Shown: positions 1-53,303 of the stretch, in pieces
Numbering within the stretch: position 1 is the stretch's first letter
Layout: each line of letters opens with the position of its first letter
Source: an uncultured Gemmatimonadales bacterium
Lineage (GTDB): Bacteria; Gemmatimonadota; Gemmatimonadetes; Gemmatimonadales; GWC2-71-9
NCBI GenBank assembly: GCA_963844035.1
Contig: CAWJMT010000023.1
Location: 1 to 53,303, forward strand
DNA: 53,303 nucleotides
Reading direction: 5' to 3'
Made by a program: the position numbers and the translations under genes
Notes under the pieces: model-generated
What the model was told of the DNA's origin: nothing
Database searches by the model: none
The model's input: the letters and a program-made list of their open reading frames with translations, nothing else

Positions 1-221
1 CTGGCCGAGCGCCAGAGGCGCGACACCCGCGCCGAGGACTCCTCAATTGGCGAGGCGCCGTCCAGGAAGGCCCCCTGCAATGCCGTGAAGGGGAGCAGCA
101 GCGCGCTCCGGGCGCGGCCGGTCCAGCTGGGCGGCAGAATAAGCAGGATCAGAGAAAGCGCGAGGTAGACGAGGAAGGCCCTGAGCAGCAGGCGCGCGGT
201 CCTAGAGGAGGAAGACTTCAT
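1..221 (-). CDS. mreC: Rod shape-determining protein MreC, N-terminal part (runs off window)
   Basis: ATG at 221, 8 bp after the mreB stop. Reads MKSSSSRTARLLLRAFLVYLALSLILLILPP (basic N-terminus plus TM helix). Call rests on position after mreB. Confidence 0.7.
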   Translation of the reverse strand, partial: MKSSSSRTARLLLRAFLVYLALSLILLILPPSWTGRARSALLLPFTALQGAFLDGASPIEESSARVSRLWRSA

Positions 222-229
222 CCAGCTCT

Positions 230-1285
230 CTATTCCTCGTCCGACCCTTCGAGGATGTCCTTGACGCGGTCGAGTTCTTCGAGGACGGCGCCGGTGCCGC
301 GGGCGACGGCGGTGAGCGGGTCCTCGGCGATGCGGACGGTCGAGGCCGGTTTCCTTGGCGATCAGGCGGTCAATGCCGCGCAGGAGCGCGCCGCCGCCGA
401 CGAGCGTCATGCCGCGGTCAATCAGGTCGGCGGAGAGTTCCGGGTCGGTGGTCTCCAGGGTGCGCTTGACGGCGTCGAGGATGACCTGGATCGGCTCGCT
501 GAGCGCCTCGCGCACTTCCTCGCTGGTGATGGTGGCCGAGCGCGGGAGGCCGGCGATCAGGTCGCGGCCTTTGACGGCGCGCGTCAGTTCCTTTTCGAGC
601 GGGGCGGCGGAGCCGATCTCGATCTTGATCGCCTCGGCGCGTGCGGCTCGCCGATGAGCAGGTTGTAGGTGCGCTTCATGTAGTTGATGATGGCCTCGTC
701 CATGTCGTCGCCGGCGATGCGGACGGACTGGCGCGTGACGATGCCGCCGAGGGAGATGACGGCGACCTCGGTGGTGCCGCCGCCGATGTCCACGATCATG
801 TTGCCGACCGGCTCGATGATGGGCAGGCCGACGCCGATGCCGGCGGCCTTCGGCTCGTCGATGAGGTAGACCTTGCGCGCGCCGGCGCGCTGGGCGGAGT
901 CAATGACGGCCTGCTTCTCGACGGCGGTGATGCCGCGAGGGGACGGCGATGACGACGCGCGGGCTGACGAGGCGGCGGCGGCCGTGGACCTTGCGGATGA
1001 AGTACTCGAGCATCGGCGCGCGTGATTTCGAAGTCGGTGATGACGCCGTCGCGCATGGGGCGGATGACCTGGATGGAGCCGGGGGTCTTGCCCGATCATC
1101 TCCTTGGCGACGTTGCCGACGGCGTTGCCGTTGTCGAGGACCTGGTTGGTGCCGCGCTTGACGGCGACGACGGAGGGCTCGGAGAGGACGATGCCCTCGC
1201 CGACCAGGCAGACGAGGGTGTTGGCGGTGCCGAGGTCAATGCCCATGTCGCGGGAGAAGAGTCCCGCAAGGCGGTTCAGAAACAT
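230..1285 (-). CDS. mreB: Rod shape-determining protein MreB (frameshifted)
   Basis: DMGIDLGTANTLV, EPSVVAV, GITAVEKQAV, IDEPKAAGIG and DIGGGTTEVAVISLGG actin-like ATPase motifs spread over several frames. Confidence 0.95.
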
Positions 1286-1769
1286 CCCAAATCCTTGACG
1301 GCGAGCGTCCGGAGCGCGTTCGGCCGCTCGAGGTAACGCCGCCGACAGAAACAATTGGGACCCTTACCGTTCCGTTCGGCAGAGCGGCACGCGCGGCCAT
1401 TCGGGCCGCGTCCCCTCGACGGGCGGAAAATCCGCGATACGTTCCGATCCCCGGCCCGCACGCACATCGTTCCCCCGTCCGCGCGGGTCCCCGTCACTCT
1501 GTGGTCGAGCGGGTGGTGGAGGTGGGACGATCCTCTGCGCGATGTGGGCGTCGGCGCTTCGCGTGCTACGGCTCGTGGGCGCAGGCGCCGTCGTGGTCGG
1601 AGTGGCGCCATCGGCGGCCTCCACCGGAGCGGGCGTGGCCGCCGGCGACGCTTCCGGCGCCATCGGCCGCGCGGGCGGCGTCATGCTTGCCGGAACGCCG
1701 CACCTTCTCGGCGCCGCGATAGTTTGTGAAGTACTCAAACGCGGGAAAGAACATGGCCACAGCCTGCGC

Positions 1770-2076
1770 AGTCTTGACGTGGATTTTTCGCAAGGAGCTC
1801 ATCCCACTCCACAACCTCTCCATCATGCGGCGGGATGAGATTCTGCAGGCTGTTCAGCGGCGCGGGGTGGCCCCCCTCCTCTGCGGTTACTTCGGCACGT
1901 TCAGTTTCGGGATCTTCAATGCGCGACCGGGATCCAGAAGGCGATACCTCTTGATGGCCTGCGACAAGGTCCAGCGACTCCTAAATGCAGGTTTTCGACT
2001 GCTCTTTGGAGCGCGCGGGGCCGAGAGCCGCTATTTCAGTCCCTACCTGATCTTTGTTGGCGTGAAGGAGCGCTAG
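1770..2076 (+). pseudogene. C-terminal fragment of a probable class I SAM-dependent methyltransferase; N-terminus missing
   Basis: VLTWIFRKELIPLHNLSIM...CGYFGTFSF...FSPYLIFVGVKER* resembles C-termini of glycan-locus methyltransferases (recollection). No SAM-binding motif upstream. Confidence 0.5.
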
Positions 2077-2147
2077 GCCGCCTATTACTCTGGCCGTTCA
2101 CTGCCGCGCAATCTGTGGATGCTGCTGTCCCGGACGGTTGCGGCTCG

Positions 2148-3543
2148 ATGACGGCGGTTTCGACGCTCGGCCGGCGAGTGGCTGGTTGGTTTCAAGGATC
2201 CGCCAACCGGCGCATCCTGGCGGCGATCCTGACCGTCGGCGGCTTCTCGGTCGTGGTCAAGCTGACTGCGACTGTGAAGGAGCTTGTGGTCGCATATCGG
2301 TTCGGCACTGGAGACGCGGTTGACGCGTTCCTGATCGCCTTCCTTGTTCCGTCGCTTGTCGTGAACGTGGTCGCAGGTTCGCTCACGGCAGCGTTTACTC
2401 CCGTCTACATCGAGGTTCGTGAGACTCAGGGGCCCTCGGCAGCCCGTCGCGTGTTTCAGAACGCTACCGCAGGAAGTGCGGCCCTTGTTCTTGTTGTGAC
2501 ATGCGTCTTGCTGGCGCTCACGCCGTTCGCTGCACGTTTCCTGGAAGGAAGTTTCAGCGCGGAGAAGCTGGCGCTTACACGGTCGCTGTTCTTTCTCCTC
2601 CTCCCGGTCATACTTCTCAACGCTGTCGTGACGATCTGGTCGGCGCTCCTGAATGCCGAGCAGCGGTTTGCATCAGTGGCGCTCGCTCCAGTGTGTGTGC
2701 CGTTGCTGACCCTGGCCATGGTTCTCGTCGCCGGTCGGACCTGGGGCATTTATTCCTTGGCCTTGGGAACGGTCTGCGGCTCTCTCGCTCAGTGTGGCGT
2801 CCTGGCGGTGGCTCTCATCCGCCAGGGGATGCCGGTGTTGCCGCGGTGGAATGGCGTGACTCCGGAGTTGCGGAAGGTCGCCTTCCAGTATGTCCCGATG
2901 GTGGCGGGAGCCGCGCTCATGAGTAGCAGCTGGGCCATAGGCCAGGCCATGGCTGCCATGCTGCCGGCGGGGAGTGTGGCGTCCCTGAACTATGGGAATA
3001 AGGTTGTCGGGATGACTACCGAAATTGGCTCGATGGCGCTGGCGACGGCCGTCCTGCCTCATTTTTCCGTGATGGTCGCGCGGCGTGATTGGTCCTCGAT
3101 CCGGAGAACTCTCCGCGTCTACGTGCGTCTGATCGTGCTGACCGCGCTACCGGCGACAGTGATCTTGATTCTCTTTTCAAGGGCAATCGTTCGGATCCTG
3201 TTCGAACGGGGCGCGTTCACGGCGGCAGACACGAGCCTCGTGGCGAGCATCCAGGTTCTCTATCTTCTGCAAGTGCCGTTCGTGATGGTGGGTATGCTGT
3301 TTGTTCGGCTGGCCTCGTCGCTCCAGAGGAACCAGATCCTCCTGTGGGGAGCGGCCATCACTTTGCCGTTGAATGTCGCTGCTCAACCTTGCATTGATGC
3401 GGTGGCTGGGCGTCGCCGGGATCGCGCTCTCAACGTCTATCGTGTTCCTCGTTTCCTGCTGCTATCTCGTGGTGTCTGTCCAGCGTGCGCTCAGGATCGC
3501 GGAGCGACGGTACCCACAAGGTCCCGTCGTCGAGGCGGCCTGA
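2148..3543 (+). CDS. MurJ/MviN-family (MOP) flippase (frameshift near 3385)
   Basis: VKELVVAYRFGTGDAVDAFLIAF, FTPVY, GSVASLNYG and ILFERGAFTAADT motifs; many TM segments. Confidence 0.9.
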
Positions 3544-3549
3544 GGAGAC

Positions 3550-4936
3550 GTGATGAGCGACTCTGCGATGAGCTCACCGAGACGAATCCCCGATCCATTG
3601 CTCTACCTCGTTCCGTTGGCGCTGGCGTTCCCACCGCTGCTGGCATACGGTGGAAGAGCGCTCGGTTGGCCGGGTGGACGGCTCTCGACCCGGTTGGCAC
3701 TGGTCGTCTGCATCGGGATCTTCCTGCTTCTCCGACTGCTGCGGCGCGACCTGTCCTACCGCCGGATCCCGGGCCTCGGGTTCGTGGCCCCTTACGTGCT
3801 GCTCGTGATCGCGTCGGTGCTGTGGGGCGTCCTGGGACCGTACAACGGCGACGCGGCAGCGATCGCGAACGAATTGCTCACCTGGTTGATCCTCGGCGCA
3901 GTATTCCTCGCCGTCGCCGGATCATTTCATGAGGAACGTGATCTCAAGGCCGCAGGCCGCGTACTCATTGCGGTAGCGCTCGTTGAGGTTGCCTACTCTG
4001 GGCTCCAGGCACTCGTCCTGACAGGAAACGATGTTCTCGTGCCCCTCCCCATCGTCGAGGTCACGCAATACGCACGTGGGGATCTGTCCGTTCGGAGCCC
4101 TCCGGCTATACGGCTCGCTGCCCAATCTCGGGCCCAACTTCTTTGGGGCATTCCTGCTTGTTCCCACGGCCTTGCTATTTAGCCGCGCATTCAGCCATCG
4201 CGGGTTCGCGCGGGCGGGGCGGCTGCTCGCAGGCGTTACGTGTGCAGCGGTGATCGCCGCGACGTATTCGCGTGGAGCCATGCTGGGACTCGCGATCGCC
4301 CTTCTCATGATTCCGGTGTGGCGCCGAAGCTGGCGGGGCGCCGTCGGAATGATGAGCGCGATCGGTCTGGCGGGTCTCCTGGCGATGCAGACACCGGTTG
4401 GACGCCACGTGACGGAGCTTTACGAATCGGGGCAGTTCGACGTGTCGGGTAGCGCGCGCTTGTATCTGTGGAAGGCGATCTTCAAGAGCGCTGCGGACCA
4501 CCCCCTCGGGCTGGGGTTCAACGGATGGCCTCGTGCAGCTCGGGTCTCGATTGACGTCGGGCTTGAGGACCCCCCGGCTACCATAGGCGCCGAGCATCCC
4601 GCAGAAAACCAATGGATGCGAGAGCTCGCCGACCGCGGCATTCCAGGAGTGGTTGCATTGGCCCTACTCGTCGGCGGGCTGATCCGCTTGACATTCCGGG
4701 CAGCGGATTCGAGGCGGTCAAGCGGGTATACCCGAGATCTCGTAGTCGCTGTGGGCGCTGCATCCGTGGGTTGGGCGTTTGCATTTCTCACCGGGGACCA
4801 TCTGATGTATGACAGTTCTGCGGGAATGATTTGGTACACGATTGCCCTTGCCCTCGGAGCGGCACGCGACGCTGTCCCACTGTTACCACAAATCGAGAGT
4901 TCTCCGTTTGAGGATGCGCTCGGCGCTCGTGCCTGA
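3550..4936 (+). CDS. O-antigen ligase / Wzy polymerase family membrane protein (frameshift near 4085)
   Basis: Polytopic protein with RLYGSLPN.GPNFFG, ATYSRGA, SARLYLWK, HPLGLG and H..N.WMRELADRGIPG Wzy_C-like motifs. Confidence 0.85.
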
Positions 4937-4948
4937 GGCGTCAGCCAG

Positions 4949-6120
4949 GTGACTCGGCGCTACCGGGTACTCCACACAATCACCCTGTTCCCGCAGTCCT
5001 CTGGCGCGGCAGAGAACACGAAACTCACTCTCAATCTGCTCGACCGCAGCCGGTTTGAGCCGTTTCTCGCTACGGCGCCAGGGCAGTCCATGGATGCGGA
5101 AGTCGCGCCTGACGTGGTCCGTATCCCCCTGAGGTTCCTGAGGCGGCCCATCAACCCGGTCGTGGATCTGTCCGCATTTGCGGAGCTCTACAGCGCGATG
5201 CGTCGCTTTCGGTTCGACGCCGTCCACACCCACAGTGCCAAGGACGGCATCCTCGGCCGGTGGGCGGCGCGCCTCGCGCGGACACCGGCCATCGTCCACA
5301 CGATCCACAACGTTTCATTCCGGGCTTCAACGAGCAGGCATCGTCAACGCACAGTACGCCATGCAGGAGCGGTGGGCCGCGCGGATCACTGATCGGCTGC
5401 TCGCGGTCTCAGCTGTGAACTCGGCCACGTACCTCGCGCGGGGCATCGGGCGCCCAGACCAGTATCGGACCGTCTACTCCGGGCTCGACTTGGCCCGTTA
5501 TGCCGACGACGGACGCCCAGCGGCGGTGCGCCGGGCCGAGATGGGGCTCCCCAGTCGACCCGGTCCGTGGGTGGGATGGCTGGGACGTTTCAACCCGCAA
5601 AAGGATCCGCTGACGTTCATCCGCGCTGCGCAGCTGGTCGTGGCCAGGTTCCCAGGCGTGCAGTTCATCGTCTGTGGTGACGATCCTTTGGAGCCTTCGC
5701 TCGAGGGAGAGGCGCGGGCTCTTGCGAGCGAGCTTGGTCTCTCAGACGCGAATGCATTTCCTGGGATTTCGGCGCGATGTGACCAACACGCTACGCAGCG
5801 TCGAGATGGTAATGCACTCGTCGCGCTACGAGGGGATGGGGCGGGTAATCTGCGAAGCGCTCGCCTGCGAGCGGCCCGTCGCCGGGACGGCGGTGGACGG
5901 TGTGGTCGAGGTCATCGACTCCGGGCAGCGCGGTGGCCTGCTTGTGCCCCCCGGCGACCCTATCGCTCTGGCCGAGGCGACTCTACGGCTGCTCAGGGAC
6001 AAGGTCTTCGCCCATGAGCTTGCGCGTGCCGGACGCCAGTGGGTAATGCAGAACCTCTCGGCGGCGACGATGGTTAGCGAGATCGAATCTGTTTACATGG
6101 AACTGCTCGATCGGGGGTAA
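4949..6120 (+). CDS. Glycosyltransferase family 4 (frameshifted)
   Basis: VHTHSAKDGILGRWAA, GRFNPQKD, FLGFRRDV, SRYEGMGRVICEALAC. Confidence 0.92.
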
Positions 6121-6208
6121 CACTGCCCAACTGCTCATCGGGTCACTCACGTAGGTCACCACGAAGGCGCCCGGACCAAAGCCGTCCCTGGTCACCTACC
6201 GCTGAGGT

Positions 6209-7241
6209 CTAGGCTTCCGAGGAAATCGGGCCAGGGATTCCGTCACTCGCCGATGGAAGACGGAGGTATTCGGGATCTCCGGAGGCCATCAGGTCGTCAC
6301 GGTGCTGCAACATGATCGCGAGCGCTGCAGCCAGGATGCCTACGACGAAGGTGACCAGAAGGACGGTGATCGAGCGCTGTGGACGAATGCGTCTCCCCGG
6401 AACCGCCGGGTGGTCGATGATCGTGAGGACGGGGGTGTTGTTGACCTCCTCGATGCGAGCCGTTTCGTATTCCCGACGCAGCGTGAGGTACAGCTCCTGC
6501 TGAACGGTCACCTGCCGCGTCAGCTGTTGCTCCTCGAAGCGCAACTTGGGTGAGCTCTGCAATTGCCGGTTGCGATCGTAGAAGGTACGCAACGCATCCT
6601 CAGCGCCGCGCAGCTCTTGCTCCGACGTGGCGACGCGTCCCTCAACAAACTTGCGCCGTTCTCCCGCCGTGCTCTGGCGGCTATGCACGTTGAAATCCGC
6701 AAGGCGGGTGATGAGAAGATCGAGGACATCGCGCGCGGCGACAGGCGATGGCGCTTCGACGGCGACGCGAACGACGTCGGTCCGCTGATCGACTCCGAGC
6801 TTCACGTGATTCCGAAGGGTCTTGATGCCGTCGTCGAGGCGTCGTTCCGGGGTGGAGCCGCGGATGCGGTACAGGTCGTAGACGGTGATGCTGTCACCCG
6901 GGACGCTCCCGGGGATCTTGGACAGCGAGCACCGCACCGAGAATCTCCCGACTCCTGAGCAGATCGGCGTAGAACGCAGGCGATCGGCTGGCTTCGGCGC
7001 CCAAGCTCATTCCGAACTGCGACGCGAGGCCCGAGAGACCTGCCGGAAGGCGCGGTTGCGCCCCGTGTTCCGCTACGAAAGACGCCGAGGCCGCGTACGT
7101 CGATGGCATCAGGAGAACGGCGATGGATGTGGCGACTGCGGCAAGGAACGGAACCCCGACGACCAGGCGAGGCCGGGCGACCAGGGCTTCCAAGACGTGG
7201 AATACGGTTCGGCGCTCGCCTGATTCGCTGGGCGTGCTCAC
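6209..7241 (-). CDS. Wzz/GNVR polysaccharide chain-length regulator (frameshifted)
   Basis: N-terminal TM followed by TYAASASF, a coiled coil, YETARIEE, IIDHPAVP..RIRPQR and a C-terminal TM. Confidence 0.85.
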
Positions 7242-7294
7242 TGCGTCGCAACCACGATGATCGCCACCGTAGCCGCCAGGATCTGCGCGACCGC
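7236..7294. repeat. 59-bp direct repeat, copy 1 (duplicated 3' end of the SLBB/wza gene)
   Basis: 57/59 identical to 8132-8190. Confidence 0.95.
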
Positions 7295-7379
7295 CGCGAC
7301 TAAAGGCGCGGCTCGGCCCTGCCCGCGAACGGGCGTGGAGGCTCGTACGACACTGAGGTGTGCTTGGTTCACAGGTGGG

Positions 7380-7949
7380 TCAGCGTCGCGGGCCCAGGAC
7401 CTCGTCCACCGAGATTGCGCCGGTGGCGACGAGGAGCGCGGCGAGTGTGTCGCCCCGTCCGAGCGTGCGAACCTCACGGTATCCCTCGGGGCCAGGGTGT
7501 CGATGGACTTCGATGACGTCGTGCTCGAGATCCACCAGCCAGGCCTCGGGAATCCTCGCCGCGGCGTAGAGTGGCAGCTTGACGTCGCGGTCCGCCGCGA
7601 GTGACGTGTCCGCGACCTCGACTACCAGGAGGATGTCTTCGGGCCCCGGGTGGGCGGTGCGGTATCCGTCGGCGCGCGGTTTGAGTACCGCGACATCGGG
7701 TTGGGGCTCCCCCCGCGCGCCCAGCACCACCGGGTTCTGCCCATGAATCATTGCGGCGTCCCCGACCCGCCGCGACAGGACCCGGATCAGCGCGTCCACG
7801 CACCCCGCGTGCTCCGGCCCAATGGGTGTCATCTCGACGACCTGACCGTCGAGCAGCTCCACGCGGTCGTCTTCGCCGAGGATCCCTGCCTCGGCCAGCC
7901 GGTGGTAATCGTCCACCGTGAACGGGCCCTTGAGTAGTCGTGTCGGCAT
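7380..7949 (-). CDS. Uma2 family (DUF820) endonuclease-like protein
   Basis: FTVDDYHRL..AGIL.EDDRVELLDG, EPQPDVAV, LLVVEVADTS..DR.VKLPLYA.A.IPE.WLVD. Confidence 0.95.
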   Translation of the reverse strand: MPTRLLKGPFTVDDYHRLAEAGILGEDDRVELLDGQVVEMTPIGPEHAGCVDALIRVLSRRVGDAAMIHGQNPVVLGARGEPQPDVAVLKPRADGYRTAHPGPEDILLVVEVADTSLAADRDVKLPLYAAARIPEAWLVDLEHDVIEVHRHPGPEGYREVRTLGRGDTLAALLVATGAISVDEVLGPRR

Positions 7950-8131
7950 GTAGGATGACCTCTCCGGTCAATCTCGGGAGCGCTGGGGGTGGCGGCAAGT
8001 GGAGGCCCGGACATGGCCGAGGATGTCAGCCGGGGCCCAGCCCATCGTCATCGGAATCGTGCCGCGTGCTGCCGTTCGGTTGCGCCGCTTCGTAGCCAGC
8101 CCTTCAACTCCGCATGCCGCATTCGCACCCC

Positions 8132-8190
8132 GCTCACTGCGTCGCAACCACGATAATCGCCACCGTGGCCGCCAGGATCTGCGCGACCGC
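8132..8190. repeat. 59-bp direct repeat, copy 2 (true 3' end of the SLBB/wza gene)
   Basis: Matches 7236-7294. Confidence 0.95.
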
Positions 8191-10376
8191 GCCCGCGAGC
8201 GCCACCCAGTCGGTGTGCACCGTCGAGTCCTTCGCCGGCACGAACACCTCCGACCCGGGCCCGGGCTTCGGGTTGCTCGAGGACAGCAGCGACGTGCCCT
8301 TGGTACGCACCTCGCCGTTCGCGTACTTCACGCTCACGCGTCCCTTGTCCGCCTTGTAGCTGAATCCGCCCGCCGCGCTGAGGTAGTACTCGAGGCTCTT
8401 GCCCTTCTGCCACAGCACGCTGCCGGGCGAGTTGACCGCGCCCGACACCTTCACGCTCGGCTGGTACTCCGGGATCAGGATCGAGTCGCCGGGCTGCAAC
8501 GTGATGTTGTGGTCCGAGGTACGATCCTTCAGCGCCTGCGGCAGCTCCACGTTGATCCGGCCCACGTCGTGCTCGGCACGGAAAAACTGGATCCCCTCCG
8601 GGTACGCCTGTGGGGTGAGGCCCCCGGCCCGGTCGATCAGGTCCGCCACGCGCTCGTCCTTCGTCTTCAATGTGTAGATGCCGGCAAACCGGACCTCGCC
8701 CGCGATGAACACGGTGCGCTGTAGCTGGAAGTCCGGCTGCTTCAGGATCAAGACGTTGTCGTACGGCTGGAGCACCACCTCGGGCGCGCCGCCCGCCGGG
8801 AAGGCCTCGCCGGCTGCGCCGAAGTAGCGGCCGGTGGAGTCGCGCTCGATCAAGTAGGTCGAATCGAGCGGCACCCGGATCGTCTCCGCGAGGCGGCCGT
8901 TGGCGCGGTCGGCCGGCAGCCGCGCGACCTCGGCCTCCTTGAGATAGGCGCCGACTCTGGGGCCGCGCGCCAGCAGCACGAGATCGCGCAGTGTGATCCC
9001 CTCGCGCCACGCGTATTGGCCCGGCTTGTTCACCATCCCGGCGATCGCGACGTACAGCGTGCTGCTGAGCCCCGGCACCGAGTCCACCACGACCGAGTCG
9101 CCGTTCTCGAGCGACACCGGCGGGACCACGACGCCGTTGATCACCGACGCCGCAGGCGCCGAGCGGGGAGCGGGCGTGAGGGCGACGTCCACGACGGCAC
9201 GCGGGTACGGCCCCGGTCCGCGCTGCGCGGCGGGGAGGATGCGGTGGACGGAGACGCGCCTGAGCGCCGCATTGGCCCGAAAGCCCCCCGCCGCCCGGAG
9301 CAGGTCCACCAGGGTTTCCGGGGCCTTCACCTCGTAGATGGCCGGCCGGATGACCGCTCCGGTGATCTGCGCCCGGGGTCCCGTGCAGCGGCACGAACAC
9401 CACGTCGCCCGGTTTCGAGCCGAATGTCGCTGCGCTTCTCTCCCCGCAAGAGATAATCGTAGAGATCGACCGACAGCTCGGGCTTGTCGATGCGGCGGAC
9501 CATGATGCGCCGCAGGTCGGCGCGGTCGGTGATGCCGCCCGCCGCATACAGCGAGGTCAGCACCGTGCCGAGCGCGCTCACCTGATACGCGCCGGGCTGC
9601 TTGACCTCGCCGATCACGTAGACCTGATTCACCCGCACGTTGACGACCGAGATGTCGAACCGCGTGGTGGCGTCGGCGCCGCGCTTCACCCCGGAGTACA
9701 CCCGGCCGAGGCGGGTGTACAGCAGGTCGCGCAGCTTGTCGAGCGTGAGATTGGCGACGAACACCTGCCCCACCTGGGGGATCAGCACGAATCCTTCGCG
9801 CGTCACCTGGAGCGCGTACGCGAACTCGAGCTCGCCCGTGAGGATCAGCACCAGATGATCGCCCGGGCCGAGCGCGTAGTCCGCCGGGACGGGACCGGCG
9901 AGCGTGGGCAGGAACTGCGTGGTGCTGCGCCGGAACACGTCGACGCCGAAGACGTAGTTCCCAGCCGCGAGTGATTCCGCGCGCAATGCCTCCTGCATCC
10001 GGATCATCCCGGTGTCGACGCGCATCTGGTCGGGCGGTGGCACCAGGGTCCCCAGGCCGAGCGCCTCCACCGCCGCGAGCTGGTCGGCGCCCGGGGTGAG
10101 GGCTGCCTGGCCCGGCTGCGCCGCGCCGAGATACGTATCGAGCAGGTCCGGGGGGTAACCGCTGGCCGCGAGCCGCGCGCGGACCTGATCGGGAGTCATG
10201 CCGGAGGCTTGCAGCCGCGAGCGCAGCTGCTCGGCGAGCGCGGGATTGGATTGCGCCGCCTGCAGCGCCTGGCGTACCTGGGACGGCGACGGGGTCTGCG
10301 CGAGCCCCGTGGAAGCGCCGCACAGCAGGGTTCCGACGAGCAGCGCGAGTCCGGATCGATTGCGTTGGGCGGCCAT
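8134..10376 (-). CDS. SLBB-domain polysaccharide export protein (Wza/KpsD-like; frameshift near 9380)
   Basis: Signal peptide, DYALGPGD Poly_export motif, repeated SLBB units (V.GEV..PG.Y, AAGG) and a C-terminal helix. Confidence 0.92.
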
Positions 10377-10493
10377 GGGCTCGCGCCAATATGCCTTTGT
10401 AACTGAATGCGAGTCAAGGCGTTAATCGCGTGCGCCTCGGGCGAACGTTAGCTTGTCGTCGTCCCGTCTACCTAATTGAGGAGATACGGTTGC

Positions 10494-11327
10494 ATGGGTC
10501 TGTTCGGGGCGGTGGCCCAGTATGCGCAAGACACGCTCTGCATCGTCAGAAGCCCTCATCCGTGGTCACGCCGGATGCGGCTCTGGCTGCGGCTGAATAC
10601 GCTCAGCGCGGGATTCAGGGCGGGCAACCTGCTCGGGTTTCAGGTCACTCGCTTCAGCGGCTCGACGTTCCTTCTCCTCTACCGCGAAATCTTTGCGCGT
10701 CAGTCCTATCTGTTCACGGCGCGCAGCGCGAGGCCGCTCATTCTCGATTGCGGCGCCAACATCGGCATGTCGGTCTTGTACTTCAAATGGCTCTATCCGG
10801 ACGCGGAGATCAGGGCGTTCGAGCCTGAGCCGCGAACCTTCGCCGCGCTGCAGGAAAACGTGGCGCGCAATCGTCTCGCCGATGTTGCCGTTCACAACAT
10901 TGCTCTATGGGATACCGATGGGCGCCTGGACCTCTTCGTGCCCGGGGATCAAGGTGGGAGTCTGGTCGCGAGCGCCAATCCCGCGCGGAGAGGCGGGACC
11001 GCCGTCAGCGTGCCGTGCGCCCGGCTGTCGTCGTTCATCGAACGTGAAGTCGACTTTCTCAAGATCGACGTGGAAGGCGCCGAGCTACGGATTCTCACGG
11101 ACCTGGCACAGTCGGGAAAACTGCGCCTCATCCGCCAAATGGTCATCGAATATCATCACAACATCCCCTCAGAGCCGGCGGCGCTGTCGCGCCTGCTGCA
11201 TCTCCTCGAGGACGCGGGCTTTACCTATCAAATGTCGGCGTGGTCCTTTCCCCTGGTCGGGAAAGAACATTTTCAGGATGTGCTCATCGGGGCGGTGCGG
11301 GCGGGGACCGTGGCGGGCGACGAGTAG
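10494..11327 (+). CDS. FkbM family methyltransferase
   Basis: ILDCGANIG, AFEPEP, FLKIDVEGAE, IEYH. Confidence 0.93.
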   Translation: MGLFGAVAQYAQDTLCIVRSPHPWSRRMRLWLRLNTLSAGFRAGNLLGFQVTRFSGSTFLLLYREIFARQSYLFTARSARPLILDCGANIGMSVLYFKWLYPDAEIRAFEPEPRTFAALQENVARNRLADVAVHNIALWDTDGRLDLFVPGDQGGSLVASANPARRGGTAVSVPCARLSSFIEREVDFLKIDVEGAELRILTDLAQSGKLRLIRQMVIEYHHNIPSEPAALSRLLHLLEDAGFTYQMSAWSFPLVGKEHFQDVLIGAVRAGTVAGDE

Positions 11328-11333
11328 CGCGAT

Positions 11334-11432
11334 CGCGGCTAAAGCCGCGGCTCGGCGTCTCCCGCTAAAGCGGGTTAGCGCGCCGCCCGTTTACGGGCAG
11401 GTGCCGAGCCGCGAGTTCACTCGCGCCGGCGA
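11334..11432. repeat. REPIN/BIME-like multi-hairpin repeat, left copy
   Basis: Hairpins CGCGGC-TAAA-GCCGCG, CCCGC-TAAA-GCGGG, GCCCG-TTTA-CGGGC and CGCGAG-TTCA-CTCGCG; near-identical to 12039-12136. Confidence 0.9.
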
Positions 11433-11523
11433 ACCGCGCGTTCACGGGCGAGCAGCGGGCTCTCGCGCCGATCCGCATTGAAATGATGACGCTCGCGTCA
11501 GAACTCGTGCGACACTCACGCCT

Positions 11524-11985
11524 GTGATCCACCGTCTCTACTGCCACGTCGTCTGGACCACGCGGAACCGAGAACCAGTCATTGATGCCGGACTGGCGCG
11601 TTTCCTTAGCGGCTTTCTCCGCGGTGTTGCGCGACAGGAGCGCACGCGAGTGCTCGAGATCGGGATGGTGGCGACGCATGTGCACTTGCTGATCCGTATC
11701 CACCCGACCACGGATTTGAGTCGCCTACTACAACGATTGAAGGGCGGTAGCTCCGCCGTCGCCGGCAAAGAGCGGCACACAACTCATGGCAACAGGCTCC
11801 GTTGGGCGAAGGGGTATTCCATCCACTCGGTCAGTCCTCGAACCATCGCCGTGGTACGCGACTATGTGCGGGGTCAGCCAACGCGGCACCCTGATGAGGC
11901 CATTCTGGACTGGGGTGGAGCGAGCCCGGAGTACGATCGATCGACTCAGGACGAGTGGAGGTCTGACCTGCGGCGTCGAGTGTGA
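11524..11985 (+). mobile_element. tnpA: IS200/IS605-family Y1 HUH transposase (TnpA, RAYT-like)
   Basis: LYCHVVWTTRNR, HUH motif HVH, LKGGSS, WAKGYS.HSVS, catalytic YVRGQ; no tnpB. Confidence 0.92.
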
Positions 11986-12038
11986 GTAAGGGCGCGGCTG
12001 AAGCGCGGCTGCGAGGTGCCGAGGCCCGCCCGCGGGTG

Positions 12039-12136
12039 CGCGGCTAAAGCCGCGGCTCGGCATCTCCCGCTAAAGCGGGCTGGGCGCCGCCCGTTTACGG
12101 GCAGGTGCCGAGCCGCGAGTTCACTCGCGCCGGCGA
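12039..12136. repeat. REPIN/BIME-like multi-hairpin repeat, right copy (degenerate extra unit at ~11992-12035)
   Basis: Direct repeat of 11334-11432. Confidence 0.9.
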
Positions 12137-12176
12137 GCGGCGGGCTCGAGAGTTCCGTTTCGTCGAGACTCGCGTC

Positions 12177-13454
12177 TCACCCGCGCAGCTTTCCGATCTG
12201 CTCTACCAGGTACGCCGTGAAGGGCAGGGAGCACGTGAACCCGGGCGAGACGGCGTTCAGCACGTGGAACGAGCGGTCGTCACCCTCGAACTTGAAATCC
12301 ATCTCCAGCCGGCGCTCCTGGACATCCACGAGCTGGGCGCGAATCCCGGCGCGGCCCCAATGGCGGAAGTGCTCCGGGCGTATCCCCTCGGCCAGCTCGG
12401 CGCCGAGTTCGACGATACGGCTGGGACGGTACTTGGCCATCTCCTCGAATGGCGAGGGCGCGGAAGCCGAAGTTGTTCTGAAGAAACAGGCCGGCTTCCC
12501 GCGTCAGAATCTCGATCATCTCCTTCAGGCTGAAACGACTCCATCCCGCGTACTGCTCGCGCCAGAATGCCGGGATCGCCGTGGGGCCGAGGGTGACCAC
12601 GCCGTCCACGTGGAGGGTGACGTGCACGCCGAGGAACGGCTGGCGCGGGTCGGGCACGGGGTAGATGTGCGTGCGGAACCCGGGGCTGCCGGCCGCGCCC
12701 TCGAGATACAGTCCCTTGAACGGCAAGATGCGCCAGCGCGCGGCGAAGCCCCAGTCGCGCGCGATCCGATCCGCCTGCAATCCCGCCGCATTCACCACAT
12801 ACCCGGGCGAGAGCGTGCCGGTGGTGGTGCGCACCGCGCTGCCCGATCGCCCGAGGTAGGCGATGCCGGGGAGCAGCGTGATCCCCTCGCTCCGGGCGTC
12901 GGCGACGAAGGCGTTGAGTACGGCGTGAGGATCGACCGACGAGGTGGTGGGTGAGAAGAGCGCCCGCTCGCATGTCTTCACACGGGGCTCGATGGCCCGC
13001 GCATCGGCGGCCGTGATGTCGTCGAGCGGCACGCCGTTGACCCGCCCCCGTCGCAGCAGCTCGGCAAGACCCGGAAGCTCGGCGGGGGTGCGCGCCACCA
13101 CGAGCTTGCCGCAGCGGTTGATCGGCAGGCCGCGCGCGACGCAGAACTCGGTGAGCTGACGGTTGCCGTCGCGCGTGAAGCGGGCCTTGAGGCTGTCGGC
13201 GGCGTAATAGAAGCCGGCGTGCAGCACGCCGCTGTTGCGGCCGCTCGCGTGCTCGCCCCAGGTTGGCTCCTTCTCGAGGAGCGTGACGGCGGCGCCCGGG
13301 TGGCGGCGGCGCAGCTCGCGGGCCAGGCTGATGCCGATGATGCCGCCGCCGATGACGAGAAAGTCGGGAGTGGGTAACGTGGGAATTGGGTCCTCGCTAG
13401 AATGGGCGGTCTGCCGGTCTGCCGGTCGGGCGGTCGAAGTAAGGCTGGTTCCAT
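12177..13454 (-). CDS. lhgO: L-2-hydroxyglutarate oxidase-like FAD oxidoreductase (frameshifted; start uncertain)
   Basis: DFLVIGGGIIG, ASGRNSGVLHAGFYY..DSLKA, NAAGLQAD, IYPVPD...PFLGVH, GIRAQ, HVLNAVSP. Confidence 0.9.
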
Positions 13455-13485
13455 GACCGCCTGACCGCCCGACCGCCCGACCGCC
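13404..13485. repeat. Octamer tandem-repeat hairpin: (GCGGTCNG)n ... (GACCGCCY)n
   Basis: Arms at 13404-13435 and 13455-13485 are reverse complements. Confidence 0.85.
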
Positions 13486-13522
13486 GAGGTACGTTAACCC
13501 ATCTCAGGAGAGACGGAAGCGC

Positions 13523-14509
13523 ATGCACGTCGGAGTAACCGGAGCCGCCGGGTTCATTGGATCGCACGTCGTCGAGCGGCTGCTCAAGCGCGGCGACAGC
13601 GTGCTCGGGATCGACAACTTCGACCCGTTCTATTCGCCGCAGGAAAAGCGCGGCAATCTGACGCTCGCCGCCCAGTCGCCGCGGTTTCACCTGGCCGAGC
13701 TGGATCTGGCGGATGGCGCGGCGCTGCGCGCGATGCTCGATGGGTACCCGCACCATCTCGACGCGATCGTTCACCTCGCGGCCAAGGCAGGCGTGCGCCC
13801 GTCGATCGCCGACCCGGTTGGGTATGTGCGGGCGAACGTGCTGGCGACCCAGGTGGTGCTCGGGGAGGCCACACGCCGAAGCATTCGCCGGTTCGTGTTC
13901 GGCTCGTCTTCGTCGGTGTACGGCAACTCCGCTCCGGTGCCGTTCAGCGAAACGGCGACCGCTGTGACGCCGGTGTCGCCGTACGCGGCGACGAAACGGG
14001 CCGGGGAGCTGCTCTGCATCGCCCATCAACACTTGCACGGCGGCAGCATCGTGTGTCTGCGGTTCTTCACGGTGTACGGACCGCGCCAGCGTCCGGACCT
14101 GGCGATCCGCAAGTTTGCCGGACTGCTCACGGCAGGAGCACCGATCCCGTTGTTCGGTGACGGCTCCACCGAGCGGGACTACACCTGGGTGGACGACATC
14201 GTGGATGGCGTAGTGGCGGCGCTCGACCGGAGCGCGCGTGTGCCGGAGGAGCTGGAGATCGTAAACCTCGGGGGAAGCCGCGCGACCAGTCTGGAGCGGC
14301 TGGTGCAGCTCCTGAGCGAGGCGCTCGGCGTCCCCGCGCGCATCGAGCGCCATCCTCCGCAACCCGGGGACGTGGAGCGCACCTGGGCCGATGTCTCGAA
14401 GGCGCAACAGTTGTTGGCGTACCAGCCGGCGGTGCCGATCGAAGAGGGCATCAAACGGTTCGCGGCCTGGTTCAAGGAGAAGGTGCGTGATGGCGTGACT
14501 CTTGCGTAA
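13523..14509 (+). CDS. NAD-dependent epimerase (UDP-glucuronate 4-epimerase-like)
   Basis: TGAAGFIG, HLAAKAGVRPS, SSSSVYG, YAATK, RFFTVYGPRQRPD. Confidence 0.93.
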   Translation: MHVGVTGAAGFIGSHVVERLLKRGDSVLGIDNFDPFYSPQEKRGNLTLAAQSPRFHLAELDLADGAALRAMLDGYPHHLDAIVHLAAKAGVRPSIADPVGYVRANVLATQVVLGEATRRSIRRFVFGSSSSVYGNSAPVPFSETATAVTPVSPYAATKRAGELLCIAHQHLHGGSIVCLRFFTVYGPRQRPDLAIRKFAGLLTAGAPIPLFGDGSTERDYTWVDDIVDGVVAALDRSARVPEELEIVNLGGSRATSLERLVQLLSEALGVPARIERHPPQPGDVERTWADVSKAQQLLAYQPAVPIEEGIKRFAAWFKEKVRDGVTLA

Positions 14510-14538
14510 CCCGCGCAGAATAGCAGATATACCGCAGG

Positions 14539-15525
14539 GTGTCCCACTCAAGCAAAGGAGTTCGAGCGGTGCGCGTTCTGGTGACGGGTGGTGCGGGGTT
14601 CATCGGATCGCACATTGTGGATCGCCTGCTCGCCGAGGGGCACGCGGTCTGCGTCGTCGATAACCTCTCGACCGGGTTGGCCGCCAATATTCCGGCCGCC
14701 GCCACGTTCAAGCAGCTAGACATCTGTGATGCGGCGGCGTTGAAGGAGGCTTTTGCCTCCTTCAAGCCTGAGGTGGTGTTCCACCTCGCCGCGCAAATGG
14801 ATGTGCGTCGCTCGGTGCTGGACCCGGACTTCGATGCGCGGGTGAACGTCCTGGGCGCGTTGGCCGTGCTGCGGACCGCCGTCGCCGTTGGTGCGCGCCG
14901 GCTCGTGTACGCGTCCACCGGCGGAGCGATCTACGGGAACCCATCGCAATTGCCCGTCACGGAATCGTATCCCCCGGAGCCGGTCTCGGAGTACGGCGCC
15001 AGCAAGCTGGCGTTCGAGCACTACCTCAGCGTCTACGGCAACCGGGGCGAGATCGAATACGCGTCGCTGCGATATCCCAATGTGTTCGGCCCGCGGCAGC
15101 GGCCCGATGGGGAGGCCGGTGTCATCGCGATCTTCACGGGACTGATGCTGCGGGGCGATCAGCCGAAGATCTACGGCGACGGCAAGAAGACGCGTGACTA
15201 CCTCTACGTGGCGGACATCGTGGAAGCGAATATCCGCGCGATGACGGGCCCCGCAGGGGTCATCGCCAACCTCGGCTGGGGGCGCGAAGTCACCGATCTC
15301 GAGGTGTTCGAGACGGTGGCGGCGGCGACCGGGTACAAGAAGCCGCCGGTGTACGCTCCGGCGCGCTCCGGTGAGGTCCAGCGAACCTGTCTCGACGCCG
15401 GCCTGGCGCTCAAGACCTGGGGCTGGCGTCCGACGGTGACGTTGCGAGAGGGCGTGGAGCGGGTGGTGGCAAACCTCCGCCGGGTGCAGGCGCAGAGCGG
15501 GGGACAACCCGCCGCCGCGCGCTAG
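14539..15525 (+). CDS. NAD-dependent epimerase (UDP-glucose 4-epimerase-like)
   Basis: TGGAGFIG, HLAAQMDVRRSV, STGGAIYG, YGASK, NVFGPRQ..GEAGV. Confidence 0.93.
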   Translation: MSHSSKGVRAVRVLVTGGAGFIGSHIVDRLLAEGHAVCVVDNLSTGLAANIPAAATFKQLDICDAAALKEAFASFKPEVVFHLAAQMDVRRSVLDPDFDARVNVLGALAVLRTAVAVGARRLVYASTGGAIYGNPSQLPVTESYPPEPVSEYGASKLAFEHYLSVYGNRGEIEYASLRYPNVFGPRQRPDGEAGVIAIFTGLMLRGDQPKIYGDGKKTRDYLYVADIVEANIRAMTGPAGVIANLGWGREVTDLEVFETVAAATGYKKPPVYAPARSGEVQRTCLDAGLALKTWGWRPTVTLREGVERVVANLRRVQAQSGGQPAAAR

Positions 15526-15538
15526 CGGGTCGCGCCAG

Positions 15539-16849
15539 TCACGCAGAGGGGTCGGGCGCGAACCTGGGCGCCGCGATCCGGTTTCGCTCGACGAGCAGCA
15601 ATGCACAACGTATCGATTCTCCCACCAGCACCGCGCTCGACGCACCACTGACGCCCATCCGTGGAATCAGCAGCACCCCTGCAGCCAGGGTGACCACGAC
15701 GCCGATCGCCGCCGTGCGCACGACGATGCGCTCGTGCCCGGCGGACACGAGCCCGAGCGCCGTGGGGGCGGCGGCGCCGATCGGGACGAGCGTCCAGGCG
15801 AGCACGCGGAGTGCCTGAATTGCCGGGCCGTATGAAGAACCATAGAGAACAACGATGATCGGTTTCGCGGCGAGGGTCGCCACGAGCGCGGCGGCCACTC
15901 CGAGAATCACAAGGATCACCATGGACTTGTGGAGCAGCCCGGCGAGAGGCTCAGGGTCCTTGATGGGCTCATCCGACATGGCATCCGCCACCATGCGGGC
16001 GGCGACCGGGGACATGGCGGCGAGCAGCGAGTAGTGGGCCAGCTTGAGGCCCTCCACCACCCGGAACGCCGCCGCGAACCATCCGGATGAGGCATCTCCG
16101 GCGAGAAAGGTGAGCAGGAGCACGCCGACTCGTTGACTGAGAATCGCGAGCCCCCCAAGCAGTGCCAGCGGCCAGGTACGTCTGATTATGCCGAGCAGGA
16201 CCGTGGATCCGATGCCCGCTGCGTGTGTGAGCGCGAATCCGGGCTGGACGACGCGGCACAGGTACCAGGCGACGACAGAAACGACGACCTGCGCGAGCAG
16301 CAGCGCAGCCATCAGCTGCGGCAGGCTGCCCCCGACGCGCAGCACGACAAACGCGACGCTGGCCATCAAGGCTGCCGTGCCGCACGTGAGCAGCGCGCTC
16401 AAGTCCATGCGCTCCCAGGCGCGGAGCATTGCGGAACACACGCTGTTGAAGGCCAATGGCAGCAGGGATGCGACGTAGATCCGCAACGCGAGCACGGTAT
16501 CTCCCGTTCGCCCCGGCAGCCACCCCGCTCCTCCGATGACGAGTATGATCACCGTCGCGGACAACACGAGCTGCAGAGCGAGCGCGGCCGCGACGAGACG
16601 CGCCGCATCGCCGCGCTTGGCGGCGATGTCCCGGACGAGCAGCGACTCCGTCCCAAAGATCGTGATGATGTTGCCGATCGCGACGACGGCAAGGACGAAG
16701 GCGTACTGGCCGAAGCCCGCGGAGCCCAACCCTCGAGCCACGACGACGGTAAGTGCGATGTTGAATACGTGGCTCGCGATGCGCCCGGCCGCGAGCCAGG
16801 TCGTGTTGCGGGCGAGCCCATGAATGGGAGCGGCGACGTCGCGGATCAC
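15539..16849 (-). CDS. Wzx-type oligosaccharide flippase (start uncertain)
   Basis: LARNTTWL, ARGLG..GFGQY, G.FAAAFR, LLIP.MGVSGA; multiple TMs. Confidence 0.9.
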   Translation of the reverse strand: MIRDVAAPIHGLARNTTWLAAGRIASHVFNIALTVVVARGLGSAGFGQYAFVLAVVAIGNIITIFGTESLLVRDIAAKRGDAARLVAAALALQLVLSATVIILVIGGAGWLPGRTGDTVLALRIYVASLLPLAFNSVCSAMLRAWERMDLSALLTCGTAALMASVAFVVLRVGGSLPQLMAALLLAQVVVSVVAWYLCRVVQPGFALTHAAGIGSTVLLGIIRRTWPLALLGGLAILSQRVGVLLLTFLAGDASSGWFAAAFRVVEGLKLAHYSLLAAMSPVAARMVADAMSDEPIKDPEPLAGLLHKSMVILVILGVAAALVATLAAKPIIVVLYGSSYGPAIQALRVLAWTLVPIGAAAPTALGLVSAGHERIVVRTAAIGVVVTLAAGVLLIPRMGVSGASSAVLVGESIRCALLLVERNRIAAPRFAPDPSA

Positions 16850-16859
16850 GTAGCGGAGA

Positions 16860-18029
16860 TTGAGAATAGCGTGTATCGGACTATCTTGCATCCTCCACCA
16901 CGGCTTCGCTGATCTCCTGAAAGACTTCACGCGCGTCTTCGCACTCGTGCCCGACTGCCACACCGCCGGCCGGTACATGCGGGTGTGGCGGCGCCACTTC
17001 TACGACGGGTTGCAGGGGGCGCTGCCGAGCGTGGTGTTTCCGGAGGCGGTGAGCTTCACATGGGCGCGGCCGGCATCCGAGGCGACACTGGGTCCGTCCC
17101 GCGAGCGGGGTGAGATGTCCGAGCGGCTGTGGGACCAGATCCGGATCGCGCACGCCGCGCGCCCGCTCGACGCGGTGATCTCCTATTGCTTCAGCTCGGA
17201 CATCGAGGCGGCGCTCATCGAGCGCACGGTCGCAAGCGGTATTCCCTGGGTGAACTTCTACTGCGACAGCACCTACGCGTTCGATCGGGTCGAGGCGCTG
17301 GCGCGTGTCACGTCGCTGAACTGGTTTCCCGAGCGGGCGGCGGCGCCCAGCTACCGGGCGGCAGGCCGCCCCGCGCTCTGCCGGCCGTACGCCATGAATC
17401 CGGCCGCACTCCCGGAGGCCGCGTGTGAGACCGCCGACTACGCGCTGGGGTTCGTCGGTGCACCCACCGGGAACCGGGTACTGCGCCTGGCGGGGCTGCG
17501 GCTCCTGGGGTGCTCTACCGAGGTGCGAGGCGAGGGCTGGCAGCGTGCTAAGACGTCGCCGGTGGGGCCGGGTGCAGCGCGGCCGCAGCCGCCCCGCGAC
17601 CGGCGCGCGCGCGGACGGCTGGGTGAGCGGGTGCTGATGCGGGCGCTGCGGCCGTTCGTGCGCCGATGGGGCGGTGCGCTTACCGACGACGAGATGGCAC
17701 CGTTCCTTTCGCGCTGTCGCATGGTGCTGGGTCTGAACGAAGGGCGCGATACTCAGGGCAGGTACCGCAGCTACCTCAAGCTGCGCGACGTGGAGTTCCC
17801 CGGATTCGGCTGCTGTTACCTGACCCAGGACTGCGAGGACGTGGCACACGCGTTCGATGTGGGACGGGAAGTATTCACGTTCCGCCATCTCGCCGAGGCG
17901 GCGTCGCTGGTGCGCCGGAACATGCGACACCCGGAGGCGGCGCGGGCGATGGGGCGGGCGGCGCGGCGACGTGTCCTCGCCGAGCACACCTGGGCGGCGC
18001 GGCTGCCCGAGTTGGCGCGGGCGCTCTGA
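16860..18029 (+). CDS. CgeB-like glycosyltransferase (Glyco_trans_1_2)
   Basis: LKLRDVEFPGFG, GRAARRRVLAEHTW..R. Confidence 0.8.
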   Translation: MRIACIGLSCILHHGFADLLKDFTRVFALVPDCHTAGRYMRVWRRHFYDGLQGALPSVVFPEAVSFTWARPASEATLGPSRERGEMSERLWDQIRIAHAARPLDAVISYCFSSDIEAALIERTVASGIPWVNFYCDSTYAFDRVEALARVTSLNWFPERAAAPSYRAAGRPALCRPYAMNPAALPEAACETADYALGFVGAPTGNRVLRLAGLRLLGCSTEVRGEGWQRAKTSPVGPGAARPQPPRDRRARGRLGERVLMRALRPFVRRWGGALTDDEMAPFLSRCRMVLGLNEGRDTQGRYRSYLKLRDVEFPGFGCCYLTQDCEDVAHAFDVGREVFTFRHLAEAASLVRRNMRHPEAARAMGRAARRRVLAEHTWAARLPELARAL

Positions 18030-19201
18030 TGCGTATCGCCGTCGTCTCGCCGCACCTGCCGACACCCGCATTGCCGATGCGTGGCGTGTCCCATGACGAG
18101 CAGATGCGGCTGTTCGCGGCGGCCGGGCACGAGGTCCGCGCCGTCGTACCGCTCGCCTGGTCCCCGCGGCGCTGGCTGGCCGGTGTTGCGATCCCCGGCG
18201 AAGAGCGCGACGGGGCCGTGCGGGTGACTCATCCCAGCTATCCGCGGGTGCCGCGATTCCTGCGCGGGGCCGGCAACGCGATCGAGCGCCGTCTATTCGC
18301 TCGGGCGGCGGCGTCCGTCCTCGCGACGGAGCAACCGGCGCCCGATATCGTACTGGCGCACTCCGTGTCGCTGCCCGGCGGGCTGCTGGGGCGGATTGGC
18401 CGGGCGGCGTTCGTGGTCAGCCTCTACGACCACGAGCTGTATGATCTGGCCCCGGCGAGTGCCCTCGTTCGGGGAGGGATTGTCCGCACCCTGCGCGGCG
18501 CCGATTGTGCCGTCTACCTGTCGGAGGCGCTGCGACGGCAAGCCGTCGCGCTCGCAGGCTCACATCGAACCCTCGTGATCCCCCTCGGCATTGAGGTACT
18601 CACTACACCGTCCGCGGACGCGCCGTCCGGGTTCACGGTCTGCACCGTCACCCGTCTCATCGCGCGCAAGCGCGTCGATCATCTGATTCGAGCGATCGCG
18701 CGGCTCGCGGGCGAGCGGCCGGACGTACGTCTCGTGGTGGTCGGCGACGGTCCCGAGCGGGGAGCGCTGGAGCGGCTGGTGCACGTGTTGGGGGTCCAGC
18801 GTCTGGTCGAGTTCGCCGGGGCGCTCGACGCGCGGAGCGCGCAGGAGCGGATCGCGCGCGCCAGCGTCATGGCGCTCCCGAGCGTGCGCGAGTCGCTCGG
18901 CGCGGTATACCTCGAGGCCATGGCGCTGGGTGTGCCGTCCCTGGGAACGAGGGGTGAAGGCATCGACGAGCACATCGATCACGGGGTGAGCGGGATTCTC
19001 GTGCCTCCGGGGGACGAACCGGCGCTGCTGGCCGAGCTGCGGGCGCTGGCCGACGACCCGGACCGCGCCCGGCGCATCGGCGAGGCGGGTCGCCGCCGGT
19101 TCCTCGCCGGGCGGTTTTCCTGGCGCGCGAACGCTCAGGCGTTCATGGACCTGTTCGCGGAGTTGGCGAGGGGACGGAGACTGCCGGCCGACGGGTTATG
19201 A
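18029..19201 (+). CDS. Glycosyltransferase family 4
   Basis: RLIARKRVD, VVGDGPER, PSVRESLGAVYLEAMALG. Confidence 0.92.
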   Translation: MRIAVVSPHLPTPALPMRGVSHDEQMRLFAAAGHEVRAVVPLAWSPRRWLAGVAIPGEERDGAVRVTHPSYPRVPRFLRGAGNAIERRLFARAAASVLATEQPAPDIVLAHSVSLPGGLLGRIGRAAFVVSLYDHELYDLAPASALVRGGIVRTLRGADCAVYLSEALRRQAVALAGSHRTLVIPLGIEVLTTPSADAPSGFTVCTVTRLIARKRVDHLIRAIARLAGERPDVRLVVVGDGPERGALERLVHVLGVQRLVEFAGALDARSAQERIARASVMALPSVRESLGAVYLEAMALGVPSLGTRGEGIDEHIDHGVSGILVPPGDEPALLAELRALADDPDRARRIGEAGRRRFLAGRFSWRANAQAFMDLFAELARGRRLPADGL

Positions 19202-19208
19202 TTGGTGT

Positions 19209-20039
19209 GTGCCTACCCTGCGCGCCGACGAGACCGATCTCCGTACAACCGGCGCTTACTACGACGCCTTCGCTGAAGTGGCGGAGGCGCGCTACACCTC
19301 GAACCACGTGCTGGTGCGGGTGCGGGACGCATTCCGTCGCGCCGTCGAGCCTCACGCAGCGGCCTCGGTGCTGGACCTGGGCTGCGGCCCGGGCACAGAC
19401 CTCGCCTGGTTCGCGGAGCGCTACCCGCGGCGCCGGTACGCTGGGATCGACGTCTCTCCCCGGATGGTTGATCTGGCGCGCACCAGGCTCGCCGCTCATG
19501 CGGTGCAGGTCGAACGGGGGTGCGCGGAGGACGTCCCGCGGGTGTTCCCCGGCGAGCAATTCGACCTGGTCTACTCCTTCTTCGGTCCGCTGAACACGGA
19601 GCCCGACTTGGGCCGCGCCGTGGGAGCGCTGACGGAAGCGGTGGCGCCCGGGGGAGTGCTCGTGCTCACCTTCGTGAGCCGCACGTTTGTCGTGGACAGT
19701 GCCATGCACCTCTTGCGGGGCCGGGTGGGGCAGGCGGCAGCGCGAATCACGAATCGGTGGCGCGGCTATTCGCCCCAGACCCCGCTCGATGCATCGCTCT
19801 ACTTCCCCCGGCAAATCGAGGCGTGCTTCGCCCCCACGTTCCAGGTGGAGCGGCGCGAGGGCTTTTCGATCCTCTACCCCGCGTGGTACCTGGCCCACCG
19901 GTTCAAACCGAACGGCACGCCGGTGCGGGCGCTGTGGATCGCCGATCGCCTGTTGAATCGCACCCCGTTCTGGTCGGCCGGCGAGCATCTGCTCTACGTG
20001 CTGCGCAAGAGCGCTGCCAAATCGCCGTCGAGATCCTGA
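19209..20039 (+). CDS. Class I SAM-dependent methyltransferase
   Basis: VLDLGCGPG, GIDVSPRM, FDLVYSFFGPLN, PGGVL. Confidence 0.92.
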   Translation: MPTLRADETDLRTTGAYYDAFAEVAEARYTSNHVLVRVRDAFRRAVEPHAAASVLDLGCGPGTDLAWFAERYPRRRYAGIDVSPRMVDLARTRLAAHAVQVERGCAEDVPRVFPGEQFDLVYSFFGPLNTEPDLGRAVGALTEAVAPGGVLVLTFVSRTFVVDSAMHLLRGRVGQAAARITNRWRGYSPQTPLDASLYFPRQIEACFAPTFQVERREGFSILYPAWYLAHRFKPNGTPVRALWIADRLLNRTPFWSAGEHLLYVLRKSAAKSPSRS

Positions 20040-20881
20040 TGCTGCACCGGGTATTCAGCGTGCAGGGCCTGGTGCACGGTCCCCACGCGCGCTGAGAAGG
20101 TGAACGCCTCGCGGACCGCCCGGCCGAAGCGCCGCTCGAGGTCTTCGAGGGGAATACGACGGATCGGCAGCGCAGTGAGCCGGGCCAGCCGTTCGGCGAA
20201 CTCGGCCTGCCGGAGCGGCGGCCCCGTGAACAGGTTCACGACCGACATCGGGAGCGCCGATCGCGCCGTGTGGAGGAGCAGGCCCGCGCAGTCGTCCACG
20301 TGCACCAGGGACATCCAGTTCTCGCCCGCCCCGTAGAGTGGAACGGCTCGCTCCTCCCGAATGAAGCGTCGGTAGTAGGCCTCGAACCACGACCCCGGTC
20401 CCAGTACCCAGGCGGGACGCGCCACGATCACCGGCGCGTCGTTGCCACGTTGAGCGCGCAGCCACGGTAACTCGGCTTTGTGGTAGTCACGCGAGAAGCT
20501 GGTGGGGGAAAGGGGTGTTTGCTCCGTGACCATGTCCTCGCCATGCGAGCCGTACGCGAGGGTCCCGCCGACGTACACGACGAGCGGCGGATGTGCGCAG
20601 CTGGCCACCCAGAGCAGCAGGCGCTCGTTGGCCACCCGGTTGCGCGTCCGGGTGAGCACACCACGGATCCCGCCGCGGCCCGGGATGCGCGCGAGGTGAA
20701 AGATCACGTCGGGCGGATCCTGCTCCAGCAGCCGCCATTGCACGCGGTCCATCGAGCCGCGCAGCACGCCCGATTCGGCGACAGGGAGCGGACTACGGTG
20801 CAGCAGGCAGGTGGTGCGCACGCCGGCCGCGACGAGCCTGCGCACCAGCGGGGCCCCGAGGTACCCGCTACCGCCGAGCAC
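19994..20881 (-). CDS. NAD-dependent epimerase/dehydratase family protein (start probably slightly upstream)
   Basis: LVLGGSGYLG, IFHLA, ARPAWVLGPG, SLVHVDD. Confidence 0.85.
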   Translation of the reverse strand: MLGGSGYLGAPLVRRLVAAGVRTTCLLHRSPLPVAESGVLRGSMDRVQWRLLEQDPPDVIFHLARIPGRGGIRGVLTRTRNRVANERLLLWVASCAHPPLVVYVGGTLAYGSHGEDMVTEQTPLSPTSFSRDYHKAELPWLRAQRGNDAPVIVARPAWVLGPGSWFEAYYRRFIREERAVPLYGAGENWMSLVHVDDCAGLLLHTARSALPMSVVNLFTGPPLRQAEFAERLARLTALPIRRIPLEDLERRFGRAVREAFTFSARVGTVHQALHAEYPVQHQDLDGDLAALLRST

Positions 20882-20964
20882 CAGGGCATGCCGGATGCGG
20901 CGGTCTGCGAGTAGGCCCGCGTTCGAACTACGTGAGGTGCTGGACAGGTCCGCTGCTCACGCGG

Positions 20965-21891
20965 TTACGGCGCCTGCGCTCCCGCGTCTCGCAGCCGGTC
21001 GTCGAACGCCGCCAGCACACGGTGGCGGTGCCCGCTGGTGTGTGCCTTATAGCAGTCCACGCCGTAGGAAATCTCGTCCTGCTCGATGCCGGTCTTGGCG
21101 CGTTTGTGGATCCGATACGTCATCTCAAGGCGATCGAGCGCCTTGCCCAGCGGCGAGCGCAGGGCCACTTCCCCGAGACGGGCTGCATCCACGAACGCTC
21201 GGGTGGGCCAGGCAAGCCGGTCGGTACCGTGTGCGTCGGGCGGGCGCGTCGCCTCCATGGCATTCGGCAGGAAGGCGCTGGCCCACGAGTTCGATCGACG
21301 CAGGCGATCGTGCGTGTCGAGTCCCGCGACCGGCACCATGCGGGCCAGCTCGTACGCGCCGTACAGGTTGCGTTCCGGGAGGGTGAGCGCCCGCGTGGAC
21401 ACCATGTAGTTGGGGCAGAGGAACACACCGTCGCGGCGCGCCACGCGCCCCAACCCGGCCAGGAGCCACCGGCACACCCAAAGCCGGTCGGGTTCAGTGA
21501 CGACCAGGTAGTCGATGTCCGCTCCCAGCTCGACGTTGTCCCACGCGAGCGAGCCGGTGACCGCCACCATGCGCACGAACGGCAGATCGGCGATCAGGCG
21601 GCCGTATTTCACGGCCGCGGGCCACAACTGCGCCGCGTGCACGGAGCGGCGGCGACGGATGTCGACCAGTCCTTCTTTGCCCGGCAGGGTGTAGTAGCCG
21701 TCGGTGCAGGTGAGCGGGCTCCCCGGCGCGCTGCAGCTCGCGAGGACTTCCAGGGTCTCTTCAAGGGTCGCTCGGGTACCGTGCAGGTAGCGGTGCACTT
21801 CGTCCGCCCGCAGCGGGTACTCGAATACGTCGGCGTACGCCACGGATCGAACGGCCGCCTGCTTGATCGGCAAGTGGCTCGGCGGTTTCAC
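20965..21891 (-). CDS. Uncharacterised Pol-beta-superfamily nucleotidyltransferase-like protein
   Basis: YADVFEYPL N-terminus, PFVRMVAVTGSLA......DIDYLVV (GS..DxD), LCPNY, NLYGAYEL. Confidence 0.7.
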   Translation of the reverse strand: MKPPSHLPIKQAAVRSVAYADVFEYPLRADEVHRYLHGTRATLEETLEVLASCSAPGSPLTCTDGYYTLPGKEGLVDIRRRRSVHAAQLWPAAVKYGRLIADLPFVRMVAVTGSLAWDNVELGADIDYLVVTEPDRLWVCRWLLAGLGRVARRDGVFLCPNYMVSTRALTLPERNLYGAYELARMVPVAGLDTHDRLRRSNSWASAFLPNAMEATRPPDAHGTDRLAWPTRAFVDAARLGEVALRSPLGKALDRLEMTYRIHKRAKTGIEQDEISYGVDCYKAHTSGHRHRVLAAFDDRLRDAGAQAP

Positions 21892-21972
21892 ACCCACAAA
21901 GCTCGGCACAGCCGAAAGTTGAGTAGGGTACGCAGGAATCGAAAGGGGGGCACAGGTACACTAAGGTGCTGC

Positions 21973-23393
21973 TTGAGGGGTATCCTGCAGCGGGCCATAT
22001 TCGTCGCACCCTTACTCCGCGCTACCCGCATTCCGTCCGGATCTCGTCTCTCCGTCGCTTTCTTCGTAGCGCTCATGTGGCCGGCCCCCGGTTACGCGCA
22101 GCGCGACTCACTCGGTTTGCACACCACGTTGAATCGCTGGGCCGACAATGCCTGGTTCACGATCCTCGATCGGGACGCGGCCCGCGGCGGCCGTCTGGGT
22201 GACCAGGGGATCCTGCAGCGCTTTCATCCGCTGATCGGTCCCGACTATCCGGGCGCCCAAATCCGGTTTCGGTTCAATCCCCTGGAAGACTACGTCTGGT
22301 ACCGCAGCACCAATGGTGCGCGGTTCGCGGGTGGCAGCGTCACCACGCAGGACCTGGCGATCGACGCCGAGTTCAAGCAGGCGGTGCCGATGGGCAAGGG
22401 ATGGGCGGCGGGAGTGCACTACAACAAGGAAGACCTTCCCGACGTAGTCCGGAACCTGGTGCGGCTGGGTTTCACGCGGGCGGCGCCGAACGGCGTGTTC
22501 ACGTTTATCGAGGCCACGCTGACGCCCAAGAAGCCGAGCGCCGACATCGAGCTTGGCGCGGGGTGGCACCGGGGCGATACGCGCGCGGCGCTGTCCGTCG
22601 CGGTGCTGGACGCGTTCAACGATCTGATCTACCAGTCCATCGTCGTGTACCACGCGTTCGCCGATACGGCGCTGGACTACGAACAGCAGCCGGTCATGTT
22701 GCGCACGAACTTCGACGTTCCCCTCGGCGCACGGTTTCGCCTGGAGGGTCACGGGGGCGTCATGGGGCCGTCGCTGGTCCGCGCCTACGTGCAGACCGCG
22801 CCGGACTCAGGGTTCAGGCAGGACGAGGACTACGGCTTCGCCGGCGCGCTGTTCGAGTGGATCGCCTCGCCGCGCGTCACGGCCGGGGCGTTCGCGACCT
22901 ACGTCAACGCGGTCACCGACCGGGAGCCGCTCCCCGCCGGCCGGCCGCTCGACGATTTCCTGCTGACGGAACGGACGACCCAGGCGGGAGTGCGACTGCT
23001 GGCCCGGCTCAAGCCGCGTTGGCTGTTTCAGGGCTGGGCCGGGCGGATGTGGCGCTCGGAGACGCGCGTGTATGGCACGATGGCGGCTCCGGATGTGGAC
23101 TACGGGGATGAGTCGTGGAGCGGGCAAGCGGAGCTCAGGTACGGGGCGCCGGTGGGATTGATGCTGAGCGCTGCTCTCGACGTGGATGACCGGCAGGTGG
23201 TGCGCGGCGAGGGCCAAGTCCCCCGATTCGAGTCGTACACGCCGCGACAACAACCGCGTCCGGTTCGACTTCGGCTGGCAGCTCGCGAGCGGGTCAACGT
23301 TCACCCTCGGGCTCGCGCTACGACCTGGACCCGGGGCAATACAGCCACGGCTGGTTCGGCGGGGCGCACGGGAGGTTCGTGCTGTTCTGGTGA
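21973..23393 (+). CDS. Hypothetical exported outer-membrane beta-barrel protein (frameshift near 23250; start uncertain)
   Basis: Signal-peptide-like VAFFVALMWPAPGYA-Q, alternating beta-strand pattern, shifted-frame C-terminus GRFVLFW*. Confidence 0.6.
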
Positions 23394-23397
23394 GGCG

Positions 23398-24579
23398 CTA
23401 CAGCAGAGTGCGGTACACCTGCGCCGTTTGCTCGGCGGTGCGTTGCCAGCTGAAGCTCCGAGCCCGCGCCCGTCCCGCGTCGACCAGCTCTTCGCGGCGT
23501 GCGGGATCGTCGGAGAGATCGTCGAGCGCCTGAGCGTACGCCGCGGGATCGCGGCCTTCGACGACGACCAGGGCGTCGCCGCCGACCTCCCGAAGACCGC
23601 CGGCACCGGACGTGACCACGGGGAGTCCCGACGCGAACGCCTCCAGCACCGGGTAGCCGAACCCCTCGTACAGCGAAGGAAACAGCAACACGTCGGCCGT
23701 ACGATAGGACCGTCGCAGGGTCGCTTCGTCGGCGGCGGTCACGCTGCGCACGTAGCGCCGCAGGTTCAGGCGCTCGATGAGCTGCTGCTGCGCTCCGGTA
23801 AACCGTCCCCCGACCTGCAACAGGTACACGTCGGCGACCGAGCGCAGCCGGGCGACGGTTTCGATCACCAGCGGCACGTTCTTGCGCTCCACGGTGCTGC
23901 CCACGTGGAGCACCACGAACGCGTCCTCGGGGATGCGCCACTCGGCCCGGCCCTGGGTGCGCGCGCCGGGCGATTCCGAGAAGAACGAGCGATCGACGCC
24001 GAACGGCACGACGTGAATCCGCCGGTCGTCACCCAGCCACGTCGCCAGCTCCCGCTTGAGCCATTCGGTGGGGACGATGTACGACTGCGCCTTGCGCAGC
24101 GCCTTGAGTGCCTGGCGCAGCAGGCGGTTGCGCAGGCCGTCGCGCCAGCCGTCGGTGGGCGAGCGCAGCACGATCACGGGGAGCAGGTCGTGCACCGTCA
24201 CGACCACCGGTCGCCGCGCCGCGCTGGTCACGATGTGCGCGTAGGAATGGTCGAGGATGTGGACGACCTGCGCCCGCTTTGCCTCGCGCCGCAGGCGCCA
24301 GGGGTACAGCAGGTAGCGCGCGGCGTAGCGCTGCGGCTCGAGCAATGGGCCCGGGAGAATGATGCGCGAGGGACGCACCGGTTGGGTCCACCAGCGCACG
24401 AAGCCGCCCGATCGCCGCCCGTCGGCGCGCTCGCGCGTCAGCTCTCCGATCGACGCGGCGAGCCGCACGTCGAGACCGGAATGAGAGCTCTCGAGCCAGT
24501 CGAACAGCCGGTGGGCGTAGCGATCCATCGACGGCCACCGCTCGAGCGGCAGGTCGGGGACGAGGAGGATGCGGGTCAT
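23398..24579 (-). CDS. Glycosyltransferase family 4
   Basis: HILDHSYAH, TVHDL, RKNV, FPSLYEGFGYPVLEAFASG. Confidence 0.93.
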   Translation of the reverse strand: MTRILLVPDLPLERWPSMDRYAHRLFDWLESSHSGLDVRLAASIGELTRERADGRRSGGFVRWWTQPVRPSRIILPGPLLEPQRYAARYLLYPWRLRREAKRAQVVHILDHSYAHIVTSAARRPVVVTVHDLLPVIVLRSPTDGWRDGLRNRLLRQALKALRKAQSYIVPTEWLKRELATWLGDDRRIHVVPFGVDRSFFSESPGARTQGRAEWRIPEDAFVVLHVGSTVERKNVPLVIETVARLRSVADVYLLQVGGRFTGAQQQLIERLNLRRYVRSVTAADEATLRRSYRTADVLLFPSLYEGFGYPVLEAFASGLPVVTSGAGGLREVGGDALVVVEGRDPAAYAQALDDLSDDPARREELVDAGRARARSFSWQRTAEQTAQVYRTLL

Positions 24580-24703
24580 GGGGAACGACGGCCCGACGGC
24601 ACGACGGCCCGTTCCCCGAAGCGTGCGGTTCCGGGCAACGTGCCATCGTGCCCACGTGCCGTCGTGGCTGGCAACGTGCCGTCCTGCCGTCGTGCAACGT
24701 GTT

Positions 24704-25807
24704 TCACGCCAGTATCTCCCCCCAGAACCGCATCGTTGCCTCCGCCACCGCGTCGTCGGAGAACCGCTGCATCGCGCGCGCGCGCGCCGCGTGCACCAGC
24801 GGACGCCGTTCGGACTCCGCACCGAGGCGTCGCAGCGCGGCCGCTAACGCCTGTGCGTCGCCCGGTGGCACGATGACTCCAGCGTCGCCGATGACTTCGG
24901 GGATCACTCCGGCGTCGCTGCCCACCACCACCACTTCGTGGGCCATCGCTTCCATCAGCACCTGGCCCACGGGCTCGGTCCACGCCGGCAGTTTCCGCGA
25001 GGGGAGGACCAACACGTCGAGCTCCGGCCACAGCCGCGCCAGTCGATCGGGCGGCAGCGCACCGGCCCAGCGCACGCGGGCGGCGAGCCGCAGCTCGCTG
25101 GTGACTCGCTCCAGTCGCTCACGATCCGGCCCTTCGCCGATGACTGTGAGGTGCCAGTCCTCGCTGCGGTTCTCCGCCAGCGCCTCCAGCAAGGTATCGA
25201 GTCCTTTCTCCGCCACCAAGCGTCCCACGCACCCGATCGCCAGGCCTTCGTGATAGGTGTGTTCGGGTGCGGGAGGGACGGCGACGCCGATCTGCGGAAT
25301 CACCGCGACGGGGAGCTGGGGCCGTTCGCGGGTCACGAGTTGGGCCGCCGCGTCGCTGCCGGCGATCACGCCGCGCACCCGCTCGAGCGTGCGGCGGATG
25401 CGCCAGCGCTCCAGGACCGACGCCGGGCGTTCGACATTTTCCTGCGTGAACACCACCGCGGGGATGTTGGAGCGGCGCGCCGCCCAGACCACCTGGCCGG
25501 CTGCCCGCGCCAGGGGCTCTTCCTCTATCTGTACGAGGTCGGGGCGCTTGTCGCGCAGCAGCGAGAGCAGCTCGCGTCGCCCGAACAGCATTTTGGCGGG
25601 ATCGTCGTGATGGCGCGCCGGGATCGGAAAGATCTCGACGCCTCCCTGGCGCTCCCAGGTGGTTTCGATCGAGCGCCCGAGGTCGCCCTCAGTCCAGCGC
25701 TGTGGGACGCCCAGGGTCACCTCGAGCCCGCGGGTCGCCAACGCGCGCACTTTGCCCCGACGGCTCGGGTCCAGGTAGACGTGGGAGACGATCAGTACGC
25801 GGCGCAT
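24704..25807 (-). CDS. Glycosyltransferase family 4
   Basis: VGRLVAEKG, VLPS...WTEPVGQVLMEAMA, GVIPEVIG. Confidence 0.92.
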   Translation of the reverse strand: MRRVLIVSHVYLDPSRRGKVRALATRGLEVTLGVPQRWTEGDLGRSIETTWERQGGVEIFPIPARHHDDPAKMLFGRRELLSLLRDKRPDLVQIEEEPLARAAGQVVWAARRSNIPAVVFTQENVERPASVLERWRIRRTLERVRGVIAGSDAAAQLVTRERPQLPVAVIPQIGVAVPPAPEHTYHEGLAIGCVGRLVAEKGLDTLLEALAENRSEDWHLTVIGEGPDRERLERVTSELRLAARVRWAGALPPDRLARLWPELDVLVLPSRKLPAWTEPVGQVLMEAMAHEVVVVGSDAGVIPEVIGDAGVIVPPGDAQALAAALRRLGAESERRPLVHAARARAMQRFSDDAVAEATMRFWGEILA

Positions 25808-25943
25808 GACATCGAGTGTGGAATGGGGACTGCGGAGTGTGAACTGCGGAGCGATCTTGCCTCTCGCTCTCGCGTCCCCACTTTTGCATTCCGCATTTGC
25901 CTCATTCCCCCCTCTGCATTCCGCGTTATATTTGCCGCTTCGC

Positions 25944-26017
<74 letters not shown>

Positions 26018-26107
26018 TGGGCCCGTTGTATGACGCCGACGTACGGACGCTAAGATAGCGACATGACGTAGCGACGTACCGTCTTGCGTCTGTCTAGCGT
26101 CGGTCTC

Positions 26108-26181
26108 GGGTGGTTAGCTCAGCTGGTTAGAGCGCCGGTCTCACATACCGGAGGTCACTGGTTCGAGTCCAGTACCGCCCA
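26108..26181 (+). tRNA. tRNA-Val(CAC)
   Basis: GGGTGGT/ACCGCCC acceptor stem, CCGGT-CTCACAT-ACCGG anticodon arm, TTCGAGT T-loop. Confidence 0.95.
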
Positions 26182-26224
26182 TTCCTTCCATATTCGCTTT
26201 CAATCACCCCGTCTGCCGCATTCG

Positions 26225-26267
26225 TTCCCCCTCGCCACGTCAGTGGAGAGGGGGTCAGGGGGTGAGG
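26225..26267. repeat. REP-like palindrome TCCCCCTCGCCAC-GTCA-GTGGAGAGGGGG + TCAGGGGGTGAGG tail
   Basis: Imperfect hairpin between the convergent tRNA-Val and rfaE1. Confidence 0.6.
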
Positions 26268-26268
26268 T

Positions 26269-27309
26269 CTAGAGCAACCCGCCGCGCCTGAGCCTCCCCA
26301 ACTGATCGTGGTACGAATCGTGGACCGCGAGCACCTCGGCGGGTGAGGCCGTAGCCACTCCCGACTTGCCCACTTCGACGCCGGCCGCGTAGTTCGCGAT
26401 CTGCGCCGCCTCGCGCACCGCTCCGCCGGCCGCCAGGGCCGTGCCGAGCCACGCCGTGACCGTGTCTCCCGCACCGGACACGTCGAATACCTCCCGCGCC
26501 ATCGAGGGGATGCGCGTGATCTCGCGGTCCTTGGTGACGAGCACCATGCCCGCGGCGCCGAGCGTCAGGAGCAGGTTGTCGACCCCGAGCCGCTCGAGCG
26601 CGGTGGGGAGCGCGTCGGGTTTTTCGAGCTCGAGGGCCGCGCCCATCGCCTGCTCCAGCTCGCGGCGGTTCGGCTTGAACACCGACGCGCCGCGGTACGC
26701 GAAGAAGTTCTTGTACTTCGGGTCTACCACCACCGGGACGCCGCGCACACGGGCAAGGCGCATGGCGCACTCGATCACCGCCGGCGTGAGCGCACCCTTG
26801 TTGTAGTCCTCGATCAGAATGGCGTCGGCGTCGGCCATCGCTTTCTCCAGCTCGGCCATGAGCAGCTGCTGGGTGCGCTCGGCGATCGGCTCGTCCACTT
26901 CTTCGTCGATCCGCACCACCTGCTGGCCGCGGGCCATGACCCGGGTCTTCGAGGTCGTCGGCCGCGCCGGCGCGATGACGAGATGGCGGTCCGCGAGCCG
27001 GTGGGCGGCCAGCTCGCCGCGCAGGGAATCGCCGCGGGCGTCGTCGCCGATTACGGCCACGAGGCGGGCCTCGCCGCCGACCGCGGCGACGTTGGCCGCC
27101 ACGTTGGCGGCGCCGCCCAGTGCGTGGCGGCGGCCGTGCACCGTGACCACCGGCACGGGGGCTTCGGGCGAAATGCGCTCCGCGTCACCCTCGAGGTAGA
27201 TGTCGAGCATCGCGTCGCCAACGACGACCACGCGGCGCTGCGCCATCTTGGCGATCAGCGCCTCGATGCGATCGCGGGAAAGCAGGGTGACCATGTGTGG
27301 CGCCGTCAT
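26269..27309 (-). CDS. rfaE1: D-glycero-beta-D-manno-heptose-7-phosphate kinase (HldE kinase domain)
   Basis: VGDAMLD, RISPEAPVPVV, GGAANVA, DYNKG, VFDVSGAGDTV. Confidence 0.95.
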   Translation of the reverse strand: MTAPHMVTLLSRDRIEALIAKMAQRRVVVVGDAMLDIYLEGDAERISPEAPVPVVTVHGRRHALGGAANVAANVAAVGGEARLVAVIGDDARGDSLRGELAAHRLADRHLVIAPARPTTSKTRVMARGQQVVRIDEEVDEPIAERTQQLLMAELEKAMADADAILIEDYNKGALTPAVIECAMRLARVRGVPVVVDPKYKNFFAYRGASVFKPNRRELEQAMGAALELEKPDALPTALERLGVDNLLLTLGAAGMVLVTKDREITRIPSMAREVFDVSGAGDTVTAWLGTALAAGGAVREAAQIANYAAGVEVGKSGVATASPAEVLAVHDSYHDQLGRLRRGGLL

Positions 27310-27328
27310 TGCGTGCCCCCGTGGCTCT

Positions 27329-28834
27329 CTAGTCGGAAAGTCGTACGGCGCCGCCGAATCGATACGTCAGGGCGACGCGCGCGACGAAACTGGTTTTGGC
27401 TACCCCCGACTGGTGTTCGGCGTTGGTGATGCGGTGCACGCCGGCATTGAGGTCGAGATCGAGCCGCCGCCACACCGATGCCGTCCCCGCCACACCCAGC
27501 CGCCACGTGTTCTCGACCACCCCGTCGAAGATCACGGGCCCCGTCACCGGCAGGGGCGGCGTGGGGTTCCGGAAGTCGCCTTCCCCTTGCTTCAGGAACA
27601 CCACCTCCGGCCGGAGCACGATCATTGACCATGGCACGAACGATACGCTGACGCCCGTTTGCCAGAAGTCGGCGAAGTTCTGGCCGAGGCCCACGCCGCG
27701 CAGCATGACGGCGTTGGGGGGCCCGCCGGGCCCCTGGTACGCCCAGGCCGACACCGCGGCCGTCCAGACGCGCACCGCCATCCCGTGGCCGACGGGGATG
27801 TCGGCGAGGCCGTCGATGGCGCCGCGCGTGGGCATCGGGTCGGGCGCGTGGCCGTTCAGGCCCCCGCTCAAGGCGTCGAGCAGCAGGCTTCCTTGCAGTA
27901 CGATGCCGTTCGGCAGGGCCAGACGGAGCGACCCGGCCACGAGGGTGTTCTGACTGTCCTGGAGGTTCTCGTCATTGGCGGTGACGAACGCGAGCTTCAG
28001 TGGATTGAGAAATCGCGGCTCCCACGTACGGGTCGGCCCGTACCACAGTGCCGCCTGGTCGACTGATGCCACCATCCATTTCCACGGGCTGAACACAAAC
28101 CGCACCGACGACCAATACCGGTGAATCGGGACTCCGGCGGTGTCGGCCATGTCGTCGAGCTGTGTCGTCAGCAGCTCGGCCCGCACCGCGTGGGTTCCCG
28201 CCCGCAGCATGAGGTGATCGTACGAATACGCGTAGGGCGATGTCAGGAATCCATCGATACCGGTGGGTCCCCAATTGCGATTGATGGCGCCGAAAAACAC
28301 CTCCCCATACTTGCCTTGCAGGCTCATATAGGCATCGGTGAACCGGCCGGGCGGTTTCTTCGATTTGTTTCCCGTGTAGTCGGGATCGATCTCCAGGTAC
28401 TTGTCGAACGTTGAGTGCGAGCTGAGGGCGACCGGGCCGATGGCCGCGCTCAAGCGCAGCCCGGTCGTCCACGCGGCGTACTCGTCCCCGACGGGGTGGA
28501 GTGGATCGCGGCGCTCCTGGGTGCCCACCGCTTCGCGTAAGTACATGTCGACCCGGTAGGGCGCCAGCGTCCCCGAAGGGACGAAATGCTGGAGCAACGC
28601 TCGGACCGTGGAGCGGACGGAAGCGGACGCCGCGGACGTATCGGCGGCCCGGAGGGCCGCCACCACGTCGCCACGCCGCAGCGGCCGGGTGAGCGGGTCC
28701 GGGTCGGCGATGACGCCCGCTCGAATGAGGTGCTCGATATACGGCATGGTCCCCTCGTCGACCGGGATGAACGGTGACGCCTGCTGCGCGTGGAGCGACG
28801 CCGCCGCGAGCAGGAGAAGGAGGAGGGGACGCAT
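27329..28834 (-). CDS. Exported outer-membrane protein, capsule assembly Wzi-like
   Basis: Signal peptide, FG.INRNWGP motif, beta-strand-rich, ends VALTYRF. Confidence 0.6.
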   Translation of the reverse strand: MRPLLLLLLAAASLHAQQASPFIPVDEGTMPYIEHLIRAGVIADPDPLTRPLRRGDVVAALRAADTSAASASVRSTVRALLQHFVPSGTLAPYRVDMYLREAVGTQERRDPLHPVGDEYAAWTTGLRLSAAIGPVALSSHSTFDKYLEIDPDYTGNKSKKPPGRFTDAYMSLQGKYGEVFFGAINRNWGPTGIDGFLTSPYAYSYDHLMLRAGTHAVRAELLTTQLDDMADTAGVPIHRYWSSVRFVFSPWKWMVASVDQAALWYGPTRTWEPRFLNPLKLAFVTANDENLQDSQNTLVAGSLRLALPNGIVLQGSLLLDALSGGLNGHAPDPMPTRGAIDGLADIPVGHGMAVRVWTAAVSAWAYQGPGGPPNAVMLRGVGLGQNFADFWQTGVSVSFVPWSMIVLRPEVVFLKQGEGDFRNPTPPLPVTGPVIFDGVVENTWRLGVAGTASVWRRLDLDLNAGVHRITNAEHQSGVAKTSFVARVALTYRFGGAVRLSD

Positions 28835-28894
28835 GTCGCGCGCAATTTGGGGGGCCAAGCAGGGTCTGGCAACATTTCATTATGTTCCCGGCCC

Positions 28895-29753
28895 ATGTCT
28901 CCGGTGCTCGTTCTCATCCTGGCGGTCCTCGCCGTCACGTATGCCGGCCCGGCGATCCGGTTCACCAGCGCGCCCGCGGTCGCGGTCGCGTTTTGGCGCC
29001 TCGTGCTGGTGCTTCCGGTGACGTTCGCGGTGTCGCGCAAGGAGCCGTTCCAGGCGCGCGAGCGCGCCAGCCTGCCGCTGATGGTGTTGTCCGGGCTGCT
29101 CCTGGCGGCGCACTTCTGGACCTGGATCGCCTCGCTGCGGTTCACGACCGTCGCCAGCTCGGTGCTGCTCGTCAATCTCCGGCCCATCTTTGTGTGGGCG
29201 ATCGCCGCGGCGTGGCTGCACGAACGACCCGGGCCGCGCGAGCGGTGGGGCATCGCACTCGCGGTGCTCGGCGCGACGCTGATCGGGGTGGGGGATGCGC
29301 GGTTCTCGCTCGGGGCGCTGGGTGGAGACCTGCTGGCGCTCGCGGGCGCGCTGACGGCGGCGGGTTACAGCGTGATCGGGCGACGCGTGCGGCAAACGGT
29401 CGGCGTGTGGCGCTACGTGAATACCGTGTACGGCGTGGCGGCGCTGTCCCTGGGTGCCGTGGCGCTGCTGGGACACTCGCCGCTCACGGGGTTCGCGTCG
29501 CGGGATTGGGCGGTGTTCGCCGCGCTCGCCGCTGGTCCCATGCTCGTGGGGCACACGGGAATGAACTACGCCCTGAAGCATTTCCGCGCGACCACGGTGA
29601 ACGTGGCGGGTCTGGGTGAGCCGGTCGGGGCGACGCTGATCGCGTGGCTGGTGCCCGCGATCCACGAGGTCCCTTCCTTCACTGCTCTGGTCGGAGGGCG
29701 CGATGGTGATCGCCGGGATCTGGTTTTCATTGACCGAAAGGCGCACCGCATAG
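28895..29753 (+). CDS. DMT/EamA family transporter (frameshift near 29697)
   Basis: AHFWTWIASL.FTTVASSV, GDLLAL.GA, GHT.MNYAL, LGEPVGA. Confidence 0.92.
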
Positions 29754-30809
29754 TGCTGGTTGAGGAGCGCAGGGGGGCGGTGGTCGAGACCCGGCATCGG
29801 GTCCACGCCGCCGTCGTGGACGCCGAGCGGTCGGCTCCTGGCACAGGCTGGCAATCCGGAGCTCGTGACCTTCTGGCGCTCCGGCGCGAAGCCGTTTCAG
29901 GCGCTCCCGCTCGTGACGGACGGCGTCGCGGGCCGGTTTGGCATCACCGCCCAGGAGCTCGCCATCTGCTGCTCGTCCCACTCGAGCGAGCCGGCCCAGG
30001 TGCAGCTCGTGCGCGACCTGCTGGCGAAAATCGGCTGCAGCGAACGAGACCTGGTGTGCGGCCCGCATCCGCCCCTCTCGCCCGCGGTGGCGCAGGACTA
30101 CGCGACCCGCGGCGTGCGGCTGACCGCGGTGTACTCGAATTGCTCGGGCAACCATGCGGCGATGCTTGGCATTGGCCCGCCATCACGACTGGCCGGTGGA
30201 GTTCTACGCCCGCTTGGAGCACCCGGTGCAGCAACGCTGCCTGGCCGAAGTGAGTACGTGGAGCGGCGTGCCGCTCGGGAACGTCGGCACTGCGGTGGAT
30301 GGGTGTGGCGTGGTGTGCTTCGCGCTGCCGCTCCGGAACATGGCGTGGGCGTATGCAAGACTGGCGAATGCGGAGTGCGGAGTGCGGAATGCGGAGTCGG
30401 CGGACGACGTCTCCATTCCCCATTCCGCATTCCGAATTCCGCATTGTGGAGGCCATGCTGCGCCATCCCGAGCTCGTCGCGGGCGAGGGCCGGCCCTGCA
30501 CCGAGATGATGCGCGCGCATCCGGGCCGCGTGGTCACCAAGGCCGGTGCGGCGGGCGTCTACTGTGGCCTGTTGACGCGCGAGACGCTGGGGCATCGCGC
30601 TGAAGATCGACGACGGGCACGGCGAAGCGGCGGTCCTCGCGATGTCGGCGGTTCTGGCGGAGCTTGGGGTGCGGCCTCAGCCCGAGACGCTCCGGTCGCG
30701 CGCGATCGTCAACACGCGCGGGGAGACCGTGGGCGAGCTGCGCGTAAATGGGGGACTGACGCACGCAAAGGATGCTGGAGGATCGGGAGGAGTGATGTAC
30801 AATGCCTGA
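29753..30809 (+). CDS. L-asparaginase II family protein (frameshifted)
   Basis: RGAVVE..H, RSGAKPFQA, CSSHS, NCSG.H, DGCG, K.GA.GV motifs. Confidence 0.88.
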
Positions 30810-31484
30810 GCGCTCGACGGGTCTCGATGCGCAGACGCGCGCCCTGGTGCACGTGGCGGTCGCGGTCGCGAGCGGCGACACCGTGGCGCTGCGCCAACGG
30901 CTGGGGGCGGCGAGCACGGCACGGGTGCCGGCCCGGTGGATTGACGAGCTGCTGCTCCAGAGCTTGCTCAACGTGGGCTACGCCTTGGGGCTGCAGGCAT
31001 TCGGAGTCTGGCGCGAGGTGAGCCCGGCGCCGGCCGCAGGCTCGGCCGAGGCCGGGGAAGCCACTCGCTCATCGGGATGTGGTCCGACTGGGCGGAGCGA
31101 GGGGCGCGAGTCTGCCGCGAGGTGTACGGCCGCACGTATCACAAGCTGCTCGTGAACCTGCGCGGGCTGCATCCGGCGCTCGAAGCGCTGGTGGTCGTGG
31201 ATGCCTACGGCAAGCTGATCGGGCGCGACGGGCTCGACTTGAAGCGGAGGGAGCTGTGCACGCTCGCGGAGATCGCGGTGATCGACACACCGCGTCAGCT
31301 CCACGCGCACTTGCGGGGTGCGCTGAACGCGGACGCAACGACGGAGGAGGTAGATGAGGTGTTGGCACTCGTGGAGCTCGACATCGACGCGGCACAGGCC
31401 AAGCGGACGTGGGAGCTATGGGCGGACGTGCGAGGACGAAACGTGGGGAGCGGGGACGCGGGACGAGGGACGGGTAACACATGA
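30802..31484 (+). CDS. Carboxymuconolactone decarboxylase family protein (frameshifted)
   Basis: DAYGKLIGRDGLDLKRRELCT, RQLHAHLRGALN. Confidence 0.85.
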
Positions 31485-31533
31485 CCGCCCGACCGCCTGA
31501 CCGTCTGACCGCCGCCTTTTCAGAGGACCACGC

Positions 31534-32538
31534 GTGTTCATTGATCGTGTAGTCGTCCATGTCGCCGCCGGCCCAGGCGGCGCGGGCGCGTCCTCGTTCC
31601 GGCGGGAAGCCATGGTGCCCAAGGGTGGCCCCGATGGGGGGAAGGGTGGCGAAGGAGGCAGCGTGTATGTGCGCGCCGATCCCAACCTCGCCACGCTGCT
31701 CGACTATCGGTATCGCATCCACTGGAAGGCGGAGCGCGGGCAGCACGGCAAGGGAAAGAACATGACCGGGAGATCCGGCGCTGATCTCTACCTCCCGGTG
31801 CCGCCCGGCACCGTCATCACGGATGTTGCGAGCGGGCAGGTGTTCGGTGAGATGCTTACCGCAGACGAGACACTCCTCGTGGCCAAGGGAGGGCGGGGCG
31901 GGCGCGGCAATTCCTCGTTCGCGACCCCGACGCACCAGAGTCCGCGCGAGTGGGAGCCGGGTGGATATGGCGACGAGCGGGAGCTCGAGCTCGTGCTCAA
32001 GCTCATCGCCGACGTGGGTCTGCTCGGCGAGCCGAATGCGGGCAAGAGCACCCTGCTCTCGGTCGTCTCCGCGGCGCGACCCAAGGTCGCCGACTATCCG
32101 TTCACCACGCTCGAGCCCAACCTCGGCGTCGTGGGGCTGTCCGACCATCGGTCGTTCGTCATGGCGGACATCCCGGGCATCATCGAAGGCGCGCACGCGG
32201 GGAAGGGACTGGGCCTGCGGTTCCTGCAGCACGTCGAGCGCACCCGGGTCATCGCCGTCCTCGTGCCGCTCGACAGTCCGGACCCACAACACACGTACGA
32301 CTTGTTGATGCAGGAGGCGGCGCTCTACAGCGAGGATCTCAGCGCCAAGCCGCATGTCGCCGTCCTGACCAAGCTCGACCTCCTGCCGCCGGGCGCGCCC
32401 CTGCCGACACTGCGCACTCAGGGCGATGCGCCCGTGCGCGCCATTTCCGCCGTGGCGCAGGCGGGCCTCCCAGAGCTGCTCGAGACCTTGTGGCAGATCC
32501 TGCGGGCCGGAGTCGCGACGACCTCGCGGCCTATCTAG
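31534..32538 (+). CDS. obgE: GTPase ObgE
   Basis: MFIDRV, SFRRE..PKGGPDGG, ADVGLLGEPNAGKS, DYPFTT, DIPG. Confidence 0.98.
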   Translation: MFIDRVVVHVAAGPGGAGASSFRREAMVPKGGPDGGKGGEGGSVYVRADPNLATLLDYRYRIHWKAERGQHGKGKNMTGRSGADLYLPVPPGTVITDVASGQVFGEMLTADETLLVAKGGRGGRGNSSFATPTHQSPREWEPGGYGDERELELVLKLIADVGLLGEPNAGKSTLLSVVSAARPKVADYPFTTLEPNLGVVGLSDHRSFVMADIPGIIEGAHAGKGLGLRFLQHVERTRVIAVLVPLDSPDPQHTYDLLMQEAALYSEDLSAKPHVAVLTKLDLLPPGAPLPTLRTQGDAPVRAISAVAQAGLPELLETLWQILRAGVATTSRPI

Positions 32539-33623
32539 CACTCGCTCAGATCCCGGGGATCGGCGCCGCGCGGTTGCGCACGCTGGTCAGGGCATTCGCG
32601 AGCGCCGGTGCCGTCTTGCAGGCCCCGCACGGCGCGATCGCGGCGCTCCCCGGCTTCAGTCGCGCAGCCGCCACCGCGATTCGGGGCGTCTCGCTGCGAT
32701 CGGGGCATGACACCCTGGACACCCTCGATCGGCTCGGTGCGACCGTGCTGCTCGCCGGCGACCCGGGGTTCCCCTCCTTGTTGGCCGAGATTCCCGACCC
32801 GCCGGCGCTGCTGTATGCGTGGGGAGATCTGACGCTGCTCGCGCGGCCCGCCGCGGCGGTGGTCGGGAGCCGCGACCATTCTGCGTACGGTGCGACAGCG
32901 GCCCGTCTCCTCGCCGGCGGGTTGCGACGCGCGGTGGTGGTGAGCGGGATGGCCCGCGGGCTCGACGCCGTCGCCCACGCGGCCGCGCTCGATGCGGGTG
33001 GCGGCACGGTCGGCGTGCTCGCCAACGGATTTGGCGTCGTGTACCCTGCCGCCAATCGCGCGTTGTACGATCGCATGATCGCGCACGGCTGTCTCGTCAC
33101 GGAGCTGCCGCCGGGCGAGCGGCCGCACGCCGGCGCCTTCCCGCGGCGCAACCGCCTGATCAGCGGGCTCGCGGGCGTGACGGTCGTCGTGGAAGCGGCG
33201 CCCGGCTCGGGCGCGTTGATCACCGCCGATTGCGCGCTCGAGCAGGGCAGGGCGGTGTTGGCCGTCCCGGGCCCGATCACGAGCCCCACGTCGCTCGGCT
33301 GCAACAAGCTCATTCAGCAGGGCGCGAAGCCGGCGCTGTGTCCCGAGGATATTCTCGAGGAGCTCGGCCTCGGATCCGTCGCGACGCCGCGTTCCGGGGA
33401 GCCGGCCGCCGCGTCCACGCGGTCGTCTCCACCGGACCTGACGGGCCTGCAGCTCGCCTTGTGGCAGGCGCTGCACCAGGAGGCACGTCACGTGGACGCC
33501 CTCGTGGCCGCGGTTGAGCCCGTAGCGGCCGTGGCGACCGCCGACGTGTTGACCGCGCTGACGGAGCTCGAGCTCCGCGGCGTCGTGCGGCAGAGCCCGG
33601 GGATGGTGTTCGAGCTGGTGTAG
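32490..33623 (+). CDS. dprA: DNA-processing protein DprA
   Basis: IPGIG, IPDPP, VVGSR, VSGMARGLD, FPRRNRLISGL, SGALITA. Confidence 0.95.
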   Translation: MADPAGRSRDDLAAYLALAQIPGIGAARLRTLVRAFASAGAVLQAPHGAIAALPGFSRAAATAIRGVSLRSGHDTLDTLDRLGATVLLAGDPGFPSLLAEIPDPPALLYAWGDLTLLARPAAAVVGSRDHSAYGATAARLLAGGLRRAVVVSGMARGLDAVAHAAALDAGGGTVGVLANGFGVVYPAANRALYDRMIAHGCLVTELPPGERPHAGAFPRRNRLISGLAGVTVVVEAAPGSGALITADCALEQGRAVLAVPGPITSPTSLGCNKLIQQGAKPALCPEDILEELGLGSVATPRSGEPAAASTRSSPPDLTGLQLALWQALHQEARHVDALVAAVEPVAAVATADVLTALTELELRGVVRQSPGMVFELV

Positions 33624-33662
33624 GGTCGGGGGCCCCGCCTGCGAGCGTCGAGGTGCGCGCAT

Positions 33663-33697
33663 GAACCCCGGGGCGTCGCCCGGGGTAAACCCACCCG
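33663..33697. repeat. REP-like palindrome left of the second tnpA
   Basis: GAACCCCGGGGCGTCGCCCGGGGTAAACCCACCCG. Confidence 0.8.
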
Positions 33698-33712
33698 AAC
33701 GGCTGGAGGCTG

Positions 33713-34113
33713 GTGAGTGGCAGTAGCCATCGCGCGCTGCGGGCTTTACGCGCACGTCACATGGCACACGTGGCGGCGGGTGGCCCAGATACGCAAGGCG
33801 ACGTGCCGCTCATCGCTGACAGCATTCTGAACGCCGGCGAGTCGCACAGGCGTGCGGGTGCATGCGCAGGCCGTCCTCACCGACCACGTCCACGTGCTGG
33901 TGAGCTTCCCACCCGCGGTGGCGCTCGCGTCCTTCTTCCGTGAGGCCAAGTCCGAATCGGCCGGCGCGTCAATGTTGCACGGGACGCGATGGGCAGCGCG
34001 TACGGTGGTGTCGCGGCTACTACGCGGGATCACTGTCCCGAGACCACGTCGGCCGCGACGCGGGTCTACGTCGCGACGGCAGTTTCCGCGCACCCAGATC
34101 GCATCCCGGCTAG
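33713..34113 (+). mobile_element. tnpA: Second IS200/IS605-family Y1 HUH transposase (RAYT-like, multiple frameshifts)
   Basis: Fragments across frames: LYAHVTWHT, DHVHVLVSFPP, AKSES, WCRGYYAGSLS, VYVA..Q...HP; flanked by palindromes. Confidence 0.8.
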
Positions 34114-34124
34114 GCGTGAGGCTC

Positions 34125-34210
34125 ACCCCGCGGCGGTGCCGCGGGGTTAGGACGCGGGCTCCGAGTCGCACCCCGGGGTCCCGCGGGATCCCCGTGGTCG
34201 AACCCACCCA
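34125..34210. repeat. REP-like palindromes right of the second tnpA
   Basis: ACCCCGCGGC-GGT-GCCGCGGGGT and CCCCGGGG...CCCCGTGGTCGAACCCACCC (same AACCCACCC tail). Confidence 0.7.
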
Positions 34211-34240
34211 CCACTCCTCCGCTCCCGTTACGTTCCCTCC

Positions 34241-35397
34241 GTGCGCCACCTCTACGTCCACGTCCCCTTCTGCGTCCGCCGCTGCTCCTACTGCGACTTC
34301 TCGATCGCGGTGCGCAAGCGCATTCCGGCGACAGGAGTACGTGGAGTGCGTGCAACGGGAGCTGCGGTCGGTGGTCGAGTCCGGGTGGGTTCGCCCCGGG
34401 GCCACGCCCCGGGGCTCCGGTGGGCCTCGAAACCCTCTACTTCGGTGGCGGCACGCCCTCACTGCTCGGCGCCGACGCGCTGAGCGGCCTGCTGCGGTCG
34501 CTGCTCGATGCCGCATCGTCTTCGGCGACGCGCGACGCGAGTTGAAGTCACGCTCGAAGCCAATCCGGAGGACGTGACCCCCGCGGCGGCTCGGGAATGG
34601 CGCCGGGCCGGTGTCAACCGCGTGTCGCTCGGTGCTCAGTCATTCGACGATCGCGTGCTCCAATGGATGCACCGCTCGCACGACGCCGCGCGGATCGGTG
34701 AGGCGCTGCGCACGCTCCGGTCGGCGGGGATCGACAACATCTCGCTCGACCTGATTTTCGCGCTGCCGGTCGAGCTGCGAGCGCGACTGGTCGCGCGACT
34801 TGGATGCCGCCCTCTCCCTCGATCCCTCGCACCTGTCGTTGTACGGACTCACCGTCGAAGAGCGCACACCGCTGGCGCGCTGGATCTCTCGCGGCGCCAC
34901 GTCCGCGCCCGATGACGAGCGCTACGCCGCGGAGTACCTGCTCGCCCATGAGCGACTCTCGGCGCGCGGGCTATCATTTCTATGAGGTATCGAATGCGTG
35001 CCGGGACGGCTCGCCGGTCGCGCCACAACTCTGCGTACTGGACCGGGCGTGAGTACGTTGGACTAGGGCCCGCAGCGCATTCATTTGACGGCCGTGCGCG
35101 GCGCTGGAACGTCCCCCAATGGGAGGCCTACCGCAGCGCGATCAGCGGAGGTCGCACGGTTGTTGAGTCGCGAAGAAGTGCTGACTCCAGAGCAGCGGGA
35201 ACTGGAACGTGTCTATCTCGGGTTGCGCACCGACGCGGGCTTGCCGTCGTCCGCCTTCCCGCCTTCCCGCCTTCCCGCCTGGATTCGGCAGGGCTGGGTT
35301 CGAGGTAGCAGGGGACCGCATTCGCTGCACGCCCGAAGGGTGGCTCCGGCTCGACGCCTTGGTGCGTGACTTGACCGGGCCAACGGCAATTTTGTAA
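34241..35397 (+). CDS. hemW: Radical SAM heme chaperone HemW (frameshifted)
   Basis: [52 protein letters not shown]; upstream of hrcA. Confidence 0.93.
34382..34417 (-). repeat. REP copy lying inside hemW
   Basis: Reverse complement GAGCCCCGGGGCGTGGCCCCGGGGCGAACCCACCCG matches 33663-33697. Confidence 0.8.
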
Positions 35398-35427
35398 ATT
35401 GTTTGCCACTAATAGGTTGGACCAACT

Positions 35428-36477
35428 ATGACAGCCACTCTCTCCGAACGCGAGCGTCAGGTACTCGAAGCCGTCATCGAGACCTACGTCGAGACCGCCG
35501 AACCTGCCGGTAGCCGTACGATCGCGCAGCGTTCCGGCATGGGCCTCTCCGCGGCCACGATTCGCAACACGATGAGTGAGCTGGAGGAGAAGGGCTACCT
35601 CTATCACCCCCACACCTCCGCCGGCCGGGTCCCCACCGACCTCGCCTATCGGTTGTACGTCGACTCATTCATGCGGCTGCCGCAGGTCTCGCGCTCCGAC
35701 TCGCATCAGATTCGCGAGGAGCTGGGGGGCGAGCGGAACGCGGTGGACCAGATCTTGGCGCGTGCCGCTCAGGTGCTCGGCGTGCTCACGAAAGAGTTGG
35801 GGATGGCGGTGAGCCCGTCGCTCGATGAGACCGTCCTGGAGCGCCTCGAGCTGCTGCAGGTCTCGTCCGAGCGCCTGTTGCTGGTGTTGACGCTCAAGAG
35901 CGGCGCCGTGCGCACGATTTTCGTCGAGGTGCCGACGCAGCTCGAGCCGCAGACAGTGATCGAGGTGGCGGTGGTGCTGAACGGACGGCTCGCCGGTCTC
36001 AAGCTGCGGGAGATCCGCGCGACGCTGTCGGAGCGGTTGCGGGATGCGGGGTCGGATCCCGGCTCGAGCGAGCTGATCAATATTTTCATTCAGGAGGCGG
36101 ACGAGCTGTTCGATGTCCCGTCGGTGGGAGTGGGGAACGGCGACGGGAGCGGCGTGCTGCTCGGCAGCGCCCAGCTGCTTGCGGGCCAACCGGAGTTCGC
36201 CACGCGGGAAGGGATGCAGGGGCTGATCCGGGTCACGGAGCAGCGCGAGCTGCTGCGCGATGCGCTCGCGCACCGGCTGGGTGGCGGGTTGACCATCACG
36301 ATCGGCGCGGAGCATGAAGACCCCAAGCTGGTGCCGTTCACGCTCGTGACCTCGTCCTACCGTATCGGGCCGTTGAGCGGCGTCATCGGCGTCATGGGCC
36401 CCACGCGCATGCCGTACGACAAGATCGTCGCGCTGGTGGATCACACGAGCCGCCTGGTGGGAGAGCTGCTGCAGTGA
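35428..36477 (+). CDS. hrcA: Heat-inducible transcription repressor HrcA
   Basis: [37 protein letters not shown]. Confidence 0.98.
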
Positions 36478-37632
36478 GCACCGCGAACGACTACTACGCG
36501 ATATTGGGCGTCGCGCGCGACGCGGGCGAGGCCGACATCAAGAAGGCCTATCGCGGGCTCGCGATGAAGTATCACCCCGACCGGAACAACGGGGACAAGC
36601 AATCGGAGGAGCGGTTCAAGCAGATCACCGCCGCCTACGAAGTGCTGAGCGATCCCGAGAAGCGCGCGGTCTACGATCGGTACGGCGAGCAGGGGTTACG
36701 CGGCGGCGGGGGCGGCCAGGGGTTCCAGCCCGTTCGATCTGTCGGAAGCGCTCAGCGTCTTCATGCGCGACTTCGGCGGCCTGGGTGGGCTCGACGCCTT
36801 CTTCGGCGGCGGCGGCGAGGGTCCCAGGCGGGATCAGCGGCGCGGCGCCGACCTCAAGGTCACGCTGCAGCTGACCCTCGCCGACATCGCGACCGGCACG
36901 TCGAAAACGGTCAAGGTCCGCACGTTGGACCGGTGCACCGAGTGCGGCGGGACGGGCTCGCGCGACGGGACTCGCCCCACCACCTGCGACACCTGCGGCG
37001 GGGCGGGGGAAGTGCGGCGCAGCGCCCGCTCAGCGTTCGGCCAATTTCTCTCGGTCTCGCCGTGCCCGAAATGCGGCGGCGAGGGCACGGTGGTCGCGCA
37101 CCCCTGTCCCAAGTGCCAGGGGGACGGCCGCGTGAAGACCGAGAAGTCGGTGCAGATCGACGTCCCGGCCGGCGTCGCCGACCATCACTATCTCACGGTG
37201 CGGGGCCAGGGCGTGCCCGGGCCGCGGAACGGACCCGCGGGCGACCTGATCGCCGTGCTCGAGATCGCGGAAGACCGGCGCTTCGAGCGGCGCGGCGACG
37301 ACCTGGTGTACGATCTGCCGCTGTCCTTCACGCAGGCGGCGCTCGGTGCGGAGGTGATGGTGCCGACGCCCTACGGTGACACCGTATTGAAAATTCAGGC
37401 GGGCACGCAGACCGGCACCGTCTACCGCATTCGCGGCAAGGGACTGCCGCGGTTGGGTGAAGGGGGACGAGGCGATGTGCACGTGCGCGTGCACGTGTGG
37501 ACGCCCACCCGCCTCACGGCTGAGCAGCGTGCGCTGCTCGATCAGTTGGCGGAAGTCGAGAGCGCGCCACCCACCGAGGAGGGCGCGGGCAAGAAACTGT
37601 GGGACGACATCCGGCGCGCCTTTCGTGCATAG
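36474..37632 (+). CDS. dnaJ: Chaperone DnaJ (frameshift near 36730)
   Basis: [11 protein letters not shown], four CxxCxGxG repeats, AALG. Confidence 0.97.
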
Positions 37633-37641
37633 GCGGGGGCG

Positions 37642-37980
37642 ATGACGGCCTGCTTGTTTTGCAAGATCGTGGCGGGCGAGATCCCGGCCACCGTGGTGAA
37701 GCGGCAGGGGGGGTTGCTCGCCTTCAAGGACATCAACCCCCAGGCCCCGACCCATCTGCTGGTGATTCCCACGCAGCACATCGGCTCGCTCAACGAGGCG
37801 AACGATCCCGCGCTGCTCGGCGCGATGCTGACGTTTGCGCGCGACCTCGCCCGCGAACTGGGCATCGCCGATCGGGGCTACCGCGTCGTGATGAACACGA
37901 ACGCGCACGGCGGGCAGACGGTGGTTCACATCCACCTGCACCTGCTCGGTGGCAGGGCGATGCAGTGGCCCCCGGGGTGA
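37642..37980 (+). CDS. Histidine triad (HIT) nucleotide-binding protein
   Basis: [30 protein letters not shown]. Confidence 0.95.
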
Positions 37981-38044
37981 AAACCCTTGCGACCGCCAAA
38001 CGGCGCGGCTAACTTTTCATGTCCCTCTTCGTCAGCAGCGAACA

Positions 38045-38239
38045 ATGTCGGAAGTCATCATTCATGATGACGAGAGCTTTGAGCGGGCGCTCAAGCGATT
38101 CAAGAAGAAGTGCGAGAAGGCGGGGATCCTCTCCGACCTCCGAAGGCACCGCCACTATGAGAAGCCAAGCGAGCGCAAGAAACGCAAAATGAACGCGGCG
38201 CGTCGCAAGGGTCGGCGTCCACGCCCCCGCCCGGTCTAA
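38045..38239 (+). CDS. rpsU: 30S ribosomal protein S21
   Basis: [20 protein letters not shown]...HYEKPS. Confidence 0.97.
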
Positions 38240-38241
38240 GA

Positions 38242-38685
38242 GTGCCAAGCCTGTCTGAACAGCTGCGCGGCGCGATGGACCAAGCCCGAAAAAAACGTGA
38301 CGCGGCGCGCACCATCCTCCTCTCCACGATCCTCGCAGATATCAAGAACCGCGAATTCGAGCTGCAGCACCCCGCCACCGACGACGAGGTGGGTGAAGTG
38401 TTGCGCCGCGGTATCAAGCGGCGTCGCGAAGCCGCGGAAGCCTACACCGCCGGTAAACGTCCTGACCGCGCGGAGCAGGAGCTCGGGGAAGTGAAGGCGC
38501 TGGAAGCGTTCCTGCCGGCCGCAGTGGACCCGGAGGAGATTCGTCGCGCGGTCCGGGCGGCTATCAGCGGCGGGGCGAACGACTTAGGGAAGGTGATGGG
38601 GCAGGTGATGCCGCAGTTCAAAGGCCGGGCGGACGGAAAAATCGTGAACCAGATCGTTCGCGAGGAGCTGGCGGCGGCCGTATGA
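38242..38685 (+). CDS. GatB/YqeY domain protein
   Basis: IKNRE, KRRREAA..Y, LGKVMG.VM...KGRADG. Confidence 0.93.
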   Translation: MPSLSEQLRGAMDQARKKRDAARTILLSTILADIKNREFELQHPATDDEVGEVLRRGIKRRREAAEAYTAGKRPDRAEQELGEVKALEAFLPAAVDPEEIRRAVRAAISGGANDLGKVMGQVMPQFKGRADGKIVNQIVREELAAAV

Positions 38686-40978
38686 GCGTGGGTGGAGGGG
38701 CCGCCCCCTCCGTGCTGGAGACCCTCGAGTTTCCTGGCGCACTGGAGCGCGTGGCAGCGCACGCCGTCTGCACGCTCGGGGCCGATCGAATCCGCGCCCG
38801 CAGTCCCGCCACCGATGCCGAGACCGTCCGGGCAGCGCTCGCCCAGGTCGCCGAGCTGGCGGCCCGCATCCTCTCCGACGATTCCATCCGCGCCGAACCC
38901 GTCGCCGACATCGCTGCGACACTCGACCTGCTCGCGGTGCCGGGCAGCGTGCTCGAGGGTCTCGCCCTGTCGCAGGTCGGGGGTGCCCTCGCCGCCAGCC
39001 CGCCTGGTGGCGGCCGAGTTGGCGCGCCTCGCGCCCGACGCCCCCCGGGTGGCGACGCTGCGCGCGGCGCCGCTCCCCAAGGATCTCGAGACGCGTCTCC
39101 AGGAATCGCTCGATGCGGATGGCAGCGTGCGCGACGGGGCCTCCCGCGGACTGGCGCGCGCGCGGCAGGCGGTGCGCGAGACCCGCCAGCGCCTGATCGC
39201 CAAGCTCGAGGCGCTGCTCGGAGCCCTCGACGACCGGGAGCGGGCTCCCGACGCCGCCGTCACCGTGCGCGGGGGCCGCTATGTGGTGCCGGTGCGCAGC
39301 ACGTCGCGCGGCCATATCGGCGGGATCGTCCACGACGAGTCCGCGACGGGCGCGACGGTGTTCGTGGAGCCGCCCGAAGCGGTGCAGCTCGGCAACGAGC
39401 TGCGCGCGCACGAGGTGCAGGAGCAACGCGAGGTGATGCTGGTGTTGCGCGAGCTGACCGACCGGCTGCGTCCACACCACGACGCCATCGCGGCTGCCTG
39501 GGAGATGTGCGTCGCGTTCGACGACCTCTGCGCACGGGCGCGCTACGCGATCGAGGTGAACGGGTTCGCGCCGGTCATCGGCACCGGGCCGCTCAAGATG
39601 CGGAGTGCGCGGCACCCGCTGCTGGTCGGCGGCGCGATCGCGGTGGTGCCGTTCGACCTGACGTTTGCCCCTGACGAATTCACGCTGCTCATCTCCGGCC
39701 CGAATACCGGCGGCAAGACGGTGCTGATCAAGGCCGTCGGATTGATCTGCCTGCTGGCGCAGAGCGGCATCATCCCGCCGCTTGGCCCCGATTCCGAGCT
39801 GCCGGTGTTCCGCGACGTATGCGCCGACATCGGTGACCGGCAGTCGATTGCCGAGAGCCTCTCGACGTTTTCGGCCCACGTGGCGGCGCTCCGCGACCTG
39901 CTCGAGCGTTCCGGTCCAGGAACCCTCGTGCTGCTCGACGAAATCGGCAGCGGCACGGACCCGGCCGAGGGAGCGGCGCTCGCGGCCGCGGTGCTGCGCA
40001 CGCTCACCCGCCGGCGTGTCGTCACGCTCGCGACCACGCACTTGGGGGCGCTCAAGCGGCTGGCCGCCGAGACGGTGGGGATCGTGAACGGCTCGCTCCA
40101 GTTCGACGCACAGACCCTGACGCCGACGTACCGGCTCTTGAAGGGCGTGCCGGGGCGCTCGTACGGATTGGCAATCGCGCGCCGGCTGGGAGTGGACGAA
40201 GCAATCCTGGCGGAGGCGGAGCGCACCTTACCGGAGACGGAGCGCACCCTCGATGCGTTGCTCGCGGCGGTCGAAGCGAGAACGAAGGAGCTTGAGGAAC
40301 GCGACACCGCGTTGCGGGCGGCGGAGGAGGCTACGCGCGTCGAGCGAGACATCCTCGAAACGCGAGGGGCGGCGCTCGAGCAAAGCGAACGCGACGTGCG
40401 CGACCGGGCGCGGGCCCTCGACAGCCAGGCGCGCGAACAGACGCGCGCGTATCTGCTCGAGGCACGGCGGCGCGTCGAGGAGGCGCTGGGCTTGGCGCGT
40501 GCCGCGGTAGACGAAGCGACCGCGAAGGAGGCGAGGCGGTTGGTCGAGAGTGCGCTTGCGGAGACCGACACTGAGACGAGGGAAGAGGGAAGGGGGAAGG
40601 GGGAAGGGTGGCTGTCGCTGGAAGAGCTGCGGCGGCTGCGGCGCCGTCGGTCGCCCGACCGCCTGACCGCCCGACCGCCCGCTTTCCACCCGCCCGACCG
40701 CCCGGGTACCGTCCACCGAAGTTGAGACCATCGCTCCCACGGAGATTTCTCTCCGCGGCCTGCGCGTCGACGAGGCCGAGGCCGTGTTGATCCGGGCGAT
40801 CGACGACGCCGTCCTTGCTGAGCTGCCATACCTGCGGGTGATCCACGGCAAGGGCACGGGTGCCGTGCGCCGGCTGGTGCAGGAGATCGCCGCCGGTGAC
40901 AAGCGGGTGGAGCGGTTTGCGTTCGCCCCCGCGAACCAGGGTGGTGCGGGCGTGACGGTGCTGGAGTTCCGCCGCTGA
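38682..40978 (+). CDS. mutS2: Endonuclease MutS2 / Smr-domain protein (frameshifted)
   Basis: TLEF, HDESATGATVFVEP, ISGPNTGGKT, SLSTFSAH, LDEIGSGTDP, TTH; Smr IHGKGTG and GGAGVT. Confidence 0.95.
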
Positions 40979-40980
40979 GC

Positions 40981-42740
40981 ATGATTCCCGACGAAATCAT
41001 CGAGCAAGTGCGCGATGCCGCCGATCTCGTCGGCATCGTGGGCGAGCACGTGGAATTGAAGCGCACCGGCGCGGACTACCGCGGGCCCTGCCCGTTCCAC
41101 GGCGGCACGCACCGCAACTTCGCGGTCATCCCGAAGAAGGGAATGTTCTACTGCTACGTCTGCCACGAAGCGGGCGACGTGTTCAGCTTCTTCATGAAAA
41201 AGCTCGGGATGGATTATCCGACGGCGGTGCGCGAGGCGGCCCGGCGATCGGGGATCACCGTGCCGGAGCGGAGCAGCTCGGGCGGCGGGGCGGACCCGCA
41301 CGAGCCGCTGTTCGGGGCGGTCGCGCTGGCCGCCGACTGGTTTGCCCGCCAGCTGCGGGAGAGCCCCGAGGCGGAGGTCGCCCGGCAGTACCTCGTGTCC
41401 CGGCAGCTCGATCTGGAGACGGTCCTGCCGCTCGGGCTCGGCTACGCCCCGCGCGGCACGGCGTTGTTCGACGCGATGAAAAGCTTGGGCGTGCGCGATC
41501 CGGTGTTGCTCGAGGCGGGCTTGGCGGTGAAGAGAGATGACGGCAGCGTCATCCCCCGGTTCCGGGGACGGCTGCTGTTTCCGATTCACGACCTGCGCGC
41601 GCGGGTGATCGCGTTCGGCGGCCGGATCCTCGGCCCGGGCGAGCCCAAGTATTTGAACTCGCCCGATACGCCGATCTTTCACAAGGGAACGCTGCTCTAC
41701 AACCTGCACGCCGCGAAGCACGCGATCCGCAAGGCCGAGCGCGCAATTGTGGTGGAGGGCTACTTCGACGTGTTGCGGCTGGCGCTCGCCGGGCTCGAGG
41801 AGGTCGTTGCACCGCTCGGCACCGGCTTGAGCGCGGAGCAGGCGCAGCTGCTCACGCGCTATACGTCGCACGTGATCCTGCTCTACGACTCGGACGACGC
41901 CGGTCTCCGCGCCACGTTCCGCGCCGGCGACGAGCTGCTGCGGCACGGATTGCGCGTGACCGTGGCGACGCTGCCGGAGGGGGAAGATCCCGACACCATC
42001 GTGCAGCGGCACGGGGTCAAGGCACTGACCGACCTGCTGAAGGACGGGGTGGACCTGTTCGAGCGCAAGATCCAGATCCTCGACCGCAAAGGGTTCTTCG
42101 CGTCGCTCCCGGGGCGAAGGCGCGCGCTCGACCGCTTGCTGCCGACGATCCGCGCGGCGCGGGACGGGATCACCCGGGAGCTGTACCTCTCGCGTGCCGC
42201 GGAGGCGGCGGGAGTCCGGAAGGATGTGTTGGAGCGGGAGGCACAAGGCGGCGGTCAGCCGGTCAGGCGGTCAGCCGGTCAGAAGCTCGGAGTGACCAGT
42301 CGACCGCCAGACCGCCTGACCGCCCGACCGGCGCCCCGTCGGGCGCCGAGAAAGCCTTCCTGCTTCTCATGCTCGAAGGCGAGCCGTGGCGCGCGCGGGT
42401 CCTCGAAGCTGTCGACGCCGACGATTTCGAGTTCGCACCGTACCGGGCCGTGTTCGAGGCGCTGGTGGAGGATTCCCCCGAGCGGCTGGACGAGACTGCG
42501 GCGCGCACGTTCGAGCAGCTTCGGGCCGAGGGGCTGGGAGCGCGCCTGCCGGACGAGATCCTGGCCGGTGCGGTCGGCTGGATCGAGGCGAGGGGTTTGC
42601 AACGACAGGTGGAATCGATCGATCGCGAGCTGCCGCTCGCGAGTGAAGAGGAAAAGGTCAAGCTTGCGATTCAGAAGCAGCAGCTCAGCGCGGAGATGAA
42701 CGCGCGACATCCGAAGTGGAAGGCGTTAACGAAATCCTAA
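40981..42740 (+). CDS. dnaG: DNA primase (frameshift near 42330)
   Basis: CPFH...CYVC zinc finger, FRGRLLFPI, KYLNSPDT, VEGYFD, YDSDDAG, DPD. Confidence 0.97.
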
Positions 42741-42752
42741 CGAGGAGGGGTA

Positions 42753-43457
42753 GTGCACCCGGAACTTGAGCCTTTGTTGGCCCTGCAGGAAAAAGACCAG
42801 GCGGTGACTGCGGCGGAAGCGGCGCTCGCGGCCCTGGCACCGGAAGTGGATGGACTCGACGGGGCAGTGGCGGCGGCCGAGCGGGCGCTGGAAACGGCCC
42901 GGCGGGCGATCCAGGCCGCGCTCGACCGTCGCTCGGAAATGGAAGGGAAGATCGCGAACTACAAAACCATGCAGGACCAGCGGCGCCAGCGGCTGGAGTG
43001 GGTGCGTGGGGCAAAGGAGGCATCGACCTTGATGGCCGAGCTCGACCTCGCGCGCTCCGTGCTCGCCAAGGAGGAGGCGGAGTTCATGCGCTCCGGTGAC
43101 GCGGTGACCGAAGCGGAGCGCCGGGCCGCCGAAGCGGAGAGGGCGCTGGAGGAGCTGCGCGCGGCCCAGGCGCCCGGGCGCGAGGGGATCGCGGGACGGC
43201 GCGACGGGATCGCGAGCGAGCGCGAGCAGGCGCTCGCGGCGCGTGAGGCGGCGGCCGCGGCGGTGGCCGCGGAGTTGTTGGCTCGCTACGAGAAGATCCG
43301 GCGCGGCAAGGCGCCGCTCGCGCTGTACGCGTTGCATGGCGACGCGTGCGGCCGATGCTACACGGCGGTACCCACGCAGCGCCGCGTGCTGATCCAACGG
43401 GGCGCGACCATCGAAACCTGCGAAGCGTGCGGTGTGCTCTTGTACTCGCCGGAATGA
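42753..43457 (+). CDS. Coiled-coil plus C4 zinc-ribbon protein (DUF164-like)
   Basis: Long coiled coil followed by CGRC...CEACG.LLY. Confidence 0.9.
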   Translation: MHPELEPLLALQEKDQAVTAAEAALAALAPEVDGLDGAVAAAERALETARRAIQAALDRRSEMEGKIANYKTMQDQRRQRLEWVRGAKEASTLMAELDLARSVLAKEEAEFMRSGDAVTEAERRAAEAERALEELRAAQAPGREGIAGRRDGIASEREQALAAREAAAAAVAAELLARYEKIRRGKAPLALYALHGDACGRCYTAVPTQRRVLIQRGATIETCEACGVLLYSPE

Positions 43458-45155
43458 TCCCGGCACGCTGGACCATCGCGCCGCCGGCGGATGCGGCTCT
43501 CACCACCGCGCTGGCCACCAATCTCTCCATCCCGCTCCCTCTCGCGGCGCTCCTGGTGCAGCGCGGCCTGGGCGCCCCGGACATCGCCAAGGCGTTCCTC
43601 CGGCCCGACCTCGACAGGCTCAGTGATCCGCGGGCGTGGGCGGACATGGCGCGCGCGACCGATCTCGTCGCGGCGGCCGTGCGCGGCGGGTACCCCCATC
43701 CTCGTGCACGGGGACTACGACGTGGACGGTCAGTGCGCCGCGGCCCTGCTCACGCGCGTGCTGCGCGCGGCCGGCGCGGTCGCTCACGCCTTCGTCCCCA
43801 ATCGGCTGCGCGACGGCTACGACTTCGGGCCGGCGGGGCTCGCCGAAGCCCGGCGCGTACGCGCCGGGCTGATCATCACGTGCGACTGCGGCATCACGGC
43901 GGTCGAGGCCGTCGCGGCCGCGAACGCCGCCGGGTGCGAGGTCATCGTCACCGACCACCACCTCCCGGGTGACGTGCTGCCGCCGGCCGCCGCCGTGGTG
44001 AACCCGCGCCGGCCCGATTGTCCCTCCGAGGACAAGGATCTCTGCGGCGCCGGCGTCGCGTTCAAGCTCGCCCAGGCGCTCGTGGCCGCCCTCGGGCTCT
44101 CCCCCAACCTGCCGCTGCACTTCCTCGACTACGTCGCGCTGGCGACGGTCGCGGATGTGGTGCCGCTCGTGGGCGAGAACCGCATCCTCGTGCGCCATGG
44201 GCTCAAGATGCTCGCCGACTCGCGCTGGACCGGCCTGCGCGCGCTGGTGGATGCCGCGGGCCTCGGCGGCAAGCCGCTGCGCGCGGGCCACGTCGGGTTC
44301 ATCCTCGGACCCCGGCTCAACGCCGCGGGACGGATCGGTGATCCGATGGACGGCGTGCGGCTGCTGCTCACGGACGACCCCGATGAGGCGGCCAGCGTGG
44401 CGCGAGAGCTGGAAACGCTCAACGCTCGCCGCCAGGCGCTCGACCAGGCGATGCTGGACGACGCGATCACGCAGGCGGACGCGGCTCTCGCACCCGACGA
44501 TCGCGGTCTGGTGCTGGCGTCGGCGGAATGGCATCCGGGTGTGATCGGCATCGTTGCGTCGCGTCTGGTCGAGCGCTATGGTCGCCCCACCTTCCTGATC
44601 GCCTGGGATGGCGACGTGGGCAAGGGCTCGGGACGGAGCGTGGCGGGGCTCGACCTGCATGCGGCGCTCAAGCGGGTGGGCCCGCTGCTCGAGAAGTACG
44701 GCGGGCACGCGATGGCGGCGGGCCTCACGATCCGGCGCGAGCGCTACGAGGAGTTTCGGATTGCGTTTCTCCGGGTAACGGGCGAGCTTCTTGGCCCCGA
44801 AGACATGGCGCCCGCTCAGCACGTCGATCTGGAGCTGCCGCTCGGTCTGGTGAGTGAGGAGCTGGAAAAGCTGATGCGCTACATGGAGCCATGCGGGCCC
44901 GGCAATCCCGCCCCGGTGTTCGGGGTGCGGGGCGCGCGCGCCGTGTCGGCCAAACGGGTGGGGACGAATCACCTGCGGTTCGTCCTGGACGACGGGTCCG
45001 GGCTCCTGCCGGCGATCGGATTCCGGTGGGCCGACGTCGTCCCCGACGCCTGGCTGCGCGCGCCGCTCGACGTGGCGTTCCGCCTGGAGCGCGACGAGTG
45101 GCAGGGGCGCACCACCCTCCAGGCGCGCGTGGCGGCACTGGCGCCCAGCAAGTAA
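43454..45155 (+). CDS. recJ: Single-stranded DNA exonuclease RecJ (frameshift near 43690)
   Basis: HGDYDVDG, DCGI, TDHH, TVADVV, PRLNAAGR, GSGRS, GGHAMAAG. Confidence 0.97.
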
Positions 45156-45162
45156 CGATCCC

Positions 45163-45681
45163 ATGATCCGGATCATCGCTGGCGAATTCAAAGGGCGACG
45201 TCTCAAGACGCCGGCGAGCCTGAAAGTGCGGCCCACCGCCGATCGGGTGCGCGAGGCATGGTTCAGCATCGTGCAACGCTCGCTCCGCGGGGCGCGGGTG
45301 CTCGATCTCTACGCCGGCACCGGCGCACTCGGACTCGAGGCCCTGTCGCGCGGCGCCGCCACCGCCGACTTCGTGGAGGTGCACCGCCCGGCCCTCACCA
45401 TCCTGCGCGCGAACATCAAGCTTCTGAAGGTCGAGGAGCGCACCGTGATCCACCGCCAGGACGCGTTGAAGTTCGCCGAGCAGCTGCACGCCGGGCAGTA
45501 CGACGTGGCGTTCGCGGACCCACCCTATGCGGGCGACCAGGCGGCGCTGCTGGTGGCGATGTTCCGCCTCACGCCCTTTGCCCGCGTCTTCGCCATCGAG
45601 CATGCCGCCGACCGGCCGATGCCGGGGGACGACACCCGCCGCTACGGCGACACCGGCGTCACGTTCATCTACGCGCCGTGA
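45163..45681 (+). CDS. rsmD: 16S rRNA (guanine966-N2)-methyltransferase
   Basis: [32 protein letters not shown]. Confidence 0.95.
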
Positions 45682-46159
45682 GCCGCATCGCGCTGTACCC
45701 CGGGTCGTTCGACCCGATCACGCGCGGACACGAGGATCTCGTGCGGCGCTCGCTGGTGTTCGCCGACCGGGTGATCATCGCGGTCGCCGTCAACGCCGCC
45801 AAGGAGCCGCTCTTCTCGGTGGAGGAGCGGGTGGGGCTGATCCGGCAGGCCATCGCGCATCCGGCCGTCGAGGTCCAGTCGTTCGACGGGCTGCTCGTGG
45901 ACTTCGCGCGGCGGGTGGGTGCATCGCTGCTGGTGCGGGGGCTGCGGGCGGTCAGCGACTTCGAGTACGAGTTCCAGATGGCGCTCATGAACCGCCACCT
46001 CGCGCCGACGCTCGAAACCGTGTTTCTCGTCCCCGCGTTCGACCTCACCTACCTGAGCTCGAGCATGGTGCGCGAGGTCGCCCGCCACGGGGGCGACGTG
46101 TCGCAGCTGGTCCATCCCGCCGTCGCCAACGCGCTGAAGGTCAACGGTTCCGGACCTGA
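45678..46159 (+). CDS. coaD: Pantetheine-phosphate adenylyltransferase (indel near 3' end)
   Basis: [33 protein letters not shown]. Confidence 0.97.
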
Positions 46160-46292
46160 GCGGCCGCGACTACTTGACAGCGCCAGACGCCGCATACAAA
46201 CTGGTGCAGCGACCGGGGTGTCGCCGGGTGCCGCCGCCGACGATATTGTGGCACGGCGCGGAGTCGCCGTCCTTCAAAGCCGAGGAGCGCGC

Positions 46293-46628
46293 ATGAGCTT
46301 CAGTCTGCGTAAGGACAAACACGGGGTCGTGGTGGTCGGCGTGGACGGCCAGCTGATCGTCGGGAACCGTCAGGAGCTGAAGCAGAAGGTGCTCGATGCG
46401 CTCGACGGCGGCGCCCGGAAGTTCGTCATCGACTTCACCCCTACCGGCTACATCGATTCCTCGGGGCTGGGCGTGCTGGTGTCGCTCTCCAAAAAGATTC
46501 GTGAGCAGGGCGGGGATCTGCGGCTGGCGGGCCTGAACGAGGATCTGCGGACGCTGTTCGAGCTCACCAAGCTCGATACGCTGTTCGCCATCGCCAAGAG
46601 CCCCGAGGAAGCGCTCGCCGCCTTCTAG
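46293..46628 (+). CDS. STAS-domain anti-sigma factor antagonist (RsbV/SpoIIAA-like)
   Basis: [19 protein letters not shown]. Confidence 0.93.
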
Positions 46629-46634
46629 CCGGCC

Positions 46635-47087
46635 GTGACCACGCCGCTGCGCCTCGACGTCCGCCGTTCGGGGAGTGGACCCACGGTGGAGTTGTGGCTC
46701 GACGTCCCGTCGGCGCTCGAATACGTCGGCCCGGCAGTCGATCTGATCGCCCAGGCGTGCCCGCCGGGCCCGCTGTCCCCCCGCCGCGTCGCCTTCAACC
46801 TCCGGACCGCGCTCGCGGAAGCGCTCACCAACTCCATCGCCTACGGCAACCGCCACGATCGCAAGCGGATGGTGCGCGTGCGCATCGAAATCACGCCCGA
46901 AGCGGTCCGGATCCATGTCGCGGACGACGGCGCCGGGTTCGATCCCTCGGCGATCCCCGATCCGACCCTTCCCGAAAACATCGAGCGGGAGAACGGCCGG
47001 GGCCTGTTCGTGCTCCGTCACCTCGTTGATCACGTCACCATCAACGACAAGGGGAACGCCGTTTGCCTGACGCTGCTGGCGGGCTGA
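46635..47087 (+). CDS. Anti-sigma factor Ser/Thr kinase (RsbW-like HATPase)
   Basis: EALTNSI.YGN, DDGAGFDP, GRGLF, GN. Confidence 0.92.
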   Translation: MTTPLRLDVRRSGSGPTVELWLDVPSALEYVGPAVDLIAQACPPGPLSPRRVAFNLRTALAEALTNSIAYGNRHDRKRMVRVRIEITPEAVRIHVADDGAGFDPSAIPDPTLPENIERENGRGLFVLRHLVDHVTINDKGNAVCLTLLAG

Positions 47088-48681
47088 CCCGGCTCGACGG
47101 CGTCCTCCTGGCGCTCGAACGCCTCTCCGGCGCGTCGCTCGCGGGTGTGGCGCCAGGACGGAGACGCGACGCGGACCCTCGCCGGGCCCGCGGTGGGATG
47201 GACTCCGCCCATGAACGGCGTGCGCGCGGGCCGGCAGCTCAAGACGCCCGATGGCCCCGCCTGGTTCGAGCCGGTCCCGGACGCGGACGGCGTGTGGATC
47301 GAGATCCGGGAAGGGAAGGGCAGCGCCGGCACGGGCGGCCGCGGCGCGCTCGCCCAGGTCGTGGGCTCCGTGCTCGCGACCGAGCAGGAAGCCGGCGCAG
47401 GTCGCCGCTGAGCTGTCGGACCGGTACGAAGAGATCGATCTGATGTACAGCATCAGCGAGATCCTCGGTCATACGATCCGGCTCGAGGACGCCGCGCAAC
47501 GGATTCTGGTGGAGGTCTCCACGGTGGTGCGGGCCGGCCGGGCCACCCTGCTCGCGCTCGACGAGGAGCGGCGCGTGCTGCGGCTCGTCGCCTCGCGCGG
47601 CATGGATCCGGCCGATGTGGAGCCGCTCGAGCTCGACGACCCGCTCTCGGTGGCGGCGCGGGTGTTCCGCGAGGCGAGGATCATCAGCTACGACCCGACC
47701 GACCTGGCGGCCAAGAACCCCGGCTCTCCCGAGGGCCGGCAGTACAAAGGGAAGGCGTTCCTGTCGGTCCCGGTCGTGTACGCCGCCTCCGGCGGCCCGT
47801 CGCGGCCGATCGGCGTCATCAACCTGACCGACCGGGAGGGCGAGGACGCGTTTACGACCGGGGACCGCAAGCTCGTGGTCTCGATCGCCAATCAGATCGG
47901 CGCCGCCATCGAGAACGCCCGGCTCGTGGCGCGCGATGTGAATCAGGAACGGATGCGCAGCGAGATGAAGCTGGCGCACGACCTGCAGCTGAAGCTGCTG
48001 CCGTCGCCGCTGGTGCTCGCGGCCAAGGTGGACGTCGCGGCGCGCTGCCGCCAGGCCGACTCGGTCGGGGGCGACTTCTACAATCTCCTGAACCTCCACG
48101 GGGACCGCATCGGCGTCATGATCGGCGACGTGACGAGCCACGGCTTTGCCTCGGCGCTGATCATGGCACTCGCCATGGCCGCCTCCGGCATCCACGCCGC
48201 CGCGGCCACGACCCCCAGCGACGCGCTGGAGCGGCTGGAGCAGTCGCTGATTCCCGAGCTCGGCCGCACCGAAATGTTTTTGCAGCTGTTCTACGGGATG
48301 ATCGATGCCAACGAGCATCGCCTCACGTACGCCAACGCGGGCCACCCCCACGCGTTCCTCGTGGACGGCACGACCGGCGCGGCCACCCGCCTCGAAGCCA
48401 CCCGTCCCCCGCTCGGCGTCGAGCCCAAGCGGGGCGAGGACCATCAGTGCCCGTGGCGGCCCAAGCGCGACATCCTGTGCCTGTTCACGGACGGCCTCGT
48501 GGATGCCGTCGGCGAAAGCAACCCGGGGCGCTTCGGCGAAGAGCGGGTGCTGGCGCACGTCAGCGCGCTGCGCGCCCGGCCGGCACGGGAAATCCTGGAA
48601 GCGATCTACGCCGATCTCGCCGCCTTCACCGGCGGCGGCCTGCCCTCCGACGACCGCACCCTGGTGCTGCTCAAGGGGTGA
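47084..48681 (+). CDS. GAF + SpoIIE (PP2C, RsbU-like) phosphatase (frameshift near 47395; start uncertain)
   Basis: GAF domain followed by VGGDFY, IGDVTSHG, NAGH, FTDGL, DDRT. Confidence 0.9.
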
Positions 48682-49483
48682 CGCGCCTCGGCCAGCACTT
48701 TCTCGCCGATCGCAACCTGCTCGAACAAGATCGTCGCCGCGCTCGATCCGGCGCCGGACGACGTCGTGATCGAAATCGGGCCGGGGGAGGGGAGTCTCAC
48801 CGGCATCCTGGCGCCGCTCGTCTCGCGGGTGATCGCGATAGAGACGGATCGCCGGTTGGCAGCGGAGCCGAGGGAAGAGGGAAGCGGGAATGCGGGAAGC
48901 GTGAGGTCGTCGAGGGGGACGCGCTCAAGGTCGACTGGCATGGATTGGTTCACCCTTCCCTCCTGCACTCTTCCCACTTCCCGCCTTTAAGGTCATCGGA
49001 AATATCCCGTACTACATCACCTCGCCCCTCATCGAAAAGGCGCTCACGCCCCCGCTCCCTGCCCGCGTCGTGTTTCTCGTGCAGCGCGAGGTCGCCGACC
49101 GGCTCGCCGCCGCGCCGGGGAGCAAGCGCTACGGGGCGCTCTCGGTGGGGGTTCAGGCGGTGTGCCGGGTCGAGAAGCTGTTCGTCGTGAAGGCCGGCGC
49201 GTTTCGTCCTGCACCACGAGTGGACAGCGCGGTGGTGCGGTTCACGCCGCTCCCCGCTCCATTGATCGCCGCCGCCGAAACGGCGGCATTTCGGACGTTC
49301 GTCACCGCCTGCTTCAGCCGTCGGCGCAAGCAGTTGCGCAACGCGGTCATGGCGGCGACGGGCCGGCCGGCGGCGGAGGTGAGCGCACTTTTGAAGGCAC
49401 TCGAGCTCCCGCCGGCGGCGCGGCCCGAGACCCTGGCCCCTGAGGTATTTGTGCGACTCTTGCGCGCGAGCCCTGTATTGTGA
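48678..49483 (+). CDS. rsmA: 16S rRNA adenine dimethyltransferase RsmA/KsgA (frameshifted)
   Basis: LGQHFL, IEIGPG.G.LT, GNIPYYIT, QREVA.R, F.PAPRVDSAVV, RRKQL.N. Confidence 0.95.
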
Positions 49484-49495
49484 AATAGTTCACAA
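49478..49495. promoter_or_regulatory. Rex operator (ROP)
   Basis: TTGTGAA-ATAG-TTCACAA, an exact match to the TTGTGAA-N4-TTCACAA consensus, 1 bp before the rex ATG. Confidence 0.92.
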
Positions 49496-49496
49496 T

Positions 49497-50117
49497 ATGC
49501 GGAAGATCGCCGAGAGCACGGTCCGCCGCCTCTCGCTGTACCTCCGGTTCCTCGAGCAGTTTGCAGCCCAGGGACATACGACGGTCTCGTCGGCAGAGCT
49601 TGCCCGCCGGGGGGGCACAACGTCGGCACAGGTGCGCAAAGACCTGTCGTTCTTCGGGTCGTTTGGAAAGCGCGGCCTGGGGTATTCGGTGGCCGAGCTG
49701 GCTGCCAAGATCCGCGACATCCTGGGCCTCGAGCGCACCTATCGCGTGGTGCTCGTCGGGGCGGGCCGCATCGGCAGCGCGCTGGCGCAGTATCCGGGGT
49801 TCCGCCAGCGCGGCTTCAACGTCATGGCGATCTACGACACCGATCCCAAGAAGGTCGGCGGACGCTGGAACGGATTGGTGGTGCGCGACGTGAGACACCT
49901 CGAAGCGGATCTCAAGCGGGACCCGAGCGACATCGCCATTCTCGTGACCCCGGCGGACGCGGCGCAGGAAGTGGCCAACCGCCTGGTGCACGCGGGCGTC
50001 AAGGCGATCCTCAACTTCGCGCCGGTGCAGCTCACGGTGCCGCGCGACGTGGTAGTGAAATCGGTGAACATGGCGCTCGAGCTCGAGACGCTGAGTTTCG
50101 CCTTGGCCAATCGGTAG
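49497..50117 (+). CDS. rex: Redox-sensing transcriptional repressor Rex
   Basis: RRLSLYLR, QVRKDLSFFG.FG.RG.GY, VGAGRIG, ILNFAP. Confidence 0.97.
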   Translation: MRKIAESTVRRLSLYLRFLEQFAAQGHTTVSSAELARRGGTTSAQVRKDLSFFGSFGKRGLGYSVAELAAKIRDILGLERTYRVVLVGAGRIGSALAQYPGFRQRGFNVMAIYDTDPKKVGGRWNGLVVRDVRHLEADLKRDPSDIAILVTPADAAQEVANRLVHAGVKAILNFAPVQLTVPRDVVVKSVNMALELETLSFALANR

Positions 50118-50158
50118 GTCGGCCCTCGGGATTCCGCATTCCGCATTACCTTTCGTTC

Positions 50159-51396
50159 ATGGCGACGCGCGTGCACGTGACGTCCGAAATCGGCCCCTTG
50201 CGGGCCGTTCTCGTTCACACCCCCGGGCCGGAGCTGCTCGGCGGTCACCCCGGCGAACCGCGAGGACTACCTCTACGACGACATCATCGACCTCGAGCAG
50301 GCGCAGCGGGAGCACCGGCGGTTGGTCGCGGTGCTCGAGCGGTTCGCCGAGGTGTACGAGATCCGCACGTCTGCTCGACCGAGATCGTGGCGCGCCCCGA
50401 GGTGCGGGACCTTCTCGTGACCCGGACGCTCGACGTCGTGCCGTCGGACGCTCTCGCCAAGACGCCTCGCCGCGCTGCCGGCGAAGGAGCTGGTGGACGT
50501 GCTGATCGACGGGGCGATCGAGGAGGCGGGCCCGATCGCGCGGGCCCTGAACGAGACCGGGTACGTGCTGCCGCCGCTGCCGAACCTGTTCTTCACGCGC
50601 GACGTGGGGCATGGTGATCGGCGAGCACGCGGTCGTCGGCTCGATGCGCTACGGCGTGCGCTGGACCGAGGAGCTGCTGGTCTAGGCGCTGTTCCGCTAC
50701 CACCCGCGCCTCGAGAACGCCGGCATGCTGTACGACGGCTCGGAGGAGAAGCGCGGCAACTACACGCTCGAGGGCGGCGACGTCCACCCGCTGCGGCCCG
50801 ACCTCGTGGTGCTCGGCTTCACCGAGCGCTCCAGCCCCGGCCGCCCTCGATCAGCTGTGCGATCTGCTGTTCGAGCGCTGCGGCGTCACGGACGTGATCG
50901 TGGTCGTGCTGCCCAAGGAGCGCACGGCGATCCACCTCGACATGATCTTCACGCAGGTCGACACGCGAGCAGTGCGTGCGTGTACCCGCCGCACTTCGTC
51001 GGGCCGGAGCGCCTGGCGGTGCTGCACCGGCGCAAGCGGTCCAAGCCGTCAAGGAGATGCCGAACTTCTTCGCGGCGCTGCACACCGTCGGCCAGCCGCT
51101 CGAGCCGGTGTTCTGCGGCGGGTCGAACCGCCCGACCAGGAGCGGGAGCAGTGGTCGTGCGGCTGCAACTTCTTCGCGGTCCGGCCCGGGGTGGTGGTGA
51201 CGTACGAGCGCAACGAGGCGACGCTGCGCGAGATGCGAGCAGGCGGGGTTCGGCATCACTCCGGCGGCGGACCTGCTGACCGGGCAGGAGGCCGGCGGGC
51301 GAGCGGGCGGTCATCACCATCGAGGGCAGCGAGCTGGTGCGGGGCGGGGGCGGCCCGCGCTGCATGACGCTGCCGCTGCGCCGCGACGACCTGTGA
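50159..51396 (+). CDS. arcA: Arginine deiminase family protein (heavily frameshifted, one in-frame TAG)
   Basis: [54 protein letters not shown]. Confidence 0.88.
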
Positions 51397-52186
51397 GCGG
51401 GCTCGCCGCGTTCCCCGCTTCGAGCCTCGCGAACCGCGCGGCGGCGTACCTGGAGGCGGGCCCCGCCTCGAGCATCGCGCGTCGAGACGTGCTGGGGCTG
51501 GGCGCGACCCCGCGCGCCCTGGCGGCCAAGATTGCCCAGGCGCTGGTGGGCGGCGATCCCCGGGTGGCGCCGACGCCCGAGGGCCGCTGGGCGCTCGTCG
51601 GGACCGCGAGCGACGCTGCCAGCCCCGACTCGGTGCGTGCCGGTACGCCGTGGTGGACGTCGAGACGACGGGCGGCAGCGCCCGGGCCGGCGGCCGCATC
51701 ACGGAGATCGCCATCGTGCACGTGGACGGGACCACGCCGCGGTCGCATTTGACTGCCTGGTGAATCCCGGCGTGCCGCTCTCGCCGTTCGTCACCCGGCT
51801 CACCGGCATCAGCGACGCCCCGTGCGCGGCGCGCCGCGGTTCGAGGAGATCGCCGACGCGGTGCTGGCAGCGCTGGCGGGCAGCGTGTTCGTGGCGCACA
51901 ACGCGCGCTTCGACCTGTCGTTCGTGCGCGCGGAGCTCGAGCGGGCCCGCGACGTGCTGCTTCCAGGGCCCCCGCGCTCTGCACGGTCCGGCTCTCCCGC
52001 GCGCTTGCTGCCCGACGCTGGCCGCCGCAATCTGGACAGCGTCATCGACTTGTTCGGCATCACCACCGAGCGGCGCCATCGCGCCGCCGGCGACGCCCTC
52101 GCCACCGCGCGGATCTTGCGGGCGCCTGCTGGGCCGCGCGGCGGAGCGGGGCGTCGCGCACCTGGCAGGAGCTGGCCGCGCTGTAG
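51393..52186 (+). CDS. DnaQ/DEDDh 3'-5' exonuclease with N-terminal extension (frameshifted)
   Basis: [36 protein letters not shown]. Confidence 0.88.
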
Positions 52187-52189
52187 CGA

Positions 52190-53056
52190 TCCGCCCTCGC
52201 CGCACGCGTCTTCACCGTCGGCCGCCTGACCTGCTGGACCCTCGACGCCGGCCTGCAGCGCCTCGACGGCGGCGCGATGTTCGGCGTGGTGCCGAAGCCG
52301 CTGTGGGAGCGGCGCATCCCCGCCGACGCGCGCAACCGCATCCCGCTGGCGCTGCGCTGCCTGCTCGTCGAGCACGACGCCGGCCTGGTCCTGATCGACA
52401 CCGGCATCGGCAACAAGGACGATCGCGAAGTTCCACGACATCTACGGCGTCGAGAACACGGGCGGCCGGGCCGACGCAGCTCGAGGACGCGCTCTCGGCG
52501 GCCGGCTTCCGCCCGCCGAGGTGCGCTGGGTGGTCAACACGCACCTGCACTTCGATCACGCCGGCGGCAACCTCCACCGGGCGCCGGATGGCTCCGTCGC
52601 CCTCGTTTCCCGAACGCGCGCTACGTGGTGCAGGTGCGGGAGCTCGAGTTCGCGCCGCACACGAACGAGCGCACCCAGGCGAGCTATCCGCCGGCCAACT
52701 TCGCGTCGGTCCCGTTCACCCAGGTGGACGGGGAGGTGGAGATCGTGCCGGGGATCCGGCTCCTCCCCACGCCGGGCCACGTCCCCCACCATTCCGGTGC
52801 TGATCGAGAGCGGCGGCGAGGCGGGGCTGCTTCCTCGGCGACGTCGTGCCGACGAGCGCCCACCTGCCGCTCGCCGTGGATCATGGGGTACGACCTCGAG
52901 CCGCTGGTGACGCTGGAGACGAAGCGCCCGGCGTACCGGCGGGCGGAGGGGGAGGGGTGGCAGCTGTTGTTCGAGCACGACCCGGCCGTCGTGGCGGGGC
53001 GCCCGGGGGCGGGAGGGGAAGGGAATTGTCTTGTGGAGCCGCGACGTCGAGGGTAA
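52190..53056 (+). CDS. MBL-fold metallo-hydrolase (YtnP-like; frameshifted, start uncertain)
   Basis: LDGGAMFGVVPKPLW, LIDTGIG, THLHFDHAGG, TPGH, MGYD, FEHD. Confidence 0.9.
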   Translation, partial: SALAARVFTVGRLTCWTLDAGLQRLDGGAMFGVVPKPLWERRIPADARNRIPLALRCLLVEHDAGLVLIDTGIGNKDDREVPRHLRRREHGRPGRRSSRTRSRRPASARRGALGGQHAPALRSRRRQPPPGAGWLRRPRFPNARYVVQVRELEFAPHTNERTQASYPPANFASVPFTQVDGEVEIVPGIRLLPTPGHVPHHSGADRERRRGGAASSATSCRRAPTCRSPWIMGYDLEPLVTLETKRPAYRRAEGEGWQLLFEHDPAVVAGRPGAGGEGNCLVEPRRRG

Positions 53057-53090
53057 GTTGCTGCCCACAATACGGTAAGCGGGCGCCGTT

Positions 53091-53243
53091 GGCGTCCGAC
53101 CCGCCGCCTCGCGAGAGTGCTTTAGGGTATTCAGTTGCGCCGTCAGCCATCAGCGATCAGCCCTCAGAGGCTGCCCGCTGACTGCTGAGGGTTGATAGCT
53201 GATGACTCTTTTGGCGGCGGGCTCCCGGACGGACGGGGTCCGC
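53091..53243 (+). other. Candidate structured RNA / 5' leader containing a heptamer-repeat hairpin
   Basis: Outer stem CCCGCCGCC..GAGAGT / ACTCT..GGCGGCGGG; inner TCAGCCATCAGCGATCAGCCCTCAG / CTGACTGCTGAGGGTTGATAGCTGA; AGGAGGAG RBS downstream. Confidence 0.45.
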
Positions 53244-53303
53244 TTTCGCTTTTCTCTCAGGAGGAGAACCGAAACTGGCAATCGAAAGCAGCAGCAGCAG
53301 CAG

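What the first reader, a model, noticed from the sequence alone, without database searches (positions are those of the whole stretch)
7236..8190. Uma2 cassette inserted at the wza-wzz junction with a 59-bp duplication of the wza 3' end
Seen: the last 18 codons plus stop of the SLBB gene occur twice (8132-8190 and 7236-7294), with only two differences, both synonymous (GCC/GCT, ATT/ATC). The repeats bracket ~840 bp containing a lone Uma2 gene and no integrase or transposase. The wza-proximal end of the insert starts with an ATTCCGC-type heptamer arm (8101-8131). Inference: an att-like or recombination-mediated insertion of a minimal Uma2 element. It could excise by recombination between the repeats and restore the wza-wzz overlap. 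This hints at Uma2 mobility, which is poorly understood.
Basis: partly seen in the sequence, partly recalled or inferred. Interest (0 to 1): 0.7.

Follow-up and report, generated by a model that had tools for sequence, protein, structure and literature searches.

The report
Spare wza tail as gene-landing arm
A small nuclease gene (Uma2) sits between two copies of the last 59 bases of a polysaccharide-export gene, close relatives lack exactly this 896-base piece, and related soil bacteria carry other small genes in the same spot, so the spare gene tail likely serves as a reusable landing arm through which genes are swapped in by recombination.

Summary
The repeat is real (59 nt, two synonymous differences), and contigs from two other studies show the empty wza-wzz site. 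Uma2 is cargo, not the driver. The same hairpin|wza-tail joint occurs in three other lineages, with aspartyl-protease or other cargo. A private decay signature suggests the joint arose once. Orphan tails without a hairpin also occur: 6 of 61 wza ends examined carry a spare tail (biased sample). In G006 and L080 the same upstream block (96.5% identical) switches to different wzz genes (68%) at the end of the orphan tail. Best reading (0.55): rhs-like 3'-end displacement. A tail-cargo-hairpin unit recombines into the wza tail, restores wza and pushes the old tail downstream, where it keeps the wzz start codon. The circle, RecA dependence and a role for the Y1 enzyme are inferred. New variant of a known kind.

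The parts
8134..10389 (-). wza-like polysaccharide export gene (Poly_export + SLBB); one frame change near 9381-9408, probably a long-read indel
   Evidence: Pfam PF02563, PF10531, PF22461; collinear with an intact homologue in two frames
8132..8190 (-). Tail 1: the working last 18 codons + stop of wza
8101..8131 (-). Degenerate heptamer tract of a type common in this genome
7380..7949 (-). Uma2 (DUF820) predicted PD-(D/E)XK nuclease, the cargo gene
   Evidence: PF05685; weak match to PADLOC candidate system PDC-S03, E 3e-13; PDB 9y1l E 1e-5
7341..7353 (-). Probable remnant of the decayed first half of the REP doublet, weakly shared with the G006 and L083 joints
   Evidence: alignment; post hoc pattern
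7295..7335 (.). Decayed half of a REP doublet (two short palindromes); its foot abuts the orphan tail
   Evidence: 83-88% identical to REP doublets elsewhere in the genome; same joint in G006 and L078-L083
7236..7294 (-). Tail 2: orphan copy of the wza 3' end; holds the wzz start codon
7238..7372 (-). Possible 44-codon mini-ORF (GTG just after the Uma2 stop) that reads into the orphan tail and ends on the wzz start; could relay translation, no clear ribosome-binding site; speculative
6209..7241 (-). wzz-like chain-length regulator; frame change near 6900-6925, probably a long-read indel
   Evidence: PF02706 (weak), PF13807; contigs of X1 and X2 lack one base at 6923
11524..11985 (+). IS200-type Y1 (HUH) transposase gene; candidate enzyme for this REP family, acting in trans
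   Evidence: PF01797; NF033573 75 bits over cut-off 55, NF047646 (RAYT) 32 bits under cut-off 80
11334..11430 (.). Intact REP doublet left of the Y1 gene
12039..12133 (.). Intact REP doublet right of the Y1 gene, same orientation

Best explanation
The 896-base piece is a recent insertion into an otherwise intact wza-wzz junction, and it likely arrived by 3'-end displacement: a unit of wza tail + Uma2 + decayed REP hairpin likely recombined through the ~60-base tail homology, giving wza a new end and pushing the old end downstream. Shown: the repeat, the empty site, the fixed hairpin|tail joint in four lineages, different cargo at that joint, and a switch of downstream gene at the orphan tail. 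Inferred: (1) the joint was made once, when a REP doublet was joined to wza about 57-60 nt before the stop, probably by the Y1 (HUH) transposase; (2) since then the orphan tail has acted as a portable homology arm, so cargo enters empty wza-wzz sites by host recombination, either as a circle looped out between two tails (single crossover) or as linear DNA using the wza body and the orphan tail as arms; (3) the arrangement is tolerated because wza stays whole and the wzz start codon stays on the displaced tail; (4) Uma2 is a passenger, one of a pool of small candidate-defence and toxin-antitoxin genes.
For: Empty alleles in runs of two studies, X4 about 97% identical on both sides. Hairpin|tail joint within 3 nt of the same wza position in G000, G006/L081, L079/L080 and L078/L082/L083; short X1 contigs hold the joint and run on into DNA unlike the Uma2 side. 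Cargo next to the joint differs: Uma2 here, one or two aspartyl proteases in G006/L080, other DNA in L083. A decayed first half of the doublet is shared by G006/L081 and L078/82/83 and was found at no other place in 121 genomes or 247 loci, which points to one origin. G006 vs L080: wza + protease block 96.5% identical over 1,687 nt, joint 94.7% over 94 nt, wzz 68%. The same protease cassette follows four different wza tail alleles (L031, L083, L096, L111). Arrays of orphan tails in L083 and L238, and tail lengths of 59, 66, ~100 and ~330 nt, as the two-step circle model of rhs predicts (PMC2935791 passages). Older orphan tails decay: missense in L081, lost stop in L096, frameshift in L127.
Against: No circle or excision product was seen; the source sample's reads were not available and the wza-side joint (7928-8095) had no cover in any run laid. 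Tail 2 has this species' own codons from position +4 after the joint (GTC where other joints have ATC), so a crossover or conversion must have reached the very edge of the homology; a freshly made duplication explains this more simply. In G006 the two tails agree at only 39 of 54 positions, too few for recombination between them today. The signature linking the window's joint to the others is weak and was scored post hoc. Several orphan tails may be deletion relics of whole wza copies (L246 keeps only the start and end of a wza; L094 has two whole wza genes). Sixty bases is a short arm for RecA (own knowledge).
Confidence: 0.55

Rival explanations
1. Each insertion is made afresh by the Y1 transposase: it nicks wza about 59 nt before the stop, the free 3' end re-copies the tail by strand displacement, and the REP foot of a cargo-REP module is joined to the displaced old tail, giving a 59-nt target duplication in one event.
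For: Joint exactly at the hairpin foot; tails 97% alike here; Y1 gene 4 kb away between two doublets, and all 5 distinct Y1 homologues in the fetched loci have the REP within 400 nt (3 of the 5 loci were fetched through the REP, so partly circular); Uma2 followed directly by this REP in G157 and three times in G186 (5 of 37 Uma2 ends); E. coli TnpA(REP) cleaves and transfers strands near REPs and was proposed to capture flanking genes (PMC3333891 passages).
Against: Only 1 of 90 distinct REP feet examined in fetched loci had a gene-tail copy, and that was the G006 wza joint. The hairpin here is decayed and its stretch folds no better than shuffles (z -0.46). The shared decay signature suggests inheritance. 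Orphan tails without this REP exist (L083 tail B, L096, L127, L238).
Confidence: 0.2
2. A longer piece of wza was duplicated when foreign DNA was added, and the redundant copy was then eroded by deletion down to the last ~60 nt, which are kept because they hold the wzz start; the REP only marks a favoured deletion end.
For: Longer and internally deleted wza relics in G020 (L063, L246) and a whole second wza in L094.
Against: The insertion here is recent (empty allele about 97% identical) yet ends at the same joint as in other species; repeated erosion to the same base is unlikely without the joint being inherited.
Confidence: 0.15
3. Uma2 is a homing-type nuclease that cuts the empty wza-wzz site and is copied in with a duplication of the target.
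For: Uma2 or a fragment lies next to a wza end in G000, G020, G186 and G286; a review table notes mobile-element contexts and multiple transfers for the family (PMC3424549, one passage).
Against: The same joint carries non-nuclease cargo. The target sequence survives twice in the filled allele, which a homing nuclease would cut again (own reasoning). The other 4 of 5 Uma2 genes here have no such repeat.
Confidence: 0.05
4. The duplication is an assembly artefact of an indel-rich long-read genome.
For: The window has many frameshifts, including in wza and wzz; no independent contig covers the wza-side joint.
Against: Two synonymous differences between the copies; independent short contigs hold the tail|hairpin joint with 1-2 differences; the same architecture is in other assemblies.
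Confidence: 0.03

Closest known systems
rhs / mafB C-terminal displacement (Jackson et al. 2009, PMC2935791; passages read)
   Same: Intact gene followed by orphan copies of its 3' part as direct repeats, small genes in between, arrays, fragments of variable length, a proposed two-step homologous recombination through a circle.
   Different: The host is a polysaccharide-export gene, not a polymorphic toxin; the tips are homologous, so the protein end barely changes and the payload is the intervening gene; a fixed REP joint marks one class of orphan tails.
Minimal mobile elements of Neisseria (definition read in PMC3787668 passages; original papers not read)
   Same: Variable small genes between conserved flanks, no mobility gene, exchange by homologous recombination.
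   Different: Here one flank end is duplicated and the downstream gene also varies; flank duplication is not part of the definition read.
REP/BIME with TnpA(REP) (PMC3333891 passages) and IS200/IS605 Y1 transposases (PMC6006769 passages and sections 17-18)
   Same: Palindromic doublets flanking a single Y1 gene and dispersed in the genome; possible capture of flanking genes.
   Different: The enzyme scores as IS200-like, not RAYT; its Y motif is close to subclass 1.2, which that paper describes as generally without such structures; it lies outside the insert; only one end of the insert has a hairpin.
Integrative elements that restore the 3' end of a target gene (attL/attR duplication; recalled, not from a call)
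   Same: Target gene end duplicated and kept intact; precise empty site.
   Different: No integrase; tail lengths vary between loci; the unit is under 1 kb.
REP sequences at recombination points flanking E. coli O157-antigen clusters (PMC3158064 passages)
   Same: REPs coincide with exchange points at a polysaccharide locus.
   Different: No gene-end duplication or small-gene cargo was described in the passages read.

Membership tests
rhs-type 3'-end displacement | Intact gene followed by an orphan direct-repeat copy of its 3' part with intervening genes | tested here: met
rhs-type 3'-end displacement | Arrays of several orphan ends with variable fragment length | tested here: met
   In relatives only: L083, L238; 59 to ~330 nt
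rhs-type 3'-end displacement | Non-homologous, interchangeable C-terminal tips on a conserved core | tested here: not met
   All tails are homologous wza ends; works like it, is not an rhs system
rhs-type 3'-end displacement | Circular intermediate | not testable with these tools
Minimal mobile element | Variable gene content between conserved flanking genes among close relatives, including an empty form | tested here: met
   Empty form; other cargo
Minimal mobile element | Both flanking genes conserved and used as homology arms | tested here: inconclusive
   wzz side switches at the orphan tail in G006 vs L080; many wza ends have no wzz next to them
IS200/IS605 element or its non-autonomous derivative | Hairpins at both ends of the unit | tested here: not met
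   Only the wzz-side end is a REP half; the other end is a heptamer tract with weak folding, z +0.52
IS200/IS605 element or its non-autonomous derivative | A cognate Y1 (HUH) transposase in the genome | tested here: met
   11524-11985, NF033573 over cut-off, flanked by the same REP family
RAYT/REPIN system | Transposase of the REP-associated tyrosine transposase family | tested here: not met
   NF047646 32 bits, cut-off 80
RAYT/REPIN system | Inverted REP doublets next to the transposase gene and dispersed in the genome | tested here: met
   29 pattern matches in G000 with 0 in the reversed control; 24 of 61 genomes
Integron gene cassette | attC core sites RYYYAAC / GTTRRRY bounding the cassette (motifs recalled) | tested here: not met
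   0 of either motif on either strand of 7226-8200
Integrase-driven att island | Site-specific recombinase encoded in the unit | tested here: not met
Homing endonuclease gene | Nuclease cuts the empty site and not the filled site | not testable with these tools
   Needs biochemistry; the target persists twice in the filled allele

The most novel reading that the evidence does not exclude
Gemmatimonadales run an integrase-free, integron-like gene-capture system: an IS200-type Y1 enzyme moves REP-tagged small defence and toxin-antitoxin genes (as in the 12-doublet array with several Uma2, HepT-nucleotidyltransferase pairs and the Y1 gene just before wza in G186) and docks them at the wza 3' end, where the re-copied tail keeps the capsule operon intact and gives a self-targeting, excisable cassette.
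Probability: 0.2. Interest if true: 0.8.

Novelty: new variant of a known kind. Interest (0 to 1): 0.52.

Why it matters
Small genes such as Uma2, ORF6N, retropepsin-like proteases and HEPN-nucleotidyltransferase pairs spread widely without mobility genes of their own, and how they enter tightly coupled operons is poorly explained. This locus gives a concrete route with an empty allele, filled alleles and a fixed joint: a spare gene tail as a portable homology arm, first made at a REP hairpin. It would extend 3'-end displacement from polymorphic toxins to a capsule-export gene, explain Uma2 spread as hitch-hiking, and give a direct test of gene capture by REP-associated Y1 enzymes.

Tried and rejected
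The first genome-wide gene-end scan was too noisy and its output was cut; repeated with filters. A genus-wide joint pattern of fixed spacing found only the window (1 of 7) because the G006 joint is 3 nt shorter. Viral contigs: 0 matches for the tail and 0 for the REP. Sequencing runs: no holder above 0.17 of the words and no RNA holder listed, so expression and excision in the source population are untested; X6 laid no contig; the stretch 7928-8095 had no cover. A joint 7303 to 8452 with unknown letters between, in X1-X3 (one study), is unexplained. REP insertion as a general maker of gene-end duplications was rejected: 1 of 90 REP feet (other flank copies were REP, heptamer or other repeats, judged by eye). 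Direct repeats bracketing Uma2 in 29 loci and 16 wider regions from 19 genomes were hairpin repeats, duplicated cargo or REP doublets; wza tails only in G020 and G186. Integron cassette and inverted-repeat transposon rejected. Folding of the hairpin stretch and of the tail was no better than shuffles. Literature searches returned no paper describing orphan wza tails or this REP family; the library lacks most subscription papers, and no supplements were read. Look-ups in earlier scan notes by sequence, place and specific words were empty. One of 7 loci with a second tail (L094, a whole second wza gene) was dropped to give 6 of 61; 16 of 77 wza ends were left out for having under 1 kb downstream.

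Full report
Observation. The repeat is as described: 7236-7294 and 8132-8190, 59 nt, two differences, both synonymous, 896 nt apart. It covers the last 18 codons, the stop and two more bases of a wza-like export gene. The downstream copy holds the GTG start of a wzz-like gene, overlapping its TGA. The 837 nt between hold one Uma2 gene. Among 3,508 gene-like ORF ends of the genome, 20 had a nearby copy and only this one is a short gene-end duplication (judged by eye). Related records are titled Gemmatimonadales or Gemmatimonadota in most cases. The assembly is rich in single-base frameshifts, which split wza and wzz.

The empty site exists. A 341-nt contig of run X4 covers 7029-7235 and 8132-8265, skipping exactly 896 nt, with 10 differences. 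A contig of run X8, from another study, covers 7193-7294 and continues into the wza body (29 of 30 loose letters match 8191-8220). The insertion is therefore recent or polymorphic. No run covered the wza-side joint, so that side rests on this assembly alone.

The insert's wzz-side end, 7295-7335, is half of a ~95-nt doublet of short palindromes present at 17 sites in the genome. Two intact doublets flank a Y1 (HUH) transposase gene at 11524-11985, which scores as IS200-like and not as RAYT. The REP pattern is found in 24 of 61 related genomes, with 2 control matches in all. The copy at the joint is decayed. The heptamer tract at the other end is a generic repeat of this genome.

The joint recurs with other cargo. 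G006 has wza, an aspartyl-protease gene, the same half doublet, a second wza tail and wzz. One metagenome scan gave 6 more contigs of three types: L081 like G006; L079/L080 with two proteases; L078/L082/L083 with hairpin|tail, ORF6N, a second hairpin-free tail and the protease, and in L083 a Uma2 further upstream. All joints lie within 3 nt of the same wza position. Short X1 contigs hold the window's joint and run on into other DNA. A decayed first half of the doublet is shared by the G006/L081 and L078/82/83 joints and was found nowhere else in 121 genomes or 247 loci; the window has a weaker version (post hoc). This points to one origin of the joint. REP feet in general do not carry gene-end copies: 1 of 90, the G006 joint itself.

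The orphan tail behaves as an exchange point. G006 and L080 share wza and the first protease at 96.5% over 1,687 nt and the joint at 94.7% over 94 nt, then lead into wzz genes only 68% alike. The same protease cassette follows four different tail alleles. Orphan tails without this hairpin occur in G186, G020, L096 and L083, with lengths from 66 to about 330 nt, and some have decayed. In all, 6 of 61 distinct wza ends with at least 1 kb downstream carry an orphan tail (a seventh was a whole second gene; the loci were fetched by likeness to wza or its tail, so this is no population frequency).

Uma2 is a passenger. The other four Uma2 genes of the genome have no such repeat. Uma2 and ORF6N match candidate defence models in PADLOC. 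Uma2 is, however, often near this machinery: 5 of 37 Uma2 ends have the REP within 200 nt, and G186 has a 12-doublet array with several Uma2 genes, toxin-antitoxin-like pairs and the Y1 gene directly before wza.

Mechanism. I favour 3'-end displacement by host recombination (0.55). Shown: repeat, empty site, fixed joint, cargo variety, downstream switch. Inferred: a single Y1-made joint; later entry of tail-cargo-hairpin units through the tail homology, as circle or linear DNA; tolerance because wza is restored and the wzz start stays on the old tail. Against it: no circle was seen, the window's orphan tail has species-specific codons from the fourth base after the joint, and the G006 tails agree at only 39 of 54 positions. 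The main rival (0.2) is a fresh Y1-made 59-nt duplication; erosion of a longer duplicate (0.15), Uma2 homing (0.05) and artefact (0.03) follow.

Comparison. It works like rhs C-terminal displacement, whose proposed model is excision and re-integration of a circle through the conserved core (PMC2935791, passages), but it fails the defining feature of non-homologous tips, so it is not an rhs system. It resembles Neisseria minimal mobile elements (PMC3787668, passages), with a duplicated flank added. REP-linked Y1 enzymes are known to cleave and transfer strands and were proposed to capture flanking genes (PMC3333891, passages); REPs were noted at exchange points of O157-antigen clusters (PMC3158064, passages). 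Y1 subclasses were read in PMC6006769 (passages and sections 17-18) and the Uma2 family entry in PMC3424549 (one passage). It is not an integron cassette, an inverted-repeat transposon or an integrase island. Nine literature searches showed no description of orphan wza tails or of this REP family; supplements were not read. Earlier unchecked scan notes describe a similar hairpin-plus-gene-end duplication at smc in another lineage and a hairpin cassette duplicating gene ends in an archaeon, and an integron and heptamer arrays elsewhere in this genome; I did not test them and they are leads only.

Verdict. Observation confirmed; interpretation partly supported; a new variant of a known kind; interest 0.52. 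The boldest reading left open, a Y1/REP-run integron-like capture system docking at wza, has probability about 0.2 and would merit 0.8.

Noticed in passing
L231 (G186:C58:18000-37999), about 2800-11100: Array of 12 REP doublets of the same family separating small genes (three intact Uma2 and one broken, two nucleotidyltransferase-HepT pairs, a PBECR2-like gene, the Y1 transposase) between hflX and wza; looks like an integron array with REPs in place of attC. After wza: Uma2 fragment, orphan tail, another nucleotidyltransferase-HepT pair.
   Followed up: partly
window 11334-12133: Y1 transposase gene between two REP doublets in the same orientation; Y motif near subclass 1.2 of PMC6006769, a class reported as generally lacking terminal structures. 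The REP pattern is in 24 of 61 related genomes and 0 of 12 in one family.
   Followed up: partly
L205 (G157:C91): Uma2 - doublet - Y1 gene - doublet, the same REP family.
   Followed up: partly
L238 and L246 (G020): Two orphan wza tails 1.5 kb apart among three Uma2 copies; on another contig a wza reduced to its first ~150 and last ~90 bases, followed by a HEPN gene.
   Followed up: partly
L096, 3654-3730: Orphan wza tail 2.9 kb after wza, closing a block of wzz and a probable O-antigen ligase gene: displacement may also add polysaccharide genes. The record title names another phylum, but the locus resembles the Gemmatimonadales ones.
   Followed up: partly
G000:C5 199970-201060 and 185694-186329: Two further Y1 genes, each flanked by its own different palindromic repeat family.
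   Followed up: no
G000:C6:30369, C14:6581, C36:213553, C37:174012: Four REP doublets share an extra conserved flank of about 50 nt on one side, suggesting a longer element.
   Followed up: no
window 33741-33962: Degraded Y1 transposase remnant.
   Followed up: no
whole window: Many genes are split by single-base frameshifts, typical of an unpolished long-read assembly; broken genes here should not be read as pseudogenes.
   Followed up: partly
G000:C37 2009-3095: Tandem pair of Uma2 genes, 78% identical, about 551-nt period.
   Followed up: no

Follow-up and report, generated by a model that had tools for sequence, protein, structure and literature searches.

Four-unit heptamer and octamer repeat arms in a Gemmatimonadales genome and a possible link to four-helix-bundle proteins

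Introduction

What gives rise to runs of 7- and 8-base units that turn up, often as two inverted arms, within genes and at gene junctions of a bacterial genome? The question was raised by 53,303 nucleotides of DNA from an uncultured Gemmatimonadales bacterium (contig CAWJMT010000023.1; hereafter the window), in which an initial annotation had marked 14 array stretches and proposed that they share one architecture while using several unit alphabets. All 14 are present at the positions it gave, and the common architecture is borne out (Table 1). The answer that we tentatively favor joins two puzzles, namely four-unit heptamer and octamer repeats that lack a cause (in Geobacter, Xanthomonas and cyanobacteria) and the S23p/IVP family of four-helix-bundle proteins, which lacks a function.

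Results

The arrays are real and peak at four units

Period-7 and period-8 arrays are confirmed as real; they repeat a 7- or 8-base unit about four times. The genome scan that the initial annotation had suggested found 259 of them, against 4 in 3 Mb of an order-5 Markov null: 134 with period 7 (3 in the window; null, 2) and 125 with period 8 (8 in the window; null, 2). A stricter score left 99 and 97, respectively, and none of either in the null, and no other period showed a comparable excess of genome over null. An inverted partner lay within 600 nt of 149 of the 259 arrays, compared with 12 of 777 random positions. Arrays of two, three, four, five and six units numbered 35, 75, 150, 8 and 1, a sharp peak at four in counts that include some arrays twice and in which related families overlap; each of the four null arrays had only two units. 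Plain slippage, one of the mechanisms first put forward, does not fit numbers that climb from two units to four and then drop. The phase of the unit within arms is fixed, and the inner end is GT in 55 of 76 GGGAAG-type arms. Arrays were also found at the same sites in independent genomes and metagenome contigs, and in a second strain copy on C12.

Six of nine window elements folded better than shuffled sequences (z -3.0 to -6.6), and those at 31440-31517 (z -0.9), 40572-40710 (0.05) and 48862-48992 (0.0) did not; the first two of these have mismatched arm units. The element at 8101-8131 is marginal on its own, because it scored only 13.5 in a scan with the unit library and the reversed-window control scored as high (15 hits at 13 or above). 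The element at 24582..24700 reaches beyond the coordinates in the initial annotation.

Table 1. Repeat arms in the window, with their state in relatives (G numbers)
Feature	Position	Strand	Context and remarks
Decayed G-rich arm, GCGGAAT family	8101..8131	-	Directly behind polysaccharide-export gene stop, upstream of Uma2; partnerless; marginal
Paired arms, GGCGGTCR family	13404-13436 + 13454-13485	.	17-nt loop; upstream of epimerase gene; z -5.0
8-mer arms, GACGGCAC-like	24582..24700	.	Glycosyltransferase/glycosyltransferase gene junction; one arm at 24582-24611, two inverted at 24639-24666 and 24675-24695; z -3.0
Decayed paired arms, GCGGA[AG]T family	25814..25928	.	Upstream of tRNA-Met (25944); z -4.1; G002 without arms at this site
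Paired arms, GCGGA[AG]T family	30366-30397 + 30414-30445	.	Within L-asparaginase II gene, near profile position 213; z -6.6; same family in G006 and G009, shorter variants in G002 and G004, none in G003
Mismatched arms, GGGACGN (31445-31474) and GACCGCCY (31482-31513)	31445..31513	.	Carboxymuconolactone-decarboxylase-like gene/obgE junction; four-helix-bundle cassette at same junction in six relatives
Solo arm, GGCGGGAA family, C-rich on coding strand	35251..35280	-	3' part of radical-SAM gene
Mismatched arms, GGGAAGG (40580-40608) and GACCGCCC (40652-40704)	40580..40704	.	MutS2 linker; encloses WLSLEELRR codons, conserved in genus
Paired arms, GGCGGTCA family	42250-42282 + 42301-42330	.	DnaG inter-domain linker; z -6.6; arms of different units at this site in relatives
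ksgA/rsmA first arm, GGGAAGN	48868..48901	+	In coding sequence
Host ksgA codons between arms, EVVEGDALKVDWH	48902..48952	+	Conserved residues in 26 orthologues
ksgA/rsmA second arm, inverted, CTTCCCN on coding strand	48953..48987	-	
Short solo arm, GCGGAAT family	50131..50147	-	rex/arginine deiminase junction; full hairpin in G006; four-helix-bundle cassettes in G018, G021 and G063
Paired arms, TCAGCCA family	53139..53202	.	6-nt loop; intergenic; z -3.7; same family in strain copy on C12 and in G015; different palindrome in G002 and G006

Paired arms have a fixed polarity and enclose host DNA

Among 309 arms, the G-rich arm came first in 78 pairs and second in none, and both arms belonged to the same unit family in 74 of the 78 (26% expected by chance). 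About half of the arms (153) were solo; their weak partners lay on the 3' side 34 times and on the 5' side once, and on the coding strand G-rich solo arms outnumbered C-rich ones by 55 to 25. Directly behind stop codons there were 76 G-rich arms versus 24 C-rich ones. A handful of units keep reappearing at sites whose flanks are unrelated, and what the pairs enclose is the site's own DNA: terminator-like stems, ksgA codons or a four-helix-bundle gene. Conserved host codons lie between arms in genes other than ksgA as well.

Arms add residues to housekeeping proteins

Of 230 elements that could be scored, at least 32 sit within an open coding frame. In the window, arms lie in five genes (asparaginase II, a radical-SAM gene, mutS2, dnaG and ksgA/rsmA), and at the same loops of these genes relatives carry in-frame arms built from other units. 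The radical-SAM gene is probably hemW, judging from its position upstream of hrcA. Alignment of host genes revealed the presence/absence variation among relatives that had been anticipated.

The claim that arrays lie inside housekeeping genes and add residues is borne out in ksgA, for which we collected 109 loci and analyzed 83 after dropping 26 that were truncated or in which the motifs were not found. Armed alleles lengthen the two segments from medians of 20 to 26 and 17 to 31 aa. Both arms were present in 33 of the 83 loci, from one family in 32 of these and of one variant in 28, with six unit families overall. The enclosed codons include G81, D82, A83, L84 and W88, which are invariant or nearly so. 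The added peptides had been pictured as loops, but not every insert is floppy, since the first arm is predicted to lengthen a helix in a structural model of a relative's KsgA. In 22 non-independent pairs of close ksgA alleles with different units, the enclosed codons were 77.5% identical, against 95–97% in the far flanks; because these codons differ too, recent unit swaps look like imports of old patches and not like rewriting in place.

Compared with aligned relatives, the window shows a frame offset near the arms of asparaginase II, mutS2, dnaG and ksgA. Close-relative contigs differ from it by 21 small indels in 5.7 kb (the 12 listed are all single-base), and the ksgA and dnaG shifts coincide with G or C runs; we therefore read the offsets as long-read errors. 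As for phase-variable simple sequence repeats, in which a change in copy number would switch the frame, relatives keep the frame at the arms, although extraction of ksgA itself required an open frame. A search for reads of the exact strain found none (best share of words, 0.27).

Four-helix-bundle genes lie between inverted arms

All seven PF05635 loci in the genome carry inverted arms (four strong and three weak, the latter being copies of one site), against a background in which 20 of 3305 genes are bracketed. The gene association that the initial annotation proposed to test held for four-helix-bundle genes and failed for Uma2 (0 of 5 loci) and Y1 transposase genes (0 of 4), and the idea of nuclease insertion scars is not supported. 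One of two DUF559 cassettes passed our score, but both have a different, C-rich-first palindrome and were set aside; PF13366 (GxxExxY nuclease) was not found in a search of the genome.

The PF05635 cassettes are about 450 nt long with a single gene, and all seven sit between protein genes; the window itself holds neither a cassette nor an rRNA gene. In relatives, both arms were present at 51 of 89 loci, 48 of the 51 pairs agreeing within two substitutions, and one clade of six loci was armless. Cassettes do relocate: grouped by site, 90 of their loci make up 49 groups. The closest solved relative of the protein is the five-chain XCC0516 (2GSC, E 6e-22).

When each of 36 sites was represented by a single locus, similarity between units tracked the identity of the four-helix-bundle protein (Mantel rho 0.19, p 0.0002) and did not follow the host genome (0.036 vs 0.033). 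Across 101 genomes, which include kin and are not independent, the number of arms matching two patterns had a median of 40 with a PF05635 gene and 1 without. At least 30 hits were found in 47 of 82 gene-positive and 0 of 19 gene-negative genomes; 7 or fewer were found in 21 of the gene-positive genomes, the patterns covering only two unit classes, and 23–29 in 4 of the gene-negative ones. No cassette in this assembly matches the GGGAAG/GGGACG arms (84 of 309), the GGCGGTCA variant, GCGGAAT or TCAGCCA; the arm family second in size in this genome is among those that lack one. The cassette variant was the genome's commonest in three of five genomes (G001, G004 and G049, not G006 and G009). The link between gene and unit could be mere co-inheritance in cis.

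Protein-guided template switching as a candidate mechanism

In the reading that we favor, four-helix-bundle proteins would set the repeat unit and help to copy it to new places, each probably by binding its own four-unit arm in single-stranded DNA form. In the fuller reading, the arrays form the arms of a repeat system that is dispersed through the genome and linked to PF05635 ('23S rRNA intervening-sequence') genes, and S23p/IVP pentamers would act as sequence-specific repeat-writing factors, each subfamily writing its own 7- or 8-base unit in four copies, with fixed polarity, flanking host DNA. We put this forward tentatively, as possible but somewhat short of probable, and would say the same of the best mechanism that we can offer for it, protein-guided template switching at the DNA level. 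The cassettes have no catalytic gene, so any enzyme would be the host's. The protein would be a ring of five subunits that binds nucleic acid; its footprint would fix the arm length at four units, and it would hold a donor arm beside a stalled 3' end. A host polymerase would copy the arm by template switching, and so write it into, or on top of, sequence that can tolerate it, for example at a stop-codon junction or in a linker or signal peptide, and a fold-back switch would then give an inverted copy 0–120 nt further on. Gene-breaking copies would be purged by selection. Finished arm-loop-arm patches would likely travel between strains by homologous recombination, which would also yield the few mismatched pairs. 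The unit swaps between close strains, which look like whole-patch imports, and the lack of a cassette for the second-largest arm family speak against the model. Of the mechanisms first proposed, templated synthesis at hairpins is still the best class; plain slippage and nuclease scars are not supported. The coding-strand bias of solo arms is left unexplained by template switching.

An alternative that we regard as unlikely has the protein reading the arms instead of writing them. Here 7–8-nt duplications made by slippage would escape mismatch repair, and arrays that fit the site bound by a four-helix-bundle protein already in the cell would be kept, or spread by recombination. MutS is encoded in the genome, and loops over about 4 nt evade it; the co-occurrence, the clade-unit link and the exchange of patches between strains would all be explained. 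Slippage as the origin of heptamers is also an idea cited in the Xanthomonas/Nostoc report (PMC4692102). It is harder to reconcile with the same few units amid unrelated flanks, with two-unit precursors that are rarer than four-unit arrays, and with two ksgA loops that host six unit families, each as a matched pair.

Rather doubtful, too, is a scheme in which both 3' ends, at a break or at paired staggered nicks, are extended on a short template by some four G-rich units, in the manner of telomerase, and are then rejoined. The strict polarity and the solo arms would follow directly, and the genome encodes Ku, but the RVT_1 search of this 84%-complete genome found no reverse transcriptase, and some arms overwrite host sequence: the hemW-like site is roughly length-neutral (a gap of 129 nt in the arm-less G016 allele versus 130 in the window), and in ksgA the median gain from the first arm is only 6 aa.

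We give a similarly low probability to MITE-like decay, by which whole arm-gene-arm cassettes insert through some enzyme and leave gene-less hairpins and solo arms as remains. Filled, empty and arm-less states do occur at two window junctions, and cassettes do move. The loops, however, showed no match to cassette interiors beyond 11–14 nt and no family resemblance, the window's obgE-junction arms differ from those of the cassettes found there in relatives, and for in-gene split pairs the scheme is contradicted by the conserved host codons enclosed in ksgA and other genes. Target duplications of at least 4 nt did not exceed the null: 4 of 78 pairs had one of 4 nt (null, 3.6) and no pair had a longer one. 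A small excess was seen for 3-nt matches (21 vs 13.9) and for 4-nt matches at solo arms (16 vs 9.4), the position of the edges being accurate only to within a few bases.

It is improbable that the arms are kept for a function in RNA, as transcript stems (RNase III sites or stabilizers) or as G-quadruplexes. The excess of G-rich arms behind stops, as in Xanthomonas (PMC4692102), and the coding-strand bias of solo arms would agree with such a role, as would a Coxiella element whose 28-bp stem with heptamers is cut by RNase III (PMC4990558). Yet in 41 hairpins the sense strand had no excess of G-U (46, vs 68 A-C oppositions) and gave the better fold in 19 and the poorer one in 21, solo arms make up about half of the total, and the origin of the arms is left unexplained. 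Four GGG tracts per array were present in 107 of 129 arms of three families and in only 1 of 180 arms of the six others, and we rejected G-quadruplex-forming repeats as the class to which these arms belong. The hairpin data favor the DNA level over the RNA level.

Finally, a long-read or assembly artefact, for which single-base errors and strain-duplicate contigs in the assembly might speak, is refuted for the family by the same-site arrays in independent genomes, metagenome contigs and the strain copy on C12, and we dismiss it.

Discussion

If four-helix-bundle proteins do write repeats, an uncharacterized family would acquire a function and the excess of heptamer repeats in bacteria a cause, and operon junctions and protein loops would be seen to be remodeled. 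If they help to write the arms, bacteria would have a way, needing no transposase, of adding defined peptides to essential enzymes and of bracketing terminators and coding segments. Each protein subfamily gains a predicted target sequence, which makes a binding assay and a gene swap straightforward.

Rickettsia palindromic elements are dispersed palindromes tolerated in frame in housekeeping proteins. They and MITE/REP elements are copied whole, with a conserved interior; here, in contrast, only the arms recur and the interior is host DNA, with no shared or autonomous-element-derived interior among the loops and no linked transposase found. REP elements with a Y1 (RAYT) transposase were rejected, as the Y1 loci carry other palindromes. 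Cyanobacterial STRR are grouped with the heptamer repeats of Xanthomonas and Nostoc.

For the repeats themselves, the initial label 'undescribed' was too strong, since such repeats are in print for Geobacter metallireducens (PMC2700814) and for Xanthomonas and Nostoc (PMC4692102). The Geobacter arrays Gmet_H4 and Gmet_I1–I4 consist of four 7- or 8-nt units in several classes per genome, lie in and between genes and form opposite-strand pairs; ours are likewise four-unit, multicopy and dispersed, with opposite-strand pairs at variable spacing inside and between genes. There they are interpreted as regulator binding sites or regulatory RNAs, and the report's account of these elements describes no four-helix-bundle link, fixed polarity or unit turnover at orthologous sites (PMC2700814). 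The GGGAATC and GGGGA(C/T)T repeats of Xanthomonas and Nostoc also occur within and between genes, prefer four units, can form inverted pairs and place the G-rich copy behind stops on the sense strand or, on the antisense strand, ahead of starts (PMC4692102). That report explains them by G-quadruplex potential, which six of the nine families here lack, and octamers and frequent in-frame copies set the present genome apart.

The ORF-bearing 23S rRNA intervening sequence with S23p has a PF05635 gene inside a stem of about 28 bp with heptamers in its 5' arm (PMC4990558), much as the gene lies within complementary arms at all seven loci here, and the solved family member is a homopentamer. Unlike that sequence, none of our cassettes is in rRNA, and gene-less pairs and solo arms far outnumber them. 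Avd, which is reported to be homologous to this family (PMC10053308), is a positively charged pentamer required for templated cDNA synthesis (PMC6182149), that is, a pentameric four-helix bundle that aids templated DNA synthesis. A diversity-generating retroelement as such was rejected, as RVT_1 was not found in the 84%-complete genome and a reverse transcriptase, a template region and a variable region are all missing from the one-gene cassettes. In the literature we found no paper tying these repeats to a four-helix-bundle protein. To these systems the present analysis adds a sharp four-unit limit, a strict polarity, the absence of an RNA-strand signal, signs of whole-patch exchange between strains, a test of the clade-unit link across independent sites and a count of co-occurrence across genomes.

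The arrays are real and abundant

All 14 repeat stretches that the initial annotation listed are present in the window (G+C 68.6%), which lies in a 3.47 Mb assembly of 39 contigs estimated as 84% complete. The genome holds 134 arrays of period 7 and 125 of period 8; a 3-Mb null from an order-5 Markov model yielded two of each. For 149 of the 259 genomic arrays an inverted partner lies no more than 600 nt away, compared with 12 of 777 random sites. In the window, six of nine elements gave more stable folds than shuffled sequences and three did not.

The assembly contains duplicate strain contigs of ~81-99% identity and many single-base errors. Identity is mosaic over that range in its duplicated regions (contigs C12/C23, C3/C35/C28, C13/C32, C1/C17, C1/C9/C30 and others), pointing to a mixture of strains and to recombination at a high rate. 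No reads from the source strain turned up in the sequencing runs searched; comparison contigs from these runs represent relatives, taken from the best four runs per search with runs of small share left out.

Anatomy of arms and loops

By fixed-phase matching, under which families overlap somewhat, 35, 75, 150, 8 and 1 arrays have two, three, four, five and six units, respectively, and the null produced four arrays, all two-unit. The inner ends of the arms are fixed, with a GT terminus in 55 of 76 GGGAAG-type arms. Altogether, 156 of 309 arms make 78 pairs (at most 130 nt apart) and 153 are solo. The G-rich arm came first in 78 of 78 pairs and the reversed order in 0; both arms belong to the same unit family in 74 of the 78, versus 26% expected. 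Weak partners of the solo arms (n=153) lay on the 3' side in 34 cases and on the 5' side in 1. G-rich arms begin at a stop codon or shortly after it (76 vs 24), and C-rich arms end ahead of start codons (29 vs 17). G-quadruplex potential is found in only three of nine unit families.

The loops measure 0-123 nt and each is unique; by inspection they contain stems like those of terminators, one stretch resembling a promoter, and hydrophobic segments reminiscent of signal-peptide cores. Comparison of loops with cassette interiors (a cassette being a PF05635 gene enclosed by inverted arms) and with each other gave no resemblance signal, and we therefore rejected loops as cassette remnants or mutual copies. 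Target duplications of at least 4 nt in pairs were not above the null, which, together with the host DNA held in the loops, argues against insertion of whole elements. Individual sites are collected in the table.

Features of the window and of other contigs of the source assembly (G000; C-numbers are its contigs, other G-numbers related genomes)
Feature	Location	Strand	Observation
Polysaccharide-export gene end	window 7237-7297, 8132-8190	-	Last ~60 bases, including stop, repeated ~900 nt downstream
Uma2 gene	window 7380-7949		Between the two near-identical gene ends
Array	window 8101-8131		Marginal
Y1 (IS200-like) transposase gene	window 11530-11877
Two 99-bp palindromic repeats	window 11334-11432, 12039-12136		96% identity
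Y1 element	window 11334-12136		More copies on C4 and C27
Second Y1 transposase	window 33741-33962		Interrupted; between dprA and radical-SAM gene; GGGGT/ACCCC-type palindromes on both sides
mutS2 linker	window 40576-40705		Short in most same-genus alleles; ~90 nt extra in G017 and G022, presumably akin to a KOW-type segment; arms positioned where this segment is missing
TCAGCCA hairpin	window 53142		In G002 and G006, replaced by a palindrome similar to the DUF559-flanking one
CAG/CAA (glutamine) run	window 53287-53303		At contig end; extends in C12 copy; start of next gene
Signal-peptide-like site	G000:C3:12151-12230, G000:C35:283199-283290		Arms flank apparent hydrophobic core; units of both arms differ between strain copies, outer edges identical
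In-frame pair	G000:C9:91759-91886		Around ~23 codons including TKAD, a motif typical of GTPases; second split pair, ksgA-like
tuf-like paralogues	G000:C10:59393-60770, G000:C31:9748-11090		GGTGTCA hairpin upstream of each, loops different; downstream, hairpins of differing units with stop codon inside first unit
DUF559 genes	G000:C37:35725-36015, G000:C35:168206-168400		Palindromes flanking both genes are of a different family, with the C-rich part leading

Judged from the sequence, the Uma2 site has the look of an integration event in which the 3' end of the polysaccharide-export gene was duplicated, and the first Y1 element is REP-associated-transposase-like.

Arms within genes

Arrays had been said to lie inside housekeeping genes, and five genes of the window carry them (asparaginase II, the radical-SAM gene before hrcA, mutS2, dnaG and ksgA); in the genome as a whole, no fewer than 32 of the 230 elements that could be scored fall within an open coding frame. 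Relatives differ at such sites, as proposed: across 30 loci the DnaG linker carries in-frame arms of many units, or none. The arm in the radical-SAM gene leaves the length unchanged relative to an arm-less allele, so arms can overwrite host sequence. With regard to a possible purging of in-frame stop codons from translated arms, the stop-making base was kept at 0 of 8 in-frame versus 5 of 18 out-of-frame positions.

The ksgA gene has conserved codons between its two arms. We found 109 ksgA loci, 83 of them analysable; both arms occur in 33, belonging to the same family in 32 and being the same variant in 28. The suggestion that arms add peptide loops fared unevenly in an AlphaFold model of KsgA from the relative G006, in which the fold is predicted to be kept (mean pLDDT 92): the second arm forms a low-confidence loop, and the first would instead lengthen a helix.

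Among close ksgA alleles that differ in unit, identity is 95-97% in the far flanks and 77.5% in the enclosed codons, and one ksgA locus (L097) has its left half from one allele and its right half from another. The best reading of unit changes between strains is therefore that old arm-loop-arm patches recombine. Rapid rewriting in place, considered because the assembly's two copies of ksgA have swapped units, was dropped because the enclosed codons are divergent too.

Arms enclose four-helix-bundle genes

Widely spaced arms, when sought, pointed to four-helix-bundle genes, one of the partners proposed in the initial annotation. All seven PF05635 loci of the genome, at five distinct sites, are enclosed by inverted arms that share their unit families with the dispersed arms, and a strict bracket score was passed by four of the seven versus 20 of 3305 background genes. 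The two other partners proposed there failed: none of five Uma2 loci and none of four Y1 transposase loci were bracketed. We also rejected DUF559 nuclease genes, which are flanked by a different palindrome, GxxExxY nuclease genes, not found in the genome, and reverse transcriptase, as RVT_1 was not found in this 84%-complete genome.

The junction upstream of obgE has gene-less arms in the window and full cassettes in six relatives, and the junction behind rex has gene-less arms in the window and full cassettes in three. A putative cassette of G013 at the 53142 site had no flank that matched the window. Across 101 related genomes, the median number of hits to two arm patterns was 40 with the gene (n=82) and 1 without it (n=19); at least 30 hits were present in 47 of 82 gene-positive and 0 of 19 gene-negative genomes, although kin are not independent, and 21 of the 82 had at most seven hits for the two patterns. 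The same patterns reversed also pick up further genuine families of arrays, and this control did not serve as the null. The same-genus genome G003, which is 100% complete, lacks the PF05635 gene and has two arm hits; clear arms were present at none of its six alignable sites.

Clades of PF05635 proteins share units within the clade, with subfamilies including those with GGTGTCA, GGCGGTTA and GCGGAAY units. We collected 90 cassette loci in 49 site groups, 36 of which have a clear unit. With one locus per group, unit similarity tracked protein identity (rho 0.19, p 0.0002; for nearest neighbours, 0.092 vs 0.032), and across the 36 groups it did not track the host genome; the unit-protein effect is modest. 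One four-helix-bundle clade (loci L205, L209, L212, L242, L246 and L250) has no detectable arms and offers a natural negative control for binding. The assembly has no cassette for the GGGAAG/GGGACG family, to which 84 of the 309 arms belong. The cassette variant was the genome's commonest in only three of five genomes, a count that leaves out the AGT variant of G016, and we rejected it as a predictor of the genome's variant.

How the arms might be written

The cassettes encode no enzyme. The closest solved relative of their protein is the five-chain XCC0516, described in PMC10053308 as homologous to Avd. Avd in turn is reported to be a pentamer that carries positive charge and is needed for the synthesis of cDNA from a template (PMC6182149). 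Template switching between inverted arms is an established process (PMC8604942, PMC3820800). We infer that a protein ring may bind its own arm as single-stranded DNA and that the bound ring would promote template switching by the host polymerase, from a donor arm first and then by fold-back; we regard this as a serious possibility, short of probable.

Slippage had been among the mechanisms suspected at the outset. The fixed length, the set phase and the recurrence of a few units at sites with no relation to one another speak against its plain form, and slippage with arrays then selected for binding seems rather unlikely. Arms might also arise where a break is extended and rejoined, for which Ku is present in the genome, or remain after cassette decay; each of these strikes us as unlikely, to about the same degree. 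The sense strand has no excess of G-U, the difference being slightly reversed (46 vs 68), which favours a process at the DNA level; a function at the RNA level is improbable. That long reads or assembly created the arrays is scarcely credible.

Relation to known repeats

Heptamer repeats of this kind are on record. PMC2700814 describes four-unit heptamer and octamer arrays in Geobacter metallireducens, in opposite-strand pairs and also within genes, and its supplement lists neighbouring genes, which may bear on novelty. Four-unit G-rich heptamers of Xanthomonas and Nostoc (PMC4692102) are placed as the arms are here; TAACTGA repeats are reported from Beggiatoaceae (PMC4679880), and a stem arm of the Coxiella 23S intervening sequence contains heptamers (PMC4990558). 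Among the matches listed, in literature that left subscription journals mostly uncovered, no printed tie between PF05635 genes and dispersed arms appeared. If the proposed role in writing arms were confirmed, it would be categorically new. The claim of an undescribed system divides: the arrays are genuine, occur throughout the genome and belong to a class of repeats that has been described though not explained, and their partner gene family and bracketing anatomy fit no definition of MITE, REP, nuclease cassette or retroelement tested.
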